From: Gemmatimonadota bacterium
Lineage (GTDB): Bacteria > Gemmatimonadota > Gemmatimonadetes > Palauibacterales > Palauibacteraceae
Length of the DNA stretch: 64,000 nt
Direction of reading: 5' to 3'
Assembly: GCA_965116475.1 (NCBI GenBank)
Contig: OZ220691.1
Location: 2,816,001 to 2,880,000, forward strand
The translations under genes were made by a program, and so were the position numbers. Positions 1-64,000 of this stretch are shown piece by piece. The stretch's first letter is position 1. Each line of letters opens with the position of its first letter. The notes under the pieces were generated by a model. It was not told the origin of the DNA and made no database searches. It saw only the letters and a list, made by a program, of their open reading frames with translations.

Positions 1-1
1 C

Positions 2-400
2 GTCATCAAGGGCATCCAAACGGTCGAAGATGCCGTGCTCGCGGCGGACGCCGGGGTCGAGGGGATCGTGATCTCGAACCACGGCGGGAGGCAGCTCGAC
101 GACGCGCCCCCGACGCTGGAGTTGCTGCAACCGGTCGCGGATGCGGTCGGGGACCGGCTCGATGTGATGATCGACGGCGGTGTCCGCCGCGGCAGCGACA
201 TCGCGAAGGCCGTGGCGCTGGGGGCGAAGGCCTGTCTGGCGGGCCGTGCCTACTTCTACGCCCTCGGCGCCGGCGGCGAACGGGGCGTGGATCTCGTCCT
301 CAAGTGGTTCGACGAGGGATTCCGGCGCACGATGGCGCTTCTCGGCGCCCGTACGGTGGACGAAATCGCCCCCGAATCGGTGCGCTGGCGCGACCGCTGA
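2..400 (+). CDS. FMN-dependent alpha-hydroxy acid oxidase/dehydrogenase (LldD/MftD-like), 5'-truncated by window
   Basis: Frame open from window start: VIKGIQTVEDA...ISNHGGRQLD...DGGVRRGSDIAKAVALGA...GR, the FMN_dh C-terminal motifs. Confidence 0.9.
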   Translation, partial: VIKGIQTVEDAVLAADAGVEGIVISNHGGRQLDDAPPTLELLQPVADAVGDRLDVMIDGGVRRGSDIAKAVALGAKACLAGRAYFYALGAGGERGVDLVLKWFDEGFRRTMALLGARTVDEIAPESVRWRDR

Positions 401-515
401 ACGGGCTCCCGCCGCTTGCCTCACAGCGGGTGCCGCGCTTAGCGTGTTATGCGGATACATCTTTTAATGCGCCGATGGCGAACCGGCGGCGAACCGGCTG
501 AAAAAGCGGTCACAA

Positions 516-3077
516 ATGTTCGGACAGGAAGCGTACAGAACGATGGCAATCCGCACCGTCGGCGTGGCCTTGGCGCTGGTTCTCGGGGTCCCCGCGAACC
601 TTGCCGCGCAGGAAGGCCGGATCGTGTCCGCCGCAGCCGTGGAGGGGGCCGCCGGCCAGCCCGGCGTCGGTTCCGTCGCCGAGTTCGTCCACGCGCCCGC
701 CCCGCCCCCATCCCCGGCGGAATCTCCGGCGGAATCTCCGGCGAACGCCGCCCCCGTCGCGGCGGGGCCGAACGACATCGTCCAGGGCGTCTGCACGAAC
801 TGCCACAACAGTCGGCGCCTGGCGGGGAACCTCACCCTCGAGTCGTTCGATGTGGACGCCGCGGACGAGCAGGCGGAGACGGCCGAGAAGATGATCCGCA
901 AGCTGCGCGCCGGCATGATGCCGCCGCCCGGCGTGCGCCGCCCGCCGGAGGACGAACTCCTCGAACTCGTCGTGACGCTCGAGGACATCGTCGACGACGC
1001 GGCGGCCCGGAACCCGAACCCCGGCGGCCGCACCTTCCAGCGGCTCAACCGCCCCGAGTACGAGCGGGCGATCCGGGATCTGCTGGGGCTCGAGGTCGAC
1101 GCGGGGAAGTGGCTCCCCAACGACCAGATGAGCGCCAACTTCGACAACATCGCCGACGTGCAGGCGCTCTCGCCGACGCTGCTCGACGCCTACCTGAACG
1201 CGGCGGCGGAGATCAGCCGCATGGCCGTGGGCGACCGCAACGCTCCGCCGGTCAACACGACGTACAAGAACTCGCAGTACGTCTCGCAGCACCCGTGGGA
1301 CCACGTGGAGGGGGCTCCGTTCGGGACGCGCGGCGGGATGGTCGTGGAGCACACGTTCCCGGCCGACGGCGAGTACACCTTCTCGCTCGTCTTCACCTCC
1401 GGCGCGAACTCCCGCATGCAGGACGTCGACATCTCGATCGGCGGCGAGCGGGTCGCGCTCCTCCACTACACGCGGCGCGGCGGCGGGGCGGATGACCGCG
1501 GCTTCACGCCCGTCGAGACGGAACCGGTCTTCGTCCGCGCCGGCCAGCACCGCGTCTCCGCGGCCTTCATCCGGCGTCAGGAGGGACCGTACGAGGACCT
1601 GATCCGGCCGCACGTGTGGTCCAACGCCGGCGGCGGTTCGGGCGGGGGCGGGGTTACGACGCTGCCGCACCTGCAGGACCTCATCATCGGCGGGCCGCAC
1701 AACCCGACCGGCGTGTCGGAGTCGCCGATCCGCAAGCGCATCTTCACCTGCCGTCCCACGTCGTCCGACGAGGAGCGGCCCTGCGCCCGCGGCATCATCA
1801 CCGACCTCGCGCGCAGCGCCTACCGCCGCCCGCTCGAGCCGAGCGAGGTCGATGGCCTGATGACGTTCTACGATCTGGGCGTCGAGCAGGGCGGGTTCGA
1901 AATCGGCGTGCGCCTGGCCCTGGAGGCGGTCCTCGCCAGCCCCTTCTTCGTTCTCCGGCTCGAGCGCGAGCCCGAGGGCGTCGGGAGCGGAGAGGCCTAC
2001 GCCCTGGAGGACATCGACCTCGCCTCGCGGCTCTCGTTCTTCCTCTGGGGCCTGCCGCCGGACGAGGAACTGCGCGCCGCGGCGGTCGGGGGACGGCTGT
2101 CCGATCCCGGCGAACTGGAGCGCCAGGCGCGCCGCATGCTCGCCGACCCGCGCTCCGAGGCGCTGAGTTCACGCTTCGTGTCCCAGTGGCTGCGGCTGCA
2201 GGATCTCTACAAGGTTCGGCCCGACCCCAACTTCTTCCCGAACTTCGACGAGAACCTCGCGGATGCGATGCAGCGGGAGACGGAACTCCTCTTCCAGAGC
2301 CTCATCCGCGAGGACCGGAGTCTGCTCGACTTCTTCCGGGCGGACTACACGTTCGTGAACGAGCGCCTGGCTCGGCACTACGGGTTCGAGGGCGTGGCGG
2401 GCCGCGACTTCCAGCGCGTGAGCTATCCGGACGACGAGCGGGTCGGGATCCTCGGCCACGGCAGCGTCCTCGTCCTCACTTCGCTCGCGAACCGCACATC
2501 GCCGGTGCTGCGCGGGAAGTGGGTGATGGAGGTGCTGCTCGGGACGCCGCCCCCGCCGCCCCCGCCGGGGGTGCCGGACCTGGACGAGACGGAAGAGTCG
2601 ATGGACGGCCGGCTGCTCACGACGCGCGAGCGGATGGAGATGCACCGGGCGAGTCCGGCGTGCCGGTCCTGCCACCGGTTCATGGATCCCATCGGCCTCG
2701 CGCTGGACAACTTCGACGTGACCGGCAAGTGGCGCCTGCGTGAGAACGGGATGCCGCTCGACACGCGCGGCGATTTCTATGACGGGACGCCCGTCCAGAC
2801 GCCGCCCGAGCTCGTTGACGCGCTCCTCACGCGCCCGCTGCCGCTGCTCCGGAACTTCACGGAGAACCTGGCCGCGTACGGGCTCGGCCGCCGCGTCGAG
2901 TACTACGACCAGCCCTGGATCCGGTCGATCGTGGAGGACGCGGAAGAGGACGACTACAGGCTTTCGTCGCTGATCATGGGCGTCGTGAACGGTGATGCCT
3001 TCAGGATGAAGCGGGCCATGCCCGCGACCGCGGTAGAAGAGGAAGTTTCCGAGGAGGTTTCCGAAGACCGGCGCTAG
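516..3077 (+). CDS. DUF1592/DUF1588/DUF1587/DUF1585/DUF1595 (PSD) protein with c-type heme motifs
   Basis: Signal-like N-terminus (start may be ATG 543); CTNCH and CRSCH motifs; RLNRPEY..IRDLLG, LASRLSFFLW, RTSPVLRGKWV, DPIGLALDNFD. Confidence 0.88.
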   Translation: MFGQEAYRTMAIRTVGVALALVLGVPANLAAQEGRIVSAAAVEGAAGQPGVGSVAEFVHAPAPPPSPAESPAESPANAAPVAAGPNDIVQGVCTNCHNSRRLAGNLTLESFDVDAADEQAETAEKMIRKLRAGMMPPPGVRRPPEDELLELVVTLEDIVDDAAARNPNPGGRTFQRLNRPEYERAIRDLLGLEVDAGKWLPNDQMSANFDNIADVQALSPTLLDAYLNAAAEISRMAVGDRNAPPVNTTYKNSQYVSQHPWDHVEGAPFGTRGGMVVEHTFPADGEYTFSLVFTSGANSRMQDVDISIGGERVALLHYTRRGGGADDRGFTPVETEPVFVRAGQHRVSAAFIRRQEGPYEDLIRPHVWSNAGGGSGGGGVTTLPHLQDLIIGGPHNPTGVSESPIRKRIFTCRPTSSDEERPCARGIITDLARSAYRRPLEPSEVDGLMTFYDLGVEQGGFEIGVRLALEAVLASPFFVLRLEREPEGVGSGEAYALEDIDLASRLSFFLWGLPPDEELRAAAVGGRLSDPGELERQARRMLADPRSEALSSRFVSQWLRLQDLYKVRPDPNFFPNFDENLADAMQRETELLFQSLIREDRSLLDFFRADYTFVNERLARHYGFEGVAGRDFQRVSYPDDERVGILGHGSVLVLTSLANRTSPVLRGKWVMEVLLGTPPPPPPPGVPDLDETEESMDGRLLTTRERMEMHRASPACRSCHRFMDPIGLALDNFDVTGKWRLRENGMPLDTRGDFYDGTPVQTPPELVDALLTRPLPLLRNFTENLAAYGLGRRVEYYDQPWIRSIVEDAEEDDYRLSSLIMGVVNGDAFRMKRAMPATAVEEEVSEEVSEDRR

Positions 3078-3105
3078 ACGGCCCGTGCGGCCGGGCGGCG
3101 GTCCG

Positions 3106-3141
3106 ACGTTCCGAGAGGGAAGAACGTTCCGAGAGGGAAGA
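3106..3141 (+). repeat. Perfect 2 x 18-bp tandem repeat ACGTTCCGAGAGGGAAGA over the ribosome-binding region of the DUF1552 gene
   Basis: Copies at 3106-3123 and 3124-3141; ATG at 3143. Confidence 0.9.
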
Positions 3142-3142
3142 C

Positions 3143-4579
3143 ATGGAATTCATCACCGGACAGCACCTGCCTCGCAGGACCTTCATTCGGGGTGTCGGGG
3201 CCACGCTCGCCCTGCCGTTCCTCGACGCGATGGTTCCGGCGGGCCGTCTGTGGGGATCGACGGGCGCGAAGAGCCTGACGGAGGGGACGGGGACCCGGCT
3301 CATCGCGATCGAGGAGGTGCACGGCCTCGCGGGGTGCAACCGCGAGCACGGGGCGACGAAGTTCCTCTTCGCACCGGAAAAGGCGGGACGCGAATTCGAG
3401 ATCATCGATGACAGCGCGCTCGTCTCGCTGCGGCCGTACCGCGAGCACCTGACGATCATCAGCAACACGGACGTGCGGAACGCCGAAGCGTTCACGCCGC
3501 CCGAGATCGGCGGGGACCACTTCCGCTCGAGCGCCGTGTTCCTCACGCAGGCCCATCCGAAGCAGACGCAGGGTTCGGACATCTTCTGCGGCACGTCGAT
3601 GGACCAGATCTACGCGCAGCGCTTCGGGCAGGAAACGCCGATGCCGTCGATGCAGTTCTGTATCGAGAACCTCGATCAGGCGGGCGGCTGCACGTACAAC
3701 TACTCGTGCGCGTACACCGACTCGCTGAGCTGGGCGTCGCCGACCGAACCGCTGCCCATGATCCGCGATCCGCGGGTCGCCTTCGACCTGCTGTTCGGCG
3801 CCGGCGGCACCGAGGCGGAGCGGGCGGCGCGGCGGGCCACGCGGCGCAGCATCCTCGACTGGATCTCGGGCGAGATCTCTTCCGTCCAGCGCACCCTCGG
3901 CGCGGAGGACGCGCGCCGCATGGACCAGTACCTGACGAACGTGCGCGAACTGGAGCGGCGGATTCAGATGGTCGAGGGACGGAACTCGAGCGGCGAGGAG
4001 CGCGCGCTGCCCGAGGCGCCGGCCGGCGTGCCGGACTCGTTCACCGAGCACATGCAGATGCTGTTCGACATCCAGGTGCTCGCCCTCGAGACCGACATGA
4101 CGCGCGTGATCTCCTTCAAGACGGGGCGCGACGCGCAGAACCGGGTTTTCCCCGACAGCGAGTCGGACCGGCCCTTCCACCCGGCCTCCCACCACGGGAA
4201 CCGGGAGGAGGCGGTGCTGGAGTTCAACAGGATCAACCAGTTCCGCGTGGGGCAGCTCCCGTACCTCATCGACAAGCTCAAGAACACGATGCACGGCGAG
4301 GAGAGCCTGCTCGATCAGAGCGTGGTCCTGTGGGGTTCGCCGATGGCGGACGCGAACCTGCACAACCACCGCCGCGCGCCGCTCTTCCTGCTCGGCCACG
4401 GGAACGGGATGCTGGAGGGCAACCTGCACATCAAGGCGCCGGACGGGACGCCGATGGCGAACGCGATGCTCTCCGTCCTGCACGGGCTCGGCGTCGACGA
4501 CATGCACGAGTTCGGCGACAGCACCGGCCCGATGGCGCTCAACCAGGCCGACCCGGCCACGACGGACGCGGGGACCTGA
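3143..4579 (+). CDS. DUF1552 (HXXSHH) family protein
   Basis: RRTFIRG.GATLALPFLDAM Tat-like N-terminus; HPASHH motif; usual position next to a DUF1592 gene. Confidence 0.88.
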   Translation: MEFITGQHLPRRTFIRGVGATLALPFLDAMVPAGRLWGSTGAKSLTEGTGTRLIAIEEVHGLAGCNREHGATKFLFAPEKAGREFEIIDDSALVSLRPYREHLTIISNTDVRNAEAFTPPEIGGDHFRSSAVFLTQAHPKQTQGSDIFCGTSMDQIYAQRFGQETPMPSMQFCIENLDQAGGCTYNYSCAYTDSLSWASPTEPLPMIRDPRVAFDLLFGAGGTEAERAARRATRRSILDWISGEISSVQRTLGAEDARRMDQYLTNVRELERRIQMVEGRNSSGEERALPEAPAGVPDSFTEHMQMLFDIQVLALETDMTRVISFKTGRDAQNRVFPDSESDRPFHPASHHGNREEAVLEFNRINQFRVGQLPYLIDKLKNTMHGEESLLDQSVVLWGSPMADANLHNHRRAPLFLLGHGNGMLEGNLHIKAPDGTPMANAMLSVLHGLGVDDMHEFGDSTGPMALNQADPATTDAGT

Positions 4580-4581
4580 CC

Positions 4582-6612
4582 GTGCGGGCAGGCAGGCTCC
4601 GGCACGCGTTCGCGGTTCTCTGCGCGGCCGTCCTCGTTTCGGCGGGGACGCCCCATTCGCTGCCCGATGTGCCTCCCCATGGGCCGCCCGATTCCCCCGT
4701 CGCCGACGCCGCCATGCGCGGCGAGGTCGAGACGGTGCGGGAACTCCTGCGACAGGGGCTCGACGTCAATGCGGCGCAGGGAGACGGGATGACCGCCCTG
4801 CACTGGGCCGCCGACAGGGGCGACGCGGAACTCGCCGACATGCTCATCTACGCCGGGGCCGACGTGGCGGCCGTCACGCGGATCGGGCACTACACGCCGC
4901 TCCACCTCGCCGCGCGACGGGGCTCGGCGGCGATCCTCGGCGGCCTCATCGCCGCGGGATCGGACGTGATGGCGCTGACCGCGAACAGCGGCGCCACGGC
5001 GCTTCACCTCGCCGCGGCGGCGGGAGACCCCGACGCGGTCGCCGTGCTGCTCAACGCGGGCGCGGACCCCGATGCGGTCGAGGCGGAGTGGGGCCAGACG
5101 CCGCTCACTTTCGCCGCCGCCGGCAACCGGGCCGCTGCGATCCGCGCGCTCCTGGAGGGCGGTGCGGACCCCGACCTCACGTCGCTCGTCATCGACATCA
5201 TCGAGCAGGAAAAGCTGGACCGCCTGGCGCGCCAGCGTGAGACGGAGGTGCTCCAGGCGTTCACCGGAGAGGGGGACGAGGCACGCGCGCCGACGCCGGG
5301 CGAACTGCAGGCCGCCGTGCGCGCGGGACGCGAGATCTACGCGGAGGGCCTCCCCGAGGAAGAGGAGGAGGAGGAAGAGGACGAGAACGACTTCAGTCGT
5401 CTCTTTCTGCCTCCGGTCGAGAAGATCGGCGGCCTGACGCCGCTCCTGCACGCGGTTCGCCAGGGGTACGTGGAATCGACCGTCGCCCTCCTCGACGGCG
5501 GCGCGGACATCGACCTCGTAAGCGCGGCGGACGGCACGAGTCCGCTCGTGATGGCCGCGATCAACGGCCAGTTCGACCTCGTGCTGATGCTCCTCGAGCG
5601 CGGAGCCGACCCGAACATCGCGTCCGAACTCAACGGGGTATCGCCCCTGTGGGCCGTCATCAACGCCCGGTGGCAGCCGCGCACGCGGTTCCCGCAACCG
5701 CAGGAGCGTCCGCTCCAGAGCGCGAACTACCTGGAAGTGGCGCGCGCGCTGCTCGACGCGGGCGCGGATGCCAACCACCGGATCACGCGGCATCCGTGGT
5801 ACATGGTCTACACGGGCTGCGGCAACCGGAACTGCGGCCTCGTCGACACCAACGGCGCCACCGCCTTCTGGCGCGCCGCCTACGCGACGGACGTCGAGGC
5901 GATGAAGCTCCTCGTCGAATACGGGGCCGACCCGAACATCCCGACCAAGGCGCCGCCGCGGCGCCAGCGGCTCTCGCCGGACGAGTTCCTGCGGCAACAG
6001 GCGCTGAACGCGCTGCGCGACTCCACCTACGTGGAACTTCCGCAGGAGGAGCGCCTCAAGCTGCTCCAGGACATTCGCGAGCAGCTGCCCGAGGAGGAGC
6101 GGAAGGAGTTCCCCGACAAGGACCTCGACAATCTCACCGCGGACGTGAGGGACAGGCTGATCGAGGCCGCCGAGGCGGCGGACCAGGCGCGGGCGAACGC
6201 ACCCGACGCTTCGGGGCTGCCGCCCGTGCCCCCGGGCGGGCCGGGCGTGATGCCGATCCACGCGGCCTCCGGCGTCGGCTACGGCGAGGGGTTCGCGGGC
6301 AACGCACACCGCCACACGCCCGAAGGCTGGATACCTGCCGTGAAATACCTCGTCGAGCAACTCGGTGCGGACGTGAACGCCCGCGACCACAACGGCTACA
6401 CGGCGCTGCACAACGCGGCCTCGCGCGGAGACAACGAGATGATACTCTATCTCGTGGAAGTGGGAGGCGACGTCACCGTCGTCAGCCGCCGCGGCCAGAC
6501 GACGGCCGACATGGCGAACGGCCCCGTGCAGCGCGTCTCGCCCTTCCCGGAGACCGTCGCGCTCCTCGAGAGCCTGGGCTCTCACAACAACAACAACTGC
6601 CTGACCTGCTGA
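4582..6612 (+). CDS. Secreted ankyrin-repeat protein
   Basis: GTG at 4582 in frame with ORF 3706-6612; many ankyrin repeats (GMTALHWAA, YTPLHLAA, GATALHLAA, GLTPLLHAV, GYTALHNAA); C-terminal CLTC. Confidence 0.88.
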   Translation: MRAGRLRHAFAVLCAAVLVSAGTPHSLPDVPPHGPPDSPVADAAMRGEVETVRELLRQGLDVNAAQGDGMTALHWAADRGDAELADMLIYAGADVAAVTRIGHYTPLHLAARRGSAAILGGLIAAGSDVMALTANSGATALHLAAAAGDPDAVAVLLNAGADPDAVEAEWGQTPLTFAAAGNRAAAIRALLEGGADPDLTSLVIDIIEQEKLDRLARQRETEVLQAFTGEGDEARAPTPGELQAAVRAGREIYAEGLPEEEEEEEEDENDFSRLFLPPVEKIGGLTPLLHAVRQGYVESTVALLDGGADIDLVSAADGTSPLVMAAINGQFDLVLMLLERGADPNIASELNGVSPLWAVINARWQPRTRFPQPQERPLQSANYLEVARALLDAGADANHRITRHPWYMVYTGCGNRNCGLVDTNGATAFWRAAYATDVEAMKLLVEYGADPNIPTKAPPRRQRLSPDEFLRQQALNALRDSTYVELPQEERLKLLQDIREQLPEEERKEFPDKDLDNLTADVRDRLIEAAEAADQARANAPDASGLPPVPPGGPGVMPIHAASGVGYGEGFAGNAHRHTPEGWIPAVKYLVEQLGADVNARDHNGYTALHNAASRGDNEMILYLVEVGGDVTVVSRRGQTTADMANGPVQRVSPFPETVALLESLGSHNNNNCLTC

Positions 6613-6665
6613 GCGACAGGCAACCTTCCAAACCGAACCGAACCACCAAACGGATACGGAGAACC

Positions 6666-6986
6666 ATGGCCAAGTACATGTTCCGGACGAGCTACACGCA
6701 GTCGGGTCTCAAGGGCTTGATCGCCGAGGGCGGCACCGGCCGCCGCGAGGCTCTGCGCCAGACCGTGGAGAGCGCGGGCGGCAAGCTCGATGGCTTCTAC
6801 TACGCCTTCGGCGACGACGACCTCCTGATGATCGCCGACCTTCCCGACGCGACCGCGGCCACGACACTTTCGCTCAACATCGCCGCCGCGGGGGCCCTGA
6901 CCGTCTCCGTAACCGTGCTCATCGACCCCGAGACCGTGGACGAGGCCGTCGCCCGAGGCGTCTCCTACCGCCCCCCCGGAGCCTGA
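6666..6986 (+). CDS. GYD domain protein
   Basis: MAKYMFRTSYTQSGLKGLIAEGGTGRREA...GGKLDGFYYAFGDDD...YRPPG; GGAG RBS upstream. Confidence 0.8.
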   Translation: MAKYMFRTSYTQSGLKGLIAEGGTGRREALRQTVESAGGKLDGFYYAFGDDDLLMIADLPDATAATTLSLNIAAAGALTVSVTVLIDPETVDEAVARGVSYRPPGA

Positions 6987-7002
6987 GCCGCCACTTTGAA
7001 GA

Positions 7003-7024
7003 CGGGGCCTGATCGCGGGCCCCG
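7003..7024 (+). terminator. GC hairpin after GYD gene
   Basis: CGGGGCC-8 nt-GGCCCCG; no U-tract. Confidence 0.35.
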
Positions 7025-7113
7025 AACACAAGGCGCCTGACCGCGTTGCGCGGGGCCGTCGGCGCGGAGCAAGTTGGGGTTCCGTTCGGCGATCCCTCGA
7101 CCTGCGAGCTGCG

Positions 7114-9765
7114 ATGCGTATCGGCCCCGCTCCCGTTCTCGTTCTCTCCGTCAGCGTCATCCTCGGCTGTGAACCCGGCGATGGCGCGCCCGGCGTGTCC
7201 GGCGCGCCCGGACTGCTCGAGTCCGCCTCGGCGCGGCCCGTGGCGCCTCTGCTCGCCGAAGAGCCGCCGCCCGCGTTCGGCGGCTATCCCGGCGTGCGGC
7301 ACGGCGGCAACTACATGCACAACTACTACCTGCCGCCGGCGCCGGGAACGACGCCCTGGTTCCCCGCCTGGTCGCCCGATGGCGAGTCGATCGCGGTCGG
7401 GATGGCCGGCTCCGTCTGGGAAGTAGACGTGGAGACGGGCGACGCGACGGAACTCACCCGCGGGGGCACGTACCATTCGTCCCCCTCCTACTCTCCCGAT
7501 GGCCGGTGGATCGCGTACACGGCCGACTACGGCGGCGAGCGGATCCAGCTCGAGGTGCTGGACACGGAGACGGGGGAAACGCGGGCGCTGACGGACGACA
7601 GTTTCGTGTACGCCGATCCCGTGTTCTCTCCCGACGGCACACGCATCGCCTACGTGTCGAGCGCGCCCAACGGGTTCTTCAACGTCTACATCCGGGAGGT
7701 GGCGGACGGCGACTGGGCGGGGCCCGAGATCGCGGTCACGAGCGACAACTCCTACGGGAACAACCGGCTCTACTTCGGGCCCATGGACATGCACCTGTCG
7801 CCCGCGTGGATGCCGGATGGCGAGGAACTCCTCCTCGTCTCGAACCGCGACGTGCCGCTGGGCTCGGGGAATGTGATCCGGGTGCCGGCGCGCGCGGACG
7901 GAATCCGGGAGGCACGGACGGTGCTGCGGGAGCAGACGCTGTACCGCACGCGGCCGGACGTGTCGCTGCACGGCCGGCGCTTCGTCTACTCGTCGACGGC
8001 GGGGGCGGCGGACCAGTTCAACAACCTGTACGTGCAGCCGACCGAGGGCGGCGAGCCGTACAAGCTCACCTTCTTCGAGCACGACGCCTTCCACCCGCGC
8101 TGGTCGCCCGATGGGGAGACGATCGCCTACATCACGAACGAGGGCGGCCTCCCGCAACTCGAACTCATCGAGACCTACGGCGGCGGCCGGCGGCGGATCG
8201 AGATCGGCGAGCGCACCTACGCGGGGCCCACGGGCATGCTCTCGGTCACGGTGCGCACGGACGCGAGCGGGCGGGATCCCGTGCCGGCGCGCGTCACGCT
8301 CCTGGGGCCGGACGGCAAGTACCACGGCCCGCCCGACGAGTACGCCCGCATCGGCCAGCGCGGGCGCTATCCCGCCTTCCACACGGACGGGACGTTCACG
8401 GTCGCCCTCCCGCCGGGCGAGGCGGACCTCACCATCGTGAAGGGCTTCGAGATCGAGCCGCAGCGCATGAAGGTGGCGCTCGAGGCGGACGCCACGGTGG
8501 CGCTCGAGGTCACGCTGCACCGGTTCGCGGACCTCTCGGCGGACGGCTGGCACAACGGCTCCACGCACGTGCATATGAACTATGCGGGGAACCTGCACAA
8601 CACGCTCGAGAACCTGATGTTCATGTCCGCGGCGGAGGACCAGGACATCGTGAACGAGCAGGTGGCGAACAAGGACAACCGGATCCTCGACCACCAGTTC
8701 TTCGTGCCCGGGGGCGGAGAGCACCCGGTGTCGGCGGAGACCGAGGACATGGTCGTCATCGTGGGGCAGGAGTATCGGCCGCCGTTCTACGGGCACGTGT
8801 TCATGTTCGGGATGCGCGACCACCTCATCTCACCCTTCACGACGGGATACGAGGGGACGGCGATCGAGAGCCTCTATCCGTCGAACACGGACATGATGCG
8901 GAAGGCGAAGGACCAGGGGGCGACGACGGGCTACGTCCACCCCTACTTCGGCGATGTCGACCCGCTCACGTTCGGGCTCATGGGCGGGAAGGGGTTCATG
9001 GTCGACGCCGTGCTGGGAACGAGCGACGCGCTCGAGTGGTCCACGGCGGAGCGCGCCGGCTTCTTCCCGCTCTACGCGCTGTGGAGCAACGACGTGCGCG
9101 TCTGCGCCACGGGCGGGGAGGACTCGATCAGCAACCTGCACGCGACGCCGCTCGTGGGGGCGATGCGAACGTACGTGCGCCCGCCGGACGGGCGCCTGAC
9201 GGCCGACGGGTGGTTCGAGGGCCTGCGCGGCGCCGCGGCGTTCGTGACGAACGGGCCGCTCGTCGAACTCACGGTAAACGGGGCGATCCCCGGTTCCGTC
9301 CTCGACCTGGGCGGGGACGCGGCGAGCGTGGAGGTGGAGGCCAGCGTGCGGTCGATCGTGCCGCTGACCCGGGCCTGGCTCGTGCGCGACGGCGAGGACG
9401 TCCTCGAACTCGAACTCTCCGAGGACCGCCTGTCGGCGTCCTACGCGGGTGACGTCGAGATCGACGGAAGCGGCTGGATCCACCTGCGGGCCGAGGGCGA
9501 GCCCGAGGAACGGTTCCCGCTCGACGCGGCTTACCCGCAGGGGTTCACGAACCCCGTCTGGTTCACGGTCGGCGGCGCGGCGATCCGCGACGCGGCGGGC
9601 GCGCAGTACGGCCTCGACTGGATCGACGAACTCGAACGCCAGGCGCGGGAGTGGCCCGGCTGGCGGTCGCAGTCGGAGCAGGACCACGTCTACGCCCAGT
9701 TCGAAGAGGCCCGCGACGTGTACCGACGGCTCCTGTCCGAGGCCGGCGGCACGGGCGGCGAGTGA
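7114..9765 (+). CDS. Lipoprotein with TolB-like (PD40) propeller and CehA/McbA-type PHP-fold metallohydrolase domain
   Basis: ILGC lipobox; repeated WSPDG/YSPDG/FSPDG; GWHNGSTHVHMN, GQEYRPPFYGH, GYVHP, ATGGEDS, TNGP. Confidence 0.78.
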   Translation: MRIGPAPVLVLSVSVILGCEPGDGAPGVSGAPGLLESASARPVAPLLAEEPPPAFGGYPGVRHGGNYMHNYYLPPAPGTTPWFPAWSPDGESIAVGMAGSVWEVDVETGDATELTRGGTYHSSPSYSPDGRWIAYTADYGGERIQLEVLDTETGETRALTDDSFVYADPVFSPDGTRIAYVSSAPNGFFNVYIREVADGDWAGPEIAVTSDNSYGNNRLYFGPMDMHLSPAWMPDGEELLLVSNRDVPLGSGNVIRVPARADGIREARTVLREQTLYRTRPDVSLHGRRFVYSSTAGAADQFNNLYVQPTEGGEPYKLTFFEHDAFHPRWSPDGETIAYITNEGGLPQLELIETYGGGRRRIEIGERTYAGPTGMLSVTVRTDASGRDPVPARVTLLGPDGKYHGPPDEYARIGQRGRYPAFHTDGTFTVALPPGEADLTIVKGFEIEPQRMKVALEADATVALEVTLHRFADLSADGWHNGSTHVHMNYAGNLHNTLENLMFMSAAEDQDIVNEQVANKDNRILDHQFFVPGGGEHPVSAETEDMVVIVGQEYRPPFYGHVFMFGMRDHLISPFTTGYEGTAIESLYPSNTDMMRKAKDQGATTGYVHPYFGDVDPLTFGLMGGKGFMVDAVLGTSDALEWSTAERAGFFPLYALWSNDVRVCATGGEDSISNLHATPLVGAMRTYVRPPDGRLTADGWFEGLRGAAAFVTNGPLVELTVNGAIPGSVLDLGGDAASVEVEASVRSIVPLTRAWLVRDGEDVLELELSEDRLSASYAGDVEIDGSGWIHLRAEGEPEERFPLDAAYPQGFTNPVWFTVGGAAIRDAAGAQYGLDWIDELERQAREWPGWRSQSEQDHVYAQFEEARDVYRRLLSEAGGTGGE

Positions 9766-11357
9766 GCCGTAGGGGCCCGTACCGGACCGAACTCACGCCG
9801 CTCGAGTTTCTGCGGCGGAGCGCGTTCGTTTACCCCGACAAGGCGGCGGTCGTGCACGGCGGCCGGAGCTACTCCTACCGCGAGTTCGAGCTTCGCGTGC
9901 GGCGGCTGGCGGCGGGGCTGCTCCGCGCCGGACTCGAGCCGGGCGATCGGGTGGCCTTCCTGTCGCCGAACACGCCGCCCCTGCTCGAAGCGCACTACGG
10001 GGTGCCGGCCGCGGGCGGGGTGCTGGTCGCGATCAACACGCGGCTCGGGGCGGGCGAGATCGCCTACATCCTGGAGCACAGCGGCGCGCGCTACCTGTTC
10101 GTCGACCGGGCCCTCGAGGGCCTCATCGACGGGGACGCGCTGCGCGGCAACGGCAACGGAGTGACGGTGGTGCGGATCGACGACACCGGGGCGCCCAGCG
10201 ATCCCTACGAAGCGTTTCTCGGCGGGGGCGAGGAGCCGCCCCCGCTCGCGGCCGGCCCGGCGGACGAGGAAGCCCCGATCTCGATGAACTACACCTCGGG
10301 GACGACGGGCCGCCCCAAGGGCGTCGTGTACACCCATCGCGGCGCGTACCTGAACGCGATCGGGGAACTCATCGAGATGGAGATGACGCCGGGCGCCGTC
10401 TATCTCTGGACGCTCCCCATGTTCCACTGCAACGGGTGGTGCTTCACATGGGCGGTGACCGCCATCGGCGGCACGCACGTGTGCCTGCGCGAGGTCGACC
10501 CCGGCCGCATCTGGGCGCTGATCGAGTCGGAGGGCGTCACGCACTACTGCGGGGCGCCGACCGTGCAGATCATGCTCGTCAACGATCCGGCGGCTCGGCC
10601 CCTGGAGCACGCGGTGCGGACGATGATCGCGGGGGCGCCGCCCTCGCCGACCCTGCTGGAGCAGTTGAAGGCGCTGAACTTCCACCCGATCCACGCCTAC
10701 GGTCTCACGGAGACGTACGGCCCCACCGCGACCTGCGCATGGCACGCGGACTGGGACGGGCGCCCGCCCGCCGAACAGGCCCGGCTGCTCGCCCGCCAGG
10801 GCCAGGGGTTCGTCACCTCCGACCTCATGCGGGTCGTCGACGAGGAGGGCGGGGAGGTGCCGCGCGACGGCGCGACGATGGGCGAAGTCGTGATGCGCGG
10901 GAACATCGTCATGAAGGGCTACTACGCGCAGCCCGAGGCCACCGACGAGGCCTTCCGCGGCGGCTGGTTCCACTCCGGGGACCTCGCCGTGTGGCACCCC
11001 GACGGCTACGTGGAACTCCGGGACCGGGCCAAGGACATCATCATCTCGGGCGGCGAGAACATCTCCACCATCGAGGTCGAGCAGACGGTGGCCCGCCACC
11101 CCGCCGTGCTGGAGTGCGCCGTCATCGCCATCCCCCACGACGAATGGGGCGAACGCCCCAAGGCCTTCGTCACGCTGAAGCCGGAAGCCGACGCCACGGA
11201 AGGCGAGATCATCGAGTTCTGCCGCGACCGGATCGCCCACTTCAAGTGCCCCGACGCGATCGAGTTCGGCCCCCTCCCCAAGACCTCCACCGGCAAGGTC
11301 CAGAAGTACATCCTCCGCGACCGCGAATGGACCGGCCGCGACAAGCGCATCAACTGA
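9762..11357 (+). CDS. Acyl-CoA synthetase (AMP-forming acyl-CoA ligase)
   Basis: GTGA overlap with upstream stop; YTSGTTGRPKG, YGLTE, GWFHSGD, DRAKDIIISGGENIS, PKTSTGK. Confidence 0.92.
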   Translation: MSRRGPYRTELTPLEFLRRSAFVYPDKAAVVHGGRSYSYREFELRVRRLAAGLLRAGLEPGDRVAFLSPNTPPLLEAHYGVPAAGGVLVAINTRLGAGEIAYILEHSGARYLFVDRALEGLIDGDALRGNGNGVTVVRIDDTGAPSDPYEAFLGGGEEPPPLAAGPADEEAPISMNYTSGTTGRPKGVVYTHRGAYLNAIGELIEMEMTPGAVYLWTLPMFHCNGWCFTWAVTAIGGTHVCLREVDPGRIWALIESEGVTHYCGAPTVQIMLVNDPAARPLEHAVRTMIAGAPPSPTLLEQLKALNFHPIHAYGLTETYGPTATCAWHADWDGRPPAEQARLLARQGQGFVTSDLMRVVDEEGGEVPRDGATMGEVVMRGNIVMKGYYAQPEATDEAFRGGWFHSGDLAVWHPDGYVELRDRAKDIIISGGENISTIEVEQTVARHPAVLECAVIAIPHDEWGERPKAFVTLKPEADATEGEIIEFCRDRIAHFKCPDAIEFGPLPKTSTGKVQKYILRDREWTGRDKRIN

Positions 11358-11384
11358 CCCCCGCCCGAAGCCCCTCCAGGACCT

Positions 11385-11408
11385 GAGACGTTCCCGCGGG
11401 AACGCCTC
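11385..11408. repeat. Palindromic REP-like element GAGACGTTCCCGCGGGAACGCCTC (copy 1)
   Basis: Perfect 16-bp palindrome CGTTCCCGCGGGAACG at 11389-11404; near-identical copy at 13315-13336. Confidence 0.75.
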
Positions 11409-11423
11409 GGAACCCTTCCTCAC

Positions 11424-11468
11424 TTGACGTGTACGACATCGTGTCGTATTCTACGACAACATGTCGTT
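11424..11468 (+). promoter_or_regulatory. Sigma70 promoter overlapped by two BlaI-type operators
   Basis: TTGACG (11424-29), 17 bp, TATTCT (11447-52); palindromes TACGACA-TCG-TGTCGTA (11432-48) and TACGACA-ACA-TGTCGTT (11452-68). Confidence 0.85.
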
Positions 11469-11495
11469 GTTTACTGTCAACGGAGAGATCTGTCG

Positions 11496-11864
11496 ATGAC
11501 GGTACCGAAGCTGGCGAACGCCGAACTCGCGGTCATGGCGCGGCTCTGGCAACAGGGCGCTCAGACGGCGCGCCTGCTGCGCGAACACCTCTACCCGGAC
11601 GCCGCCAACTCGATGCACGGAACGATCCAGCGACTGCTGCAACGGCTGGAGGACAAGGGGTTCATCGACCGGGACAGCGACCGCGCGGCCCACCTGTTCA
11701 CGCCGCGCGTCAGCCGTGAGGCCTACGCGGCCGGCCGTCTCGAGGCCCTGGCGGATCAGGTCACCGGCGGCTCGTTCGTGCCGATGATCACGCACCTGGT
11801 GGAGGAACGGAAACTCTCCGACGCTGACATGGAACGCCTGCGCCGGCTGCTGGAGGAGCAATGA
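11496..11864 (+). CDS. BlaI/MecI/CopY family transcriptional repressor
   Basis: LANAELAVMARLW...TIQRLLQRLEDKGFIDRD...AHLFTPRVSRE; adjacent to an M56 peptidase gene. Confidence 0.9.
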   Translation: MTVPKLANAELAVMARLWQQGAQTARLLREHLYPDAANSMHGTIQRLLQRLEDKGFIDRDSDRAAHLFTPRVSREAYAAGRLEALADQVTGGSFVPMITHLVEERKLSDADMERLRRLLEEQ

Positions 11865-13288
11865 CCGACCTCGCCCTGCAGATCGCCGGCAGCAAGCTCG
11901 CGATCTCGATGGTCCTCGGTGGTGCGGTCTGGTTCGCCGCAAGGGGAAACGAGCGACCGCGCCTGTGTCACGCGCTCTGTCTCACCCTGCTCGCGGCGCT
12001 GCTCGTCCCGCCACTGATCGGGGTCCCGGTCCTGCAGCCCGAACCCTCGGCCCCCGTACCAGCCGACATCGCGTCGCGTGACGCCACCCACCCATTCACC
12101 GTGGCCATCGGTGACCCCCGGTCCGATGTGCCCGACGGAGAAGTTGACGGAGGGTGGTTCGCGGCCTACGGAGGGTTGGGCTTCGTCTTGCTCTGGTTCT
12201 TGGGCGCTGTCGTGGTCCTGGGCTGGACTATTGTGAGGACGCAACGCTTCCGCCGCTCTCTGAGGGGAGCCTCGCGCGAAGCCCCCGCGCAGCTACAGCG
12301 GATGGCGGGGGACATCGCCCGCCCACTGGGCCTCGAGAGAGTTCCGACGATCCGCGTGACGGACGCGCTCGTTTCCCCGATGGTGTGGTGGAGCGGAGCC
12401 ACCGTTCACGTTCTCGTCCCGTCTACCCTCCTCGATGGACTGGAAGAGGCCGAGTTACGGTGCATCGTCGCGCACGAGCTGGCACATGTCCGACGGCGCG
12501 ACCACGTCGTTCGCTGGCTCGAGTGGGTCGCGTGCACGGTGTTCTGGTGGAACCCGGTGGCATGGTGGGCACGGCGGCAACTTCGTGCGGCCGGGGAGGT
12601 TTGCTCCGATGCTCTGGCGGTGAGCGCCCTCGACTGTGTACCGCGCGACTACGCCCGTGCGCTCGTGCGGGCGATTGACCGACTGCGTACCGAGCGGGCG
12701 CCTCGCCTGCCGGCATTTGCGAGCGCCGCCGACAACGGTCGACGAACACGACCGCTTGAGAGGAGACTTCGAATGATCATCACCAACAAGCCCGTTGCGA
12801 CCCCCTCGCAGGCACTTCGCTTGGCGTTGCGAGGAGGCCTGGTGGCCTCGCTGGTCCTGGGACTGGTCTATTGCAGCGAGCCGACTTCGCCGACCGAAAC
12901 CGAACTTCCGGCCGCCACCCTGACCGACGCGCCCCGGCAGGTCGTCAAGACGCCACCGATCCGTGGCGAGGCGGAGGAAGCGAGTTGGAGTTGGTGGGTC
13001 GCGGGCGGCCCAGCCGATTTGCTGCCAATGCGCATTGACGGCGACGCTCCGCTGCCGACACCCGAGGAACAGGAGCGATTGCTGGCGGAACTCGCCGAGA
13101 CTCCCGCGCTACCCGAGGGCTCGCGCTATCAAGTGTTCTTCGACGTTTCCTTTGAGGAGAAGGAGATCGTCGACTTCGCCCGCAAGTTCGACATCGTCTA
13201 CCTAAAGTCGTCGCCGCCGGGGTTGGACCTGAACATGCTGGTGGAACCACAAACGGCCGACCCGGTCGACACCCCAACCGGCCGATAG
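11861..13288 (+). CDS. M56 family (BlaR1/MecR1-like) membrane metallopeptidase
   Basis: TM segments; AHELAHVRRRD zinc motif; FWWNPVAW; EVCSD; ATGA overlap with repressor gene. Confidence 0.9.
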   Translation: MTDLALQIAGSKLAISMVLGGAVWFAARGNERPRLCHALCLTLLAALLVPPLIGVPVLQPEPSAPVPADIASRDATHPFTVAIGDPRSDVPDGEVDGGWFAAYGGLGFVLLWFLGAVVVLGWTIVRTQRFRRSLRGASREAPAQLQRMAGDIARPLGLERVPTIRVTDALVSPMVWWSGATVHVLVPSTLLDGLEEAELRCIVAHELAHVRRRDHVVRWLEWVACTVFWWNPVAWWARRQLRAAGEVCSDALAVSALDCVPRDYARALVRAIDRLRTERAPRLPAFASAADNGRRTRPLERRLRMIITNKPVATPSQALRLALRGGLVASLVLGLVYCSEPTSPTETELPAATLTDAPRQVVKTPPIRGEAEEASWSWWVAGGPADLLPMRIDGDAPLPTPEEQERLLAELAETPALPEGSRYQVFFDVSFEEKEIVDFARKFDIVYLKSSPPGLDLNMLVEPQTADPVDTPTGR

Positions 13289-13314
13289 CGAGCGGCCCCG
13301 GGGCGCTGGCGCCG

Positions 13315-13336
13315 GAGACGTTCCCGTGGGAACGTC
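13315..13336. repeat. Palindromic REP-like element GAGACGTTCCCGTGGGAACGTC (copy 2)
   Basis: 19/20 identity to 11385-11404. Confidence 0.75.
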
Positions 13337-13430
13337 AGGGCGGCGCGGTAGAGCAACCGGGAGCGGGGGAGAGGGTGGCCATCGCCCGGCGCACTAGCAC
13401 GGAAGTGTCAATCCCGTAGCGCCGGATCAT
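13335..13430 (-). pseudogene. Truncated PIN-domain toxin remnant
   Basis: MIRRYGIDTSVLVR matches the first PIN strand (D-T-S-V-L) and overlaps the antitoxin end; frame stops after 31 aa. Confidence 0.65.
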
Positions 13431-13650
13431 GGGGCTGGGCGCGGAAGGCGTGGACGTCGAACGGCTCGGTTCCCGGGCGCACGTGGGTACGTAGCGGCGC
13501 CAAGCGTGAGAAGTCGATCCGGAGCGGACGCAGGACAAAGCCGTCCGGACCCTCCTCCAGCCGAAGGCGGTCGCCGGGCTGGGCGCCGAGCGATTCCAGT
13601 ACTTCGGCCGGGAGCGTGATCCGGCCTCCTTCTTCGATCCTGAGCAACAT
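13408..13650 (-). CDS. AbrB/MazE/SpoVT-type antitoxin
   Basis: MLLRIEEGGRITLPAEVLESLGAQPGDRLRLEEGPDGFVLRP, AbrB signature; GGAGG RBS. Confidence 0.8.
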   Translation of the reverse strand: MLLRIEEGGRITLPAEVLESLGAQPGDRLRLEEGPDGFVLRPLRIDFSRLAPLRTHVRPGTEPFDVHAFRAQPHDPALRD

Positions 13651-13758
13651 CGTGGCCTCCACTTGAACGGTTTGCCGAGCATACCCCCGCGACGGAAAGC
13701 TGTGCCGCGTCCTTGACGACTGCCGCCCCGCGCGAAGATCATCCGCGGGTTCGAGATC

Positions 13759-14592
13759 ATGCGACTTCAGCCCCCGCAACCGCCTCCCATGTTTACGCCG
13801 GCCCGGAAAAAGCTGCTGTTGGCCGTGCTGGTGCTCTCCTTCGGAGTCCAGACGGGGCTGGTGTACTCGGACGCGCGGAGCGAGCCGCTGTCGGAGGCGG
13901 CGCGCGAGGGGCGTGCGCTCTGGCAGGCGCATGCCTGTCAAACCTGTCACCAGTTCTACGGTCAGGGGGGATTCCTCGGGCCGGATCTGACGAACGCCGC
14001 GAGCCGGGTTGATTCGACCCGGCTCGTTTCGTTGTTGACGGTGGGGAGCGGGCAGATGCCGCCGCTCGGGTTCAGCGACGCGGAGTCGGCGGCGATGGCG
14101 GCCTTCCTGCGCGAGATGGACCGGCCGGAGATCGGTCGCGGCGAACTTCGGATGGGGACGCCGGGGGAGGGCGCGGGGGCGCAGGCGGCGTTCGAGCGCG
14201 CGATCGAGGCGGCGCTCGGGGCCGGGGCGGGTCAGGGCCTGGCCGAAGTCGCCGCCGGGTTCGAGGCCTACCGGATCCGGCCGTGCAGCGCGTGCCATTT
14301 CCCGTTCCGCGACTCGCCCGTCGGGGCGCCGGATCTGTCGCTCGTCGCCGGGTCGGCCGGGTCGGCCGGGTCGCTCGCGGCCGACTCGCTCGACCGGGTG
14401 CTCGCCGAGGGTCGTCCCCTCCTGGGCATGCCGCCGCCCGTGCCGCCGCTGGACGCCGCCGACCGGGCCGCGCTGACCGCGTTCCTCGAGTTCCTGAGCG
14501 CGAACCGCGAACAACTGGAGACGGCGACGGAGGCGCTCGCGGCGGGCCGCCGGCTCGACTGGGGCGCGCTGCCCTGGTGGGAGTTCCCGTGA
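13759..14592 (+). CDS. Membrane-anchored di-heme cytochrome c, NorC-like
   Basis: N-terminal TM; CQTCHQFYGQGGFLGPDLTN...QMP (NorC-like); second CSACH...GMPPP domain. Confidence 0.8.
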   Translation: MRLQPPQPPPMFTPARKKLLLAVLVLSFGVQTGLVYSDARSEPLSEAAREGRALWQAHACQTCHQFYGQGGFLGPDLTNAASRVDSTRLVSLLTVGSGQMPPLGFSDAESAAMAAFLREMDRPEIGRGELRMGTPGEGAGAQAAFERAIEAALGAGAGQGLAEVAAGFEAYRIRPCSACHFPFRDSPVGAPDLSLVAGSAGSAGSLAADSLDRVLAEGRPLLGMPPPVPPLDAADRAALTAFLEFLSANREQLETATEALAAGRRLDWGALPWWEFP

Positions 14593-15989
14593 AGCCCTTC
14601 GCGGCCGGCCACCCCGCGCACCAGTTCGCCGTGCTGACGTTCCTCCGCGGCGGATTGATCGCGATCGCGATCACGCTCGTGGGCGGGATCCTCGCCGCGT
14701 TCTACTCCATCCCCTCGCTCGCGCCGTGGTTCCAGCAGGTGGGCCTCGACCTGCGGCAACTGCGGCCGATCCACACCGTGTTCGCCTCCGCCTGGGTCTT
14801 CCTGGGCGGTGTCGCGGTCGTGTACCGCTTCCTCCAGGACGAGGGGTCGCCGACGATGGGCGACCGCTGGCGCCTCCGGATCCAGGTCCTGACCTGGGCG
14901 GCCGCCGGCCTCGGGATCCTCCTCACGCTGGCCATGGGCATCGGGACCGGCCGGGAGTACGTCGGCTTCCACCCCTTCTTCTCCCTCCTCATCCTCGCGG
15001 GCTGGGTCTGCTACGCGTGGAACTTCTTCCGCGTCGCCGGGAAGCGGTTCTGGGAGCGGCCCGTCTACGTGACGATGTGGGGCGTGGGGATGCTCTTCTT
15101 CATCGTCACCTTCCTCGAGCAGCACGCGTGGCTGATCCCGGGCATCTTCGGCGATCCGGTACAGGACATGCGGATCCAGTGGAAGGCGACGGGCACCCTC
15201 GTCGGCAGCTTCAACCTCTTCGTCTACGGCTCCGTGATCTACCTCGGCGAGCGGATCTCGGGGGATCCGTCCTACGGGCGCTCGACGACCGCGTACATGC
15301 TGTTCGCGGTGGGGCTGCTCAACTCGTTCACCAACTTCGCGCACCACACGTATCACCTTCCGGGGCGGGAGTCGGTGAAGTGGATCGCGTTCGTCGTGAG
15401 CATGATGGAGATCATCGTGCTCGCGCGGGCCATGTTCGACCTGTGGCGGGCGCTCCGGACGCCGAGCGACCCGGCCTTCTGCGCGGCCCGCGGTTCGTTC
15501 GCGGCGGCGAAGTGGTGGACGTGCGCGATCCTGTTCGGGGCCATCCTCATCTCGGTCCCGCCGCTGAACGCGGTGATTCACGGGACGTACGTCGTCACGG
15601 GACACGCGATGGGGGCGATGATCGGCATCGACACGATGATCCTGCTGGGGGCGATGATCTGGATCCTGAGCGAGCACCTGCAGACCCGCGAGGGAGAGGA
15701 CGCCTGGGATACGCTCCATACGCCGGCCATGCGCTGGAGTCTCATCGGGCTGAACTTCTCGGTGGCGGCGCTCGTGCTCTGGCTGCACGTGGTGGGGACG
15801 GCCGTCGGCGTGACCCGGGCGGTGCACGCGCCGGGCGAGACCTACGTGCCGCCGGACTGGGTGTCCGCCTGGAGCGGGATCGGGTTCGCGGTCTTCGGCA
15901 CGCTGTCGCTCGTCTTCTTCGCGTGGCTCCTCGCGCAGCTCATGCCGCCCGCCTTCCGGTATTTTTGGGTGTCGGAGGAACGGGCATGA
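14589..15989 (+). CDS. Divergent heme-copper oxidase superfamily subunit I, cNOR NorB-like
   Basis: GTGA overlap; about 12 TM; RPIHT, GREY, FAHHTY, SMME, IHGTYVVTGHAM align by eye to NorB motifs. Confidence 0.75.
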   Translation: MKPFAAGHPAHQFAVLTFLRGGLIAIAITLVGGILAAFYSIPSLAPWFQQVGLDLRQLRPIHTVFASAWVFLGGVAVVYRFLQDEGSPTMGDRWRLRIQVLTWAAAGLGILLTLAMGIGTGREYVGFHPFFSLLILAGWVCYAWNFFRVAGKRFWERPVYVTMWGVGMLFFIVTFLEQHAWLIPGIFGDPVQDMRIQWKATGTLVGSFNLFVYGSVIYLGERISGDPSYGRSTTAYMLFAVGLLNSFTNFAHHTYHLPGRESVKWIAFVVSMMEIIVLARAMFDLWRALRTPSDPAFCAARGSFAAAKWWTCAILFGAILISVPPLNAVIHGTYVVTGHAMGAMIGIDTMILLGAMIWILSEHLQTREGEDAWDTLHTPAMRWSLIGLNFSVAALVLWLHVVGTAVGVTRAVHAPGETYVPPDWVSAWSGIGFAVFGTLSLVFFAWLLAQLMPPAFRYFWVSEERA

Positions 15990-16020
15990 CGGCGTCGTGG
16001 GCCGGAAGGGCCGGCCGGGC

Positions 16021-17979
16021 GTGACGGGCGCGGAACGTCCGCTGTGGACGCCGGATCCCGACTTCGCCGCGACGACGAACATGGCGCGGTTCGCGCGCTA
16101 CGCGAACGAGGCGTGCGGGGCGGGCGCCGATGCCCCGGAGGCGCTGTGGCGCTGGTCGGTCCGCGAGCCGGAGGCGTTCTGGAACGCGGTGTGGGACTTC
16201 TGCGGCGTCATCGGGGAGCGCGGCGAGCGCGTCGTCCTCGACTTCGACCGCCTGCCGGGGGCGCGCTGGTATCCGGACGCGCGGCTGAACTACGCGGAGA
16301 ACCTGCTCCGCCGCCGGGACGACGGGCCGGCGCTCCTCTTCCGGGCCGAGGACCGCGTGCGCCGCGACCTCACGTGGGCGCAACTGTACGACACCACGTC
16401 GCGGCTCGCCCAGGCGCTGGACGCGCTCGGCATCGAGCCCGGCGACCGGGTGGCCGGCTACGTGCCCAACATGCCCGAGTCCATCGTGTACATGCTCGCC
16501 TCGGCGAGCCTCGGGGCCACGATCTCGACCGCCTCGCCCGACTTCGGCGTGCAGGGCGTCCTCGACCGCTTCGGGCAGATCGAACCGCGCGTCCTCCTCG
16601 CGGCCGACGGCTACTTCTGGCAGGGAAAGCGCTACTCGAGCCTCGACCGCCTGCCGGAGATCGTCCGCCGCCTCCCCTCGGTGGAGCGCGTGATCATCGT
16701 CCCCCACACCGAGCCGAACCCGGACATATCCGAGATCCCGGGCGCGGTGCGGTTCGACGACTTCTGCGGCCCGTGGAGTCCGCGGGAGATCGAGTTCCGG
16801 CGGCTCCCGTTCGACCATCCCCTCTACATCCTCTTCTCCTCCGGCACGACCGGGGTCCCGAAGTGCATCGTGCATTCGGCGGGCGGCGTCCTCCTCACGC
16901 ACCTCAAGGAGCATCAACTCCACGCCGACATCCGGCGGGGCGATCGCGCCTTCTACTACACCACCTGCGGGTGGATGATGTGGAACTGGCTCGCCTCGGC
17001 GCTGGCGAGCGAGGCGACCGTGGTCCTGTACGACGGCTCGCCCTTCCACCCCGGGCCGCACGTCCTGTTCGACTACGCGGACGAAGTGCGCATGACCCAG
17101 CTCGGCGTGTCCGCGAAGTTCATCGATGCGCTCGGGAAGGAGGGCCTGCGCCCGCGGGAGACGCACGATCTGGCTTCGGTGCGGACGATGCTCTCCACCG
17201 GCTCTCCCCTCGTCCCGGAAGGGTTCGACTACGTGTACCGGGACGTGAAGCCCGACGTCCACCTCGCCTCGATCTCGGGCGGGACGGACCTGTGCGCGGG
17301 GTTCGTGGTCGGACACCCGCTCCTGCCCGTGTGGCGGGGCGAGATCCAGGCGCCGTCGCTCGGAATGGACGTGGATGTGTGGGATGACGAGGGGCGGTCG
17401 ATGCCGGCGGGGAAGGGGGAACTCGTCTGCAAGTCGCCCTTCCCGTCGGTGCCGATGGGGTTCTGGGGAGACGAGGACGGGAGCCGCTTCCACGCGGCGT
17501 ACTTCGACATGTATCCCAACGTCTGGCGGCACGGCGACTGGATGGAGTGGACGGAGCACGGCGGCGCGGTGATCTACGGCCGCTCCGACGCGACGCTGAA
17601 CGCGGGCGGGGTGCGGATCGGGACGGCGGAGATCTACCGGCTCGTGGACCGGATGCCGGAAATCCTGGAATCCATCGTCATCGGGCAGCCGTGGGAAAAC
17701 GACACGCGCGTCGTCCTCTTCGTGCGGCTCGCGGAAGGCCGGAGCCTGGACGAGGACCTGGAAGCGCGGATCCGAAGGGAGATCCGGGAGAACGCCTCGC
17801 CCCGCCACGTCCCGGCGCGGATCCTGCAGGTGGCGGACATCCCCCGCACGAAGAGCGCCAAGATCTCGGAACTCGCCGTGCGCGCCGTGGTACTGGGAGA
17901 GTCCGTCAAGAACGTCGAGGCGCTCGCGAACCCCGAGGCCCTCGACGACTACCGCAACCGCCCCGAACTCCAGACGTAG
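16021..17979 (+). CDS. Acetoacetate--CoA ligase (acetoacetyl-CoA synthetase)
   Basis: ARLNYAENLL, SPDFGVQGVLDRFGQIEP, FSSGTTGVPKCIVH, YYTTCGWMMWNWL, SISGGTD, GRSDATLNAGGVRIGTAEIY, ALANPEAL. Confidence 0.93.
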   Translation: MTGAERPLWTPDPDFAATTNMARFARYANEACGAGADAPEALWRWSVREPEAFWNAVWDFCGVIGERGERVVLDFDRLPGARWYPDARLNYAENLLRRRDDGPALLFRAEDRVRRDLTWAQLYDTTSRLAQALDALGIEPGDRVAGYVPNMPESIVYMLASASLGATISTASPDFGVQGVLDRFGQIEPRVLLAADGYFWQGKRYSSLDRLPEIVRRLPSVERVIIVPHTEPNPDISEIPGAVRFDDFCGPWSPREIEFRRLPFDHPLYILFSSGTTGVPKCIVHSAGGVLLTHLKEHQLHADIRRGDRAFYYTTCGWMMWNWLASALASEATVVLYDGSPFHPGPHVLFDYADEVRMTQLGVSAKFIDALGKEGLRPRETHDLASVRTMLSTGSPLVPEGFDYVYRDVKPDVHLASISGGTDLCAGFVVGHPLLPVWRGEIQAPSLGMDVDVWDDEGRSMPAGKGELVCKSPFPSVPMGFWGDEDGSRFHAAYFDMYPNVWRHGDWMEWTEHGGAVIYGRSDATLNAGGVRIGTAEIYRLVDRMPEILESIVIGQPWENDTRVVLFVRLAEGRSLDEDLEARIRREIRENASPRHVPARILQVADIPRTKSAKISELAVRAVVLGESVKNVEALANPEALDDYRNRPELQT

Positions 17980-18000
17980 GAATGCGGCGCGGCCGGCGGA

Positions 18001-18450
18001 TCAGCGCGACCTGTCCGCCCATGGGTTGACGACTTCGATGCCCGTGTTCCGGAAGTCTCGCTCGTTCCGAGTGACGAGGATGAGACCGTGACGCGCGGCC
18101 GCGCCCGCCAGCATCGCGTCCGGCAGGTGGTCCTCGAGCGGTTCGCCTCGCCGCCTCTTCGATTCCATGATGCGGGCGCAGGCTTGGGCGTCGCCGAGGG
18201 TCCAGTCGAGAATCCGTTCGCGGAAGAGGTCATCCAGAAGGCCCTGGAACCGCTCGGCCAGCCGTTCCCGCCGCCCACCAGCGTCCATACGGCCGATTCC
18301 ATTGAGGATCTCCCAGACCGTGACGGAAGCCAGACCGACTCCCTGGGCCCAGATTCCGTCGAGAAACCCAGCCACTCGGGGGTCGGGAGCCGGACGCATC
18401 ATCTCCGAGACCACGTTCGTATCGATGAGCCAGCGCAGAGGTGGCTTCAT
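18001..18450 (-). CDS. vapC: PIN-domain toxin (VapC/FitB-like)
   Basis: WLIDTNVVSE...SVTVWEI..GI...DAMLAGAA..HGLILVTRNERDF...VVNPW. Confidence 0.92.
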   Translation of the reverse strand: MKPPLRWLIDTNVVSEMMRPAPDPRVAGFLDGIWAQGVGLASVTVWEILNGIGRMDAGGRRERLAERFQGLLDDLFRERILDWTLGDAQACARIMESKRRRGEPLEDHLPDAMLAGAAARHGLILVTRNERDFRNTGIEVVNPWADRSR

Positions 18451-18710
18451 GCTTCGCCTCCGCCCTCATCCTCGAACACGAACGGCCTGTATCCGTGGCG
18501 AGAAGGCTCGGGCAGATCCACCCCGTACTCCGCCCCGAAGTACCTCTCGAAGACTTGCGAAGGTCTCGTTTCGCCGGCGGTATTCTCCCGCTTCTCGCGA
18601 ATCAGGCGGCGAACGAACTCCTCCATTGAGATGCCGGTGTATCGGGCCTCCCGGCGAAGCCAGGCCTTGTCGCCTGGATCGATGTCGCGGACGGTAATCG
18701 TGTTCCCCAT
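18447..18710 (-). CDS. FitA-like ribbon-helix-helix antitoxin
   Basis: TITVRDID...WLRREA...GISMEEFVRRLI; ATGA overlap with the PIN toxin. Confidence 0.8.
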   Translation of the reverse strand: MGNTITVRDIDPGDKAWLRREARYTGISMEEFVRRLIREKRENTAGETRPSQVFERYFGAEYGVDLPEPSRHGYRPFVFEDEGGGEA

Positions 18711-18753
18711 AGGCTCCACTCCTCTAAACGGGTTTCCCGCGAGCGGAAACTAG

Positions 18754-18778
18754 TGCTAGCAGATAGTGCTTGCAAGCA
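18754..18778. promoter_or_regulatory. Probable TA autoregulatory operator
   Basis: Palindromes TGCTAGCA (18754-61) and TGCTTGCAAGCA (18767-78) upstream of the antitoxin; resemble the FitA TGCTATCA half-site. Confidence 0.5.
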
Positions 18779-18857
18779 TATTGTGACCGTCCGACTCCGG
18801 CCGGGGGAGCGCCGCGTTGCCGACACGCAGCGGGGGAGGCCGTGCTACATTGTTCGC

Positions 18858-19346
18858 ATGACACTTTCGACTGCCGGTTCCGCGGGTTCCCCTTTGCGGG
18901 GGAGGGTCTCGGTTGCGCTTCTCGTCGGACTTCTCGCAGCGTCGGGGTGCGGCGAGTCGGGGCTGGGGCCGGATGTGCCGGAGAACAACGTGGTTCTCGC
19001 GGGGAGCGGCGACTGGGGGGACGATCATTACGTCGCGAACTCGGCCTCGGTGGACGGACACGGGCTGACCGTCGAAGTCTCGTACGCGGGCGGTTGCCGG
19101 AGGCACATCTTCACGGTGGTGATCGCGGAATCCTTCATGGAGTCGGACCCGTTGCAGCTTGCCGCGGAACTCGTCCATGAGGCGAACGGCGATCCGTGCG
19201 AGCGCTGGGTGACCGAGACCCGCGTCTTCGACCTCGACTTGGTCAGAACGCGGTATCAGCAGTTCTACGGACCCGGACCCGGCGCGGTCGTGCTGCGAGT
19301 CGAGGGCCTGTCCGGGGAGGACCTCGTGTACGAGTTCGCCGGATAA
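18858..19346 (+). CDS. Hypothetical lipoprotein
   Basis: LAASGC lipobox; VSYAGGC..H.F...FMESDP.Q....H....DPCE pattern with two Cys. Confidence 0.65.
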   Translation: MTLSTAGSAGSPLRGRVSVALLVGLLAASGCGESGLGPDVPENNVVLAGSGDWGDDHYVANSASVDGHGLTVEVSYAGGCRRHIFTVVIAESFMESDPLQLAAELVHEANGDPCERWVTETRVFDLDLVRTRYQQFYGPGPGAVVLRVEGLSGEDLVYEFAG

Positions 19347-19358
19347 CATGGCGGAGCG

Positions 19359-20495
19359 ATGGCGGTGCGGATGAGACCGGGGCTTCCGGGGCCGCGCTCT
19401 GCGCGGGGCGTCGCGCTCGCGGCGGCCGGGGCGGTCAGCGGGTTTCTCGCGGTGGGAGGGTGTGTGGCGCAGGAGATACGGGAGACAGCCGCTTCGGCGG
19501 GGGGCGGGATCACGGCGGTCGAGGGGCTCGCGCTGGGGCACTTCACGCTGGAGGAGCGGCCCACCGGCTGCACGGTCGTCCTCGCCGTGGGCGGCGCCGT
19601 GGCCGGCGTCGACGTGCGGGGCGGGGCGCCGGGGACGCGGGAGATCGCCCTCCTCGATCCGGTGAACAGCGTGCAGGAAGCCCACGCCATCGTGCTCTCG
19701 GGCGGGAGCGCGTTCGGGCTCGACGCGGCGTCGGGCGTGGTCCGGTACCTCGAAGAGCGCGGGGTCGGATACAGGGCCGGGGACCACGTCGTCCCCATCG
19801 TCGCCGCGGCGATCCTGTTCGATCTCGGCATCGGCGGCGGGTCCGTTCGTCCCGGGCCGGAGTGCGGTTACGAGGCCGCCCGGGCGGCGACGACGGCGGC
19901 GCCCGCCGAGGGCAGCGTCGGCGCGGGGGCCGGGGCGACGGTGGGGAAGCTCCGCGGCCGCGGCCGCGCGATGAAGGGCGGGATCGGCACGGCCTCGATC
20001 ACCCTGGCCGACGGGCTCACGGTGGCCGCGGTCGTGGCGGTCAACGCGGTCGGAGACGTGATCGATCCGGCCACGGGGGAGGTCGTGGCCGGCGTCCGCA
20101 CCCAGGACGGGACGGGCCTCGCCGACGCCCGCGCGCTGCTGCGGGAGGGCGAGGCGTCGTCGCCGGACGACGCACCCGGCGACGACGCGTCCGTCGAGAA
20201 CACGACCATCGGCGTCGTGGCGACCAACGCGCGCCTCTCGAAGGCCGAGATCACGAAGGTCGCGCAGATGGCGCACGACGGACTCGCCCGGGCGATCTAT
20301 CCGGCCCACACCCCGAGCGACGGCGACACCCTGTTCGGCCTCGCCACCGGCACGCACACGGACGACGCCGGCCTGGCGCGGATCGGCGCGCTCGCCGCCG
20401 ACATGGTCGCCGAAGCGATCCTGCGCGCCGTCCGCACCGCCACCGGCCTCCCCGGCCTCCCCTCGGTGGCAGATCTGGCATCCTCCAGTAACTGA
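19359..20495 (+). CDS. P1 family peptidase (DmpA/S58-like), probably secreted
   Basis: TGCTVV, VDVRGGAPGTRE, LSGGSAFGL, EGSVGAGAGA, KGGIG, ENTTIGVVATN, AHDGLARAI.PAHT.DGDT.F. Confidence 0.9.
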   Translation: MAVRMRPGLPGPRSARGVALAAAGAVSGFLAVGGCVAQEIRETAASAGGGITAVEGLALGHFTLEERPTGCTVVLAVGGAVAGVDVRGGAPGTREIALLDPVNSVQEAHAIVLSGGSAFGLDAASGVVRYLEERGVGYRAGDHVVPIVAAAILFDLGIGGGSVRPGPECGYEAARAATTAAPAEGSVGAGAGATVGKLRGRGRAMKGGIGTASITLADGLTVAAVVAVNAVGDVIDPATGEVVAGVRTQDGTGLADARALLREGEASSPDDAPGDDASVENTTIGVVATNARLSKAEITKVAQMAHDGLARAIYPAHTPSDGDTLFGLATGTHTDDAGLARIGALAADMVAEAILRAVRTATGLPGLPSVADLASSSN

Positions 20496-20497
20496 CG

Positions 20498-20526
20498 TTG
20501 ATGCAGTGATGCATATATGTTATTCT
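20498..20526 (+). promoter_or_regulatory. Promoter of vapBC with TGATGCA direct repeats
   Basis: TTGATG (20498-503), 17 bp, extended TGT-TATTCT (20521-26); TGATGCA at 20499 and 20507. Confidence 0.6.
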
Positions 20527-20535
20527 CTTCACACC

Positions 20536-20784
20536 ATGCGAACGACGATTTCCCTCGACGACCGACTGAACAGGCAGGTGCGGCGCGAAGCGGCCGCGCA
20601 GGGGATGAGTGTGAGCGCTTTCATCGCCAGAACTCTGGACGATGCGCTGAAGCGGCGCGAGGATACCGAACCGCCCCCCTTCCGACTCGTGACGGTACGT
20701 TCGCGACCCCGTCCCGGCATCGATCTCGACCGACCGAGGGCGCTGGAGGCCGATGAGGATGCCGCTCGCTTCGGACGCCGCTGA
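20536..20784 (+). CDS. vapB: CopG/RHH-type VapB antitoxin
   Basis: MRTTISLDDRL...AAAQGMSVSAFIARTL...PFRLVT...PGIDLD; upstream of a PIN toxin. Confidence 0.82.
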   Translation: MRTTISLDDRLNRQVRREAAAQGMSVSAFIARTLDDALKRREDTEPPPFRLVTVRSRPRPGIDLDRPRALEADEDAARFGRR

Positions 20785-20790
20785 TCCTCC

Positions 20791-21234
20791 GTGCTCCTTC
20801 CTGATGTCAACGTACTGATCTACGCGCACATCGACGGCTCGACGCCGGAACACGACGCGTACGCTCGGTGGGTCACTCGCATGGCCACCGGACCGGAACC
20901 CTTCGCCTTATCCGTGCTCGTCCTTTCCGGCTTCATCCGCATCGTGACCCACCCGCGGGCGTTCGATCCTCCCGTCACCCTCGACGAGGCATTCGCGTTC
21001 GTATCCTCGCTCACGGAGCGCCCGAACGCTCGAATCATTGGCCCCGGCCCCGATCACATGGTGATTCTGGAACGCCTGTGCCGTTCCGCTGGAGCCAGCG
21101 GAAAGCTGGTCTCGGATGCCCAGCACGCAGCGGTCGCTCTGGAACACGGCTGCACGATGATCTCGGCCGACGCCGATTTCGGGCGCTTTCCCGAGCTCAG
21201 ATGGCAGCACCCGCTACGGGTATCGAACCGCTGA
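20791..21234 (+). CDS. vapC: VapC family PIN ribonuclease toxin
   Basis: LPDVNVLIYAH...GFIRIVTHPR.F...GKLVSDAQHAAVALEHG..SAD.DFGRFPELRWQHP. Confidence 0.92.
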   Translation: MLLPDVNVLIYAHIDGSTPEHDAYARWVTRMATGPEPFALSVLVLSGFIRIVTHPRAFDPPVTLDEAFAFVSSLTERPNARIIGPGPDHMVILERLCRSAGASGKLVSDAQHAAVALEHGCTMISADADFGRFPELRWQHPLRVSNR

Positions 21235-21311
21235 ACGAGGAACACCGTCACGCACCCGATTGCCGGAGAGGCGTTGAGTGGCGTCGTGCCTAACGAAGCT
21301 GCGGTGACAGG

Positions 21312-22712
21312 ATGAGTACCGGTCTGTGGGTGCTTCTCGCGTACGCCGCGGGACTCGTGGCGCTGGGGGCGTGGATCGGGCGGCGGGTTGGGCGGGCGGG
21401 GAGTTTCTTCGTGGCGGACCGCAAGCTTGGGCCCGTGCTGCTCTTCGCCACCGTGCTGGCCGCCAACCTCGGGGCGGGCACGACGGTGGGCGCGGCGGGA
21501 CTCGGCTACCGCGACGGGCTGAGCGCGTGGTGGTGGGTCGGCTCGGCCGGTATCGGGACGATCCTGCTTGCCCTCTGGGTCGGACCGCGCATCTGGGAGG
21601 TGGCCGCGCGCCACGGGCTCCTCACCATGGGCGACTACCTCGACCTGCGGTACGGCCGCTCCGTCCGGCTGCTGATCGCCGTGCTGCTCTGGTTCGCCAC
21701 GCTCACCCTCGTGTCCGGGCAGCTCATCGCCATGGCCGAGATCGTCGCGGTCGTCGCCGGTTCCCCCCGCTGGGTGGGCGCGCTCGTGGGCGGAGTCGTC
21801 GTCATCGCCTACTTCAGCGCCGGCGGCCTCGTGGCCTCGGCCTGGGTGAACCTGGTCCAGCTCGTTGTGCTGCTCGCCGGGTTCGCGATCGCCATCCCGT
21901 GGGCGCTGTCCGACATCGGCGGCTGGGCCGCCGTCGAGGCCGCCGCCGCGCGCACCTCGCCGGACTATCTGAGCCTGTGGCGGGGCGGGGGGTCCGGGTG
22001 GATCTACATCGCCCTCCTCGCGCCCGCCTTCATCATCTCGCCCGGGCTGGTGCAGAAGGTCTATGGCGCGACGGGCCCCAGGGCGATCCGGATCGGGCTC
22101 CTCGCCGCCGGCGTCGGGCTCGTGCTGTTCGCCTTCGCCCCGACGCTGCTCGGCATGATCGCCCGCGTCTACGATCCGGCGCTCGCGAGCCGCGAGCAGG
22201 CGCTGCCCATGCTCCTCGCCACCGCGCTGCCGCCGGCGCTCGGGCTGCTGGGGCTCGCCGCGGTGTTCTCGGCCGAGGTGAGTTCGGCCGACGCCGGCCT
22301 GTTCATGCTCTCGACGTCCCTCTCGAAGGATCTCTACAAGGGATTCCTGAAACCCGAGGCGCCGAGCGGAGACGTGCTGCGGGTGGCACGGGGCGCCGCC
22401 ATCGCGGGCGGGACGCTCGCCGTGCTGCTGGCCCTGTGGCTCGAAAGCGTGATCGCCTCGCTCACCATCTTCTACTCGATCCTGAGCGTGAGCCTCTTCG
22501 TGCCGGTGGCCGCCGGCCTGCACTCCCGCCGCGCCGGCGTGCCCGAGGCCCTCGCCGCCATCGGCGCCGGCCTCGCCGCGCTGGGCGCCGTCCACATCTT
22601 CGCCCCCGCCGACGCCCCCGCCCTGCTCGACCGCACGCTCATCGGCCTCATCGTCTCCGCCGCCGCCTTCTGCCTCGTCGCCCTGGCCCGCGCGCGCCGA
22701 CAAGACGCGTGA
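21312..22712 (+). CDS. Sodium:solute symporter (SSS) family transporter
   Basis: FFVADRKLG...ANLGAGTTVGAAGLGY..G.SAWW, TMGDYL..RYG, YFSAGGL, SAEVSSAD; about 13 TM. Confidence 0.9.
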   Translation: MSTGLWVLLAYAAGLVALGAWIGRRVGRAGSFFVADRKLGPVLLFATVLAANLGAGTTVGAAGLGYRDGLSAWWWVGSAGIGTILLALWVGPRIWEVAARHGLLTMGDYLDLRYGRSVRLLIAVLLWFATLTLVSGQLIAMAEIVAVVAGSPRWVGALVGGVVVIAYFSAGGLVASAWVNLVQLVVLLAGFAIAIPWALSDIGGWAAVEAAAARTSPDYLSLWRGGGSGWIYIALLAPAFIISPGLVQKVYGATGPRAIRIGLLAAGVGLVLFAFAPTLLGMIARVYDPALASREQALPMLLATALPPALGLLGLAAVFSAEVSSADAGLFMLSTSLSKDLYKGFLKPEAPSGDVLRVARGAAIAGGTLAVLLALWLESVIASLTIFYSILSVSLFVPVAAGLHSRRAGVPEALAAIGAGLAALGAVHIFAPADAPALLDRTLIGLIVSAAAFCLVALARARRQDA

Positions 22713-22716
22713 TTTC

Positions 22717-22757
22717 ATCCTTGCAAATCCGGCACGCCATTCCGGATTTGCAAGGAT
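22717..22757. terminator. Perfect 16-bp hairpin after the SSS gene
   Basis: ATCCTTGCAAATCCGG-9 nt-CCGGATTTGCAAGGAT. Confidence 0.6.
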
Positions 22758-22841
22758 ACGGCAGGTTCGTCGCGAGAAGGGGCTGCGATCCCACCCGCTG
22801 TTCTTGCGCGTGAGGGGAGGCAAACGCCTGTTAACGTGTTG

Positions 22842-22914
22842 GCTCCCATGGTCTAATGGTCAGGATCTCACCCTTTCAAGGTGAGGGAGGCGGGTTCGAT
22901 TCCCCCTGGGAGCG
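22842..22914 (+). tRNA. tRNA-Glu (anticodon TTC), CCA not encoded
   Basis: Acceptor GCTCCCA/TGGGAGC; D arm GTCT-AATGGTCA-GGAT; anticodon arm TCACC-CT-TTC-AA-GGTGA; T loop GGTTCGATTCC. Confidence 0.9.
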
Positions 22915-22993
22915 TTGAGCAGGGCTGCGTGATCGACAGGGCAACGCAAGAGCGGAGCGGCCGAATGCGCGTGCCAGAGGCTGTGCGGACCGG

Positions 22994-24037
22994 ATGATGC
23001 GACGCGGGATCGCGGTGCGTCGCTTCGTGATCGGCGTCGTCGGGGGCCTCGGCGCCCTGGGGACCTTCGCCGCGGCGGGGTGCGGGGGCGGAGGGCAGCG
23101 GACGCTCTCCATCGCGACCGGGAACACGAACGGGCTTTACTACCCGCTCGGCGGCGGGCTTGCCTCCATCTGGTCGCGGCATGTCGACGGCGTGAACATG
23201 AAGGCGGAGACGACCGCCGGCTCCGTGACGAACCTCATCCAGGTCGCCAAGGGGGAGAGCGAGGTCGGCTTCACGCAGGCGGACGCGCTCGCCGCCGCGC
23301 TGGTCGGCAGGGGGCGCTTCCCGGAACCCATGCCGCTCGCCTCGCTCGGGAAGCTCTATCCCAACGTCGTCCACCTCGTGACGATCCGGAGCACGGGGAT
23401 CGAATCCGTGCACGATCTCCGCGGGCGCCGCGTGTCCGTCGGCCCGCCGGGGTCGGGGAATGCGGTCACCGCCTGGAACGTGCTCGAGGCGATGGGGATC
23501 GGGGAGTCCGACTTCACCGTGCGGCAACTCAACTACGCCCAGATGTCGAACGGGCTCAAGGACGGGACGCTGGATGCCGGCTTCATCGCGGGCGGCGTGG
23601 GCATGCCCGCCGTGGTCGAGATCGGCGTCTCCCGGGACATGGTCCTCGTCCCCTTCTCGGAGGATGAGATCGCGACGATCGTCCGCTCCGAGCCCGCGTA
23701 CAGCGACTTCCGGGTGCCGCCCGGCGTCTACCGCGGCGTCGACGAGCCGGTGCTCACGCCGACGCTCTGGAACCTCCTCGTCGTCTCCCGCGCGATGGAG
23801 GAGGGGCTCGCCTACGATCTCACGCGCACGATGCTTGAGCGCCGCGAGGATCTCGAGAACATCTCCGGCGTGGCGAGCTTCATCACGCCGCCCTCCGCGC
23901 GCGACGTGGGCGACTTCCCGCTCCACCCCGGCGCCCTGCGCTACTTCGACGAGGTGCTGGGAGGCGGAGTGCTGGGAGGCGGAGCGCCCGGAGATGGAGC
24001 GCCGGGAGACGAAGTGCCGGAACCCGGTGCCCGTTGA
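22994..24037 (+). CDS. TAXI family TRAP transporter solute-binding lipoprotein
   Basis: AAGC lipobox; LSIATGNTNGLYYPLGG, TAGSVTN, LRGRRVSVGPPGSG, PLHPGALRYF. Confidence 0.92.
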   Translation: MMRRGIAVRRFVIGVVGGLGALGTFAAAGCGGGGQRTLSIATGNTNGLYYPLGGGLASIWSRHVDGVNMKAETTAGSVTNLIQVAKGESEVGFTQADALAAALVGRGRFPEPMPLASLGKLYPNVVHLVTIRSTGIESVHDLRGRRVSVGPPGSGNAVTAWNVLEAMGIGESDFTVRQLNYAQMSNGLKDGTLDAGFIAGGVGMPAVVEIGVSRDMVLVPFSEDEIATIVRSEPAYSDFRVPPGVYRGVDEPVLTPTLWNLLVVSRAMEEGLAYDLTRTMLERREDLENISGVASFITPPSARDVGDFPLHPGALRYFDEVLGGGVLGGGAPGDGAPGDEVPEPGAR

Positions 24038-25902
24038 CGAACCCGGGGCCGCCCTGGCGGCGCATCATTCTCGCCCTCGCGGTCGGACTCTCCCTCTTCC
24101 AGCTCTGGCAGAGCACGAGCGGCACGCTCTCGGCCACGCTCGGCCGGCCCATCCACCTCGCCTGGGTCGTCGTCCTCACCTTCCTCGCCAAGCCCTCGTG
24201 GACGGGGGAGGGCCCCGCGCCCCGCTGGAGCCTGTGGCTCGACGCGGCCCTGGCGCTGGCCGCCCTCTACTGCGGGTGGGTCATCGTGGGCTTCGACTAC
24301 CGCGGGGTGGACCACATCCTGTACGGGCTCACGACGCACGACCTGGTCGCGGGTCTCGCGTTCGTGGTCCTCCTCTTCGAGGCGACGCGGCGCGCCGTGG
24401 GCTGGGTGATGGTCGCGGTGGGTCTCGTCTTCCTCCTCTACGCGGGGTTCGGGGATCTGCTGCCCGACGTGATCGCGAACCGGGGTTTCACCCTCGAACG
24501 CATCCTCCGCTTCCAGATCTTCACGGGGGCGGGGCTGTTCGGGACGCCGCTGGGGATCGCGGCGGGGACCGTGTTCATCTTCGTCCTCTTCGGCGCCTTC
24601 CTCGAGGTGACGGGGGCGGGGCGCTTCTTCATCGACCTCGCCTTCGCGGCGGCGGGCCGGTTCCGGGGCGGGCCGGCCAAGGCGAGCGTCATCGCCTCCG
24701 CGGCCATGGGGTCCATCTCCGGCTCGGCGATCGCGAACACGGTGACGACCGGCGCGCTCACGATCCCGATGATGAAGAAGCTCGGCTACCGCCCGGAGCA
24801 GGCGGGCGGGATCGAGGCGGCCGCCTCCACCGGGGGCCAGATCATGCCGCCGATCATGGGCGCCGGTGTCTTCATCATGGCGGACTTCACGAACACGCCG
24901 TACCGGGAGATCGTCGCCCTCTCCATCGCGCCCGCCATCCTCTACTTCGGGTGCACGCTCCTCTTCGTCCACCTCATGGCCCTGAAGCTGGGACTGCGGG
25001 GGATGAAGAACCCGCCGCCGGTGCGGCGCACCCTGCGCGAGGGCGTCCACTTCCTGCTTCCGCTCGGGCTCGTGGTCGCGCTCCTCCTGCTCAACTACTC
25101 GCCCCCGCTCGTGGGGGCCGTGGGCTGCCTCGCCGTCGTCGTCACCGGGATGGCGCGGAAGGGGACGCGGGTCGGCTGGCGCACGATCCTCGAGGGGCTG
25201 CGGACGGGGGCGGTGCTGGCGCTGCCGATCTCGCTCGCCTGCGCGACCGCCGGGATCGTCGTGGGCGTAATCGGCCAGACGGGGATCGGCCTCCAGTTCA
25301 CCGAATCCGTCGTGCAGGCGGCGGGCGGGCTGCTCTGGCTCGCGCTCATCTTCATCGCGATCGCGGCGCTCGTCCTCGGCATGGGATTGCCCGTGACCGC
25401 GGCCTACATCGTGATCTCGGTCATGGCGGCGCCGGCGCTGGAGGGACTCGGGCTCTCCCTCCTCGTCGCGCACATGATCATCTTCTGGCTCTCGCAGACG
25501 TCGAACGTGACGCCGCCCATCGCCCTCGCCGCCTTCGCCGGAGCGGGGGTGGCGGGTTCGGCGCCCATGCGGACGGCGACCCAGGCCGTCAAGCTCTCCC
25601 TCGGCTTCTTCATCGTGCCTGCGATGATGGCCTATTCGGCGCTGATCCTGGTGGAGGGCACCGCCGTGACGGACTTCGTCTTCGCCATCGTCTGCACCGT
25701 GGCGCTCGTCTCGGCCGCCGCGTACGCGATCGAGGGGTTCGCGGTGGCCGCGTGCAGCGCCGCCGAACGCGCCCTGTTCGCGCTCGCGGGCGCCCTCATC
25801 CTGGTCCCGAACGCCGCCGCCCGGGTCGCCGGCGTGCTGCTGGGCGCCGCGGTCCTCGCCCTCCACGCCCGGAACGCGCGGACGGCACGAGGGACCACGT
25901 AA
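24034..25902 (+). CDS. TRAP transporter fused 4TM/12TM permease
   Basis: EATRRAVG, GGPAKASVIAS, GSAIANTVTTG, EAAASTGGQIMPPIMGAG, LGMGLP..AAY, VTPPIALAAF. Confidence 0.92.
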   Translation: MTNPGPPWRRIILALAVGLSLFQLWQSTSGTLSATLGRPIHLAWVVVLTFLAKPSWTGEGPAPRWSLWLDAALALAALYCGWVIVGFDYRGVDHILYGLTTHDLVAGLAFVVLLFEATRRAVGWVMVAVGLVFLLYAGFGDLLPDVIANRGFTLERILRFQIFTGAGLFGTPLGIAAGTVFIFVLFGAFLEVTGAGRFFIDLAFAAAGRFRGGPAKASVIASAAMGSISGSAIANTVTTGALTIPMMKKLGYRPEQAGGIEAAASTGGQIMPPIMGAGVFIMADFTNTPYREIVALSIAPAILYFGCTLLFVHLMALKLGLRGMKNPPPVRRTLREGVHFLLPLGLVVALLLLNYSPPLVGAVGCLAVVVTGMARKGTRVGWRTILEGLRTGAVLALPISLACATAGIVVGVIGQTGIGLQFTESVVQAAGGLLWLALIFIAIAALVLGMGLPVTAAYIVISVMAAPALEGLGLSLLVAHMIIFWLSQTSNVTPPIALAAFAGAGVAGSAPMRTATQAVKLSLGFFIVPAMMAYSALILVEGTAVTDFVFAIVCTVALVSAAAYAIEGFAVAACSAAERALFALAGALILVPNAAARVAGVLLGAAVLALHARNARTARGTT

Positions 25903-25911
25903 CGGCGCGCG

Positions 25912-27777
25912 TCAGTCGCCTCGCGCCTCCGCAGCGGCGCGGCGCATGGCCTTCTTGCGCTCGATCGGGTCGAGGCTGTGCTTGCGGAGGCGGATCGCGT
26001 CGGGCGTGACCTCGATCAACTCGTCGTCGTTGATGAACTCGAGGGCGAGTTCCAGCGTCAGTTCGCGCGGCGGCTCCAGGCGCACGTTCTCGTCCGCGGC
26101 GGCGGCGCGCATGTTCGTGAGTTTCTTGCCCTTCGACACGTTCACTTCGAGGTCGCCGGCGCGGACGTGCTCGCCCACGATCATCCCGCTGTAGACCTCG
26201 ACGCCCGGGCCGATCAGCATCTCGGCGCGCTCCTGCAGGTTGAAGAGGGCGAAGGAAACCGACGTCCCCGGCCGGTCCGCGACGAGCACCCCGCGGCGCC
26301 GGTGTTCCAGGTGTCCGGCGCGGGGTCCGTATTCGAGGAAACGGTGGTGCAACTGGCCCTCGCCGCGCGTGTCCGTGAGGAACTCGGAGCGGTACCCGAA
26401 CAGCCCGCGCGACGGGAGCCTGAAGTCGAGGCGCACGGGACCCTGGTCCGTCGGCCGCATCGAGAGGAGTTCGGCCCGCCGGCCCCCCATCTTCTCCATC
26501 ACCACGCCGACCATCGCGGACGGGACCTCGATCACGGCCTCCTCGTACGGCTCGAGGATCTCCCCGTCCGGTCCCTCACGCAGGATGACGCGGGGGCGCG
26601 ACACGGAGAACTCGTACCCCTCGCGGCGCATGGTTTCCATGAGGATCGTGAGGTGGAGTTCCCCGCGGCCCGAGACCGAGAAGGTGTCGGGGGCATCGGT
26701 GGGCTCGACGCGAAGGGCGACGTTACGCTCCAGTTCCCGGAAGAGGCGCTGGCGCAGTTGCCGGGTCGTCACGTACTTGCCCGTCCGCCCGGCGAAGGGG
26801 GCGTCGTTGACCCGGAAGTCCACCGCGAGCGTGGGCCGTTCGACGGCGATCCCGCGGAGACGGTCCCTGCGGTCGGGGTCGGTGATCGTCTGGCCGATCT
26901 CCACGCCTTCGAGTCCGGCCAGCGCCACGATGTCGCCGGCGCTCGCGCGGGGCGTTTCGACCCGCTTCAGCCCGTCGAAGCCGTAGATCTTGAGCACCCG
27001 GGCCGGGAGCGCCTCGTCGGCGGGCACGGGTCCGGGCTCCCCGAGCGGCAGCAGCACCACGCGGTCCGCTTCGGCCACCGCGCCGCGCTCGATGCGGCCG
27101 ATCGCGATGCGTCCCACGTAGCTGGAGTGATCCAGCGTCGAGGCGAGCATCTGGAACGGTCCCTCGGGGTCGCCGGCGGGGGAGGGGACCGCCGCCACGA
27201 TCGTCTCGAACAGCGGCTCCAGGTCTCCGCCGCGCGCCTCGCTGTCGGGCGCTGCCCAGCCGTCCCGCGCACTCGCGTAGAGGAAGGGGGCGTCGAGCTG
27301 GGCTTCGGTGGCGTCCAGCTCCATGAACAGCTCCAGCACATCGTCGTGAACTTCGGCGGCGCGCTGGTCGGGCCGGTCCACCTTGTTGATCACCACCACG
27401 GGCGCGAGGCCCAGGGCGAGGGCCTTCCGCGTGACGAAGCGCGTCTGAGGCATGGGCCCCTCGGCGGCGTCCACGAGGAGGAGCACGCCGTCCACCATCC
27501 GGAGGATGCGCTCGACCTCGCCGCCGAAGTCCGCGTGGCCGGGCGTGTCGACGATGTTGATCCTCGTCTCGCCCCAGCGCACGGCGGTGTTCTTCGACAG
27601 GATCGTGATGCCGCGCTCGCGCTCCAGCGGGTTGGAGTCCATGACGCGTTCCGCGACCCGCTCGTGCGACTGGAAGGCGCCCGCCTGCCGCAGCATGTGG
27701 TCGACGAGCGTCGTCTTCCCGTGATCGACGTGGGCGATGATCGCAATGTTCCTGATCTTCCCGGGCGGGGGCGCCAA
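25912..27777 (-). CDS. typA: Translational GTPase TypA/BipA
   Basis: [71 protein letters not shown] start inferred. Confidence 0.96.
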
Positions 27778-27989
27778 GCAGGCCTCGACTTCCGCGTACG
27801 CGCGGTTGGGGGGAAACGGCGGGGAATCGGAGGATATTCTACCGTCACCCGTCCCGAACGACAAAGCTGCGCGGGGCGCCGAGGTGCGTGTGCACGGCGC
27901 CGAGGGCGTATGCACGGCGACGAGGGCGACACTAGGTTTGCCGCGGCGATTCTGGCGGCCGGAGGTGTGAGCTGAGAACAAAACGATGG

Positions 27990-28544
27990 ATGGCGGTGGC
28001 CGGACTGTCGGTCATCTTCGTCTGGGTCTCGATCTGGTTCCGCTTCCGGGAGGCGGAGCCGCCTCCGCCGCCTCCCGCACCTGCCGACCTGCGCCTGTGG
28101 GACTTCCTCGGCTGTCGGCATCTCCAGTTCGATACGTGGCTCGCGGATGAGGGCGGCGAGCCTCCCGAATCCGACCCCCCCGTCGTACGGTCGCTCATGC
28201 TGTTCGCCGATTCCGTCGACGCGTACGGGAGGGCGATGACCGCCTACAAGGCCGTCCCTCTCGCGGGCGAGGGGCAGGGCGAGGGAGATCTCTCCGGTAT
28301 GGAGACGCGCTGGTTCACGCGGGCCGACACCCTCTGGGTCGTGTGGTCGAGTCCCGAGGTGCGGGGCGCCGTGGCGCTGCGTCGCAGTCGCGGGGACATG
28401 GTCGGACGCGCGGTGGCGCGGCTACGGGGGCAGGCGGCCGCCGCGTCTCCCACGGGCGGCGCCTCGATTCAGGCCCGGGCGACGTCCTGGGCGGTCAACT
28501 GCCACTCCCTGCGCCCCAACCGTATCGGCCCCGTCGACCGCTAA
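27990..28544 (+). CDS. Hypothetical membrane-anchored protein
   Basis: N-terminal TM then poly-Pro; fills the gap between typA and groES; may start at CTG 27972 after GGAGG. Confidence 0.55.
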   Translation: MAVAGLSVIFVWVSIWFRFREAEPPPPPPAPADLRLWDFLGCRHLQFDTWLADEGGEPPESDPPVVRSLMLFADSVDAYGRAMTAYKAVPLAGEGQGEGDLSGMETRWFTRADTLWVVWSSPEVRGAVALRRSRGDMVGRAVARLRGQAAAASPTGGASIQARATSWAVNCHSLRPNRIGPVDR

Positions 28545-28556
28545 CCCGCCACGCGG

Positions 28557-28949
28557 CTAGAGGAAGGAGGGGTCGAAGCCGTCGGAGGCTTCCTCGTCCT
28601 CGTCGCGGACGAGGGTGAGGATCGCGCCCTGCGGCGCGACGAGGTACTGCGTGTCCTCGAAGGTGATCTCCACCGCGGCTTTCCTGAAGAAGAGGGCGTA
28701 GTCTCCCGGCCGCGCCTGCATGGGGAGATAACGGGCTTCGGTGGCGCCGATCTTCCAGGGCTCGTCGCCGAGTTCGGCGGGCGGACCGACCGGCGTCCCC
28801 GGGCCGACGGCCACGACCGTCCCCGCCTGCACGGCCTGCTTGTCGATCGCCGTGGGAGGGAGGTAGAGCCCGACGTTCGTGCGATCCTCGCCCTCCAGCG
28901 GCTCGATGAGTACGCGGTCGCCGACGACGATGAGTTTCTTCTCGCTCAT
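28557..28949 (-). CDS. groES: Co-chaperonin GroES family protein (stand-alone)
   Basis: VVGDRVLIEP...T..GLYLP......AGTVVAVGPG...PGDYALF; no groEL in window. Confidence 0.8.
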   Translation of the reverse strand: MSEKKLIVVGDRVLIEPLEGEDRTNVGLYLPPTAIDKQAVQAGTVVAVGPGTPVGPPAELGDEPWKIGATEARYLPMQARPGDYALFFRKAAVEITFEDTQYLVAPQGAILTLVRDEDEEASDGFDPSFL

Positions 28950-29024
28950 GCGGCAGGATAGGGAACGGGGGAAGCGGCGGACAGGCTCGTCAGCCGGCCG
29001 GGGGCCTTCAGCCGGCCTCGGCCG

Positions 29025-30149
29025 TCAGCCGGTTCGGGTGCCCCTGGCCGGGTCGTCGTCGACCCGCGAGCGTTCGCTGGCGATGAAGCCGTCGACGCTC
29101 TCGGGGACGAGCAGGTTGTCGGCGATGCGGGCGATCTCCTCCGCCTCCCGCCACCGCGCCTCCAGTTCCTTCAGTTCCCCCTCCAGCGCCTCGCGCTCCG
29201 CCTGCTCGTGCGTCGCCATCTCGATCGCCAGCCGCATGTCGACCTTGAGCCCCGCCAACGTGCCCGGCAGGGGCTTCATGAGATTCTCGACCTTCTTCGG
29301 CGCGAGATCCGCCTTTCCCGAGCCGGAGAAGTCGCGCATCGAGCGCCTGGCCGCCCCGGGAAGGAACGCCTCCGGATGTCCGGCCTCCTCGATCCGCTCG
29401 ACCGCGTCGCGGATCGCCTTCCGCGCGCCGCCGCGCCGGTTGGCGTGTGCCATGAGCTGACCGGCGAGGCCGATCGCCTCACTCCCGTGCACGATCATCG
29501 TGTGTCGACGGTTCTTGCGCTTGTTCGTCCTGTCCCACTTGCCCCAGCCCGGAATGTGATCCACGCGAAGGTCCCAGCCGGAGGCGTCGGGGCTCGGCAC
29601 AAGACGGGACGTATAGAGGTGCTTTCGCTGGACGCGGATGCGGTCGCCGTGCTCGTCCCTGAGACGGAGGAGGACGCGGTCGCGATACCAGGCTTGAGCC
29701 CCCTGGAAGAGCCCCGGGAAGATGCCGCCCATCGCGAATCCGGCGAGCGTGCCGCCGACGACGACCGCGCCCGCCGCCGCTCCGACGGCCCCGGTGACGA
29801 GCACCGCGCGCCGCCGGCGCCGGCCGAACTGGTCGCCGTAGCGCCATGCGGCGAACTCCTGGCGGACGGGGTCGCCGACACGGACGAGTTCGAGGCCCTC
29901 CTTGAGCTTCGCCAGCCCGATGTTGTCGGAGGCGACCCGCATGCGGGTGGACTCGAAGGCTCGTTCGCAGGCCTCGATCGCCTCCCAGCGCGTCTCCAGC
30001 GGGGAGAGGTTCCAGCGTTCGCAGCGCCGGCACACGACCCACAGCCGTCCCTTCGCCCCGTCGAAGGCGAGACGGCGGCCGACCGGGAACTCCTCGATGG
30101 CCTCGTTCCGGGCGAGGTCGCCGTGGCAGAAGATGCACGTCGTATACAT
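29025..30149 (-). CDS. Hypothetical protein, N-terminal CxxC...CxxC Zn ribbon + TM (paralog 2)
   Basis: MYTTCIFCH...VCRRCERWN; tandem paralog of 30149-31318. Confidence 0.8.
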   Translation of the reverse strand: MYTTCIFCHGDLARNEAIEEFPVGRRLAFDGAKGRLWVVCRRCERWNLSPLETRWEAIEACERAFESTRMRVASDNIGLAKLKEGLELVRVGDPVRQEFAAWRYGDQFGRRRRRAVLVTGAVGAAAGAVVVGGTLAGFAMGGIFPGLFQGAQAWYRDRVLLRLRDEHGDRIRVQRKHLYTSRLVPSPDASGWDLRVDHIPGWGKWDRTNKRKNRRHTMIVHGSEAIGLAGQLMAHANRRGGARKAIRDAVERIEEAGHPEAFLPGAARRSMRDFSGSGKADLAPKKVENLMKPLPGTLAGLKVDMRLAIEMATHEQAEREALEGELKELEARWREAEEIARIADNLLVPESVDGFIASERSRVDDDPARGTRTG

Positions 30150-31318
30150 CAGGTTTTCGCCGCGTTTGCGGGTTCGACGTCGGGACGCGCGGGTTCGGCG
30201 TCGGGTCGCGCGGGGTCGCTGCCGGGACGCGCGCGCTCATCCTCGATGAAATCCTCGACGCTGTCCGGAACGAAGAGGTTGTCGGCGATGCGGGCGATCT
30301 CCTCCGCCTCGCGCCACCGCGCCTCGAGTTCCTTCAGTTCCCCTTCGAGCGCCGCGCGCTCCGTCTCTTCGTGCGTCGCCATCTCGATCGCCAGCCGCAG
30401 ACCCGGGTTCAGGCCGGCGAGCGAGCCCGGCAGGGGCTTCCGGAGCTTTTCCATCTCTCTCGCGGCAAAGTCCACCCGGCGGCGGTTCCCGGAGGAGGGA
30501 GATCCGCGAGTAACGAAGCCGGAACGTCGGATTGCGCGTTGCGCCAGCTCCGCGGCTTCCGGGAGAAACGCCTCCGGATGGCCGGCGCGCTCGATGCGGC
30601 GCACGGCCCCGCGGATTTCGTCCTTCTTGCCCCCGCGCCGGTTGGCCTGCGCCATCAGCTGTCCGGCGAGCCCGAGCGCCTCGCGTCCGTGTACGATCAT
30701 CGTCTTCCGCCTTCTCCCTCCCTCCCGGCCGGGAAGGTGATCGACGGCCAGGCCCCAGCCGCGTCCGTCATCGTCCGGTATGAGACAGGACGTGTAGAGG
30801 TGTTTCCGCAGGACCCGAACCGGCACGCCGCGTTGATCCCGGGTCCGCAGGATCACGCGGTTGCGGTACCACCGCTGCGACATCCTGGTCCCGATCCAGA
30901 GTCCGCCCAGGGAGACGACGCCGCCTGCCCAGAGGGCCCCGACGGCGGTGGCCGCAGCCCCGGTGACGAGCATGGCCCGCTTGCGGCGCCGGCCGAACTG
31001 GTCGCCGTAACGCCACGCGGCGAACTCCTGGCGGACGGGGTCGCCGACGCGGACGAGTTCGAGGCCCTCCTTGAGCTTCGCGAGCCCGATGTTGTCGGAC
31101 GCGACCCGCATGCGGGTGGTCTCGAAGGCGCGTTCGCAGGCCTCGATCGCCTCCCAGCGCGTCTCCAGCGGCGAGAGGTTCCAGCGCTCGCAGCGCCGGC
31201 ACACGACCCACAGCCGTCCCCTGGCGCCGTCGAAGGCGAGACGGCGCCCGACGGGGAACTCCTCGATGGCCTCGTTCCGCTTGAGGTCGGCGTGGCAGAA
31301 GATGCAGGTCGTATACAT
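30149..31318 (-). CDS. Hypothetical protein, N-terminal CxxC...CxxC Zn ribbon + TM (paralog 1)
   Basis: Same N- and C-terminal blocks as paralog 2; TGATG coupling; GGAG RBS. Confidence 0.8.
   Translation of the reverse strand: MYTTCIFCHADLKRNEAIEEFPVGRRLAFDGARGRLWVVCRRCERWNLSPLETRWEAIEACERAFETTRMRVASDNIGLAKLKEGLELVRVGDPVRQEFAAWRYGDQFGRRRKRAMLVTGAAATAVGALWAGGVVSLGGLWIGTRMSQRWYRNRVILRTRDQRGVPVRVLRKHLYTSCLIPDDDGRGWGLAVDHLPGREGGRRRKTMIVHGREALGLAGQLMAQANRRGGKKDEIRGAVRRIERAGHPEAFLPEAAELAQRAIRRSGFVTRGSPSSGNRRRVDFAAREMEKLRKPLPGSLAGLNPGLRLAIEMATHEETERAALEGELKELEARWREAEEIARIADNLFVPDSVEDFIEDERARPGSDPARPDAEPARPDVEPANAAKT
30168..30230 (-). repeat. 3 x 21-bp imperfect in-frame tandem repeat (RPGSDPA/RPDAEPA/RPDVEPA)
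   Basis: Seen directly in the C-terminal tail of paralog 1. Confidence 0.75.
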
Positions 31319-31388
31319 GGGTCTCCAATGTCGCGGACGGTTCTGGCCGGGGATACCCGCGACCGCAGCGGCTTCATCGTATGCAGAT

Positions 31389-31417
31389 TTGCGATATAAA
31401 GATGATCTTTATATCAT
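31389..31417 (+). promoter_or_regulatory. Promoter with AT-rich operator palindrome (probable PadR site)
   Basis: TTGCGA (31389-94), 17 bp, TATCAT (31412-17); GATATAAAGA-TGA-TCTTTATATC (31393-31415). Confidence 0.75.
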
Positions 31418-31482
31418 GGTTCGACGACGCCCGGGGCGAACGTGGAACCTTCGACGCCGATTTACAGACGCGGAGATGCATC

Positions 31483-31809
31483 GTGCAGGTCACTCTCTCG
31501 AAGCGAATCAACGAGTTGCTCGTGCTCGCGGTCCTGGAGCGAGGACCCGCGCACGGATACCAGATCGCGCTCTCCGTGGAGGAACGGACGGGGGGCGCCT
31601 TCTCGTTTCAGCACGGGACGCTCTACCCGATCCTGCACCGGCTCGAGACGGACGGGCACGTGCGCGGCACCTGGGGCGGGGAGGGCCGGCGGCGGAAGAC
31701 GTACGAGCTGACCGACGCCGGCCGGGCCGAACTCGCGGCGGGGGCGGCGGATCTGGAGCGGCAGTTTCGGGTGCTGCTGGAACTCTTCGGGGGAACCCAT
31801 GCGGCCTGA
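31483..31809 (+). CDS. PadR family transcriptional regulator
   Basis: LLVLAVLERGPAHGYQI...GTLYPILHRLE..G...RRRKTYELTDAGR. Confidence 0.92.
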   Translation: MQVTLSKRINELLVLAVLERGPAHGYQIALSVEERTGGAFSFQHGTLYPILHRLETDGHVRGTWGGEGRRRKTYELTDAGRAELAAGAADLERQFRVLLELFGGTHAA

Positions 31810-32563
31810 GCATCCGCTGGCCGATGTCGAGCGGAGTCTCGCGGTACCGCCGCGACGCCGCCTCGACGTGCTGCAGGAGGTCGACGCCGACGCGGAGGCG
31901 CTGCAGGCGGAACTGGAACGTCGCGGGTATGGGCCGGCCCAGGCACGCCGCGCCGCCCTCAGCCGGGTCGTGCCGGACACGGAGACGCTCGCGCAACTCG
32001 AAGCGCAGCACGCGCCGCCTCTGGGCCGCTGGGTGCGCGGCGCGGGGTGGATCGACCGGGTGGAACGCCTCGGGATCGTCGTGGCCACGGGCCTGGCCGG
32101 GGCGGTGGCGTGCATCACGCTTCTCGGAGCGGCTCCGCTCGGCTCGGCGGCCGCGCTGGCCTGGCCCCAGGTCATCGTGGTCGCCCTTCTCGCCGCGAAC
32201 TGGACCCGGGCCGCCAAGCGTCTCTGGATCGACGGCGACCTGCGGCCCGAACTGCGGCGCCGGCTGTGGGAGCGGCAGATCGGGCTCATCGTCCTCGCGG
32301 TCGCCCTCGGGGCGCTGGGCGCCGCCCGCGAGGTCTACGGCGCCTTCGGAGCGCTGAAGGCCGAACAGTTCGCGCCGCCCGCCATGTGGGACGCCGTCGG
32401 TCGCATCGTCTCCCACGCCGCGCTCGGGCTGAGCGCGGCCATCTTCGGGCTCTTCGGCTGGCTCGCGATCACACCGCGCCTGATCGACGACGAAACGATG
32501 GAGCACCGCATATCGGCGTTCTTCGCCTCGCGGCTCTCACCCACCTCATCGACGCGGAGGTAG
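31799..32563 (+). CDS. Hypothetical membrane protein (about 4 TM) with helical N-terminal domain
   Basis: Overlaps PadR gene; hydrophobic segments; layout typical of PadR partner proteins. Confidence 0.65.
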   Translation: MRPEHPLADVERSLAVPPRRRLDVLQEVDADAEALQAELERRGYGPAQARRAALSRVVPDTETLAQLEAQHAPPLGRWVRGAGWIDRVERLGIVVATGLAGAVACITLLGAAPLGSAAALAWPQVIVVALLAANWTRAAKRLWIDGDLRPELRRRLWERQIGLIVLAVALGALGAAREVYGAFGALKAEQFAPPAMWDAVGRIVSHAALGLSAAIFGLFGWLAITPRLIDDETMEHRISAFFASRLSPTSSTRR

Positions 32564-32565
32564 CG

Positions 32566-32937
32566 ATGTCCTTCATCGAATCACTCGGATTCATCCAGTA
32601 TCCGATCTGGATCGTCCTGATCCTGATGCTGGTACAGATCGGACGCGCGACGGCCGACCGGTTCCGGTCGTCGGGAGCCCCGCCGGCGGGTCTGCGCATC
32701 CACTCCATCCTGGTGCTCGGCGCCCTCGCCGCGTGCCTCGGTGTGCTCGGATCCCTGGTCGGCGTCTGGCTGGCGGCGGAAGCCATCTCGCGGGCGGGGG
32801 AGGTAAACGCGGGGCTGGCGTGGGGCGGGATCCAGGTCGCCCTGGGCTCGTCCATCGTCGGTTTCCTCATCCTCGGCATGGCGTCGATCGCCTGGCTCGC
32901 CCTGCAGTACGCGGCCGGCCGGCGCGATGCGGCGTAA
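32566..32937 (+). CDS. Small MotA/TolQ/ExbB-like 3-TM membrane protein
   Basis: LGVLGSLVGV..A.EAI...G.....AWGGIQVALGSS..G resembles ExbB TM2-TM3; GGAGG RBS. Confidence 0.6.
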   Translation: MSFIESLGFIQYPIWIVLILMLVQIGRATADRFRSSGAPPAGLRIHSILVLGALAACLGVLGSLVGVWLAAEAISRAGEVNAGLAWGGIQVALGSSIVGFLILGMASIAWLALQYAAGRRDAA

Positions 32938-32944
32938 CGCGCCG

Positions 32945-35113
32945 ATGCGGATCCCGACGCTCGCCGCCGCCGGTTTCGCCCTCGTGATCGGTGCCTGCGC
33001 CTCAGAGCCGGAGGAAGGTCTCGGCGGCCTCTCGCGCCGCGACTCGGCAGGGGTGGCGGTTTCCGACAACGCGTCCGCCGACGCGCCGTTCGCGGGCGGG
33101 ACGGTGCACATCGCGGATCTCATGACCCCGGACAGCGCACTCACGGCACTCCCCTGGGGGGTGGCCGCGGATCCGATTGCCGGGCGCGTCTACGTGGCGG
33201 ACGTGACGGGCGCGCGGGTCGCCGTGTTCGACGGCGCGGGGGCATTCGTGGAGGAACTGGGACGGGCGGGAGAGGGTCCGGGCGAGTTCCGGGGCGTGTC
33301 CGCGCTGACGCTGGCGCCGGGCGGGACGCTCGTGGCGTTGGATGCGAGGCGGGGCGTGCTCAGCCGCTGGTCGCGGGACGGAGGATTCGCCGGCGAGGAG
33401 CGGCTCCCCGCGAGCTACTGGGGACCCGGGTTCGCGGTCGGCGAGGGCGCGGCGGCGGACTGGTTCGCGACCGTGGGGTCGGCTACGCAGGACATGTCGA
33501 TGGACCAGACGCTGGCGGTGCACACGCCGCGCGGAGCCGAACCGGTCCACGTCGTGCGGCGGGAACTGTCGCTTATGGAACTGCCGTGCGCGTCCATGCC
33601 CGCGCCGAAGGTGTTCGCGCCGGACGCGGTGTGGGCAAGCCGCGGCGACACGCTCTGGTTCGTGAACGGGGACGGGTTCCGCATCGACGGCTACGCGCGG
33701 GGAGAGGTCTTCGCCAGCGTGCGGCGGGCGGCGGCCCCGGCAATCCCGGTCACGCGGGCGATGGCGATCGCATCGCTCTCCTTCGGTCCGGGCCCGTACG
33801 GGAGCCTCATGCGGCAGTGCGGGGTGACGGCTGGAGAAGTGGTCGACGCCACCGGATACGAGGAGGTGCTGTCTCCCATCGTCGGTTTCACGCCCGATCC
33901 GGCGGGCGGCCTGTGGGTGTCGCGGCGGACGCGCGGGCTTCTCCCCGAGGTCATCGATGTGATGGGAGCCGGAGGCGGATACCTGGGGACGCTCGCCATC
34001 CCCGCCATCCCCGTCGGCTTCGCATCGCCGTCGCGGCTGGTGGCCGTGCGGCCGGTGCTGGAGACGGGGGAGATCCGGGTGTCGCTGTATGAAGTCGGGA
34101 CGGATGCGGCGGCCGCGGGCGGGACGGGCGCCCCCGACGGCCGCGGGCCCGCCGCCGGGAGCCCGTCCCCTCGGATCGGGTCGGTACTGCGCGGCGGGTC
34201 CCGACAGTCGCCCTCCGCCGCGGCGTCGGCTCCGCTCCGCCGTCCCCCGGAGCCCAACCCGGCGGGCCTGCGCGAGTTCAGCGACTGCGACCTCTGTCCC
34301 ATCATGGTGGAACTGCCGCCCGGAGGGTTCATGATGGGGCGCGCCGAGGGCGAGGACCGGCGCCTGGGGCTCGACCGGGAGCCGAAGCGGCCGGAGTTCA
34401 GCCGGGAGCGGGAGCGGCCCCGCGTGCAGATCGAGTTCGGACACCGGTTCGCCATCGGCAAGTACGAGGTGACATTCGACGAGTGGGACCGCTGTGTGGC
34501 GGCGGGGGGATGCGACTACCGGCCCACCGACAGGGGATGGGGGCGGGGAGACCGTCCCGTGATCCACGTCTCCTACCTCGACGCCGAGATGTACCTCGCC
34601 TGGCTGGCGAAGGAGACCGCCCGCCCGTACCGGCTGCCGAGCAGCGCCGAGTGGGAATACGCCGCCCGCGCCGGCACGACGACCGCCCGCTGGTGGGGAG
34701 ACGAGCTCGGGAGCGGACACGCGATGTGCGAGGAGTGCGGACTCGACTGGGAGGTGGGATCCACCGCGCCCACGGGCTCGCTGCCGCCGAATCCCTGGGG
34801 CCTGCACGACATGCTCGGCAACGTGTCCGAACTCGCGGCCGACTGCTGGACGGCCACCTACGACGAGGTGCCCACCGACGGCTCGCCCGTCCGCGAAGCG
34901 TCACATCACTGGAGCGAGGGCCGCTGCATGCGCCCCACCTGGCGGGGCGGCTACTTCCGCGCCTTCAGCTGGACCGTGCGCTCGGCGTGGCGCAGCGGCG
35001 GGAACATTCTGGCCACCGCCGACGTTCGTGACGACCACCCCCAAGTCGGCGGCAGCTCAGGCTTCCGCGTCGCCCTCACCCTCGACACGGCGTCGCCGGA
35101 CCCCGCCCGCTAA
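32945..35113 (+). CDS. Lipoprotein: 6-bladed (NHL-like) beta-propeller fused to an FGE/SUMF1 domain
   Basis: VIGAC lipobox; YVAD...GRAGEGPGEF; CPIMVELPPGGFMMG, FAIGKYEVT, YRLPSSAEWEYAARAG, NPWGLHDMLGNVSE, RGG, GFRVA. Confidence 0.82.
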   Translation: MRIPTLAAAGFALVIGACASEPEEGLGGLSRRDSAGVAVSDNASADAPFAGGTVHIADLMTPDSALTALPWGVAADPIAGRVYVADVTGARVAVFDGAGAFVEELGRAGEGPGEFRGVSALTLAPGGTLVALDARRGVLSRWSRDGGFAGEERLPASYWGPGFAVGEGAAADWFATVGSATQDMSMDQTLAVHTPRGAEPVHVVRRELSLMELPCASMPAPKVFAPDAVWASRGDTLWFVNGDGFRIDGYARGEVFASVRRAAAPAIPVTRAMAIASLSFGPGPYGSLMRQCGVTAGEVVDATGYEEVLSPIVGFTPDPAGGLWVSRRTRGLLPEVIDVMGAGGGYLGTLAIPAIPVGFASPSRLVAVRPVLETGEIRVSLYEVGTDAAAAGGTGAPDGRGPAAGSPSPRIGSVLRGGSRQSPSAAASAPLRRPPEPNPAGLREFSDCDLCPIMVELPPGGFMMGRAEGEDRRLGLDREPKRPEFSRERERPRVQIEFGHRFAIGKYEVTFDEWDRCVAAGGCDYRPTDRGWGRGDRPVIHVSYLDAEMYLAWLAKETARPYRLPSSAEWEYAARAGTTTARWWGDELGSGHAMCEECGLDWEVGSTAPTGSLPPNPWGLHDMLGNVSELAADCWTATYDEVPTDGSPVREASHHWSEGRCMRPTWRGGYFRAFSWTVRSAWRSGGNILATADVRDDHPQVGGSSGFRVALTLDTASPDPAR

Positions 35114-35262
35114 CCGCTCCCGCCGACTCCCGGGCCGGACCCGGTTGCACCCGCCCCGCAACCCGTTCTAGACTGAATCCCCCCGGCCGACGGGCGGCCG
35201 GATGAGTCCCGTTCCGGGAGCTCCGCCGGCGCTCCCGCCGGCACAGGATCAGGAGTGGCCGC

Positions 35263-35730
35263 ATGAAGCGCATCTCCATGACCGTGAACGGGGTTCGGCA
35301 CGAGGCGGACGTCGAACCCCGCACCCTGCTCGTTCATTTCATCCGCGAACAACTCGAACTGACCGGCACCAACGTGGGCTGCGACACGTCCTCGTGCGGC
35401 GCCTGCACGATTCTGATGAACGGTCAGTCGGTGAAGTCGTGTACCGTGCTCGCCGTGCAGGCGGAAGGCGCGGACGTGACCACGGTCGAGGGGCTCGCGA
35501 GCAACGGCGACTGGCACCCTGTGCAGAGGGCGTTCCACGAGAACCACGGCCTGCAGTGCGGGTTCTGCACGCCGGGGATGATGATGGCGGCGGTGGGCTA
35601 CCTGGATGAGAACCCGTCGCCGACGGAAGACGACGTCCGGCTCGCGCTGGAGGGCAACCTCTGCCGGTGCACCGGCTACCACAACATCGTCAAGGCGGTG
35701 CTCGCGGCCGCCGACGACATGGGCTCTTAG
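35263..35730 (+). CDS. CoxS-like 2Fe-2S subunit of a xanthine dehydrogenase-family molybdoenzyme
   Basis: [11 protein letters not shown]...[19 protein letters not shown]. Confidence 0.93.
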
Positions 35731-35747
35731 AGGAGGGGAGAGAGAAC

Positions 35748-38114
35748 ATGGCGACGGCTGAAAAATACGTTGGCGGCGGAGTCCCGAGGAAAGAGGATCC
35801 CAAGCTTCTCACGGGGCAGGGCACGTTCCTGGAAGGCCTCACGCTGCCCGGCATGCTGCACGCGGCGCTCGTGCGGAGCCCGCACGGTTCGGCGCGCATC
35901 AACTCGGTCGACGTTTCCGAGGCGGAGGCCGCGGAGGGCGTGGTGGCCGCGTACAGCGGGGCCGACCTCGCCGATGAATGGGCCGCGGGACTGCCCATGG
36001 CGTGGCCCGTGACCGACGACATCCGGATCCCCGACCACTGGCCGGTGGCGCAGGACGTGGCGCGCTACGTGGGCGACGCGGTGGCGGTCGTAGTCGCGAC
36101 GAGCCGCAACGCGGCGCTCGACGCGGCGGAACTGGTGGAAGTCGACTACGAGGTGCTGGAGGCGGTCGTGGACGTGGAGGCGGCGCTGGCCGACGACGCG
36201 CCGCGCGTGCACGAGTCGTTCGATGACAACAAGAGCTACACGTGGCCGCTGACCAACGGCGACGTGGACGCGGCGTTCGCGAAGGCCGACGTCGTGGTGA
36301 AGGAGCGCTACACGCAGCCGCGGCTGATCCCGAACGCGATGGAACCGCGCGCCGTCGTCGCGCAATCCGTCCCCTCGACGGGGGACTTCACCGTGTGGTC
36401 GACGACGCAGATCCCGCACGTGGCGAAAGTCCTGTTCGCGCTCACCCTCGGCATCCCGGAGAGCCAGATCCGGGTCATCGCGCCTTCCGACGTGGGCGGC
36501 GGCTTCGGCTCGAAGCTCAACGTGTACGCGGAGGAGGCGCTCTGCATCGCCCTCGCGCGCCGGATCGGGAAGCCGGTCAAGTGGGTCGCGGGCCGGAGCG
36601 AGGGATACCTGGCGACGATCCACGGCCGGGACCAGGTCCAGGAGATCGAGATCGCGGCGACCTCCGACGGCGACATCCTCGGATACCGCGTCAACATCAT
36701 CGCGGCCATGGGCGCCTACCTGCAGCTCGTGGCGCCGGGGGTGCCGCTCCTGGGCGCCTTCCTCTACTGCGGCTGCTACGGCGGCGAGGCGTACCACTTC
36801 GAATGCACGGGCGTGTTCACGAACACGACCCCGACGGACGCCTACCGGGGCGCGGGCCGGCCCGAGGCCACCTACGCCATCGAGCGGGCGATCGACGCGC
36901 TCGCGCGGGAGGTCGGCGTGGACGCGGCGGAGATCCGGCGCCGCAACTTCCTCCCGGCCGGCGACATGGTGCAGAGTCCGGGCGGGCTCGCCTTCGACTC
37001 GGCCGACTACGAGCCCGCGCTCGACCGCGCGCTGGAACTGCTGGACTACGACGGATTCCGGAGCGACCAGGCGGAGCGCCGGGAAGGCGGGGGCAGCAAG
37101 CAGATCGGGGTCGGGTTCTCCTCCTACGTGGAGATCTGCGGGCTCGCGCCCTCGCAGGTGCTGGCCTCGCTCAAGTACGGCGCCGGCGGCTGGGACGCGG
37201 CCACGGTGCGCATGCTGCCGACCGGAAAGGCGGAGGTGGTGACGGGCAGTTCGCCGCACGGGCAGGGGCACGTGACCTCCTGGTCCCAGATCGCGGCGGA
37301 CGCGCTCGGGATTCCGTACGAGGATGTCACGGTCCTCCACGGGGACACGCACGTGGCGCCGCACGGGATGAACACCTACGGGAGCCGCAGCCTCGCGGTG
37401 GCCGGGGTCGCGGTGCACAACGCGTGCGACCGGGTGGTCGACAAGGCGAGGGGACTCGCGGCGCACCTGCTCGAAGTGGCGCCGGAGGACCTCGAGTACG
37501 AGGCCGGGACCTTCTCGGTGAAGGGGGTGCCCGACCGCACGAAGTCGATGCCGGAACTCGCCTTCGCCGCGTGGACGGCGCACAGCCTGCCGGAGGACTC
37601 CGAGCCCGGGCTCGAGGCGAGCTGCGTGTACGATCCGCCGAACTTCACCTTCCCCTTCGGCACACACGTGGCGGTCGTCGAGGTGGATACGGAGACGGGC
37701 GCCGTGGACCTCGTCCGCTACATCGCGGTGGACGACTGCGGCCCCGTGATCAATCCCGTCATCGTGGACGGGCAGGTGCACGGCGGCGTGGCGCAGGGGA
37801 TTGCGGCCGCGCTGTACGAGGAAGCGACGTACGCGGAGGACGGGACGCTCGAGACGTCGTCGATGGTCAACTACCTCGTGCCGTCGGCGGCGGAGTTCCC
37901 GTCCTTCGAGACGGATCGAACGGTGACGCCGAGCACCTCGAACCCCATGGGGGTGAAGGGAATCGGCGAGGCGGGCACGATCGGGTCGGCGCCGGCGGTG
38001 ATCAACGCGATCGTGGACGCGCTCTCGCACCTCGGCGTGACGGACGTCCCGATGCCGGCGAGTCCGGAACGGGTCTGGCGAGCGATTCAGGCGGCCCAGG
38101 GAGGTGAGGCATGA
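35748..38114 (+). CDS. CoxL-like (form II) molybdopterin-binding large subunit
   Basis: GGGFGSK; AYRGAGRPE (form II, not AYXCSFR); HGQGH; GQVHGGVAQG; KGIGEAG. Confidence 0.92.
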   Translation: MATAEKYVGGGVPRKEDPKLLTGQGTFLEGLTLPGMLHAALVRSPHGSARINSVDVSEAEAAEGVVAAYSGADLADEWAAGLPMAWPVTDDIRIPDHWPVAQDVARYVGDAVAVVVATSRNAALDAAELVEVDYEVLEAVVDVEAALADDAPRVHESFDDNKSYTWPLTNGDVDAAFAKADVVVKERYTQPRLIPNAMEPRAVVAQSVPSTGDFTVWSTTQIPHVAKVLFALTLGIPESQIRVIAPSDVGGGFGSKLNVYAEEALCIALARRIGKPVKWVAGRSEGYLATIHGRDQVQEIEIAATSDGDILGYRVNIIAAMGAYLQLVAPGVPLLGAFLYCGCYGGEAYHFECTGVFTNTTPTDAYRGAGRPEATYAIERAIDALAREVGVDAAEIRRRNFLPAGDMVQSPGGLAFDSADYEPALDRALELLDYDGFRSDQAERREGGGSKQIGVGFSSYVEICGLAPSQVLASLKYGAGGWDAATVRMLPTGKAEVVTGSSPHGQGHVTSWSQIAADALGIPYEDVTVLHGDTHVAPHGMNTYGSRSLAVAGVAVHNACDRVVDKARGLAAHLLEVAPEDLEYEAGTFSVKGVPDRTKSMPELAFAAWTAHSLPEDSEPGLEASCVYDPPNFTFPFGTHVAVVEVDTETGAVDLVRYIAVDDCGPVINPVIVDGQVHGGVAQGIAAALYEEATYAEDGTLETSSMVNYLVPSAAEFPSFETDRTVTPSTSNPMGVKGIGEAGTIGSAPAVINAIVDALSHLGVTDVPMPASPERVWRAIQAAQGGEA

Positions 38115-38980
38115 TCCCCGCGTCTTTCGACTACGAGCGCGCGTCGTCTCTCGACGAGGCGCTGAGCCTGCTCGCCGCGGGCGGCGAGGACGCGCGGCCG
38201 CTGGCGGGCGGACATTCGCTCCTTCCGCTCATGCGCCTGCGGCTCGCGCGGCCCTCCCTGCTGGTCGATATCGGCGGTCTCGACGAACTACGCGGCGTGC
38301 ACGCGGATGGGGACTCGGTCGTCATCGGCGCGCTGACCACGCACCACGAGGTGGCCGGCGCGTCCGAACTCACGGGCGGCAGCGGCCTCCTCGCGAAGGT
38401 GGCGGAGGGGATCGGCGATCCGCAGGTGCGGCACCGCGGCACGCTCGGCGGTTCCGTCGCGCACGCGGATCCGGCCTCCGACCTGCCGGCGGCGCTGCTC
38501 GCGCTCGACGCGGAAATCAGCCTCGCGGGGCGCGGCGGCACGCGCTCGGTGGCGGCGGCGGACTTCTTCGTCGGCCCCTTCATGTCGGCCGCGGCCGATG
38601 GCGAGATCGTGACGGGCGTCCGGGTGCCGAAGCGAGAAGGCTGGGGCAGCGCCTACCGGAAGTTCCAGCGCCGCGCCCAGGACTGGGCGATCGTCGGCGT
38701 GGCCGCGGTCGTGAACTGGACCGAATCCGGCATCGCGGGCGCCGCGATCGGGCTCACCAACATGGGCGGCACGCCGCTGCGGGCGCCCGGGGTCGAGGCA
38801 GCGTTGACCGGCGCGTCCGAGAAGGCGCAGATCCTCGCCGCGGCGTCGAAGGTGTCGGAACTCGAGACGCCTCCGGCGGATGAGAATGCAAGCTCGGAGT
38901 ACCGCGTCCACCTCGCGCAGGTGCTGATCGCGCGCGCGGTGGCCGAGGCGGCCGGCTGCCCGGGGATGCAGTCGGACTAG
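38111..38980 (+). CDS. CoxM-like FAD-binding subunit
   Basis: LAGGHSLLP.MRLRLA.P..LVDI; IGDPQVRHRGTLGGS.AHADPASD. Confidence 0.92.
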   Translation: MIPASFDYERASSLDEALSLLAAGGEDARPLAGGHSLLPLMRLRLARPSLLVDIGGLDELRGVHADGDSVVIGALTTHHEVAGASELTGGSGLLAKVAEGIGDPQVRHRGTLGGSVAHADPASDLPAALLALDAEISLAGRGGTRSVAAADFFVGPFMSAAADGEIVTGVRVPKREGWGSAYRKFQRRAQDWAIVGVAAVVNWTESGIAGAAIGLTNMGGTPLRAPGVEAALTGASEKAQILAAASKVSELETPPADENASSEYRVHLAQVLIARAVAEAAGCPGMQSD

Positions 38981-39017
38981 CGTCCGGCCGGACGCCAGCC
39001 GGATCGGCCTCGCGCCG

Positions 39018-40709
39018 CTAGTCCCGACCTCCCGTCGGCCCCTGCGGGCGGGGCGCCACGGCGGCGCCCTCCCAGTCGGGGTCGGCGGCGCCGATCCAGG
39101 TGCGCGTCGCGGCGTCGTACTGCAGGCCGTGGATGCGCCCGAACGCGCCCTGCCGCGGCGTGGGCGTGATCTCGAATCCCATCTCCCGGAATTCCTCCAC
39201 CGAAGTCCCGGACCAGCCGTCCTCGGGGCCTGCCTCCACGGAGAAGCCCGCGAGCCCGTCCGGGCCCATGTCGGGATGCACGCGCGGGGCGGCGAGCGCG
39301 GCGGGTAGCGCCAGGCCGTCGTCGATGACGCGGGTCACGGCCTGGACGACCGCCGAGATGATGCGGATGCCGCCGGCGGCGCCCAGGACGAGGAACGGCT
39401 CGCCGTCGTCGAGGACCATGAAGGGCGTGATGCCGGACCGCGCGCGCTCGCCCGGCTCGCTGATCCCCAGGTAGCCGCCCAGCGTCACGGCGTAGAGGAA
39501 GCCGAGTCCGGGGGTGGCGACTTTCGCGCCCATGCCGGGGCCGATGGTCTGGGTGAGCGCGATGGCCATGCCGTTTCCGTCGGCGGCGGAGAGATGCGTC
39601 GTATGGCCCTCGGGCGGCAGATACAGCGGCGACAGGTCCGGGACCGGACCGCCGGCGGCACCCTCCATGGCAGCCTCCACCGGCGCACGGACCTGCTCCG
39701 CCAGTTGACGGGCGAACGCCTTCGACGTCACGCGGACGGCGGAGGAGTCGGAACTCGGCCGGCGGTATTCCGCCATGGCGAGGGCGAGGGACTGCGCGAT
39801 GACGGAAGCCCACGCCTCGTCGCTCATGCCGTCCGGATCGAAGACCTCGGCGATCTGGAGGGCGAGGATCGCGATCGCGCCGGACGCCGGGATGTCGGAA
39901 CCGACGATCTCGAACCCCCGGTAGGATCCGCGCACGATGCGCGAGTCCTCCGCTTCGTAGGCCGCCAGCGCCTCGCGGGTCAGGAAGCCGCCGTTCGCCG
40001 CCATGTCGTCGGCGATGCGGCCCGCGATCTCCCCGCGGTAGAAGGCGTCGCCGCCGCCGAGGGAAATCGTCCTCAGCGTCTCGGCCATGTCCGACTGCAC
40101 GAGCCGGTCGCCGGGGAGGTAGGGCGACCCGTCCGCCTTCAGGTAGTAGCGCCGGGCGCCTTCCGACTCCGCCACCTGGTCGCGCGATCCCGCCTGGCGG
40201 CGCGCTTCGCCGGGCAGCAGCCGGAACCCGTGCGCCGCGTAATCGATCGCGGGGGCCATGATCGTCGTCAGCGGGAGGGATCCGTACTTCTCGTGCAGGC
40301 GCATGAGGCCGGCGACCGACCCGGGCACGCCGACGGTCGGATAGCCGTAGGTGGCGCGGGGCGCCGTGGCCGGGTCGTATCCGAGCGGGACGGACGTCGT
40401 CCCGTCGATGCCCGCGACCCCCCCGTCGGGCGTCCGGATCAGGATCTGGTTGCGCCCCCCGATGCTGTTCATGCTCGGTTCGACGACGGAGATCGCGAAC
40501 GCGGCGGCGACGGCCGCATCCGCGGCGTTCCCCCCGAGTTCGAGCATCCGGGCCCCGGCGGCCGCGGCGAGCGGCTGCGCCGCGACGACGACCCCGTCCG
40601 CCGAGCGCGCGACCTGCGGCGCACTCTGCGCGCCCAGCCGCAGCGGCACCGCCGCGAACGCGAGTAGCGCGAGAACGGTCGTGCCGTACACCCGGATGCC
40701 TGGCTTCAT
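39018..40709 (-). CDS. ggt: Gamma-glutamyltransferase family protein (secreted)
   Basis: Signal peptide; GGNAADAAVAAAFA.SVVEP; VGVPG; catalytic HTTHLSAAD; GAAGG.RI; APRVH; GAADP. Confidence 0.9.
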   Translation of the reverse strand: MKPGIRVYGTTVLALLAFAAVPLRLGAQSAPQVARSADGVVVAAQPLAAAAGARMLELGGNAADAAVAAAFAISVVEPSMNSIGGRNQILIRTPDGGVAGIDGTTSVPLGYDPATAPRATYGYPTVGVPGSVAGLMRLHEKYGSLPLTTIMAPAIDYAAHGFRLLPGEARRQAGSRDQVAESEGARRYYLKADGSPYLPGDRLVQSDMAETLRTISLGGGDAFYRGEIAGRIADDMAANGGFLTREALAAYEAEDSRIVRGSYRGFEIVGSDIPASGAIAILALQIAEVFDPDGMSDEAWASVIAQSLALAMAEYRRPSSDSSAVRVTSKAFARQLAEQVRAPVEAAMEGAAGGPVPDLSPLYLPPEGHTTHLSAADGNGMAIALTQTIGPGMGAKVATPGLGFLYAVTLGGYLGISEPGERARSGITPFMVLDDGEPFLVLGAAGGIRIISAVVQAVTRVIDDGLALPAALAAPRVHPDMGPDGLAGFSVEAGPEDGWSGTSVEEFREMGFEITPTPRQGAFGRIHGLQYDAATRTWIGAADPDWEGAAVAPRPQGPTGGRD

Positions 40710-40836
40710 GGATCCTCCATCGGTTCTGCGGGTCCCAACGGTGCGTGGCCAAAGCCTTGCCGCGTTCGGGCGGCGGTGCATCCCGCCCGCGGGAAACTTG
40801 CGTCCGGTACGAGCCGTGACTAGGGTCCGAATCTTC

Positions 40837-40866
40837 TTGACAAGACTGTTAAACGATTTGGATAAC
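40837..40866 (+). promoter_or_regulatory. Probable promoter/TetR operator of the efflux operon
   Basis: Consensus TTGACA at 40837-42 followed by AT-rich imperfect palindrome TTAAACGATTTGGATAA; -10 not clean. Confidence 0.45.
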
Positions 40867-40878
40867 GCGAGGATCGTG

Positions 40879-41571
40879 ATGGTTCCTCAAGCTCCGGCCG
40901 CCACCCGACCGCCGGATACCGAGCAGAGGATCTTCGACGCCGCGCTGACCGTGTTCGCCCGCAAGGGACGGGACGGCGCGCGACTGCAGGAGATCGCGGA
41001 TCACGCGGGGATCAATCGCGCCCTGCTGCACTATTACTTCCGCACCAAGGAACAGCTCTACGAAGCCGTGTTCGAGCACGGATGCCGGCAGTTCATGGCC
41101 GGACTCAGCCAGTCGCTGCGCGCGGAGGAGGGGGTCGAGGACAGCCTGCGCGCGTTCGTGTACGGCTACATCGACTACATCTACGAGCATCAGGACATGG
41201 CCCGCCTCATGCTGAACGAATGCCTGTGCGGCGGCGGTATCCTGGAGCGGCACCTCGCGGCCGCCATCGAAGCGCGCGAAGAGGTGCCGGGGCTCCTGCT
41301 CGAGGACCGGCTGCGCGCGGCCGTCGGCGCGGGGGAGATCCGGGAGATCGACCTCCGGCACACGCTGCTTACGATCGTGTCGGCCTGCCTGTTTCCGTTC
41401 GTCGCCCTCCCGACCGTGCGCCTCTTCCACTCCCGGGCCGTGGAGGACTTCGACCGCTTCCTGCAGGAACGGAAAGCGCACATCGTCGATCTCCTGCTCG
41501 CCGGCCTGCGGCCGACGGAGGGCGTGGGGCAGGGCATCCGGCCGGGCGTCCGGCAGGGGGAACTCGCGTGA
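40879..41571 (+). CDS. TetR/AcrR family transcriptional regulator
   Basis: TEQRIFDAALTVFARKGRDGARLQEIADHAGINRALLHYYFRTKEQLY. Confidence 0.93.
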   Translation: MVPQAPAATRPPDTEQRIFDAALTVFARKGRDGARLQEIADHAGINRALLHYYFRTKEQLYEAVFEHGCRQFMAGLSQSLRAEEGVEDSLRAFVYGYIDYIYEHQDMARLMLNECLCGGGILERHLAAAIEAREEVPGLLLEDRLRAAVGAGEIREIDLRHTLLTIVSACLFPFVALPTVRLFHSRAVEDFDRFLQERKAHIVDLLLAGLRPTEGVGQGIRPGVRQGELA

Positions 41572-43181
41572 GCGCGGCGACGGCGGTCTCCCGGATCGCG
41601 GTCTCCGGGATCGGCGTGCGCGGTGTCCCCCGAGCCGGAGGGTTTCTTCTTCTCGCGGCAGTTCTCACGGCGGCGGGCGCGTGTTCGTTCGCGCCGGGGC
41701 CCCGGCTCCCGGCCACCGTGGCCGAACTGCCCGCGGCGTACGATGCGGAGGCTCCCCCGGCCGAGGCGGCGCACGAGCCCCGCGACTGGTGGCGCGCGTT
41801 CGAGGACGCGACGCTGGACCGCCTGATCGAGACGGCGCTCGTCGCCAACCTCGACCTGCACGAAGCCGTCGCGCGGCTCGAGGAATTGCGGCACCGGTAC
41901 CGGATCGCGCGGGCGCCGCTCTTCCCGGCGCTGACGCTCGACGCGAACGGCAACCGGTCCAGCACCCCCGCCAACACCGGCCTGGGGTCGCAGTTCGGGG
42001 GCGACGGGGATGACGGCGGCGACAGCCCGATCCCGGGGCTCAGCTTCGACTTCCCCGACCGGTTCGAGTTCACGACCTACTCGGCCTCGCTCGGCTTCGG
42101 CTACGAACTCGATTTCTGGGGCCGGCTGCGCAACGAATCCGGGGCGGCGGTACGCGACTTCCTGGCCTCCCGGGCCGATGCGGAGACCGTGCGGCTCACG
42201 GTCATCGCGTCCACCATCTCGACGTATCTCGAAGTCGTCTCCGCGCGAGGGCAGCTCGCCATCGCCGAGGACAACGTCGATCTGCTGCGGGAGCGCGCGG
42301 AACTCACTCGGGAGCGCTACCAGGCCGGCGTCACGAACACCTTCGAACTCTATGCGATCCGGCAGCAGTACCGGACCGCCGAGTCGAACCTGCCGGGGCT
42401 GCGCACGGCCGTGGACGACGCGGAAGGGCGCCTGGCCCTCCTCGTGGGACGGTACGCGGGGATGATCGAGGACCTTCTGCCGCCCCAACTCGCGCCGGCG
42501 GTCGATGCGACGCCGATTCCCGGCGGACTGCCGGTGTCGCTGCTCGAGGACCGGCCCGACGTCATGGCCGCGTTCGAGCGCGTCGAGGCGGCGCGCCGCC
42601 GGGTCGGGGCCCGCCGGGCCGAGCTGCTCCCCACGATCTCTCTGAACGGGGCCGCGGGACGCCAGGCGGGCGAACTCGGAGACCTGCGGTTCGTCGACCA
42701 GTGGTTCACGAACCTGATCGGCGGCCTCGTGGCGCCGATCTTCCAGGGCGGCCGCCTGCGCGCCAACGTCGGGGCGGCCTGGGCGCAGTACGACCAGGCG
42801 TTGATCGCGTACGCGCGCACGGTGCTGGCCGCCTACCGGGAGGTGCGGACGAGCCTGCGGCAGTTCGAGAACGAGCGGGAGCGGTACGCGCAGGTCATGG
42901 AACAGGTCGCCGACGCCCGCGCCTCGCTGGAGAACCAGTTAGAGCGCTACCAGAGCGGGGTGGGGGACTACGTCGAGTACCTGGACGCGAGGGTGAACCT
43001 GAACGGCGCCGAAACCACCCGGGTGCTCGCCGAACGCGGCATCGGAGAGGCGCGGCTCGCCGTGCACCGGGCCCTGGGCGGCGCGTGGGTGGCGGAGGAC
43101 GTCGAGGACACGGCGGACGCCGACATGAGTGACACGAATGAAGACCCGGGGGCGGCGGCGTCGCTCCCCGATCGGAGATAG
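41568..43181 (+). CDS. RND efflux outer-membrane lipoprotein (NodT/OprM family)
   Basis: AGAC lipobox; WWRAFED.TLD.LIETALVANLDL; YELDFWGRLR; LLEDRPDV.AA; ALGG.W. Confidence 0.92.
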   Translation: MSAATAVSRIAVSGIGVRGVPRAGGFLLLAAVLTAAGACSFAPGPRLPATVAELPAAYDAEAPPAEAAHEPRDWWRAFEDATLDRLIETALVANLDLHEAVARLEELRHRYRIARAPLFPALTLDANGNRSSTPANTGLGSQFGGDGDDGGDSPIPGLSFDFPDRFEFTTYSASLGFGYELDFWGRLRNESGAAVRDFLASRADAETVRLTVIASTISTYLEVVSARGQLAIAEDNVDLLRERAELTRERYQAGVTNTFELYAIRQQYRTAESNLPGLRTAVDDAEGRLALLVGRYAGMIEDLLPPQLAPAVDATPIPGGLPVSLLEDRPDVMAAFERVEAARRRVGARRAELLPTISLNGAAGRQAGELGDLRFVDQWFTNLIGGLVAPIFQGGRLRANVGAAWAQYDQALIAYARTVLAAYREVRTSLRQFENERERYAQVMEQVADARASLENQLERYQSGVGDYVEYLDARVNLNGAETTRVLAERGIGEARLAVHRALGGAWVAEDVEDTADADMSDTNEDPGAAASLPDRR

Positions 43182-43190
43182 GGCGGAACG

Positions 43191-44516
43191 ATGGAAGACG
43201 GAACGCGGCACACGCCGCACGAGGCCGGAGACACCGGAGACACCGGAGACACCGGGGCGCCCGTCGCCCCGCCCGCGTTCATGAAGCGGCTGGTACAGGG
43301 GGCGATCGTCATCGGCGTGGGCGTGTTCGGCTTCGCGCTGCTGTTCGGCATGCGCGCCGAACCGGCGGAAGTGGAGCCGCCGCGCCTGATCCCCACGGTC
43401 AGCACGGTGCCCGCCCGCGTGACGCAGGGCGCGATCAAGGTGCGAGGCGGCGGCACGGTTCGCCCCAGCGCGGAGGTCACGATCGCGTCGCAGGTCGGCG
43501 GGCGCGTGATCTGGACCGCGCCCGCCCTCGTGAGCGGCGGGCGCTTCGCCGAGAACGAACCGCTCCTGCGGGTGGACCCGGCCGACTACGAGAACGCGGT
43601 CGAGGCCGCGGAGGCGGACGTGGCCCAGCGCGAGGTGGCATTGCTGGAAGCCGAGGAGAACGCGCGGCTGGCGCTCGACGAATGGCGGCGGCTCGCGGCC
43701 CGCGAGAACCTCGACCCGACGCCGCCGAACGCCCTCGTCACCCGGCAGCCGCAGCTCGATGCGGCCGCGGCGGCCCTCAGGAGCGCCAGGGCCAGGCTGG
43801 AAGACGCGCGGCTGGCGCTGGAACGGACCTGGATCCGGGCTCCGTTCAACGGGATCGTGCGCGAGGAGACGGTCGATCCCGGGCAGTTCGTCGCGGCCGG
43901 CCAGGCCGTCGGCCGCCTGTACGCGACGGACGCGGTGGAGATCGTCGTGCCGCTGAGCGACAACGAGGCGGCGCTGATCGAACGCCTGTGGAGCGCGCGC
44001 GCGGGCGACGCGGCGACCCGCATCCCGGTCGACATCGTGTCCGAGTACGGCGGCGTCGAGTACGCGTGGTCGGGATACGTGGACCGGGCGGAGGCGGCGC
44101 TCGACGAGCAGACGCGGACGGTCGACGTGGTCGTCACCGTCCCCGAGCCGTTCACTCCCCCGGAGGGCGATCCCCGCCGCCCGCCGCTCCTGCTCGGCAG
44201 CTACGCCACGGTGGACATCGAGGGCACGAGCTTCGAGGAATACGTTGTCGTCCCGGCCGCCGCCGTCCGCGACGGCGATGTCCTCTGGACGGTGGCGGAC
44301 GACACCCTGCTGGTCATGACCCCGGTCGAGCCGATCCAGGAAGTGGACGATGAAGCCGTGGTGCTCGGATCGATCCCGGACGGCACTCCGGTCATCGTTT
44401 CGATGCTCCTCTTCGTCACCGACGGCATGACGGTGCGGCCGGTACAGTTGCTGGAGAGCGCCGAACCGTGGGAGCGGGGCGCCAACGGCGACGGGCGGGA
44501 AGGAGACGGCTCATGA
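43191..44516 (+). CDS. RND efflux periplasmic adaptor (MFP)
   Basis: TM anchor; SQVGGRV; LERTWIRAPFNG.V; DEQTRT. Confidence 0.92.
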   Translation: MEDGTRHTPHEAGDTGDTGDTGAPVAPPAFMKRLVQGAIVIGVGVFGFALLFGMRAEPAEVEPPRLIPTVSTVPARVTQGAIKVRGGGTVRPSAEVTIASQVGGRVIWTAPALVSGGRFAENEPLLRVDPADYENAVEAAEADVAQREVALLEAEENARLALDEWRRLAARENLDPTPPNALVTRQPQLDAAAAALRSARARLEDARLALERTWIRAPFNGIVREETVDPGQFVAAGQAVGRLYATDAVEIVVPLSDNEAALIERLWSARAGDAATRIPVDIVSEYGGVEYAWSGYVDRAEAALDEQTRTVDVVVTVPEPFTPPEGDPRRPPLLLGSYATVDIEGTSFEEYVVVPAAAVRDGDVLWTVADDTLLVMTPVEPIQEVDDEAVVLGSIPDGTPVIVSMLLFVTDGMTVRPVQLLESAEPWERGANGDGREGDGS

Positions 44517-47500
44517 GGCGGGCGATCGGGTGGATGGCCAAGCACGGCGTCGCCGCCAACCTGCTCATGGTGCTGATCATCCTGGCGGGATTCGTGAGCC
44601 TCATCGGTCTGCCCCAGGAGACGTTTCCGGAGATCTCCCTCGACACGATTCAGGTACAGGTCCAGTACCCCGGGGCGTCGCCCGACGAGGTCGAGCAGGC
44701 GATCGTGCGGCGGGTCGAGGAGCGGATCACCGGCATCCAGGGCGTCGATCGCGTGACGAGCGCCGCTTCGGAGGGCGTCGGCATCGTGCTCGCCGAACTG
44801 TCGCTGGGCACGGACGAGTCGAAGACGCTGGACGAGATCAAGTCCGCCATCGACCGGATCACGAGCTTCCCGGTCGACGCGGAGGAGCCGGAGGTGGTCG
44901 CGCTGGCCGCGCAAGGCCGCGTGATGGAGATCGCGATCTTCGGCGATGTCCCCGAGCGGACGCTCAAGGAGATCGCGAACCGGGTCAAGGACGACCTCAC
45001 CTCGCTGCCGGCGATCTCGCTCGTCCGCGTCTCCGGCGTCCGGCAGTACGAGATCTCGATCGAAGTGTCGAAGGCGGCCCTGCGCGCGCACGGCCTCACG
45101 CTGGACGAGGTGGCCGCGGCGGTCCGGCGCGGCAGCCTCGACCTTCCCGGTGGGAGCGTCGAGACGGATCGCGAGGAGATTCTCGTTCACATCCGGGGAC
45201 AGAACTACACGCGGGCGGACTTCGCGGACGTGATCGTGCGGGCCAACGTCGACGGGTCGATGCTCCGCCTCTCGGACGTCGCGGACATCCAGGACGGCTT
45301 CGAGCACGTCGACCTCATCAATGCCTACAACGGGCAGCCGACGGCCTTCGTCCAGGTGCTGCGGACGGGAGACGAGCGCGTCCTGGAGATCTCCGACGAG
45401 GTCGAACGCTACCTGGAAGGGGAGTTGGCCATCTCTCTCCCGCGGGGCGTCGACTACAGCATCTGGCGCTCCGAAGCCTCGTACCTGCAGAGCCGCATCG
45501 ACCTCCTCATCAAGAACGGCCGGCTGGGTCTCATCCTGGTGCTCATCGCGCTGGCCCTCTTCCTCGACCTGCGCCTCGCGTTCTGGACCGCGGTCGGGAT
45601 CTTCCTCTCCTTCGCCGGCGTGTTCGCGGTGATGGCGTGGGCCGGCATCTCGATCAACATGATGGCGCTGTTCGGCTTCATCCTCGCGATCGGGATCGTG
45701 GTGGACGACGCCATCGTGGTGGGGGAGAACATCTTCGCCGAACGGGAGAGGGGAACGGCCGCGCTGCGGGCGGCGATCAAGGGCACGAGACGCGTCTCCG
45801 TGCCCGTGATCTTCGCCGTGCTCACGACCGTGGCGGCGTTCACGCCGCTCCTCTTCGTGCCAGGCAGTCTCGGGAAGTTCCTCTACGTGATCCCCGCGAT
45901 CGTGATCTCCGTGCTGCTGCTCTCGCTCGTCGAGGTCCTGTTCATCCTCCCCTACCACCTCTCGCACCTCCCGGCCCCGGGCGCGAGCCGCGGGAAGGGA
46001 GGCTGGCTGGGGCCCGTCTACCGTCTGCAGGAGATCGTCCAGACGAACCTGCAGCGCTTCATCGACGGGCCGCTGGAGCGCTCCGTGCGCTTCGCCGTGC
46101 GGCGCCCGGGCCTGACCGTGCTCGGGGCCGTTTCCTCCCTGATGATCGTGGGGGGGCTGGTGGCGGGACGGCATCTCCGGTTCAGCCTGCTGCCCGTGAT
46201 CGAGGGCGAGGAGGTCGTCGCCTACATCGAGATGGCCGACGGCACGACCAGCGAGCGCACCGCGGAAGTCGCCAGCTACGTGGAGGGGCAGGGATACGCG
46301 GCGATCGCGGAACTGGAAGCGCAGTTGCCGGATGACGAGCCGCCCCTGGTCGAGGCGGTCTTCACGAGCATCGGGCAGCGTCCCTCGCAGGCCGGAGGCC
46401 CCGGCATGAGCGCCGAGGCGAGCTTCGTGCGGTCGAACATCGCCGAGGTGAGCCTGCGGCTGACCGACCCGGAGATCCGGGATCTGCCGGCCACCGAGGT
46501 GGAACGGGCCTGGCGGGAGCTGGTCGGGCCGGTCGCCGGCGCACGGGAGCTCACGTTCAGTTCCATCCTCATCGATCTGGGGTCGCCGGTGCAGGTCGAG
46601 CTTTCCCACCCGGACACGGCGATGCTGAACGCGGCGGTGCCCGAGTTTACGGACCGCCTGGTGCGCATCGCGGGCGTGACGGAGGTCCGCGACGACCGGG
46701 GCCGGGGCAAGCGCGAGCTGGAGCTGGAACTCAAGCCCGCCGCCCGCACGCTCGGGATCACGCTCGACGACCTGGCGCGCCAGGTGCGCGGGGCGTTCTT
46801 CGGGAACGAGGTCTATCGCCTGCAGCGGGGCCGCGACGAAGTGCGCGTCTACGTCCGGCTCCCGGAATCGGAGCGCAACACGCTCGCCGACCTCCAGGAC
46901 TACCGGATCCGCACGCCGACGGGCGGCGAGGCGCCGCTGTCGGAGGTTGCGGACGTGTCCTTCGGCATCGCCTCATCGACGATCAACCGGATCGATGGAC
47001 GCCGCATCGTGACGGTCACGGCCGATGTGGACGCCGCCGTGATCACGGGACAGGAGGTCAACACGGAGATCACCTCGACCATCCTGCCGGAACTGCAGGC
47101 CCAGTTCCCGGGCCTCCGCTACGGGTTCGGCGGAGAGCAGCGGCAGCAGACGCTGGCGTTCGAGGGGATCGCCCGCGGTTTCCTCCTTGCCCTCCTCGCG
47201 ATCTACGCGCTCCTCGCCATTCCCTTCCGCTCGTACCTGCAGCCGCTGGTCGTCATGGCGTCGATCCCGCTGGGGCTCGTGGGCGCCGCGATCGGACACC
47301 TGATCATGGGGCTCGACCTCGGCATGCTCTCCATGTTCGGGCTCGTGGGCCTGTCGGGCGTGGTCGTGAACGACTCGCTGGTGCTGATCGATTTCATCAA
47401 CGAACGGCACCGAAGCGGGCTCCCGATGCCGGAGGCCATCGTGCAGGGGGCCAAGGTCCGCTTCCGCCCCATCATGCTGACCTCCGTGACGACCTTCCTC

Positions 47501-47722
47501 GGGGTGTCGCCGATCATCCTCGAGCGCAGCACGCAGGCGCAGTTCCTCTCGCCCATGGCGGTGAGTCTCGGGTTCGGGATCCTGTTCGCCACCTTCATCA
47601 TCATGCTCGCCGTGCCGGCCCTGGCGATGATGAACTACACGTTCACCGTGCGGGCGCAGCGGGTCTTCGCACGCTGGCGGCGGAAGCCGGAACTGGGCCT
47701 GGCGGGAGGGCTCGAGCGCTGA
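44513..47722 (+). CDS. RND efflux permease (AcrB/AcrD/AcrF family)
   Basis: [46 protein letters not shown]. Confidence 0.95.
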
Positions 47723-48627
47723 ACGACCGCTCGGGCGCCTGGCTGGCGTCGCTCGAGTCCGAAGCCATCGAAATCCTTCGCGAGGGCCTCGCGGAGGCTT
47801 CGCGGCCCGTGATGCTGTATTCGATCGGGAAGGACTCCTCGGTGCTCCTGCACCTGGCCCGGAAGGCGTTCTGGCCGGCGACGCCGCCGTTCCCGCTGCT
47901 CCATATCGACACCACGTGGAAGTTCCGGGAGATGATCGCGTTCCGGGACCGGACGGCGGCCGAAGCGGGCGTGGAACTTCGGGTTCACACGAACGAGGAC
48001 GGGTTGCGCGAGGGCGTCAATCCGTTCGATCACGGATCGGAACGCTACACCGATGTCATGAAGACGGCGGCGTTGCGGCAGGCGCTCGACGAGGGCGGGT
48101 ACGACATCATCTTCGTCGGCGCCCGGCGCGACGAGGAGAAGTCGCGCGCCAAGGAGCGCGTGTTCTCGCTGCGCAACGCGGCTCACCAATGGGATCCGAA
48201 GGCCCAGCGCCCGGAGCCGTGGAACCTCTACAACACCCGCCTGGCACCCGGCGAGTCCCTGCGCGTCTCCCCGCTCTCAAACTGGACCGAGGCGGACGTC
48301 TGGCGGTACATCCGCACAGAGGAGATCCCGATCGTCCCGCTCTACTACGCCGCAGAACGCCCCGTCGTCGAGCGGGATGGACGGTGGATCATGGTCGACG
48401 ATGACCGGATGTCGCTCCTCCAGGGCGAGGCGCCGCAGCAACGGCGCATCCGCTTCCGGACGCTGGGCTGCTACCCGCTGACGGCCGCGGTCGAGAGCGA
48501 CGCGGATACGCTCGATGCCGTCATCGCCGAGACGCTCGGCACGGACCGCTCCGAACGCGAGGGGCGCCTCATCGACCATGACCGCGACGGTTCGATGGAA
48601 CTCAAGAAGCGCCAGGGCTACTTCTGA
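47719..48627 (+). CDS. cysD: Sulfate adenylyltransferase subunit 2
   Basis: [11 protein letters not shown]...[53 protein letters not shown]; homology extends up to CTG 47719. Confidence 0.93.
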
Positions 48628-50507
48628 TGCCGCCGGAGATGTCGCCGGGGATGCCACCGACCCTGCGCCTCGTGCTCTGCGGCAGCGTCGACGACGGCAA
48701 GAGCACGGTCATCGGCCGGCTTCTGCATGACTGCCGCCAGGTCTTCTCCGACGAACTGAGGCGCGTCGAGCGGGACTCGGTCCGCCACGGCACGCAGGGG
48801 CAGGCGACCGACTTCGCCCTGCTCGTCGACGGACTGCGGGACGAGCGCGAACAGGGCATCACGATCGATGTCGCCTACCGGAGCTTCGAGACGCCGCGCC
48901 GCCGGTTCATCGTGGCCGACGCGCCCGGCCACGAGCAGTACACGCGCAACATGGCGACGGGCGCCTCGACCGCCGATCTGGCCGTCGTCCTGGTGGACGC
49001 GCGCAGGGGAGTGCTGCCCCAGACGGCGAGGCACACGCGAATCGCGGCCATGTTCGGCGTCCGCCACGTCGTTCTCGCCGTGAACAAGATGGATCTCGTC
49101 GAATGGGACCGGGACATCTTCGATTCGGTCCGGGCCGCCTTCCGCGACATCGCCGACGACATCGCCGACGACATCGGTCTCGACGCGGTCGAGGCGATTC
49201 CGGTCTCGGCGCTGACCGGGGCCAACCTCACCCGAGACGGCAGGTCGGCGCCGTGGTACGACGGCCCGACGCTGCTCGCGCACCTCGAAACGGTGGATGT
49301 CGAGGGAGGGGCAGCCGACGAACCGTTTCGGATGCCGGTGCAGTACGTGAATCGGCCGCATGCCGACTTTCGGGGATACTGCGGGCGAGTGGCCGCCGGG
49401 GCGGTGGCGGTGGGCGACGCCGTCCGCATCTCGCCCGCCGGGACCGAGAGCCGCGTCGCGTCCATCCTCGTGGGGGACGACACCCGCGGCCGCGCTGCGC
49501 GGGGCGACTCGGTCACGTTGACCCTCGCTTCCGATGTCGACGTCACGCGGGGCGACGTCGTCGCGGAAGCCGACGCGCCCGTCGAGGTGGCGGACCAGTT
49601 CCAGGCGCGCCTCGTCTGGATGCACGACGAGCCCCTCGCCGTGGGCCGCCCCTACGTGATGAAGCTCCACTCGCGGGAGGTGGGCGTCGCCGTCACCCGG
49701 ATCCGGCACCGGCTGGACGTGTCCCACGGCAGCGAGTTGGCCGCCTCCGTGCTGCGGCTCAACGACCTCGGCACGGTGAACCTCGCGACGAACCGTCCCG
49801 TCCCCTTCGCGTCCTTCGATGAATCGCGCGCGCTGGGAGGTTTCATCCTGATCGATCGCGCCACGAACGCGACGGCGGCCGCCGGCACGATCCTCTTCCC
49901 GCTCATGCGGGCGGCGAACGTGAAATGGCAGCACCTGGACGTCTCGAAGGAGGTCCGCGCGCGGCTGAAGCTCCAGCGCGCCCGGTGCGTGTGGCTGACC
50001 GGGATGTCCGCCTCGGGCAAGTCGACGATCGCCAACCTGCTCGATCGCCGCCTGACCATCGAGGGGCGGCACACGTATCTCCTGGACGGGGACAACGTGC
50101 GCCACGGCCTGTGCCGGGATCTTGGCTTCACCGAGGCGGATCGGGTGGAGAACATCCGGCGGGTGGCGGAAGTCGCCCGCCTCATGGTCGATGCGGGGCT
50201 GATCGTCATCGTCGCCTTCATCAGCCCGTTCCGGTCGGAACGCGATTACGCCCGCAGCCTGTTCGAGCCCGGCGACTTCATGGAGGTCTTCGTGGACGCG
50301 TCGCTCGAGGCGTGCGCGGAGCGCGACCCGAAGGGACTCTATGCCAAGGCGCTCAGAGGAGAGATCAGGAACTTCACGGGAGTCGACAGTCCCTACGAAC
50401 CGCCTGAACGCCCCGACCTGCGTCTGGACACGGAGAGACTCTCTCCGGAAGAATGCGTGGACCTGCTGGACCGCGAATTACGGAATTCCGTGACGGAGGA
50501 TCGCTGA
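48627..50507 (+). CDS. cysNC: Bifunctional sulfate adenylyltransferase subunit 1 / adenylylsulfate kinase
   Basis: GSVDDGKST; EREQGITIDVAY; DAPGHEQYTRNM; APS kinase WLTGMSASGKST, LDGDNVRHGL, RDPKGLY, NFTGVDSPYE. Confidence 0.95.
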   Translation: MPPEMSPGMPPTLRLVLCGSVDDGKSTVIGRLLHDCRQVFSDELRRVERDSVRHGTQGQATDFALLVDGLRDEREQGITIDVAYRSFETPRRRFIVADAPGHEQYTRNMATGASTADLAVVLVDARRGVLPQTARHTRIAAMFGVRHVVLAVNKMDLVEWDRDIFDSVRAAFRDIADDIADDIGLDAVEAIPVSALTGANLTRDGRSAPWYDGPTLLAHLETVDVEGGAADEPFRMPVQYVNRPHADFRGYCGRVAAGAVAVGDAVRISPAGTESRVASILVGDDTRGRAARGDSVTLTLASDVDVTRGDVVAEADAPVEVADQFQARLVWMHDEPLAVGRPYVMKLHSREVGVAVTRIRHRLDVSHGSELAASVLRLNDLGTVNLATNRPVPFASFDESRALGGFILIDRATNATAAAGTILFPLMRAANVKWQHLDVSKEVRARLKLQRARCVWLTGMSASGKSTIANLLDRRLTIEGRHTYLLDGDNVRHGLCRDLGFTEADRVENIRRVAEVARLMVDAGLIVIVAFISPFRSERDYARSLFEPGDFMEVFVDASLEACAERDPKGLYAKALRGEIRNFTGVDSPYEPPERPDLRLDTERLSPEECVDLLDRELRNSVTEDR

Positions 50508-52282
50508 TGGCGAACGGACCCCTCTCGGACGTCGCGAAGCTGCGGTTCGCCGCCGACGAACATCCGCCGCGCGCGATGAGCCTCGTGATCGGCGCGCAAA
50601 CGGCGATCCTCGTCTGCCTGCCCCTGGTGGTGGTCACGACGATCGTCGCGCGCGTCGCGGACCAGAGCGCCGACTACCTCCGCTGGGCGATCTTCGCGAG
50701 CATGGTGATCGGCGGCCTTCTCACGATCGTCCAGGCGAAGCGCGTCGTCGGCTTCGGTGGCGGAACGCTGACCGTCATGGGTGCATCGGGGGCTTCGATC
50801 GGGGTCGGCGCGCTCGCGCTCGTCGCGGGCGGCCCCGCGCTGCTCGGGGTGCTCGTGCTCGCCGCGGGGCTGTGCCAACTTGCCCTGGCGGCCCGCCTGG
50901 CCCTGCTCCGGCGCATCATCACGCCGGTCGTGTCGGGCACGCTGACGGCGCTCGTGGCGGTGACGATCATGCCGCTGGCGTTCGCCATGCTCACGCGCGT
51001 GCCGGAGAGCGCGCCGCCGGCCGCGGCCCCCACCGTGGCCGCGGTCACCATGCTTTGCGTCGTAGGCCTCATGCTCCGGGGGAAGCGGTGGGTGCGGGCG
51101 TGGAACGCCGTCATCGGGATCGCCGCGGGCTGCGTGACCGCCGCCATCTTCGGGATTATCGACTTCGGACGCGTGGCGGAAGCCCGCTGGATCGGGATCC
51201 CCACCGCCCCGGCGGCCGGCCTGGACCTCAGCTTCGACGCGAGTTTCTGGCTGCTCCTGCCCGGGTTCCTCTTCGTGTCGTTCGTGATCACGATCCGGCA
51301 GGTCAGCGACAACGTCCGCATGCAGCGCCTCTCCCGGCGCGAGCCGCGGGCGATCGACTTCCGCCGGGTCCAGGGATCCGTCGCCGCCTGCGGGGCGGGC
51401 ACGCTCCTGTCGGGCTTCGCGGGCGTTCTGCCGCCGTGGCCGTACGTTGCCGGGATCGCGATCGCGAGCGGCACCGGCGTCGCCGCCCGCAGCGTCGGCG
51501 TCGTCATCGGGGCCGGTTTCATCGCCCTCGCCTTCGTGCCGAAGCTCACGGCCGTCATCCTGTCGATCCCGGCGCCGGTGCTCGGCGCCTACATGATCGT
51601 GATCTTCGGCCTCATCTTCGTGCAGGGCATGCGGATCCTCTTCCAGGAAGGGGTCGACCGGCAGTATTCGCTGATCGCGGGCCTGGCGTTCTGGATCGGG
51701 GCGGGAATCCAGTTCCAGGCGATCTTCCCCGCCTACCTCTCCACCCCGATGGGCCGCATGCTCGCGAACGGCCTCACCGTGGGCGGGCTGTCCATCCTGC
51801 TGCTGAACCTGTTTCTGGATGTGACCGGACCGCGCCGCCACAGGCTCGAGATCGCGCTGCGCCCCGAGAACCTCCAGGAACTCGACACGTTCCTCCAGGA
51901 CTTCGCGGCCAGGTACAAGTGGAGCGGCAGGGCCACGGACCGCCTGCGGGCGGCCGCGGAAGAGGCGCTCCTGAGTCTCGTGCGCCAGGAAGAGGACGAG
52001 CACGCCCCCGCCCCCGGGGAGCGCCGGCTGCGCGTAGTGGCCCGGAACCTCCGTTTCGGCGCCGGACTGGAGTTCACCGCGGCGACGAACGAGGGGAACC
52101 TCGAGAACCAGATCGCCCTGCTCGGGGATCGCCCCGATCCGACGAGCGAGCGCGACCTGTCGCTGGCGCTGCTGCGGCATCACGCCTCGTCCGTCAAGCA
52201 CCACCAGTACCACAACGCCGACGTCCTGACCGTGCACGTGAACCGGGCCTGGTCCGCGAGCCGGGGGCGTGAGAGTGGTTGA
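50507..52282 (+). CDS. Atypical NCS2/SLC23-family permease with an extra C-terminal soluble domain
   Basis: LRRIITPVVSG; TGVAARSVG; FVPKL...SIPAPVLGAY; soluble tail of about 140 aa. Confidence 0.75.
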   Translation: MANGPLSDVAKLRFAADEHPPRAMSLVIGAQTAILVCLPLVVVTTIVARVADQSADYLRWAIFASMVIGGLLTIVQAKRVVGFGGGTLTVMGASGASIGVGALALVAGGPALLGVLVLAAGLCQLALAARLALLRRIITPVVSGTLTALVAVTIMPLAFAMLTRVPESAPPAAAPTVAAVTMLCVVGLMLRGKRWVRAWNAVIGIAAGCVTAAIFGIIDFGRVAEARWIGIPTAPAAGLDLSFDASFWLLLPGFLFVSFVITIRQVSDNVRMQRLSRREPRAIDFRRVQGSVAACGAGTLLSGFAGVLPPWPYVAGIAIASGTGVAARSVGVVIGAGFIALAFVPKLTAVILSIPAPVLGAYMIVIFGLIFVQGMRILFQEGVDRQYSLIAGLAFWIGAGIQFQAIFPAYLSTPMGRMLANGLTVGGLSILLLNLFLDVTGPRRHRLEIALRPENLQELDTFLQDFAARYKWSGRATDRLRAAAEEALLSLVRQEEDEHAPAPGERRLRVVARNLRFGAGLEFTAATNEGNLENQIALLGDRPDPTSERDLSLALLRHHASSVKHHQYHNADVLTVHVNRAWSASRGRESG

Positions 52283-52360
52283 CTAAGTTCACCCGCGAGC
52301 ATTCATTCTGTGGCAGGAGACCCACAACCCCCAGCAACCCATTCCACGAGGATGAAGCGG

Positions 52361-52636
52361 ATGAGCGAGCCACGCGAAGCCCCCGCCATGAGGAATCCGG
52401 TCGACTTCGCCATCGTCGGCGACAACATCATGGACATCGCCGATTTCGCGATCGAGAAGTACGAGTTCACGAGCGGCACGACGCTGTCCGACGAGGCGCG
52501 GGAAGAAGCGATCGAGCGGGTCCGGGATGCACTTTGGGAGATGGTGAAGGCATTCCGGAACCGGCGGAAGGAGTGGCGCAAGAAGCTGTTCGACGCCGCC
52601 GACGAGGCCGTGCGGACCTCCGTCAAAGGTTCCTGA
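52361..52636 (+). CDS. Small hypothetical helical protein
   Basis: GAGG RBS; host-like codon use; NPVDFAIVGDNIMDIADFAIEKYEF...; start uncertain (52352/52361/52388). Confidence 0.65.
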   Translation: MSEPREAPAMRNPVDFAIVGDNIMDIADFAIEKYEFTSGTTLSDEAREEAIERVRDALWEMVKAFRNRRKEWRKKLFDAADEAVRTSVKGS

Positions 52637-52676
52637 TTCGCATGGCGTGACCGGCCGGCGACGGGAGTAGTTCAAC

Positions 52677-54455
52677 ATGCCCAATGCCCTGCTGCTCTAC
52701 CCCAGGCACCCGCCGACATACTGGGGCCACGACTACGCTCTGGATCTCATGGACATCAGGGCGGCCTTTCCTCCTCTCGGCCTGCTCACCGTCGCCGCGA
52801 TGTTTCCGTCGCGGTACAACCTGCGCGTCGTCGACCTGAACGTGACGTCGCTGGGAGGGGCCGACCTGGAGTGGGCGGATCTGGCCCTCACGTCGAGCAT
52901 GATCCCGCAACGCCCCTCGCTGGAGCAGGTCGTGGAGCGCTGCAACCGCGCGCAGGTACCCGTCATCGCCGGCGGTCCGCACCCCACCACCTTTCATGAG
53001 GAGATGGAGGGGGTCGATCACTTTGTGCTCGATGAGGTCGAGGAGACCTTTCCCATCTTCCTTCGCGACCTGGAGAACGGTGCCGCAAAGGCCGTCTATC
53101 GCGCCCCGAGGCGACCCGATGTGACCCTCGCGCCGCTTCCCCGTTTCGACCTCATCGACCTGAACGACTACTACTCGATGTGTCTCCAGTTCTCGCGGGG
53201 TTGCCCCTTCGATTGCGAGTTCTGCGACATCACGAAGCTGTACGGCCGCGTGTCCCGAACGAAATCACCGGAACAGATGGTGGCCGAGTTTGATCTTCTG
53301 TATCGACTGGGATGGCGGGGCCCCCTCTTTCTCGTCGACGACAACTTCATCGGCAACAAGCGCGAGGTCTCAAGGCTCCTCCCCGCGATCGCCGAATGGC
53401 AGAAGGAGCGCGACCACCCCTTTGCCCTGTTCACGGAAGCGAGCGTCAATCTCGTCCGGATGGACGACTTGATGGATGTCATGATCGAGGCCGGTTTCGA
53501 TTCGGTCTTCCTGGGCATTGAGACGCCCAACCCGAAGGCGCTCAAGAAGATGAAGAAACCACAGAACATCGACACACGCGATGACGACTACCTGTTCAAG
53601 GCGGTGCGCAAGATTCAGGGGAAGGGGATGCAGGTTCTGGGCGGCTTCATCCTCGGACTCGACGATGACGATGACAACGCGTTCGATGCCCAGATCGATT
53701 TCATTCAGGAAGCCGGGATTCCGATGGCGCTGATCGGGCTTCTGACCGCGCTCAAGGGAACAAATCTCTGGACCCGGCTGGAGCGCGAGAATCGATTGTT
53801 GGACAAACCCGTCGAGATCGACGACACGTCCTTGAATTTCAAGCCGCAAATGGATCCCGAGGCGCTGGTGGAAGGGTATCTTCGGGTCATCGGGACCATC
53901 TACGATTCAACGCTGGAGAACTACTTCGACCGCTGCCTTACTCTGCTGGACCACCTCAAGCCCGTACCGCACCTCCACAAGCCGGTGAACAAGCACGTCC
54001 TCTATGCGAGCATCATGGGAATCCGGCGGCGCCTCACGCCTGAACAACTCCGGCCGTTTTCGCGCTACATCGCCAAAGCCTCTGCGGACCATCCTCGGCT
54101 CCTGCCGCTGGCCATCAGTCTGGCCGCCACGGGCCATCACTGCGAGAAGTTCACGCGCCAGCAGACCGTGCTCCGAGGCTTCAAGGACTACCTGAAGCTG
54201 GAGTCGGCAGCGTTCCATGAAGGCGGCTGGGATTCCGGTTCGGCTTCGGGTTCGGGGGACGATTTCAGACGGAAGGCCATGCAGCGCGCCGCGCGGCGCC
54301 GGGACGCCATCCCCGGCGAATTCCGGTTTGTGGGAGACGGTGTCCGCGAGGCGCTGGCCGCCTTCGAGCTTGCGATGACTTCGGAGCCGCGACCCGCCGG
54401 GCCGTCAGAAGCGACGCTGCCGGTCCTGGGGGCCACGACGCGCTCCCACGGATGA
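52677..54455 (+). CDS. swfC: B12-binding radical SAM protein (DUF4070/HpnP-like; SwfC-like putative methyltransferase)
   Basis: FPPLGLLTVAA, AGGPHPT, RGCPFDCEFC, VDDNFIGNK, FLGIETP, GGFILGLD; next to an swfAB-type pair. Confidence 0.8.
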   Translation: MPNALLLYPRHPPTYWGHDYALDLMDIRAAFPPLGLLTVAAMFPSRYNLRVVDLNVTSLGGADLEWADLALTSSMIPQRPSLEQVVERCNRAQVPVIAGGPHPTTFHEEMEGVDHFVLDEVEETFPIFLRDLENGAAKAVYRAPRRPDVTLAPLPRFDLIDLNDYYSMCLQFSRGCPFDCEFCDITKLYGRVSRTKSPEQMVAEFDLLYRLGWRGPLFLVDDNFIGNKREVSRLLPAIAEWQKERDHPFALFTEASVNLVRMDDLMDVMIEAGFDSVFLGIETPNPKALKKMKKPQNIDTRDDDYLFKAVRKIQGKGMQVLGGFILGLDDDDDNAFDAQIDFIQEAGIPMALIGLLTALKGTNLWTRLERENRLLDKPVEIDDTSLNFKPQMDPEALVEGYLRVIGTIYDSTLENYFDRCLTLLDHLKPVPHLHKPVNKHVLYASIMGIRRRLTPEQLRPFSRYIAKASADHPRLLPLAISLAATGHHCEKFTRQQTVLRGFKDYLKLESAAFHEGGWDSGSASGSGDDFRRKAMQRAARRRDAIPGEFRFVGDGVREALAAFELAMTSEPRPAGPSEATLPVLGATTRSHG

Positions 54456-54642
54456 CCTTTACCCGGCAGTGCGTGGCGAAGGCTCTGCTGCGTTCGGGCG
54501 CGCTCGACGGACGTTTGCTGGCTGGCGGACGGCTCGCTAACGTGGCCGCGACCACTCCGGAAGCGCTCGAAGCAATCTCAAGACAGCAACAGGCCGGCGT
54601 CCCGGCGTTCGCGCTCGGGGGCGCCCGCCGAGCGGGGGCCAT

Positions 54643-57600
54643 GTGACTTCCATCGCAGGTACATCCAGCGATCCCATTGCCATCGTCGGCTACGCTTACC
54701 GGATGCCCGGCGGCATCCGCACGGACGAGGATTTCTGGCGGCTCCTGAGCGAACGCGAGGTTGTCCAGGAATCCGTCACGGAGCGCTACGGCCGGGGCTA
54801 CCAGCCGATCGGCCGGTTCTCGGGCCCGGGCCGTTTCGGCAGTCCTTACGAAGGGCTGCTCCGGGACGAACTGGAGCAGCGGATGGATCCGGGCCTGTTC
54901 GGGGTCTCCCACCACGAAATGGCCTATATGGATCCGCAGATCCGAATGCTGCTGGGCTGCGCGTGGGAGAGCTGCGAACACGCCGGCTGGAGCCTGAACG
55001 CCCTCCGCAACAGTCGCACGGGCGTCTTCATCGGAGCCCAGGTCGCCTCCACCGCGAACTGGCGTGCCCTGTTCGGGACCAACGAGTTCTCCATCCTGAG
55101 CATCGACGCGTCGATGCTGGCGAACCGGATCTCCTACCATCTCAACCTCATGGGGCCGTCGATCGCGACCTCCACCGCCTGCTCGGCGTCGCTGACCGCG
55201 CTTCACACGGCGGTGAACGCGATGCGCCAGGGCGATTGCGAGCAGGCCCTGGTGGGCGCCGCCACCTACCTGGGGTCCGCCCGCTGCAGCGCCTCCTTCA
55301 ACGCGCTCGGCGTCATCAGCCCCGATGGCCGGTGTCATTCCTTCGACGCCGACGCCAACGGGTACATGCGGTCCGAAGGCGCGTTCGTGTTCGCCGTCAA
55401 GCCGCTCGAAGCGGCCGAGCGGGACGGAGACCACATCTTCGCGGCGATCGAAGCCACGGCGGTCAACACGGCCGGGACCGCCGATGACGCCGCCGGACTC
55501 GCCCAGGGGCGCTACATCACGGCGCCGACGCGCCACTCGCAGGTCGAACTCATGCGCGAGGCCTGCGGACGCGCGGGACTGCGGCCGGAGGACTTCGATT
55601 ACGTGGAGGCGCACGCGACCGGCACGGTCGTAGGCGACCGCATCGAAGGGAACGCCATTGCCGAGGCGTTCGGCGGCGTCGAGCGCGACGTGCCGCTCCG
55701 CGTGGCCAGTGTGAAGAGCAACGTGGGACACCTCGAGGCGGCGGCGTTCAGCTGTGCGCTGCTGAAGGTCATCCTCATGATGCGGCGCCGGACGTTCGCC
55801 CCCATCTCGAAGAACTACCTGGTTCCGAATCCGGAGATCGATTTCGACCGCGGCCCCATCGAGGTGCAGACTGCCTGCGAGCCGTTCCCCGACCGCCCCG
55901 TCGTGGTCGGGATCAACTCCTTCGGGTTCGGCGGCGCGAACGGACACTGCATTGTGCGGGAGTACCGGCCGGACCCATCCAGAACGTGGTCGGTGTCGCT
56001 GGCGTCCGACGCCGGCTACATGATCCCTCTTTCGGCGCGGACGCCGAAGGCTCTGGAGGAAAGCGCGCGAAGCCTGCGGGAGTTCCTCGGCGGACAGGAG
56101 ACCGACCTCTACACGCTGGCCGGAAACCTGGGCCGGCGCCGCGCACAATTTCCCGTGCGCACGGCGTTCGCCGTCCGCAGCCCCTCGACGCTGGTCGAGG
56201 CACTGGACGCCTTCGTGGAAGACCCCTCCCCGGTCTCCACGGTGGAAGCGGGCGAGCGCCAGGTGGCCATGGTGTTCTCGGGGCAGGGCACCCAGTGGGC
56301 GGGGTGCGGGCGCGATCTCTACGACGCGGACCCCGTCTTCCGGCGGGTCGTTGACGCCATCGAGGAGGAGTGGCGGAAGCACTCGGATGTGTCGCTGCGC
56401 GACGCCTGTTTCTCGGCGAGCCAGAAGGACTTGAACGAGGTTCAGCTCGCCCAGCCGGTCATCTTCATGATCCAGTGTGCTTTGGTGGAGGTGCTGGCGA
56501 CATGGGGTGTCCATCCGGAGTGCGTCGTCGGACACAGTTCGGGCGAGGTTGCCGCGGCGTACGCGAGCGGGGCCCTTTCCCTCGCCGAGGCGACGCGGCT
56601 CGTCTACCACCGGGCGACGCTGCAGCAGCGGGTGGCCGGCTCCGGCCGGATGCTGGCGATCGGCCTCGACCGGCCGGCCGTAGAGAACCTGCTAGACAAC
56701 CACCGGCCCGCCGAAGTGGAGATCGCCTGCGAGAACTCGCCCGCCAACACCGTCATCTGCGGGAAGGAAGCCGCGCTGCGGCCCGTGATGGCCGAACTCG
56801 ACCGGCGCGGCCTGCAGAACCGGCTGATCCCCGGGAACATCGCGTTCCATTCCACCGCCATGGATCCGCTGCGGGATGACGCACTGGCGGTGCTCGCCTT
56901 CCTGGACGGAGGCGACTTCAACGGCGATGTGCCCATGGTGTCCTCCGTCACGGGGGAGACGGTGGAGCGTCTGGATAACGCCTACTGGTGGTCCAACATC
57001 CGGAACCCTGTCCTCTTCGGAGCCGCAATGGAGACCGTGAGGCGGGAATTCCGGCCCGACGTGGTCCTGGAGGTCGCTCCGCACGGCGCGCTGCAGCCCC
57101 TGATCCGGCAGTGTCTGGAGGCGGCCGGGCCGGCTGCCGTCTGTCTCCCCACGCTGATGAAGGACGCGGACGGGTGCCTGGGCTTTCAGGAAGCTCTGGG
57201 GAACCTCTACCGGGCCGGCGTCGCGCTGGATTTCGCTTCCCAGTATCCGCGTCCGGAACCGATCGCTCATCTCCTTCCCGGCCATCCCAGGGAAGAGACC
57301 ACGACCAGTGACGACCTGGTCGACGACGAGATGTTCGTCCAGCGAGGCGAGTACTCCCACGGCCCGTTCGTCGGACACCGGGTGGCCTGCGATCACATCC
57401 TGTTCGAGGCGCGGCTCTCCGAGAGGGACTTCCCCTGGTTGACCGACCACCGCGTCCACCGGGCCCCGATCATTCCGGCCGCCGGATACATCGAACTCCT
57501 GCTGCAGGCGTTCTCCGGGGATCCCATCAACATCGAGGAGATCGAGTTCCTGCAGCATACGCCGGTGAACGCGACGCCGGTGCGCCTGCAGACCGCCCTG

Positions 57601-60600
57601 TTTCCCGTGCCCGACGCTCCCGGCCAGTTCACGTTCACCATCTCCACTCGATCCTTCGAGGATGATGAGGCGGGAACGCTGCACTGTCGCGGACGGGTGC
57701 GGCGCGTGGATGAGGACGTTGCCGTCGACGCGTTCCCGACGCTGGACGATGTCCTCGCTTCCGACTTCGATCCCTCGCCCCTCGCGACCGGAGAGGAGTT
57801 CTACGACCAGATTGAAGCGGTCGTAGGAGATGCGTTCGAGTTCGGCCCGGAGTTCCGCAGCGTCCAGCGCATCGAGATCGACGCGGGTTCGACGGACATG
57901 CTGTTCGAAATCGAGGTCGACGAGGAGCTGTGGGCGTCCGGCCGCGAGGAGGGATACCTCCTCTATCCCCCGCTCACGGACGGCGGACTGCAGATCTTCC
58001 TGCGCTACCTGATGCGCCTGCCGGACTTCTTCTCCATGCCGCAGCGTGCGTGCGACATCACGTTCGTGCGTCCCCCGACGGGGCCGCGCATCACCTGTTT
58101 TCTCGTCGATACGGGCGACTGGTTCGACGTGGACGAACGGGGCCAGTACAACAAGCCTCTCGGCGAACTGTACATCGGGCGGCTCAGCCTCTACGACACC
58201 GATACGGGGCAACTGCTCGCCCACATCGGAGAGTATCACTCCTTCAACAGCAATCCGCGCTGGAGCGACGTCCCGGACAGCAAGCACGTCATCCGCTGGC
58301 AACCGAAGTTCGTGCCCGCGTCGCCCCGGATCGAAGACGCGATCCGGGATGGGGATGTAGATCCCGCCGCCCTCATCGCCGCCCTCGAACAGGGTGCGGC
58401 AGGCCACCCGTACGCCTGCCACGTCGTCGAGATCGCCGGCCGCCGGGACGCGGAACGGACCATGCTCAACCGATGCCTGGAGCATCTCTCCGGACCCGAT
58501 GCGCAGAGCGAGTTCTGGCTGCTCGGGGACGACGAAGAGTCCACGCGCGCACTCTACGAAGCCTTCAATCACCGCGATGCCCCGATTCGCTTCGCCTCAC
58601 TGGAAGCCACGGCGGCAGCCACGGCGGAGGGCGCCTCCGAGACGGATATGGCGACGGGTCTGCTACGGCCCGCCGCAGCCGAAATCGTCATCGTACATCG
58701 TGACGCGGACGAGGACGGAGCGACCGCGGATCGCTGGGGTGCGGCGTGGTCGATGCTCGCGCGGCTGGCCGTACCCGGGGGGCTCGCACTCGTCTCGCAT
58801 GACGAGAACGACGTCGTCGAGCCGGGGGACGGCTGGAGCACGCTTCACGCCGGCCCCCGCACGACGCTCCTGCAGGCTGCGCAGGAGGGTCCCGCGCCGG
58901 CCGGCGCAACCACCGCGTCGGCCGCCGGCCCCCGCTGGGTGATCGGCGAACCCGGCAGCCCGGCCACGGAGTGGGTCGCGCAACTCGAGTCGGCCCAGGC
59001 GTATCTCGTCCCCTGGAGCGCCATCGAAGGCGGCGATTTCGCATCGCTGGAAGAGTGGCCGTGGGGCGAGGACCTCGAGGCGATCGATTTCTTCCTCGGG
59101 ACAGCCCCGGATGATCCGACCGGCGAACGGGCGGTGTGGCGCCTCGTCGCCTTCCTTCAGGCCCTCACGCCCCTCCGGCTGGAGAGCGCGACACGGCGTT
59201 GTCGCCTGAACGTCGTCACGCAGGGCGCCGTGTGCGGCGTGGAGGAGCCGCGGGGAAGCGCCCTGTGGGGCGCCGCACGGAGCCTGGCGCTCGAGCTTCT
59301 CGCCGAGGACACGAAGATCGACTTCCGTCTCGTGGACCTGGGCGCGCCCGGCGATCTCGAGGCAGTGGCCCGACTCGACGCGTGCGACCCTCGCGAGCGG
59401 GAGCTGGCTGTCAGGGACGGACGCCTGTGGGTGCCGCGCGTCGTGAGCGTTCGGGATCGCTGGCCGCTCGTGCCCGAGGGCGCGGATCCCCCCTATCGGC
59501 TTCGGCTCGACAACCCGGGCCAGGTGAGCGGTCTGCAGGTGGCGACAACGACGTTGCCCCGGCTCGGACCCTCCGACGTCGAGATCGAGATGGCCGCGGC
59601 GGCGCTGAACTTTCGAGATGTCATGGTGACGCTGGGGCTCCTTCCCGCGCTGGCCTACGAGCGCTCGGCGCTGGGCCGCGAGGTCGGCATCGAGGGAAGC
59701 GGCATCGTCCGCCGCGCCGGACCGGACGTGAAGCGTCTGAGCCCCGGGGACGAGGTGGCCGTTACGACGGGCGGCTGCATCGCCAACCGAATCGTCGTGA
59801 ACGAGCACCTGGCCTTCCTCAAGCCGCCCGAGCTGAGCATGGAGGAGGCCGCGGCGTCGCTCTCCGTGACCGTGACCGCGTACTATGCGCTCATCCACCT
59901 GGCGCGGCTGAAGGAGGGGCAGCGGGTCCTCATCCACTCCGCAATGGGCGGCGTCGGACAGGCGGCGATCGCGTTGGCGCACCATGTCGGGGCGGAGGTC
60001 TACGCGACCGCCGGCAACCGGAGCAAGCGCGAACGGTTGCTCGAGATGGGCGTGCGCGGGGCGTTCGATTCGCACAGCCACGACTGGTACGACGACCTGA
60101 TGGAGGCGACCGGGGGCGAGGGCGTGGATGTCGTGCTGAATTCGCTCGCGGGCTACCACATCGCCCTCTGCCTCAAGGCCCTGAGGCCTTCCGGGTGGCA
60201 CTGCGAGATCGGGAAGGTCGACATCTTCACGGACAACTCGCTCGGCATGCGGGTCTTCCGCAAGAACCTCCGCTTCGCCGCGATCGACGTCGACCGGCTG
60301 ATGCTCGACGATCCGGTGCTGTCGCACACGCTCTCGCAGGCCTGTCTGGACCTCATGAACGAGGGCGCGGTGCCTCCACCCAGGCTCACCGCCTACGAAT
60401 ACCGCGACTACGCGAGGGCGCTCCGACTGATGACGACGGGCCGGCACCAGGGGAAACTGGTCCTGAAGGCGCCGTCCGACCCTGCGGATCGCGGGTTCGC
60501 GATCGCGGACACGCGCCCCTTCCTCGACCCCGAGGCCACCTATCTGGTCACGGGTGGGCTGGGCGGCTTCGGACTGCGCCTGGTGCCCTACCTGATCGCG

Positions 60601-61713
60601 GCGGGGGCCCGGCACGTCACGCTGATGGACCGCGACCCGGAGCGTCGACGGAGCGCGGAGTGGCTCCGGCAGACGACCACGCTGTCGAAGATGCCGGGCG
60701 ATTACGAGATCGAGATCGTCTCGGGCGACGTGCGCGAGGCGGAGGACGTGCGCCGCTGCGTCGCCGGGCTGCAGCGGCCGCTCAAGGGCGTGTTCCATCT
60801 CGCCGGAACGCTGGAGGACCGCTCGTTCCTCGACACCTCCGCCGATTCCCTGGAGAACGTGTTCGCGCCCAAGGCGCGCGGCGCTCTGAACCTGCACGAG
60901 GCCACGGCCGGCTGCGCCCTCGACTACTTCGTCCTCTTCTCGTCCATCGCTTCGACGTTCGGGAACGTGGGGCAGGTCAACTACAGCAGCGCGAGCGCCT
61001 TTCTGGACGGGCTGGCGGCCTGGCGCCGCCGACAGGGGCTGCCGGGGTTTTCGTACAACCTCGGCCCCGTCACGGAGGTCGGGATGGCGGCACGCAGCCT
61101 CCACGTCATGCGGATGATGCGCGCGGCGGGAATGACGACCGTGAGCGCGAACTTCGCGATCGCCAACCTCGATTACGCCCTGCGCGCGATGGCGCCCGGC
61201 ACGACGGAGCATGGCACGACCGGGCATGACCACCTGGTCACCGCGCTGTTCTCGAACCCGGCGTGGACCGTCGATTCCCCGGACTACATGCGCAACGGGC
61301 GGTTGCTCAACAATCAGGCGGCGTTCGAGGTGAACGTGCGCGGCGAACTGACCCTGGAGAGCGTCGTCGCGCAGATCTCCGCCAAGGTGGCCGAACTCTG
61401 CGGGCACGAAGAGGGCGATGTCGAGGAGCCGCTGTCGAGCTTCGGCCTTACGTCGATTTCAGTCGCTGAACTCGGCGCCTTCATCCAGGCGCAGTTCAAC
61501 CGGCAGGTGAGCGCCCTCGAGCTGATGACGACCGCCTCCGCCCAGTCGCTGGCGGAGATGATCGTGCATGGAGCCGAATCGGATGCCGAGGGTGAGACCG
61601 TGGCCGAGACCGATGGGTCGGCGGATGTCTCACCGCAACGCGTACACCAGGTACACAGGCGGCGTTCGCCCTTTGCGAACAGGTTGGAGGACCACTTCCC
61701 GATCCAGTCATGA
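54643..61713 (+). CDS. swfA: Mono-modular highly reducing type I PKS/FAS (KS-AT-DH-ER-KR-ACP), SwfA-like
   Basis: KS TACSAS/EAHATGT/NVGHLE; AT GQGTQW/GHSSG/IAFHS; DH HRVHRAPIIP/DGGLQ; ER LIHSAMGGVGQA; KR GGLGGFG/YSSA; ACP FGLTSI. Confidence 0.88.
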   Translation: MTSIAGTSSDPIAIVGYAYRMPGGIRTDEDFWRLLSEREVVQESVTERYGRGYQPIGRFSGPGRFGSPYEGLLRDELEQRMDPGLFGVSHHEMAYMDPQIRMLLGCAWESCEHAGWSLNALRNSRTGVFIGAQVASTANWRALFGTNEFSILSIDASMLANRISYHLNLMGPSIATSTACSASLTALHTAVNAMRQGDCEQALVGAATYLGSARCSASFNALGVISPDGRCHSFDADANGYMRSEGAFVFAVKPLEAAERDGDHIFAAIEATAVNTAGTADDAAGLAQGRYITAPTRHSQVELMREACGRAGLRPEDFDYVEAHATGTVVGDRIEGNAIAEAFGGVERDVPLRVASVKSNVGHLEAAAFSCALLKVILMMRRRTFAPISKNYLVPNPEIDFDRGPIEVQTACEPFPDRPVVVGINSFGFGGANGHCIVREYRPDPSRTWSVSLASDAGYMIPLSARTPKALEESARSLREFLGGQETDLYTLAGNLGRRRAQFPVRTAFAVRSPSTLVEALDAFVEDPSPVSTVEAGERQVAMVFSGQGTQWAGCGRDLYDADPVFRRVVDAIEEEWRKHSDVSLRDACFSASQKDLNEVQLAQPVIFMIQCALVEVLATWGVHPECVVGHSSGEVAAAYASGALSLAEATRLVYHRATLQQRVAGSGRMLAIGLDRPAVENLLDNHRPAEVEIACENSPANTVICGKEAALRPVMAELDRRGLQNRLIPGNIAFHSTAMDPLRDDALAVLAFLDGGDFNGDVPMVSSVTGETVERLDNAYWWSNIRNPVLFGAAMETVRREFRPDVVLEVAPHGALQPLIRQCLEAAGPAAVCLPTLMKDADGCLGFQEALGNLYRAGVALDFASQYPRPEPIAHLLPGHPREETTTSDDLVDDEMFVQRGEYSHGPFVGHRVACDHILFEARLSERDFPWLTDHRVHRAPIIPAAGYIELLLQAFSGDPINIEEIEFLQHTPVNATPVRLQTALFPVPDAPGQFTFTISTRSFEDDEAGTLHCRGRVRRVDEDVAVDAFPTLDDVLASDFDPSPLATGEEFYDQIEAVVGDAFEFGPEFRSVQRIEIDAGSTDMLFEIEVDEELWASGREEGYLLYPPLTDGGLQIFLRYLMRLPDFFSMPQRACDITFVRPPTGPRITCFLVDTGDWFDVDERGQYNKPLGELYIGRLSLYDTDTGQLLAHIGEYHSFNSNPRWSDVPDSKHVIRWQPKFVPASPRIEDAIRDGDVDPAALIAALEQGAAGHPYACHVVEIAGRRDAERTMLNRCLEHLSGPDAQSEFWLLGDDEESTRALYEAFNHRDAPIRFASLEATAAATAEGASETDMATGLLRPAAAEIVIVHRDADEDGATADRWGAAWSMLARLAVPGGLALVSHDENDVVEPGDGWSTLHAGPRTTLLQAAQEGPAPAGATTASAAGPRWVIGEPGSPATEWVAQLESAQAYLVPWSAIEGGDFASLEEWPWGEDLEAIDFFLGTAPDDPTGERAVWRLVAFLQALTPLRLESATRRCRLNVVTQGAVCGVEEPRGSALWGAARSLALELLAEDTKIDFRLVDLGAPGDLEAVARLDACDPRERELAVRDGRLWVPRVVSVRDRWPLVPEGADPPYRLRLDNPGQVSGLQVATTTLPRLGPSDVEIEMAAAALNFRDVMVTLGLLPALAYERSALGREVGIEGSGIVRRAGPDVKRLSPGDEVAVTTGGCIANRIVVNEHLAFLKPPELSMEEAAASLSVTVTAYYALIHLARLKEGQRVLIHSAMGGVGQAAIALAHHVGAEVYATAGNRSKRERLLEMGVRGAFDSHSHDWYDDLMEATGGEGVDVVLNSLAGYHIALCLKALRPSGWHCEIGKVDIFTDNSLGMRVFRKNLRFAAIDVDRLMLDDPVLSHTLSQACLDLMNEGAVPPPRLTAYEYRDYARALRLMTTGRHQGKLVLKAPSDPADRGFAIADTRPFLDPEATYLVTGGLGGFGLRLVPYLIAAGARHVTLMDRDPERRRSAEWLRQTTTLSKMPGDYEIEIVSGDVREAEDVRRCVAGLQRPLKGVFHLAGTLEDRSFLDTSADSLENVFAPKARGALNLHEATAGCALDYFVLFSSIASTFGNVGQVNYSSASAFLDGLAAWRRRQGLPGFSYNLGPVTEVGMAARSLHVMRMMRAAGMTTVSANFAIANLDYALRAMAPGTTEHGTTGHDHLVTALFSNPAWTVDSPDYMRNGRLLNNQAAFEVNVRGELTLESVVAQISAKVAELCGHEEGDVEEPLSSFGLTSISVAELGAFIQAQFNRQVSALELMTTASAQSLAEMIVHGAESDAEGETVAETDGSADVSPQRVHQVHRRRSPFANRLEDHFPIQS

Positions 61714-64000
61714 CCCAGTCTACGGCGCCGGCGGCGCCCCGCCGCCCGGTCCCGCCACTGGTCGGGAAGCTGCCGCCGCAGTGCGAACGCGACCTCACAG
61801 CGCTGCGTGGCTTCGTGCGCGCGGCCCTGACCGGAGCGGCGCCGGCGGCGGCCGTGTCTCCTTCCAAAATCCGCCACGTGTTCGTGACCGGCGCGACCGG
61901 CTTCATCGGGCGCTTCCTGGTGCGCGAACTGCTGGCTCATGACGCCGGCCTGCAGGTGCACTGCCTCGTGCGGGCGGCGAGCGTGGAGGAGGGGCTCGGG
62001 CGGGTGCGCGCGAACATGGAACACGCGGAGATATGGGACGATGACTTCGCTCCGCGCATCCACGTCAGCCCGGGGGACATCGCCCAGCCGCGGCTCGGCC
62101 TGTCGCGCGCCGACTTCGACCATCTCTGCGCGAACATCGACGCCGTCTACCACCTCGCCGCCACGCTGAGCCTGGCCGCTTCATACGCCGCCATCCGCCG
62201 CGTGAACGCGTCCAGTCTTCGCAACGTGCTGGAGCTGTGCCTGCGCACGCGCCACAAGCACCTGTTCTACGCCGGGACGATGGGGATCTTCCCCCAGTAC
62301 GCCTGCGCCTTCGCGCACGAGTACGAGGGGAGCCGCATCGGTCACCAGGCGCAGCCCGACCTGGCGGACATGAAAAGGGTGTTTCCGCTCGGGCTGCTGG
62401 GATACCCCTGGAGCAAGCTCGTCGCCGAGCAGGCGTTGCTGTTCGCGCAGTCGGCCGGTCTCCCGGTGGCCGTGTTTCGCCTGGGGCAGACCAGCATGGC
62501 ATCGACCGGATACAGTCAGCCGAGCAATGTCAGCCACCGGCTCTACGCGGCGGCCGCGGACATCGGATCGTTTCCATCCGGATTCACCCTGCAGTCCACC
62601 AACGACCCGGCCGATACGCTGAGCCGCATCTGCACCGACATCTCATTGAACCCGGAACGACGGTTCACGCTCTACAACTGCTGCAATCCGACACCTTCCT
62701 ATCGCACGGTGTCGCTCGAGGAAGTCGGGCTGGACTTGCCGGAGGTGTCGTACCAGGCCTTCAGGCGCGCCTGCCGGGCGCGCGGCGACGCCTCTCCGAT
62801 GGCGGGATCCTGGCCGATTCTCGATCACTTCGGACGCTACTGGCTGCGGGGGGCCGAGGCGGCCACGTCGCTCCCGATCAGCGACCGCGCCATTCGCGAG
62901 GACAGTCCCGGGCCGATTGAATGGCCCGGCCCGCTGACCCGTTACGTGCGTTTCAACCGGTGGGTCCGGGCGCATCCCGAAGACTGGCCCCATCCGGTGC
63001 CGCGCCGCGGCCTGGACTTCGACCGGCTGGTGAAGCAGGCGCGGCGCTATGCCGAAGAAGCCGGGGTCTCTTTCGAGGACACCTACCCCGAGTGGATGCT
63101 CGAAGGGATGGAGCAACTCGTGGAAGTGCTCAACTCACCCGAGGCGACCCTGCCGGAAGACCGAGTCGGCCACATCGTCTTCGACATGTGCCGGATGCTG
63201 CGGAACAACGCGGAACTCGCCAGTGAACGCGTGCGCCTTCCCGCGATCGAGCGGCAGGAGATCGTCCGACCCGTGTTCATCGTGGGCATCAACCGGACGG
63301 GCACCACCTACCTGCACCGCCTCATGGCCCGGGACCCCCGGTTCTGGACGCTGCGGGCGTACGAGTACGTCGAGCCCGTCATCGCCGGCGGCGATTACGC
63401 CGGCCTGGCCGGCACGCCCGAGGACCCGCGCCGCCCGTTGGCGGCCGACGTGTTCAAGGCGTCGGGCATCATCGATTCCTTCAAAGGGACTCACCAGATC
63501 GGCATCGACGAGCCGGAAGAGGACATGCCGATCCTCCGGCTCTCGTTCAGAGCCTGGATGTTTGCCACCCGGCATCCCATCCCGACCTACGAGCGCTGGC
63601 TCGAAGCGAGCGGCTCGCGTGAATCGTACGCCCTGCACCGACGCGTCATGCAGCACTACACCTGGCAACGCCGGGAGCGGTATCGCGGGGCCGACGGACA
63701 GTGGTTGTTCAAGATGCCGACGCATCTCAGGGAGCTGGAGGCGCTGACCGAAGCCTATCCTGACGCGTTGTTCATCCAGACGCACCGCGAGCCCGCGCAG
63801 TTCATGGGATCGTGGTGCAGCCTGGTCGAGCGGATTCGTGCGGACGTCAGCGAGCCGCGTCCGCCGCATGAGCTGGGCGCCGAACAGTTGCGCGCGATGA
63901 GCCGCCTCCTCGATCGGGCGGTGGATTTTCGCGAGTCGCACCCGGAACTGGACGACCGTTGGATCGATGTGAGTTACTACGATCTGGTTGAAGATCCGAC
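61710..64000 (+). CDS. swfB: Thioester reductase (SDR) - sulfotransferase fusion, SwfB-like; runs off window end
   Basis: ATGA overlap with PKS; VFVTGATGFIGRFL and GYPWSK (YxxxK); in the same frame PVFIVGINRTGTTYLH (from 63270) and WLFKMP...IQTHREP...GS sulfotransferase motifs; absent from the ORF track because no stop falls in the window. Confidence 0.88.
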   Translation, partial: MTQSTAPAAPRRPVPPLVGKLPPQCERDLTALRGFVRAALTGAAPAAAVSPSKIRHVFVTGATGFIGRFLVRELLAHDAGLQVHCLVRAASVEEGLGRVRANMEHAEIWDDDFAPRIHVSPGDIAQPRLGLSRADFDHLCANIDAVYHLAATLSLAASYAAIRRVNASSLRNVLELCLRTRHKHLFYAGTMGIFPQYACAFAHEYEGSRIGHQAQPDLADMKRVFPLGLLGYPWSKLVAEQALLFAQSAGLPVAVFRLGQTSMASTGYSQPSNVSHRLYAAAADIGSFPSGFTLQSTNDPADTLSRICTDISLNPERRFTLYNCCNPTPSYRTVSLEEVGLDLPEVSYQAFRRACRARGDASPMAGSWPILDHFGRYWLRGAEAATSLPISDRAIREDSPGPIEWPGPLTRYVRFNRWVRAHPEDWPHPVPRRGLDFDRLVKQARRYAEEAGVSFEDTYPEWMLEGMEQLVEVLNSPEATLPEDRVGHIVFDMCRMLRNNAELASERVRLPAIERQEIVRPVFIVGINRTGTTYLHRLMARDPRFWTLRAYEYVEPVIAGGDYAGLAGTPEDPRRPLAADVFKASGIIDSFKGTHQIGIDEPEEDMPILRLSFRAWMFATRHPIPTYERWLEASGSRESYALHRRVMQHYTWQRRERYRGADGQWLFKMPTHLRELEALTEAYPDALFIQTHREPAQFMGSWCSLVERIRADVSEPRPPHELGAEQLRAMSRLLDRAVDFRESHPELDDRWIDVSYYDLVEDP

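What the first reader, a model, noticed from the sequence alone, without database searches (positions are those of the whole stretch)
13759..15989. NorC/NorB-like heme-copper oxidase with a rewired active site
Seen: a di-heme cytochrome c coupled (GTGA) to a ~12-TM protein that aligns by eye to cNOR NorB. Kept: helix II R-x-x-H (RPIH), GRE, the helix VII HH pair (15342-15347), SxxE and the HGT...H high-spin heme ligand. Changed: helix VI, normally HLWVEGxxE with the non-heme-Fe His and Glu, reads QWKATGTLVGSFN with neither residue; helix X HxH reads GHAM (15600-15611), putting Met at the second low-spin heme ligand. Known: heme-copper oxidases and NORs normally keep six His ligands. Inference: a His/Met heme and a two-His (perhaps plus Lys/Asn) or empty distal metal site, hence chemistry other than classical NO or O2 reduction, or an electron-transfer/sensing role. 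No norQ/norD or nitrite reductase gene in the window.
Basis: partly seen in the sequence, partly recalled or inferred. Interest (0 to 1): 0.85.

Follow-up and report, generated by a model that had tools for sequence, protein, structure and literature searches.

The report
NorCB-like haem enzyme, remodelled active site
This gene pair encodes a membrane haem enzyme related to bacterial nitric oxide reductase whose catalytic pocket is rebuilt in a conserved way; it belongs to a widespread family already named in print as a possible nitrous oxide reductase but never tested at the bench.

Summary
At 13759-15989 (+), a membrane-anchored di-haem cytochrome c overlaps by GTGA a 466-aa, 12-helix haem-copper-oxidoreductase (HCO) subunit I.

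- **Missing ligands:** helix VI has no His or Glu. The metal-binding His of cNOR and cbb3 aligns with Gly202.
- **His/Met haem:** the helix X HxH motif reads H339-A-M341, which implies a His62/Met341 low-spin haem.
- **Not decay:** these features are near-invariant in 82 diverse relatives, and dN/dS is 0.13-0.16 among close orthologues.

The protein is not a new kind. The family is monophyletic and sister to cNOR. By matching HCO counts in two named genomes, it is the "N2Ored" family of Murali et al. 2024 (PNAS). That paper proposes it as a sulfide- and acetylene-insensitive N2O reductase, with no biochemistry.

Points I add:
- Lys199 is conserved one helical turn before the lost His.
- A rarer sister clade carries His199/Asp202/His254 instead.
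- The partner cytochrome has a NorC-like first domain and is present in 75 of 75 testable loci.
- Only the gene pair is conserved across loci.
- Of 50 carrier genomes, 11 have NosZ and 19 have a nitrite reductase. The window's own genome has neither.

The substrate (N2O or NO) remains open. This is a new member of a known, uncharacterised kind.

The parts
13759..14592 (+). Subunit II: membrane-anchored di-haem cytochrome c, 277 aa. It has a NorC-like N-terminal module and a second CcoP-like haem c domain.
   Evidence: Translation is. Pfam Cytochrome_CBB3 matches twice. The profile of 28 partners hits NorC 3o0r_C (E 3.6e-13, profile positions 14-112) and CcoP with the second domain. Foldseek ranks NorC chains 2nd and 3rd, weakly. 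A same-strand upstream cytochrome c ORF is present in 75 of 75 testable loci, with two CxxCH in 70 and one in 5.
13936..13950 (+). Haem c binding motif 1 (C60-Q-T-C63-H64). The predicted axial ligand is M100.
   Evidence: C60, C63, H64 and M100 are present in 71 of 71 partner sequences and invariant in alignment A5.
14284..14298 (+). Haem c binding motif 2 (C176-S-A-C179-H180). The predicted axial ligand is M224.
   Evidence: C176, C179, H180 and M224 are present in 71 of 71 partner sequences and invariant in alignment A5.
14589..14592 (+). GTGA overlap: the GTG start of the HCO gene overlaps the TGA stop of the cytochrome c gene, which suggests translational coupling.
   Evidence: Read directly from the sequence.
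14589..15989 (+). Subunit I: HCO-superfamily catalytic subunit, 466 aa, 12 TM helices, of the cNOR-sister "N2Ored" family (K-type clade).
   Evidence: Pfam COX1 scores 83.6 bits. The AF2 model has pLDDT 90.6 and pTM 0.91. VIA-align gives cNOR 4xyd_A Z 39.4 (rmsd 2.5, 424 aligned), cbb3 Z about 38 and cNOR 3o0r_B Z 37.5. The link to the named family rests.
14772..14774 (+). H62 (helix II, in RPIH): first axial ligand of the low-spin haem b.
   Evidence: His in 81 of 82 family sequences and in 6 of 6 cNOR and 6 of 6 cbb3 references in the same column.
14949..14960 (+). G121-R-E-Y124: E123 sits in the column of the Glu in the cbb3 KEY motif. It may keep the Ca2+/propionate site; that assignment is from recalled knowledge and was not tested.
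   Evidence: G121 81, R122 79, E123 79 and Y124 81 of 82. The cbb3 references have E and Y in these columns.
15117..15119 (+). E177: family-specific invariant Glu at the periplasmic end of helix V. Its role is unknown.
   Evidence: Glu in 82 of 82 family sequences. The column is a gap in cNOR and V or F in cbb3.
15177..15227 (+). Helix VI distal-pocket face, Q197-W-K199-A-T-G202-T-L-V-G206-S-F-N209-L-F-V-Y213. G202 replaces the FeB/CuB His, and no Glu is present.
   Evidence: hhalign against cNOR gives probability 99.8% with the His on G202. The HMMER alignment to 3o0r_B gives the same register. cbb3 QWWYGH aligns with QWKxxG.
15342..15347 (+). H252-H253 (helix VII): the two retained ligands of the distal metal site.
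   Evidence: H252 in 80 and H253 in 79 of 82. All cNOR and cbb3 references have HH here.
15603..15611 (+). H339-A-M341 (helix X): H339 is the proximal ligand of the high-spin haem b3, and M341 replaces the second His ligand of the low-spin haem.
   Evidence: H339 in 79 and M341 in 76 of 82. cNOR and cbb3 references have H-x-H.

Best explanation
The two genes encode a two-subunit, cytochrome c-dependent terminal reductase on the C-type/NOR branch of the haem-copper oxidoreductase superfamily. It is a member of the cNOR-sister family that Murali et al. 2024 call "N2Ored".

**Shown**
- The fold is the 12-helix HCO fold.
- The haem ligands H62 and H339 and the helix VII HH pair are retained.
- The helix VI His and Glu of cNOR and the cross-link Tyr of cbb3 are absent.
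- The second low-spin haem ligand is Met.
- A NorC-like di-haem cytochrome c is always encoded immediately upstream.
- The gene is under purifying selection.

**Inferred path**
1. A periplasmic donor reduces the two c haems of the anchored subunit.
2. Electrons pass to the His/Met haem b. The paper suggests about +150 mV of extra potential for the same ligand change in nNOR.
3. Electrons reach the high-spin haem b3.
4. The distal pocket there is formed by H252, H253, K199, N209 and Y213.

K199 lies one helical turn before the lost His. It either replaces that His as the third N-ligand of a distal metal, or its ammonium group takes the metal's place.

The substrate is most likely a small nitrogen oxide. 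I put N2O, the published proposal, at about 0.3 and NO at about 0.3. I lean slightly to N2O for two reasons. In denitrifying carriers a canonical NOR-like gene sits beside nirK while this gene lies elsewhere. Most carriers also lack NosZ.
For: **Fold and kinship**
- Family and fold.
- Family monophyly has support 0.927, and family plus cNOR has 0.979 when rooted on cbb3.

**Identity with "N2Ored"**
- Dataset S6 lists Palauibacter denitrificans type assembly GCA_009841015.1 with A=2 and N2Ored=2 and no other HCO. It lists UBA2161 sp002328835 with A=1 and N2Ored=1.
- My PF00115 scans of the genomes holding L002 and L078 found exactly 2 A-type plus 2 of this family, and 1 A-type plus 1 of this family.
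- The orthologues in the first of these genomes (L002, L006) are 94-95% identical to the window's protein.

**Conservation**
- Residue counts.
- dN/dS is 0.125-0.163.

**Partner cytochrome**
- Present in 75 of 75 testable loci.
- NorC-like.
- Fused HCO + FixO + cytochrome c forms exist.

**Distribution**
- Of 50 carrier genomes, NosZ is present in 11, NirK in 16 (14 over cut-off) and NirS in 5.
- In G222, G234, G236 and G237 an HCO hit of about 210-225 bits lies within 5 kb of nirK, while this family's gene is on another contig or far away.
Against: - **No biochemistry:** none exists for any member. Searches found none.
- **Weak physiological lead:** the N2O proposal rests on 1990-92 physiology of Flexibacter canadensis. 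Solitalea canadensis, listed with N2Ored=1, also has nosZ and nosD in Dataset S8, so the old phenotype need not come from this enzyme.
- **No pathway linkage:** 25 of 50 carriers have neither Nir nor NosZ. Flanking genes are not conserved. FNR/Dnr-type boxes are not enriched upstream, at 2 of 75 loci against 9 of 1480 background windows.
- **Chemical precedent:** a haem site without a full second-metal site has no precedent for N2O reduction. This point is recalled knowledge.
- **Model limits:** the AF2 model has no cofactors and I could not read its coordinates. The geometry of K199, N209 and Y213 is inferred from helical periodicity only.
Confidence: 0.55

Rival explanations
1. It is specifically a copper-independent, membrane-bound N2O reductase, as Murali et al. 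propose. N2O would be reduced at ferrous haem b3, with Lys, His and Tyr acting as proton and hydrogen-bond donors.
For: - The published proposal (passages seen).
- 39 of 50 carrier genomes have no detectable NosZ, and the window's own genome has none.
- The gene is not clustered with nirK and the NOR-like gene where those exist.
Against: - 11 of 50 carriers do have NosZ, as does Solitalea canadensis.
- There is no link to nos accessory genes or any other conserved neighbour.
- There is no experimental support.
- MAG incompleteness inflates the count of genomes without NosZ.
Confidence: 0.3
2. It is a nitric oxide reductase with a non-canonical second-metal site (2 His + Lys in place of 3 His + Glu). 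It would act in NO detoxification or as an extra respiratory NOR, comparable to the variant sites of eNOR, sNOR and gNOR.
For: - The family is sister to cNOR and has a NorC-like partner.
- The paper states that several different HCO active sites support NO reduction.
- 4 of 19 Nir-positive carriers (5 counting one weak NirK hit) have no other NOR-like HCO.
- Sporadic neighbours are NnrS (L070) and a hemerythrin (L067).
- An earlier scan note on another genome also guessed NO.
Against: - 14 of 19 Nir-positive carriers also hold a canonical-looking cNOR or qNOR-type hit. In four of those (G222, G234, G236, G237) it lies within 5 kb of nirK, while this gene lies elsewhere.
- Both Glu residues that characterise FeB sites are missing.
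- The window's genome has no NO-producing nitrite reductase.
Confidence: 0.3
3. It acts on something else (O2 at low tension, H2O2, nitrite, hydroxylamine or similar), or serves as an electron-transfer or sensor module rather than an N-oxide reductase.
For: - Half of the carriers (25 of 50) lack both Nir and NosZ.
- No neighbourhood is conserved.
- The 10 carrier genomes in the Gemmatimonadota sample show no cbb3 or cNOR hit.
Against: - The cross-link Tyr column of cbb3 is variable in the family, and Murali et al. use that absence to exclude O2 reduction.
- Roughly 20 of 50 carriers also have probable C-type oxidases (360-415-bit tier), so the enzyme is not a cbb3 replacement.
- Strict conservation of the high-spin haem ligand and the pocket face argues for catalysis.
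Confidence: 0.14
4. It is a decaying norB pseudogene, or the His losses are sequencing errors in this genome.
For: None found.
Against: - The frame is intact.
- The same residues occur in 64-82 of 82 relatives from several phyla.
- dN/dS is 0.13-0.16.
- The AF2 model is confident.
- Contigs of close relatives are present in independent runs.
Confidence: 0.01

Closest known systems
"N2Ored" HCO family (Murali, Pace, Sanford, Ward, Lynes, Hatzenpichler, Lingappa, Fischer, Gennis, Hemp; PNAS 2024, PMC11214002)
   Same: By genome-by-genome HCO counts it is the same family. It is closely related to cNOR on the C branch, lacks the active-site Tyr and is uncharacterised. Carriers include Bacteroidota, Planctomycetota, Gemmatimonadota (KS3-K002 = Palauibacterales), Acidobacteriota and Woeseiales.
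   Different: Nothing separates the window's protein from the family. The passages I could read do not describe the family's active-site residues. Figure 1 and the SI Appendix were not readable here, so the Lys199/Gly202/Met341 description may or may not already be in print.
cNOR (NorCB), e.g. P. aeruginosa 3O0R and Roseobacter denitrificans 4XYD
   Same: It is the best sequence-profile and structure match (98.8 and 74.1 bits; Z 39.4 and 37.5). It shares the 12-TM subunit, the His ligands on helices II, VII and X, a NorC-like anchored cytochrome c and the HGT motif.
   Different: The helix VI HLWVEGxWE motif is replaced by QWKxxGxLVGxxN, so the FeB His and both Glu are missing. HxH becomes HxM. 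The partner has a second haem c domain. The genome has no norQ-type gene.
cbb3 oxidase (CcoN/O/P), e.g. 3MK7 and 8SMR
   Same: The fold score is equal (Z about 38). It shares the Q-W start of helix VI and the KEY/REY Glu. The partner's second domain is CcoP-like, and fused relatives carry a FixO segment.
   Different: The CuB His (QWWYGH) is Gly. The cross-link Tyr column is not conserved. The low-spin haem is His/Met.
nNOR, gNOR and eNOR (B-family-derived NOR families, same paper)
   Same: They set precedents for single features. nNOR has a His/Met low-spin haem. Some eNORs have a His/Lys low-spin haem. gNOR has one active-site His replaced by Asp (passage seen).
   Different: Those families descend from B-type oxidases and have CuA-type partners. 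This family sits on the C/cNOR branch, has a cytochrome c partner, and has lost a different His (helix VI).

Membership tests
Haem-copper oxidoreductase superfamily (Pfam PF00115) | 12-TM subunit I fold and a profile match over the curated cut-off | tested here: met
   COX1 scores 83.6 bits against a cut-off of 34.8. The AF2 model has pTM 0.91. Z is 37-39 to cNOR and cbb3.
Haem-copper oxidoreductase superfamily (Pfam PF00115) | Six canonical His ligands: helix II, helix VI, helix VII HH and helix X HxH | tested here: not met
   Four of six are present (H62, H252, H253, H339). The helix VI His is G202 and the second helix X His is M341.
cNOR (NorCB) | FeB ligands: helix VI His plus Glu (HLWVEGxWE) | tested here: not met
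   Residues 186-224 contain no His or Glu. 6 of 6 Gemmatimonadota cNOR references keep HLWVEGxWE.
cNOR (NorCB) | Membrane-anchored NorC cytochrome c partner encoded upstream | tested here: met
   The partner profile hits NorC 3o0r_C at E 3.6e-13 over the TM helix and first haem domain. The partner carries an extra second haem domain.
cNOR (NorCB) | NorQ/NorD accessory genes | tested here: not met
   There is no CbbQ_C (PF08406) match in the 96%-complete genome. NorD was not searched separately.
cbb3 oxidase (C family) | CuB with three His, and the helix VII cross-link Tyr (HHLxY) | tested here: not met
   The CuB His column is G202. The Tyr column (256) reads H30/P11/T9/I7 and others in the family, against Y in 6 of 6 cbb3 references.
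"N2Ored" family of Murali et al. 2024 | Assigned to the family by the authors' HMM classification of GTDB genomes | tested here: met
   The test is indirect and works by elimination. GCA_009841015.1 (type of Palauibacter denitrificans) is listed with A=2 and N2Ored=2, and UBA2161 sp002328835 with A=1 and N2Ored=1. My scans of the genomes holding L002 and L078 found 2 A + 2 of this family, and 1 A + 1 of this family. The authors' HMM itself was not available.
"N2Ored" family of Murali et al. 2024 | Branches next to cNOR within the C branch and lacks the active-site Tyr | tested here: met
   FastTree gives family plus cNOR 0.979 and family monophyly 0.927, rooted on cbb3.
"N2Ored" family of Murali et al. 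2024 | N2O reductase activity insensitive to sulfide and acetylene | not testable with these tools
   This is only a proposal in the paper. No enzyme has been assayed.

The most novel reading that the evidence does not exclude
The K-type enzymes, including this one, are haem-only or copper-independent N2O reductases. In them a lysine ammonium (K199) has taken the place of the second metal beside haem b3. That would be a second, nosZ-independent biological sink for N2O, operating in many nosZ-less marine, sponge-associated and soil bacteria. The rarer His199/Asp202/His254 sister clade would preserve the metal-bearing ancestral state.
Probability: 0.15. Interest if true: 0.9.

Novelty: new member of a known kind. 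Interest (0 to 1): 0.42.

Why it matters
NosZ is the only biological N2O-consuming enzyme that is generally accepted. If this family reduces N2O, gene-based N2O budgets miss a sink. The sink would be present in genomes with no nosZ (39 of the 50 carriers scanned), including abundant sponge symbionts. If the family reduces NO at a site with two His and a Lys, it widens the set of active sites known to make N2O. Either result bears on how O2, NO and N2O reduction evolved on one protein scaffold. The window adds no new kind of enzyme. It does give sharper, testable residue-level predictions: the role of K199, a His/Met haem, and the contrast with the His/Asp sister clade.

Tried and rejected
- **Single-sequence searches:** phmmer of the protein against PDB sequences found nothing at E <= 1; only the family profile reached cNOR. 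tblastn against plasmid records, meant to fetch annotated norB/fixN references, found nothing. I took cNOR and cbb3 references from Gemmatimonadota genomes instead. One of the 7 cNOR-tier regions fetched (L099) gave no ORF with the motifs and was left out.
- **Neighbourhood:** 127 flanking ORFs from 38 diverse loci showed no recurrent partner beyond the cytochrome c. Thirteen ORFs over about 700 aa were dropped to fit the size limit after one search failed.
- **Upstream motifs:** TTGA-N6-TCAA occurs upstream in 2 of 75 loci, against 9 of 1480 background windows.
- **Cluster look-up:** 10 representatives returned no names.
- **Literature:** a search for "N2Ored" returned only unrelated uses of the string. 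Searches found no follow-up biochemistry.
- **Complex prediction:** subunit I, subunit II and four haems could not be run. The queue was full and the tool was then declared unavailable.
- **Expression:** contigs from a sponge metatranscriptome library (X3) cover all 30 bins of 13300-16300 at 90-99% identity. The flanks are covered too and DNA carry-over cannot be excluded, so this is not evidence of transcription.
- **cbb3 replacement:** I considered and rejected this idea, because probable C-type oxidases co-occur with the family in about 20 of 50 carriers.
Full report
**What is there.** The window has about 70% G+C. At 13759-14592 (+) lies a 277-aa protein with an N-terminal hydrophobic helix and two CxxCH motifs. 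At 14589-15989 (+) lies a 466-aa protein whose GTG start overlaps the upstream TGA stop as GTGA. The second protein matches Pfam COX1 at 83.6 bits, against a cut-off of 34.8. The first matches Cytochrome_CBB3 twice. NCBIfam gives only a far-sub-threshold cbb3 hit. H252/H253 are at 15342-15347 and G338-H-A-M341 at 15600-15611.

**Are the ligand losses real?**
- phmmer of the single protein finds no solved structure.
- A profile of 35 diverse relatives (A2) finds cNOR 4xyd_A (98.8 bits), cNOR 3o0r_B (74.1), qNOR 3ayf (64.3) and cbb3 (64.1 and 61.1).
- In those alignments HGTxxxxxHxH of cNOR lies on HGTxxxxxHxM, so M341 takes the place of the second low-spin haem ligand.
- I fetched canonical enzymes from Gemmatimonadota genomes found with the family profile. 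Of 7 cNOR-tier regions, 6 gave a NorB with HLWVEGxWE, HH and HxH. All 7 of 7 lower-tier regions gave cbb3 CcoN with HHLxY and HxH.
- hhalign of A2 against the six cNORs gives probability 99.8% and puts the FeB His on G202.
- In a MAFFT alignment of 82 family members, 6 cNOR and 6 cbb3, the cbb3 motif QWWYGH lies on QWKxxG. This gives the same register.
The conclusion stands, because the segment has neither His nor Glu.

**Is it conserved?**
- The 90%-clustered search found 479 relatives. The best 120 are 67-92% identical, and those that carry a name are Gemmatimonadota or JGI "nitric oxide reductase subunit B".
- The exhaustive 50%-representative search found 299 proteins at E <= 1e-3 and 113 at E <= 1e-30.
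- I aligned P0001 with the 81 of the 150 listed representatives that are at least 400 aa. The 69 shorter fragments were left out.
- Counts out of 82 are H62 81, E123 79, E177 82, Q197 76, W198 79, K199 64 (His 17, Arg 1), G202 65 (Asp 16), N209 78, Y213 78, H252 80, H253 79, H339 79 and M341 76.
- dN/dS against seven orthologues of 89-95% identity is 0.125-0.163.
- Decay and sequencing error are excluded.

**Fold.** AF2 with the alignment gives pLDDT 90.6 and pTM 0.91, with twelve long helices. Foldseek puts cbb3 and cNOR on top with TM 0.75-0.79. VIA-align gives cNOR 4xyd_A Z 39.4 (rmsd 2.5, 424 aligned), cbb3 chains Z 36.8-38.6 and cNOR 3o0r_B Z 37.5. These are effectively tied and stand well above A- and B-type oxidases at about Z 30. 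The model has no cofactors and I could not read its coordinates.

**The partner.**
- All 75 loci with at least 700 nt upstream have a same-strand cytochrome c ORF ending at the HCO start. It has two CxxCH in 70 and one in 5. Five further loci were cut too short to test.
- In 71 partners both CxxCH motifs and M100 and M224 are invariant. A C-terminal PWWE motif is nearly so.
- The partner profile hits NorC 3o0r_C (E 3.6e-13) with its TM helix and first domain, and CcoP with its second domain.
- A fold search of its model (pLDDT 81) ranks NorC chains second and third, weakly.
- Some relatives are single polypeptides of about 800 aa with COX1 + FixO + cytochrome c domains.
- "NorC/NorB-like" is therefore correct. 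A physical complex is inferred, because the complex predictor was unavailable.

**Which family?** Murali et al. 2024 (PMC11214002) describe six HCO families that lack the active-site Tyr. I saw passages of the paper, and of the 2021 preprint. [quoted passage not shown] It counts 293 GTDB genomes.
- Dataset S6 lists the GTDB order KS3-K002, genus JAAXHJ01, with A=2 and N2Ored=1-2 and nothing else. It lists UBA2161 sp002328835 with A=1 and N2Ored=1.
- KS3-K002 is Palauibacterales, and GCA_009841015.1 is the type of Palauibacter denitrificans (PMC10469786: passages, supplement rows).
- Loci L002 and L006 are titled Ca. Palauibacter denitrificans and are 94-95% identical to the window's protein.
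- My PF00115 scan of that genome finds four HCOs: two A-type (547 and 505 bits) and two of this family (87 and 86 bits). The UBA2161 genome has one A-type and one of this family.
- The window's own genome has two A-type and this one.
- By elimination, this family is N2Ored.
- The Bacteroidota that dominate the authors' list belong to the same K-type clade. Named relatives of P0161 are Flavobacteriaceae, Chitinophagaceae, Sphingobacteriales and Niastella.
- KEGG-based annotation of Palauibacterales did not call these genes norB.
The scan has therefore found this before on other DNA.

**Tree.** FastTree (LG+gamma, 452 columns), rooted on cbb3, gives these supports:

| Grouping | Sequences | Support |
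|---|---|---|
| Family monophyletic | 82 | 0.927 |
| Family + cNOR | 88 | 0.979 |
| K-type clade (Q-W-K...G, including this protein) | 66 | 0.864 |
| His/Asp-type clade (Q-W-H...D, with HHH on helix VII) | 16 | 1.0 |

Named members of the second clade are Opitutales, Saprospirales, Parvularculaceae and Oceanipulchritudo. Positions 199, 202 and 254 change together between the clades. That is a single event, so it is suggestive only.

**Context and distribution.**
- *Window neighbours.* They are unrelated: acyl-CoA synthetases, a BlaI/BlaR1-like pair, a MazE-like gene and two PIN/RHH pairs.
- *Flanks in other loci.* Flanks of 38 diverse loci share nothing recurrent. Single cases of NnrS, hemerythrin and Usp occur.
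- *The window's genome (96% complete).* It has no NosZ, no NirS and no NirK over cut-off. The 86-bit NirK hit is a two-domain multicopper oxidase. It has no CbbQ_C/NorQ.
- *50 carrier genomes.* NosZ is in 11, NirK in 16 (14 over cut-off) and NirS in 5. Any Nir is in 19, and 25 have neither Nir nor NosZ.
- *NOR co-occurrence.* By PF00115 score tiers, which is my own reading, 14 of the 19 Nir-positive genomes also hold a cNOR or qNOR-like hit. In four of these it lies within 5 kb of nirK, while this family's gene is elsewhere. Four genomes (five counting one weak NirK hit) have Nir plus this family only.
- *Gemmatimonadota sample.* In 201 genomes the family is in 10, including 6 of 7 further genomes of the window's genus. 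Those 10 show no cNOR or cbb3 hit.
- *Caveat.* Most of these are MAGs, so absences are soft.

**Mechanism.** Retention of H339, the HH pair and the Glu of GREY, and the always-present cytochrome c, are shown. The electron path is inferred: c haems, then His/Met haem b, then haem b3.

On a helix, residues i-3/i-4, i+3/i+4 and i+7 share a face. K199, G206, N209 and Y213 should therefore line the pocket that the lost His202 faced. K199 could be the third N-donor of a retained metal or could replace the metal. The sister clade's His199/Asp202/His254 looks like a fuller metal site.

Substrate cannot be settled from sequence. My distribution data are about neutral between N2O and NO, with a slight lean to N2O. 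The canonical NOR-like gene, not this one, sits beside nirK in denitrifying carriers, and NosZ is usually absent from carriers. Against the N2O proposal, Solitalea canadensis, the organism behind it, also has nosZ.

**Verdict.** It is a member of a named but biochemically untested family. Figure 1 and the SI Appendix of the 2024 paper could not be read, so I cannot say whether the Lys, Gly and Met details are already printed.

Noticed in passing
window 11424-13288 (+): A BlaI/MecI-type repressor (Penicillinase_R, 85.7 bits) is followed, with a 4-base overlap, by a BlaR1-like M56 membrane peptidase (89.8 bits) that carries HELAH. This is a signal-transducing pair about 470 bp upstream of the cytochrome c gene, with a small gene on the opposite strand in between.
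   Followed up: partly
window 13411-13650 (-): An 80-aa MazE/AbrB-type DNA-binding protein is encoded divergently, 108 bp from the cytochrome c start. No toxin gene lies beside it. It could be a local regulator, but it is not conserved next to the operon in other lineages.
   Followed up: partly
window 18004-18719 (-) and 20506-21231 (+): Two PIN-domain toxin plus ribbon-helix-helix antitoxin pairs (VapBC/FitAB-like) lie within 3 kb of each other.
   Followed up: no
L092:1141-2295 (+) = G000:C1 about 2119710-2120864: A 385-aa two-domain multicopper oxidase has a twin-arginine-like leader and HCH/HxH copper motifs. It is the source of the sub-threshold NirK hit (86 bits against a cut-off of 296). 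It is not a canonical nitrite reductase.
   Followed up: partly
proteins P0221-P0269 (e.g. P0250, P0225, P0232): This is the sister clade of the family, with Q-W-H...D on helix VI and HHH on helix VII. It gave 72 hits at E <= 1e-30, and named members are Opitutales, Saprospirales, Parvularculaceae and Oceanipulchritudo. It may keep a full distal metal site.
   Followed up: partly
proteins P0154, P0160, P0181, P0197 (788-824 aa): These are single-polypeptide forms of the family. The HCO subunit is fused at its C-terminus to cytochrome c domains, preceded by a FixO-like segment in P0160, P0181 and P0197.
   Followed up: no
L044:7516-10647 (+): In an Isosphaeraceae MAG, a 1044-aa protein with 11 CxxCH motifs, LVIVD repeats and a dockerin-like end lies 75 bp downstream of the HCO gene. 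It could be an extracellular or periplasmic electron conduit.
   Followed up: no
G251:C6:35921-37280 (-): In the genome that holds L077, titled a Bdellovibrionota MAG (GC 0.39), two adjacent PF00115 matches include one with four in-frame stops (1 TGA, 1 TAG, 2 TAA). This looks like a broken HCO gene.
   Followed up: no
window 7114-9765 (+): An 883-aa secreted protein has TolB/PD40 beta-propeller repeats at the N-terminus and a large C-terminal part with no Pfam match at E <= 0.001.
   Followed up: no

Follow-up and report, generated by a model that had tools for sequence, protein, structure and literature searches.

Described swf clusters and related sulfating systems

The swf cluster of sponge symbionts, comprising swfA, swfB, and swfC, was described by Della Sala et al. 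2013 (PMC3908369). As described there, SwfA is ~2350 aa and SwfB ~835 aa, SwfC is missing from some clusters, and two AT regions, FSGQGTQW and QCALVEL, were used for swf-specific primers (PMC3908369). A methylated alkyl sulfate was suggested as the product in the same paper (PMC3908369), and according to two published accounts the product is not known for any swf cluster (PMC3908369; PMC9426513). CurM and olefin synthase modules likewise end a PKS/FAS line with a PAPS-dependent sulfotransferase (PMC3908369).

Of all lipid-type synthase clusters in sponge microbiomes, swf and one other type are the most widespread. Two other systems offer points of comparison. The rhizobial NodP/NodQ/NodH system has a second CysD/CysN-CysC set, which provides PAPS for Nod-factor sulfation beside the housekeeping set. 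Mycobacterium tuberculosis makes sulfolipid-1 (SL-1) with Pks2, Stf0, and MmpL8, and with PAPS from CysD/CysNC.

Layout of the locus

We analyzed a 64,000-nt stretch of DNA (the window) from a sponge-symbiont Candidatus Palauibacter, whose genome is one contig, a closed chromosome of 3.62 Mb that is 96.3% complete by marker genes. A Pfam scan and the ORF list placed eleven co-directional genes, all on the + strand, from 40879 to beyond the window end. They are listed here with the gene that follows them:

40879..41571, +, TetR-family regulator (TetR_N, TetR_C_29), first gene of the efflux operon
41568..43181, +, outer-membrane efflux factor, NodT/TolC type (OEP domain)
43191..44516, +, RND periplasmic adaptor, or membrane-fusion protein (HlyD_3)
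44513..47722, +, RND inner-membrane pump, AcrB family, a genus core gene (ACR_tran, E 1e-166)
47719..48627, +, CysD, small subunit of sulfate adenylyltransferase (NF009214), likely left end of the island
48627..50507, +, CysN-CysC fusion, GTPase subunit plus APS kinase, NodQ type, PAPS-making (NF004035)
50507..52282, +, divergent NCS2-fold permease with an extra C-terminal domain (PF00860, Xan_ur_permease)
52352..52636, +, small swf-associated protein, 94 aa (conserved homologs)
52677..54455, +, SwfC, B12-binding radical SAM enzyme, class B, methylase-like (B12-binding, Radical_SAM, DUF4070)
54643..61713, +, SwfA, single-module fully reducing type I PKS/FAS, KS-AT-DH-ER-KR-ACP (Pfam domains)
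61710..64226 (window ends at 64000), +, SwfB, thioester reductase fused to a sulfotransferase (NAD_binding_4, Sulfotransfer_3)
64223-65329 (outside the window), +, SDR, with a GTG start overlapping the SwfB stop

Reading the + strand at the junctions gave GTGA at 41568 (start of the outer-membrane factor), TAG followed after 9 nt by ATG at 43191 (outer-membrane factor to adaptor), ATGA at 44513 (adaptor to pump), CTGA at 47719 (pump to cysD), and TGATG at 48625-48629 (cysD to cysNC) and at 50505-50509 (cysNC to permease). This reading and the Pfam content bore out the 23-kb co-directional run, with its overlaps and domains, as described in the first-pass annotation. The SDR gene extends the run past SwfB; the run then stops, facing a convergent aldehyde dehydrogenase. 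Promoter and terminator predictions were uninformative overall and gave no terminator-like site in 40000-56000. Sponge metatranscriptome contigs (contigs only, which may include DNA carry-over) from a 95-99% alike strain cover 30/30 bins of 44001-64000.

A 17.6-kb cargo island probably spans 47719 to 65329, ending ~1.3 kb beyond the window. Its likely content is cysD, cysNC, the divergent NCS2-fold permease, the small helical protein, swfC, swfA, swfB, and the SDR gene, and we favor its placement immediately downstream of a tripartite RND efflux operon that is resident at the site and under TetR control. The explanation that we prefer for the locus as a whole, and that we hold with reasonable though far from full confidence, is a swf-cys cargo island that makes an alkyl sulfate, situated behind a resident, non-swf RND operon. 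The first-pass annotation had read the entire run as one complete pathway for a secreted sulfolipid; its swf core and its cys tie stand, dedicated RND export does not, and sulfate uptake by the NCS2 gene is not supported.

The swf core

By their domain architecture, the small ORF, the B12 radical SAM gene, the KS-AT-DH-ER-KR-ACP synthase, and the reductase-sulfotransferase are the published swf cluster of sponge symbionts. SwfA (2356 aa) carries all six domains in order and presumably acts iteratively. We found its KS motifs (Cys180/His324/His362), AT motifs (GHSSG, IAFHS), and ACP serine region; the AT signature FSGQGTQW is exact at residue 545, and QCALVEV at residue 611 is one residue off QCALVEL. 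SwfB (838 aa) has NAD_binding_4 at 59-294 and Sulfotransfer_3 at 521-779, contains the motifs GATGFIG, YPWSK, and NRTGTTYLH, and scored 185.7 bits against TIGR01746, under the cut-off of 213. Its closest solved structures are the MxaA reductase 4u7w (E 5e-38) and 2zq5 (E 4e-37). For the sulfotransferase half, the closest PDB entries are 2zq5 and 2z6v, which we take to be mycobacterial Stf enzymes. The CX3CX2C motif of SwfC reads CPFDCEFC at residue 176, and a SwfC homolog occurs in 59/80 swf loci. SwfB homologs that are 55-90% identical were found in sponge-symbiont MAGs of many phyla. Domain architectures, AT signature, and sponge-MAG homologs together support the swf identity first assigned to the core.

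The locus shares with the cluster of Della Sala et al. the same three core genes and domain orders, the FSGQGTQW signature, and a sponge-symbiont host, and ORF19 and ORF17 of fosmid pPS11G3 have homologs here (PMC3908369). In contrast to that cluster, the swf genes here share a single run of genes with cysD/cysNC, and the genome is unable to reduce sulfate, whereas Table 1 of the paper shows no cys gene for the 2013 fosmid (PMC3908369). The locus also differs in having the radical SAM gene upstream of swfA and an SDR after swfB, and in having no STAS gene; the paper, for its part, left the permease and the small ORF out of the swf genes (PMC3908369). The swf cluster itself is already known, and what is new here is its joining to the genome's only sulfate-activating genes.

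A resident efflux operon in front of the island

The first four genes together encode an outer-membrane factor, a membrane-fusion protein, an RND pump, and a TetR regulator, the composition of a tripartite RND efflux pump (AcrAB-TolC type). The outer-membrane factor scored 282 bits against TIGR01845 (cut-off 210) and the membrane-fusion protein 142.6 bits against TIGR01730 (cut-off 94.9); the pump fell under the cut-offs of the NCBIfam RND subfamily models. Ortholog alignments of the outer-membrane factor start at residues 1-48, and GTG 41568 is its predicted start. An AT-rich stretch with TTGACA lies upstream of the TetR gene, whose orthologs (86-97% identical) precede the pump both in swf-carrying relatives (G020, G023) and in swf-less ones (G010, G013).

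If all 23 kb were one dedicated pathway, the TetR and RND genes would be the product's regulator and exporter, and the NCS2 gene would import sulfate. The tight gene chaining, the CTGA between the RND gene and cysD included, and the lack of a predicted terminator-like site speak for this. So does a different MFP-RND pair (members 47-88% identical) that adjoins swfB in 7 proteobacterial loci, in three orientations, and swf therefore does recruit RND pumps. However, the Palauibacter pump shares only 33-36% identity with this RND lineage accompanying swf in Proteobacteria. RND orthologs (55-94% identical) are present in 14/14 swf-less genus genomes, and the pump stands at the same locus without swf in 5/5 relatives' contexts inspected. 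In G021 and G019 the right flank follows directly after the RND gene, with no island; in three swf-less relatives (G010, G013, G017) the RND gene is followed by a lone CysC and then the right flank, and cys genes can therefore sit at this site without swf. The first-pass annotation had said that an efflux block unlinked from swf in related genomes would count against it, and in the five contexts inspected this came true of the efflux block; a dedicated role for TetR/RND was accordingly given up.

On this comparative evidence, the TetR-RND block belongs to the genus as a conserved locus older than the island, and the swf/cys genes came in behind it as inserted cargo. cysD starts with a CTG that overlaps the RND stop. 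No ATG, GTG, or TTG lies in frame between 46335 and 47809, the CysD profile match begins at residue 7 of the CTG-initiated protein, and the CTG with GGGAGG 9 nt upstream, a ribosome-binding site, is kept in 9/9 orthologous junctions. From this conservation we take the CTG start to be real. Because this codon overlaps the pump stop, the island is probably expressed by readthrough from the pump operon, and the RND pump may have been recruited to serve in export or self-protection. The neighboring pump should nevertheless not be counted as a pathway gene.

The permease and the small protein

The membrane part of the permease covers about residues 20-440 and is accompanied by a C-terminal cytoplasmic domain of ~150 residues. 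The protein matched PF00860 at 121.9 bits (threshold 27) and stayed under the cut-offs of TIGR00801 (147.7 bits; cut-off 291.8) and TIGR03173 (169.6; cut-off 414). In structure comparisons, its model was closest to UapA/UraA/SVCT1, with SLC26 ranked lower, indicating an NCS2-like fold. The 'EH' and 'EN' positions of UraA, which we take to be nucleobase-binding residues, align with uncharged residues in the permease, and the helix aligned with the acidic substrate-binding residues of UraA contains an Arg that is almost invariant (R264). We rejected a typical NCS2 nucleobase symporter, given the scores under the family cut-offs and the missing UraA substrate-binding residues, and also a SulP/SLC26 protein, given no PF00916 or STAS match and SLC26 structures below NCS2 ones.

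Over its C-terminal part, the permease shares 73% identity with ORF17 of fosmid pPS11G3 (557 aa, named 'Permease'), whose closest relative in Table 1 of the 2013 paper is SupE of the sup cluster (PMC3908369). The sup cluster is not known to be sulfated. Against HATPase_c_2 (PF13581), the C-terminal domain scored 19.7 bits (E 8.7e-4), under the cut-off of 27.4; hhalign gave a probability of 0.1-0.2% against two genuine HATPase_c_2 members of the same genome, and a PDB profile search with the domain gave no match. Its modeled strand/helix order is compatible with an RsbW/SpoIIAB-like fold, and the Asn and Gly boxes usual for HATPase_c_2 are not evident in the alignment. The domain is possibly a degenerate form of that fold.

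The sulfate-import side of a single dedicated pathway draws on the position of the permease, which is next to cysNC in this genome and next to a cysC in one Spirochaetia locus, and on the uncharged residues at the UraA acidic positions, which with R264 would suit an anion. Against it, the permease matches PF00860 only, is not a SulP, and lies below the NCS2 cut-offs, and the genome's one PF00916 (SulP) gene is elsewhere, at 328604-329683; on these grounds the earlier assignment of sulfate uptake to this gene is not supported. The kinship of the fosmid permease with SupE also counts against it (PMC3908369). Taking efflux and permease evidence together, we consider one dedicated 23-kb pathway unlikely.

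By comparison with its orthologs, the small protein most likely starts at ATG 52352; it had zero Pfam or NCBIfam matches. Its model is a two-helix hairpin (helices 15-41 and 47-92, pLDDT 83.7), and it equals ORF19/POR_0546 of the 2013 paper, where ORF19 of fosmid pPS11G3 is 92 aa (PMC3908369). A homolog lies beside swf in 44/80 loci, in several phyla, and the permease in 11/80. We found a STAS fusion in 20/25 longer members of the small-protein family that were scanned, and a STAS gene or fusion in 22/80 swf loci. Judged by this co-occurrence, the permease and the small protein are an accessory module accompanying swf in several phyla, often with a STAS protein; our guess at its role is anion transport under STAS-type control.

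A bolder reading, which we regard as doubtful, would make the NCS2-fold permease an unrecognized fourth swf part, acting as a gated anion transporter, and would give Palauibacter everything needed to make and secrete an SDS-like surfactant. The degenerate anti-sigma-kinase-like domain, STAS, and the hairpin would then be a partner-switching switch tying lipid synthesis to the entry of sulfate or the exit of alkyl sulfate, and the Palauibacter module would have lost its STAS and been wired with the sole PAPS supply of the cell behind a detergent-type RND pump.

Sulfate activation and the fate of PAPS

Both cys products lie above curated family cut-offs (CysD, 497 bits against NF009214, cut-off 413; CysN-CysC, 900 bits against NF004035, cut-off 715), in agreement with their earlier designation as PAPS makers. 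In the whole genome, only CysN-CysC matched the APS-kinase profile strongly (227.9 bits); the second match reached 22.9 bits over 41 profile positions only. Genome-wide, this CysD alone matched PF01507 (PAPS_reduct family), a search that found no CysH (APS/PAPS reductase) in the 3.62 Mb and that gave a match in 14/14 known genomes used as a control. No sulfite reductase was found in the 3.62-Mb genome, with zero matches to PF01077 (NIR_SIR; control, 11/14 known genomes), and no ATP sulfurylase was found in the host genome. cysD-cysNC is the genome's sole sulfate-activation system. With no CysH, sulfite reductase, or ATP sulfurylase found, the PAPS is therefore usable for sulfation only.

These searches extend to the whole genome the lack of cysH, cysI, and cysJ first noticed in the window, and the proposal that PAPS is destined for sulfation rather than assimilation holds, since no PAPS-to-sulfide route was found in the genome. 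It had been allowed that the cys genes might prove to be the only housekeeping copy; they are indeed the sole copy, but they do not serve assimilation as a housekeeping copy would. The genome has at least two further sulfotransferase loci, at about 1.666 Mb and 2.487 Mb, so the PAPS supply need not serve swf alone.

As with NodPQ, a CysD and a CysN-CysC fusion of the same family (NF004035) are encoded beside the sulfotransferase that they would supply. Unlike NodPQ, the set here is the sole one, there is no assimilation pathway, and the acceptor would be a lipid alcohol, not an oligosaccharide.

Linkage of cys and swf genes across genomes

SwfB occurs in 10/24 other genomes of the genus, and the same 10 carry a CysNC 88-91% identical to this one, a 10/10 co-occurrence that counts related genomes and may reflect few events. 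High-identity CysNC was found in 0/14 swf-less genus genomes. The island genes are contiguous in 8/8 relatives with a contig spanning the region, and among relatives two swf cassette types, mutually 55-63% identical, lie behind the same >88% identical cys genes. More widely, 14/80 loci have an APS-kinase domain no more than 10 kb from SwfB, in differing gene orders (Nitrospirota, 9/9; other Gemmatimonadota, 2/26; Spirochaetia, 2/4; Alphaproteobacteria, 1/18), and another Longimicrobiales lineage (L051, L052) has an APS kinase beside swf. All 50 swf genomes searched (50/50) have an APS kinase somewhere. Of 20 single-chromosome swf genomes, 5 have it adjacent to swf, 4 have it 20-45 kb off, and 11 have it at a greater distance; physical linkage of cys and swf is therefore not universal. 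Co-occurrence in the same 10/24 genomes, contiguity in 8/8, and recurrence in other phyla with other gene orders support an evolutionary tie between cysD/cysNC and the swf core. A literature search, made without most subscription journals, found no report linking swf to cysD, cysN, or cysC.

The cys genes could instead be a general PAPS supply that shares a variable cargo site with swf, with no special coupling. This would agree with their being the sole copy, with the other sulfotransferase loci, with a site cargo that varies among relatives (nothing, cysC alone, or cys plus swf), and with the distance between APS kinase and swf in most swf genomes. It does not account for the independent adjacency, in other gene orders, in Nitrospirota, Longimicrobiales, and Spirochaetia; by our own estimate, a single-copy gene in a 3-5 Mb genome would come to lie within 10 kb by chance in well <1% of cases. 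The missing high-identity CysNC in swf-less genus genomes and the stand-alone sulfotransferase paralog of G007 and G014, both without an APS-kinase match, also argue against hitch-hiking, which we judge improbable.

Proposed pathway

Under the preferred explanation of an alkyl sulfate-making swf-cys island, domain content suggests the following steps. SwfA would build a saturated acyl chain, iteratively, on its own ACP, and SwfC would introduce methyl branching at one or more positions. Release of the chain as an aldehyde or alcohol would fall to the reductase half of SwfB; we expect an alcohol because the reductase domain is closest to the MxaA terminal reductase, and the SDR may complete an aldehyde-to-alcohol step. 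The sulfotransferase half would then use PAPS to form the sulfated alcohol, the PAPS coming from the adjacent CysD/CysN-CysC, on which alone this genome, unable to reduce sulfate, relies for sulfate activation. We would expect the product to be an alkyl sulfate with a long and probably methyl-branched chain, which would make it a surfactant like SDS.

Such a pathway would resemble that of SL-1 in its iterative fully reducing type I PKS, sulfotransferase, RND-superfamily transporter, and CysN-CysC PAPS source. In SL-1, however, the sulfate is on trehalose, the acyl chains are esterified, and the cys genes lie outside the lipid locus; M. tuberculosis also assimilates sulfate, and it relies on an MmpL transporter where this locus has a tripartite AcrB-type pump. 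It is very unlikely that the sulfate is a leaving group and the final product an unsulfated alkene, ether, or amine lipid, a route for which PMC3908369 raised the curacin precedent and noted that a widespread alkyl sulfate is not reported from sponges: CurM and olefin synthase modules sulfate a beta-hydroxyl and use a thioesterase for decarboxylative elimination, whereas SwfB has a reductase, which removes the thioester of the carboxyl carbon and so makes that elimination unavailable, a Pfam scan found no thioesterase domain after its sulfotransferase, and a costly dedicated PAPS supply would fit a stoichiometric sulfate ester as well or better.

The older idea of a sulfated fatty alcohol is strengthened by the cys link, by the sole fate of PAPS, and by the accompanying permease, STAS, and hairpin proteins, and the alkyl-sulfate suggestion moves from a domain-based guess to a genomically supported, directly testable hypothesis. 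Physical linkage between swf and genes for PAPS synthesis is seen in three or four lineages, and a complete 17.6-kb unit on a closed chromosome is now defined for heterologous expression. A second type of CysD-CysNC lies beside a P450-sulfotransferase fusion in G024.

Gene content and identity of the cluster

A Pfam scan placed eleven co-directional genes on the forward strand between 40879 and 64000. Their domain content, and every gene junction on inspection of the sequence, agree with what the first-pass annotation had listed. Followed beyond the end of the window, the region reads as below.

Features of the gene run and its borders
Upstream bound of the run, opposite strand: gamma-glutamyltranspeptidase gene
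First gene, + strand: TetR regulator (Pfam)
Second gene, + strand: outer-membrane efflux factor, OMF (Pfam)
Third gene, + strand: membrane-fusion protein, MFP (Pfam)
Fourth gene, + strand: AcrB-type RND pump (Pfam)
CTG start at 47719, + strand: CysD (Pfam)
After CysD, + strand: CysN-APS-kinase fusion, CysNC (Pfam)
After CysNC, + strand: Xan_ur_permease protein, "NCS2" (Pfam)
ATG at 52352, + strand: small ORF, 94 aa, without a Pfam family
Ends at 54455, + strand: SwfC, B12-binding radical SAM protein with DUF4070 (Pfam)
After SwfC, + strand: SwfA, KS-AT-DH-ER-KR-ACP, 2356 aa (Pfam)
Ends at 64226, + strand: SwfB, reductase-sulfotransferase fusion, 838 aa, cut by the window and completed from the genome sequence
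GTG at 64223, + strand: SDR, overlapping the SwfB stop, past the window's end
65345-66727 (L009:4345-5727 in the fetched locus), - strand: aldehyde dehydrogenase (PF00171, E = 2e-137), beyond the window

The convergent aldehyde dehydrogenase closes the run downstream. A 787-aa + strand ORF at 65393-67756, considered as a flank marker, was discarded as largely an antisense artefact over this - strand gene; the window is rich in high-GC shadow ORFs of this kind. The host genome is a single 3.62-Mb contig whose G+C content is about 70%. At the borders of the island (47719-65329, cysD to SDR) we found no direct repeats of ≥11 nt and, in the host genome, no integrase. The small ORF and swfC (52352-54455) have G+C contents of 0.63 and 0.62, respectively, compared to 0.68 to 0.72 in their neighbors.

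As defined by Della Sala et al. 2013 (PMC3908369), swf consists of three genes, of which swfA encodes one KS-AT-DH-ER-KR-ACP module, swfB a reductase joined to a sulfotransferase, and swfC a B12 radical SAM enzyme. The architectures and acyltransferase signature here match that description, so the family had been named correctly and the observation behind it was sound. SwfA carries the KS Cys/His/His motifs and, in its AT domain, an exact copy of the swf signature FSGQGTQW, and QCALVEV stands where the 2013 paper has QCALVEL. Motifs of SwfB are GATGFIG, which binds NAD(P), YPWSK, and NRTGTTYLH, which resembles a PAPS loop. The solved structures nearest to its two halves are the terminal reductase of MxaA (4u7w), an enzyme that converts a thioester to a primary alcohol, and PDB entries 2zq5/2z6v, which are mycobacterial Stf sulfotransferases. 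A possibly methylated alkyl sulfate was proposed, without data, as the swf product in the 2013 report (PMC3908369). A product of that kind would be a detergent resembling SDS.

PAPS supply in the host genome

The swf cluster itself was already described (PMC3908369); the new point is that PAPS supply is joined to it. Whole-genome searches returned the island CysD as the sole match to the PAPS_reduct family and the island CysNC as the sole strong match to the APS-kinase family, a second match covering 41 profile positions at 22.9 bits. The NIR_SIR and ATP-sulfurylase families had zero matches in the whole genome, and control searches were positive in known genomes. With PAPS-making genes present, no PAPS_reduct protein besides CysD, no NIR_SIR, and no ATP-sulfurylase, sulfate would be activated to PAPS and never reduced; judged by this gene content, PAPS can be used only as a sulfuryl donor. 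The first-pass annotation had set as a refuting condition that cysD/cysNC be the only housekeeping copy. The outcome was not one it had foreseen: the pair is the sole copy, yet it does not serve housekeeping assimilation, since the genome is without sulfate reduction genes.

Sulfotransfer_3 matches also occur at two further places in the genome (2487320-2488432 and 1665981-1667473), so swf is not the sole possible PAPS consumer. One of these genes is a stand-alone paralog of the SwfB C-terminal half (35% identical), with orthologs in two other genus genomes, G007 and G014, both without an APS-kinase match.

Conservation of the cys-swf neighborhood within the genus

SwfB is present in 10 of 24 other genus genomes, a count that includes one gene with an in-frame TAG, one split gene, and one represented by contig-end fragments alone. 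Exactly the same 10 genomes carry a CysNC that is 88 to 91% identical to that of the host. The order TetR-OMF-MFP-RND-CysD-CysNC-permease-small ORF-swf-right flank was retained in all eight relatives whose contig spans the region. Two types of swf cassette occupy this one site: rSAM-SwfA-SwfB-SDR, as in the host, and SwfA-rSAM-SwfB, whose SwfA and SwfB are about 63% and 55% identical to the host's, respectively. In G020 both types lie in tandem (loci L032:7159-18496 and L033:1-11272). The flanking cys and permease genes are 88 to 94% identical whichever type is present. With two diverged cassettes each preceded by the same cys genes, the data argue for selection on the cys-swf neighborhood, beyond inheritance alone.

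Among the 14 swf-less genus genomes, we found a diverged CysD-CysNC elsewhere in two, a lone CysC at the same site in three, a distant CysC elsewhere in five, and no match in four. In G024, a 799-aa cytochrome P450-sulfotransferase fusion and a second sulfotransferase (L134:3244-6963) lie immediately upstream of the diverged pair, a locus that may be another PAPS-fed pathway of the genus.

Some relatives carry altered clusters. G003 and G006 pair a type 1 SwfA (91 to 92% identical) with a third SwfB allele (62 to 68% identical). A 3.5-kb insert with a gene for a tyrosine recombinase of the phage integrase family (L047:1057-4554) interrupts swfB in G006, and in G003 there is an in-frame TAG within swfB (G003:C31:6206-8704). 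By these sequences, the split gene and the TAG mark a swf cluster that is decaying in some relatives. Locus L057 (genome G045) has a second swfA after the first cluster.

The efflux pump is a neighbor of the pathway

The first-pass annotation had also included the TetR/RND pump as a dedicated part of the pathway. The comparative data refute this: RND orthologs (55 to 94% identical) occur in all 14 swf-less genus genomes, and in all five swf-less contexts fetched OMF-MFP-RND is followed by the same right flank, either directly (G021 and G019) or with a lone cysC between (G010, G013, and G017). The presence of the pump at the same locus in swf-less genomes shows the efflux operon to be a core genus locus and 47719-65329 to be cargo; the pump is a neighbor and not a pathway member.

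In sponge MAGs of Alpha- and Gammaproteobacteria, swfB is flanked by a different MFP-RND lineage at seven loci (L091, L095, L096, L098, L111, L113, and L122), in three orientations. These RND proteins are 47 to 88% identical to one another and 33 to 36% identical to the Palauibacter pump. Given this repeated flanking of swfB in Proteobacteria, RND pumps for export of, or self-protection against, a swf product are a reasonable but unproven theme.

The cysD start codon is a CTG (CTGA, 47719-47722) sharing two bases with the TGA stop codon of the pump gene. The CysD frame contains no ATG, GTG, or TTG from 46335 to 47809, including ∼1.4 kb upstream of the CTG, and profile matches begin at residue 7 to 9 of the CTG-initiated protein. 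The CTG, together with a GGGAGG nine bases upstream, is kept in nine of nine orthologous junctions, and the CTGA junction at 47719 is real. In other lineages (L051, L052, and G019), an ATG lies at or slightly upstream of the point where CysD homology begins. The overlap of the cysD CTG with the pump stop suggests that present-day expression of cysD, and probably of the island, is coupled to the pump operon.

Ahead of the TetR gene, an AT-rich stretch (40830-40878) in this 70% GC genome holds TTGACA, GATAAC 18 nt later, and GAGGA before the ATG, and likely serves as promoter for the efflux operon. A scan of 40000-56000 gave one promoter-like site versus 1.0 expected and zero terminators; no TetR operator-like inverted repeat was found within 40740-40900. 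The only RNA run, a sponge metatranscriptomic library, contains a strain 95 to 99% alike over 30 of 30 bins of 44001-64000, in contigs that speak to presence and not to strand, level, co-transcription, or DNA-free RNA.

APS kinase near swfB beyond the genus

Close SwfB-carrying relatives are Candidatus Palauibacter and other Gemmatimonadota/Longimicrobiales MAGs, and wider carriers fall within Nitrospirota, Alpha- and Gammaproteobacteria, Acidobacteriota, Latescibacterota, Spirochaetia, and Rhodothermales. Sequencing runs with this stretch are mostly labelled sponge metagenome. Fusions of the SwfB kind are abundant: of the candidate proteins scored, 563 reached E ≤ 1e-20. Nitrospirota, Latescibacterota, and Acidobacteriota are reported to have swf-like clusters in a 2022 survey (PMC9426513), whose text contains no word beginning with sulfat- and neither sulfotransferase nor PAPS.

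To place the cys link in this wider setting, 80 loci from a SwfB profile search were checked for an APS-kinase domain within a 10-kb flank, and 14 had one. APS kinase directly follows swfB in all nine Nitrospirota loci, as a CysN-CysC fusion or a lone CysC. Two other Longimicrobiales loci have the order swf, small ORF, cysNC, cysD. Two of four Spirochaetia loci have APS kinase near swfB, adjoining a permease homolog in L102, as does one of 18 in Alphaproteobacteria. Somewhere in the genome, APS kinase was found in 50 of 50 swf genomes searched, a set covering 50 of 74 listed loci. Across 20 single-chromosome swf genomes, it was adjacent to swfB in five, 20 to 45 kb away in four, and farther off in 11. 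Set against these 11 distant cases, the recurrence of adjacency across lineages points to a physical link that is recurrent, far above chance, yet lineage-specific. Taken with the whole-genome evidence, these comparisons uphold the PAPS-swf link as real and as the useful new point.

In the Longimicrobiales genome G067, an 80-residue APS-kinase fragment (G067:C1:1003530-1003766, in L094) lies inside the swf locus, with a full APS kinase 0.5 Mb away; the fragment may be left over from an earlier link.

Permease, STAS, and hairpin proteins beside swf

The "NCS2" protein scores above the Pfam Xan_ur_permease threshold and below the NCBIfam NCS2 and xanthine-permease cut-offs, and Protein Atlas returned Xan_ur_permease clusters only. 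Its model (pLDDT 67.5) is nearest to UapA, UraA, and SVCT1, then to SLC26 transporters. In UraA, "EH" and "EN" residues bind uracil. At the aligned positions this protein has no charged residues, and the same helix holds R264, an almost invariant arginine; a nucleobase is thus an unlikely substrate. An anion is plausible, and sulfate uptake, a step of the pathway first proposed, would be one candidate role; a true SulP is present elsewhere in the host genome. At the C-terminus, 150 residues make up a domain of their own, with a weak, sub-threshold match to RsbW/SpoIIAB-type HATPase_c_2 and a compatible modelled topology. For this domain, hhalign against single RsbW-like sequences from the same genome was not significant, and a profile search of the PDB gave no match. 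The C-terminal part is 73% identical to the "Permease" of fosmid pPS11G3, which Table 1 of PMC3908369 lists as ORF17 with SupE of the sup cluster as closest homolog.

The small ORF corresponds to ORF19/POR_0546 of PMC3908369. Of 80 swf loci, 44 contain a homolog, with none detected by this query in the 18 Alphaproteobacterial or four Spirochaetia loci. We had considered an ACP-like protein lacking the serine, an idea rejected because the model (pLDDT 83.7) predicts a two-helix hairpin and not a four-helix bundle. A PDB fold search with this model gave no match at E ≤ 0.001, and Protein Atlas gave no usable one. The family comprises 87 representative clusters among 1.84 billion proteins. STAS is encoded directly upstream of the small ORF at 18 loci, at four others the two are fused, and STAS was found in 20 of 25 longer family members scanned; in Palauibacter no STAS gene occurs within the 35 kb searched. 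Permease, STAS, and hairpin thus make up an accessory module of swf, one that the 2013 fosmid already carried and that PMC3908369 did not count as part of the cluster.

Fusions with an N-terminal STAS occur in Acidobacteriota loci (L073:12708-13490, L075, L077, and L108). A further 19 representative proteins (P0248 and others) share this arrangement, and one protein, P0280, has the order reversed. Tandem copies of the small gene are common in Nitrospirota loci.
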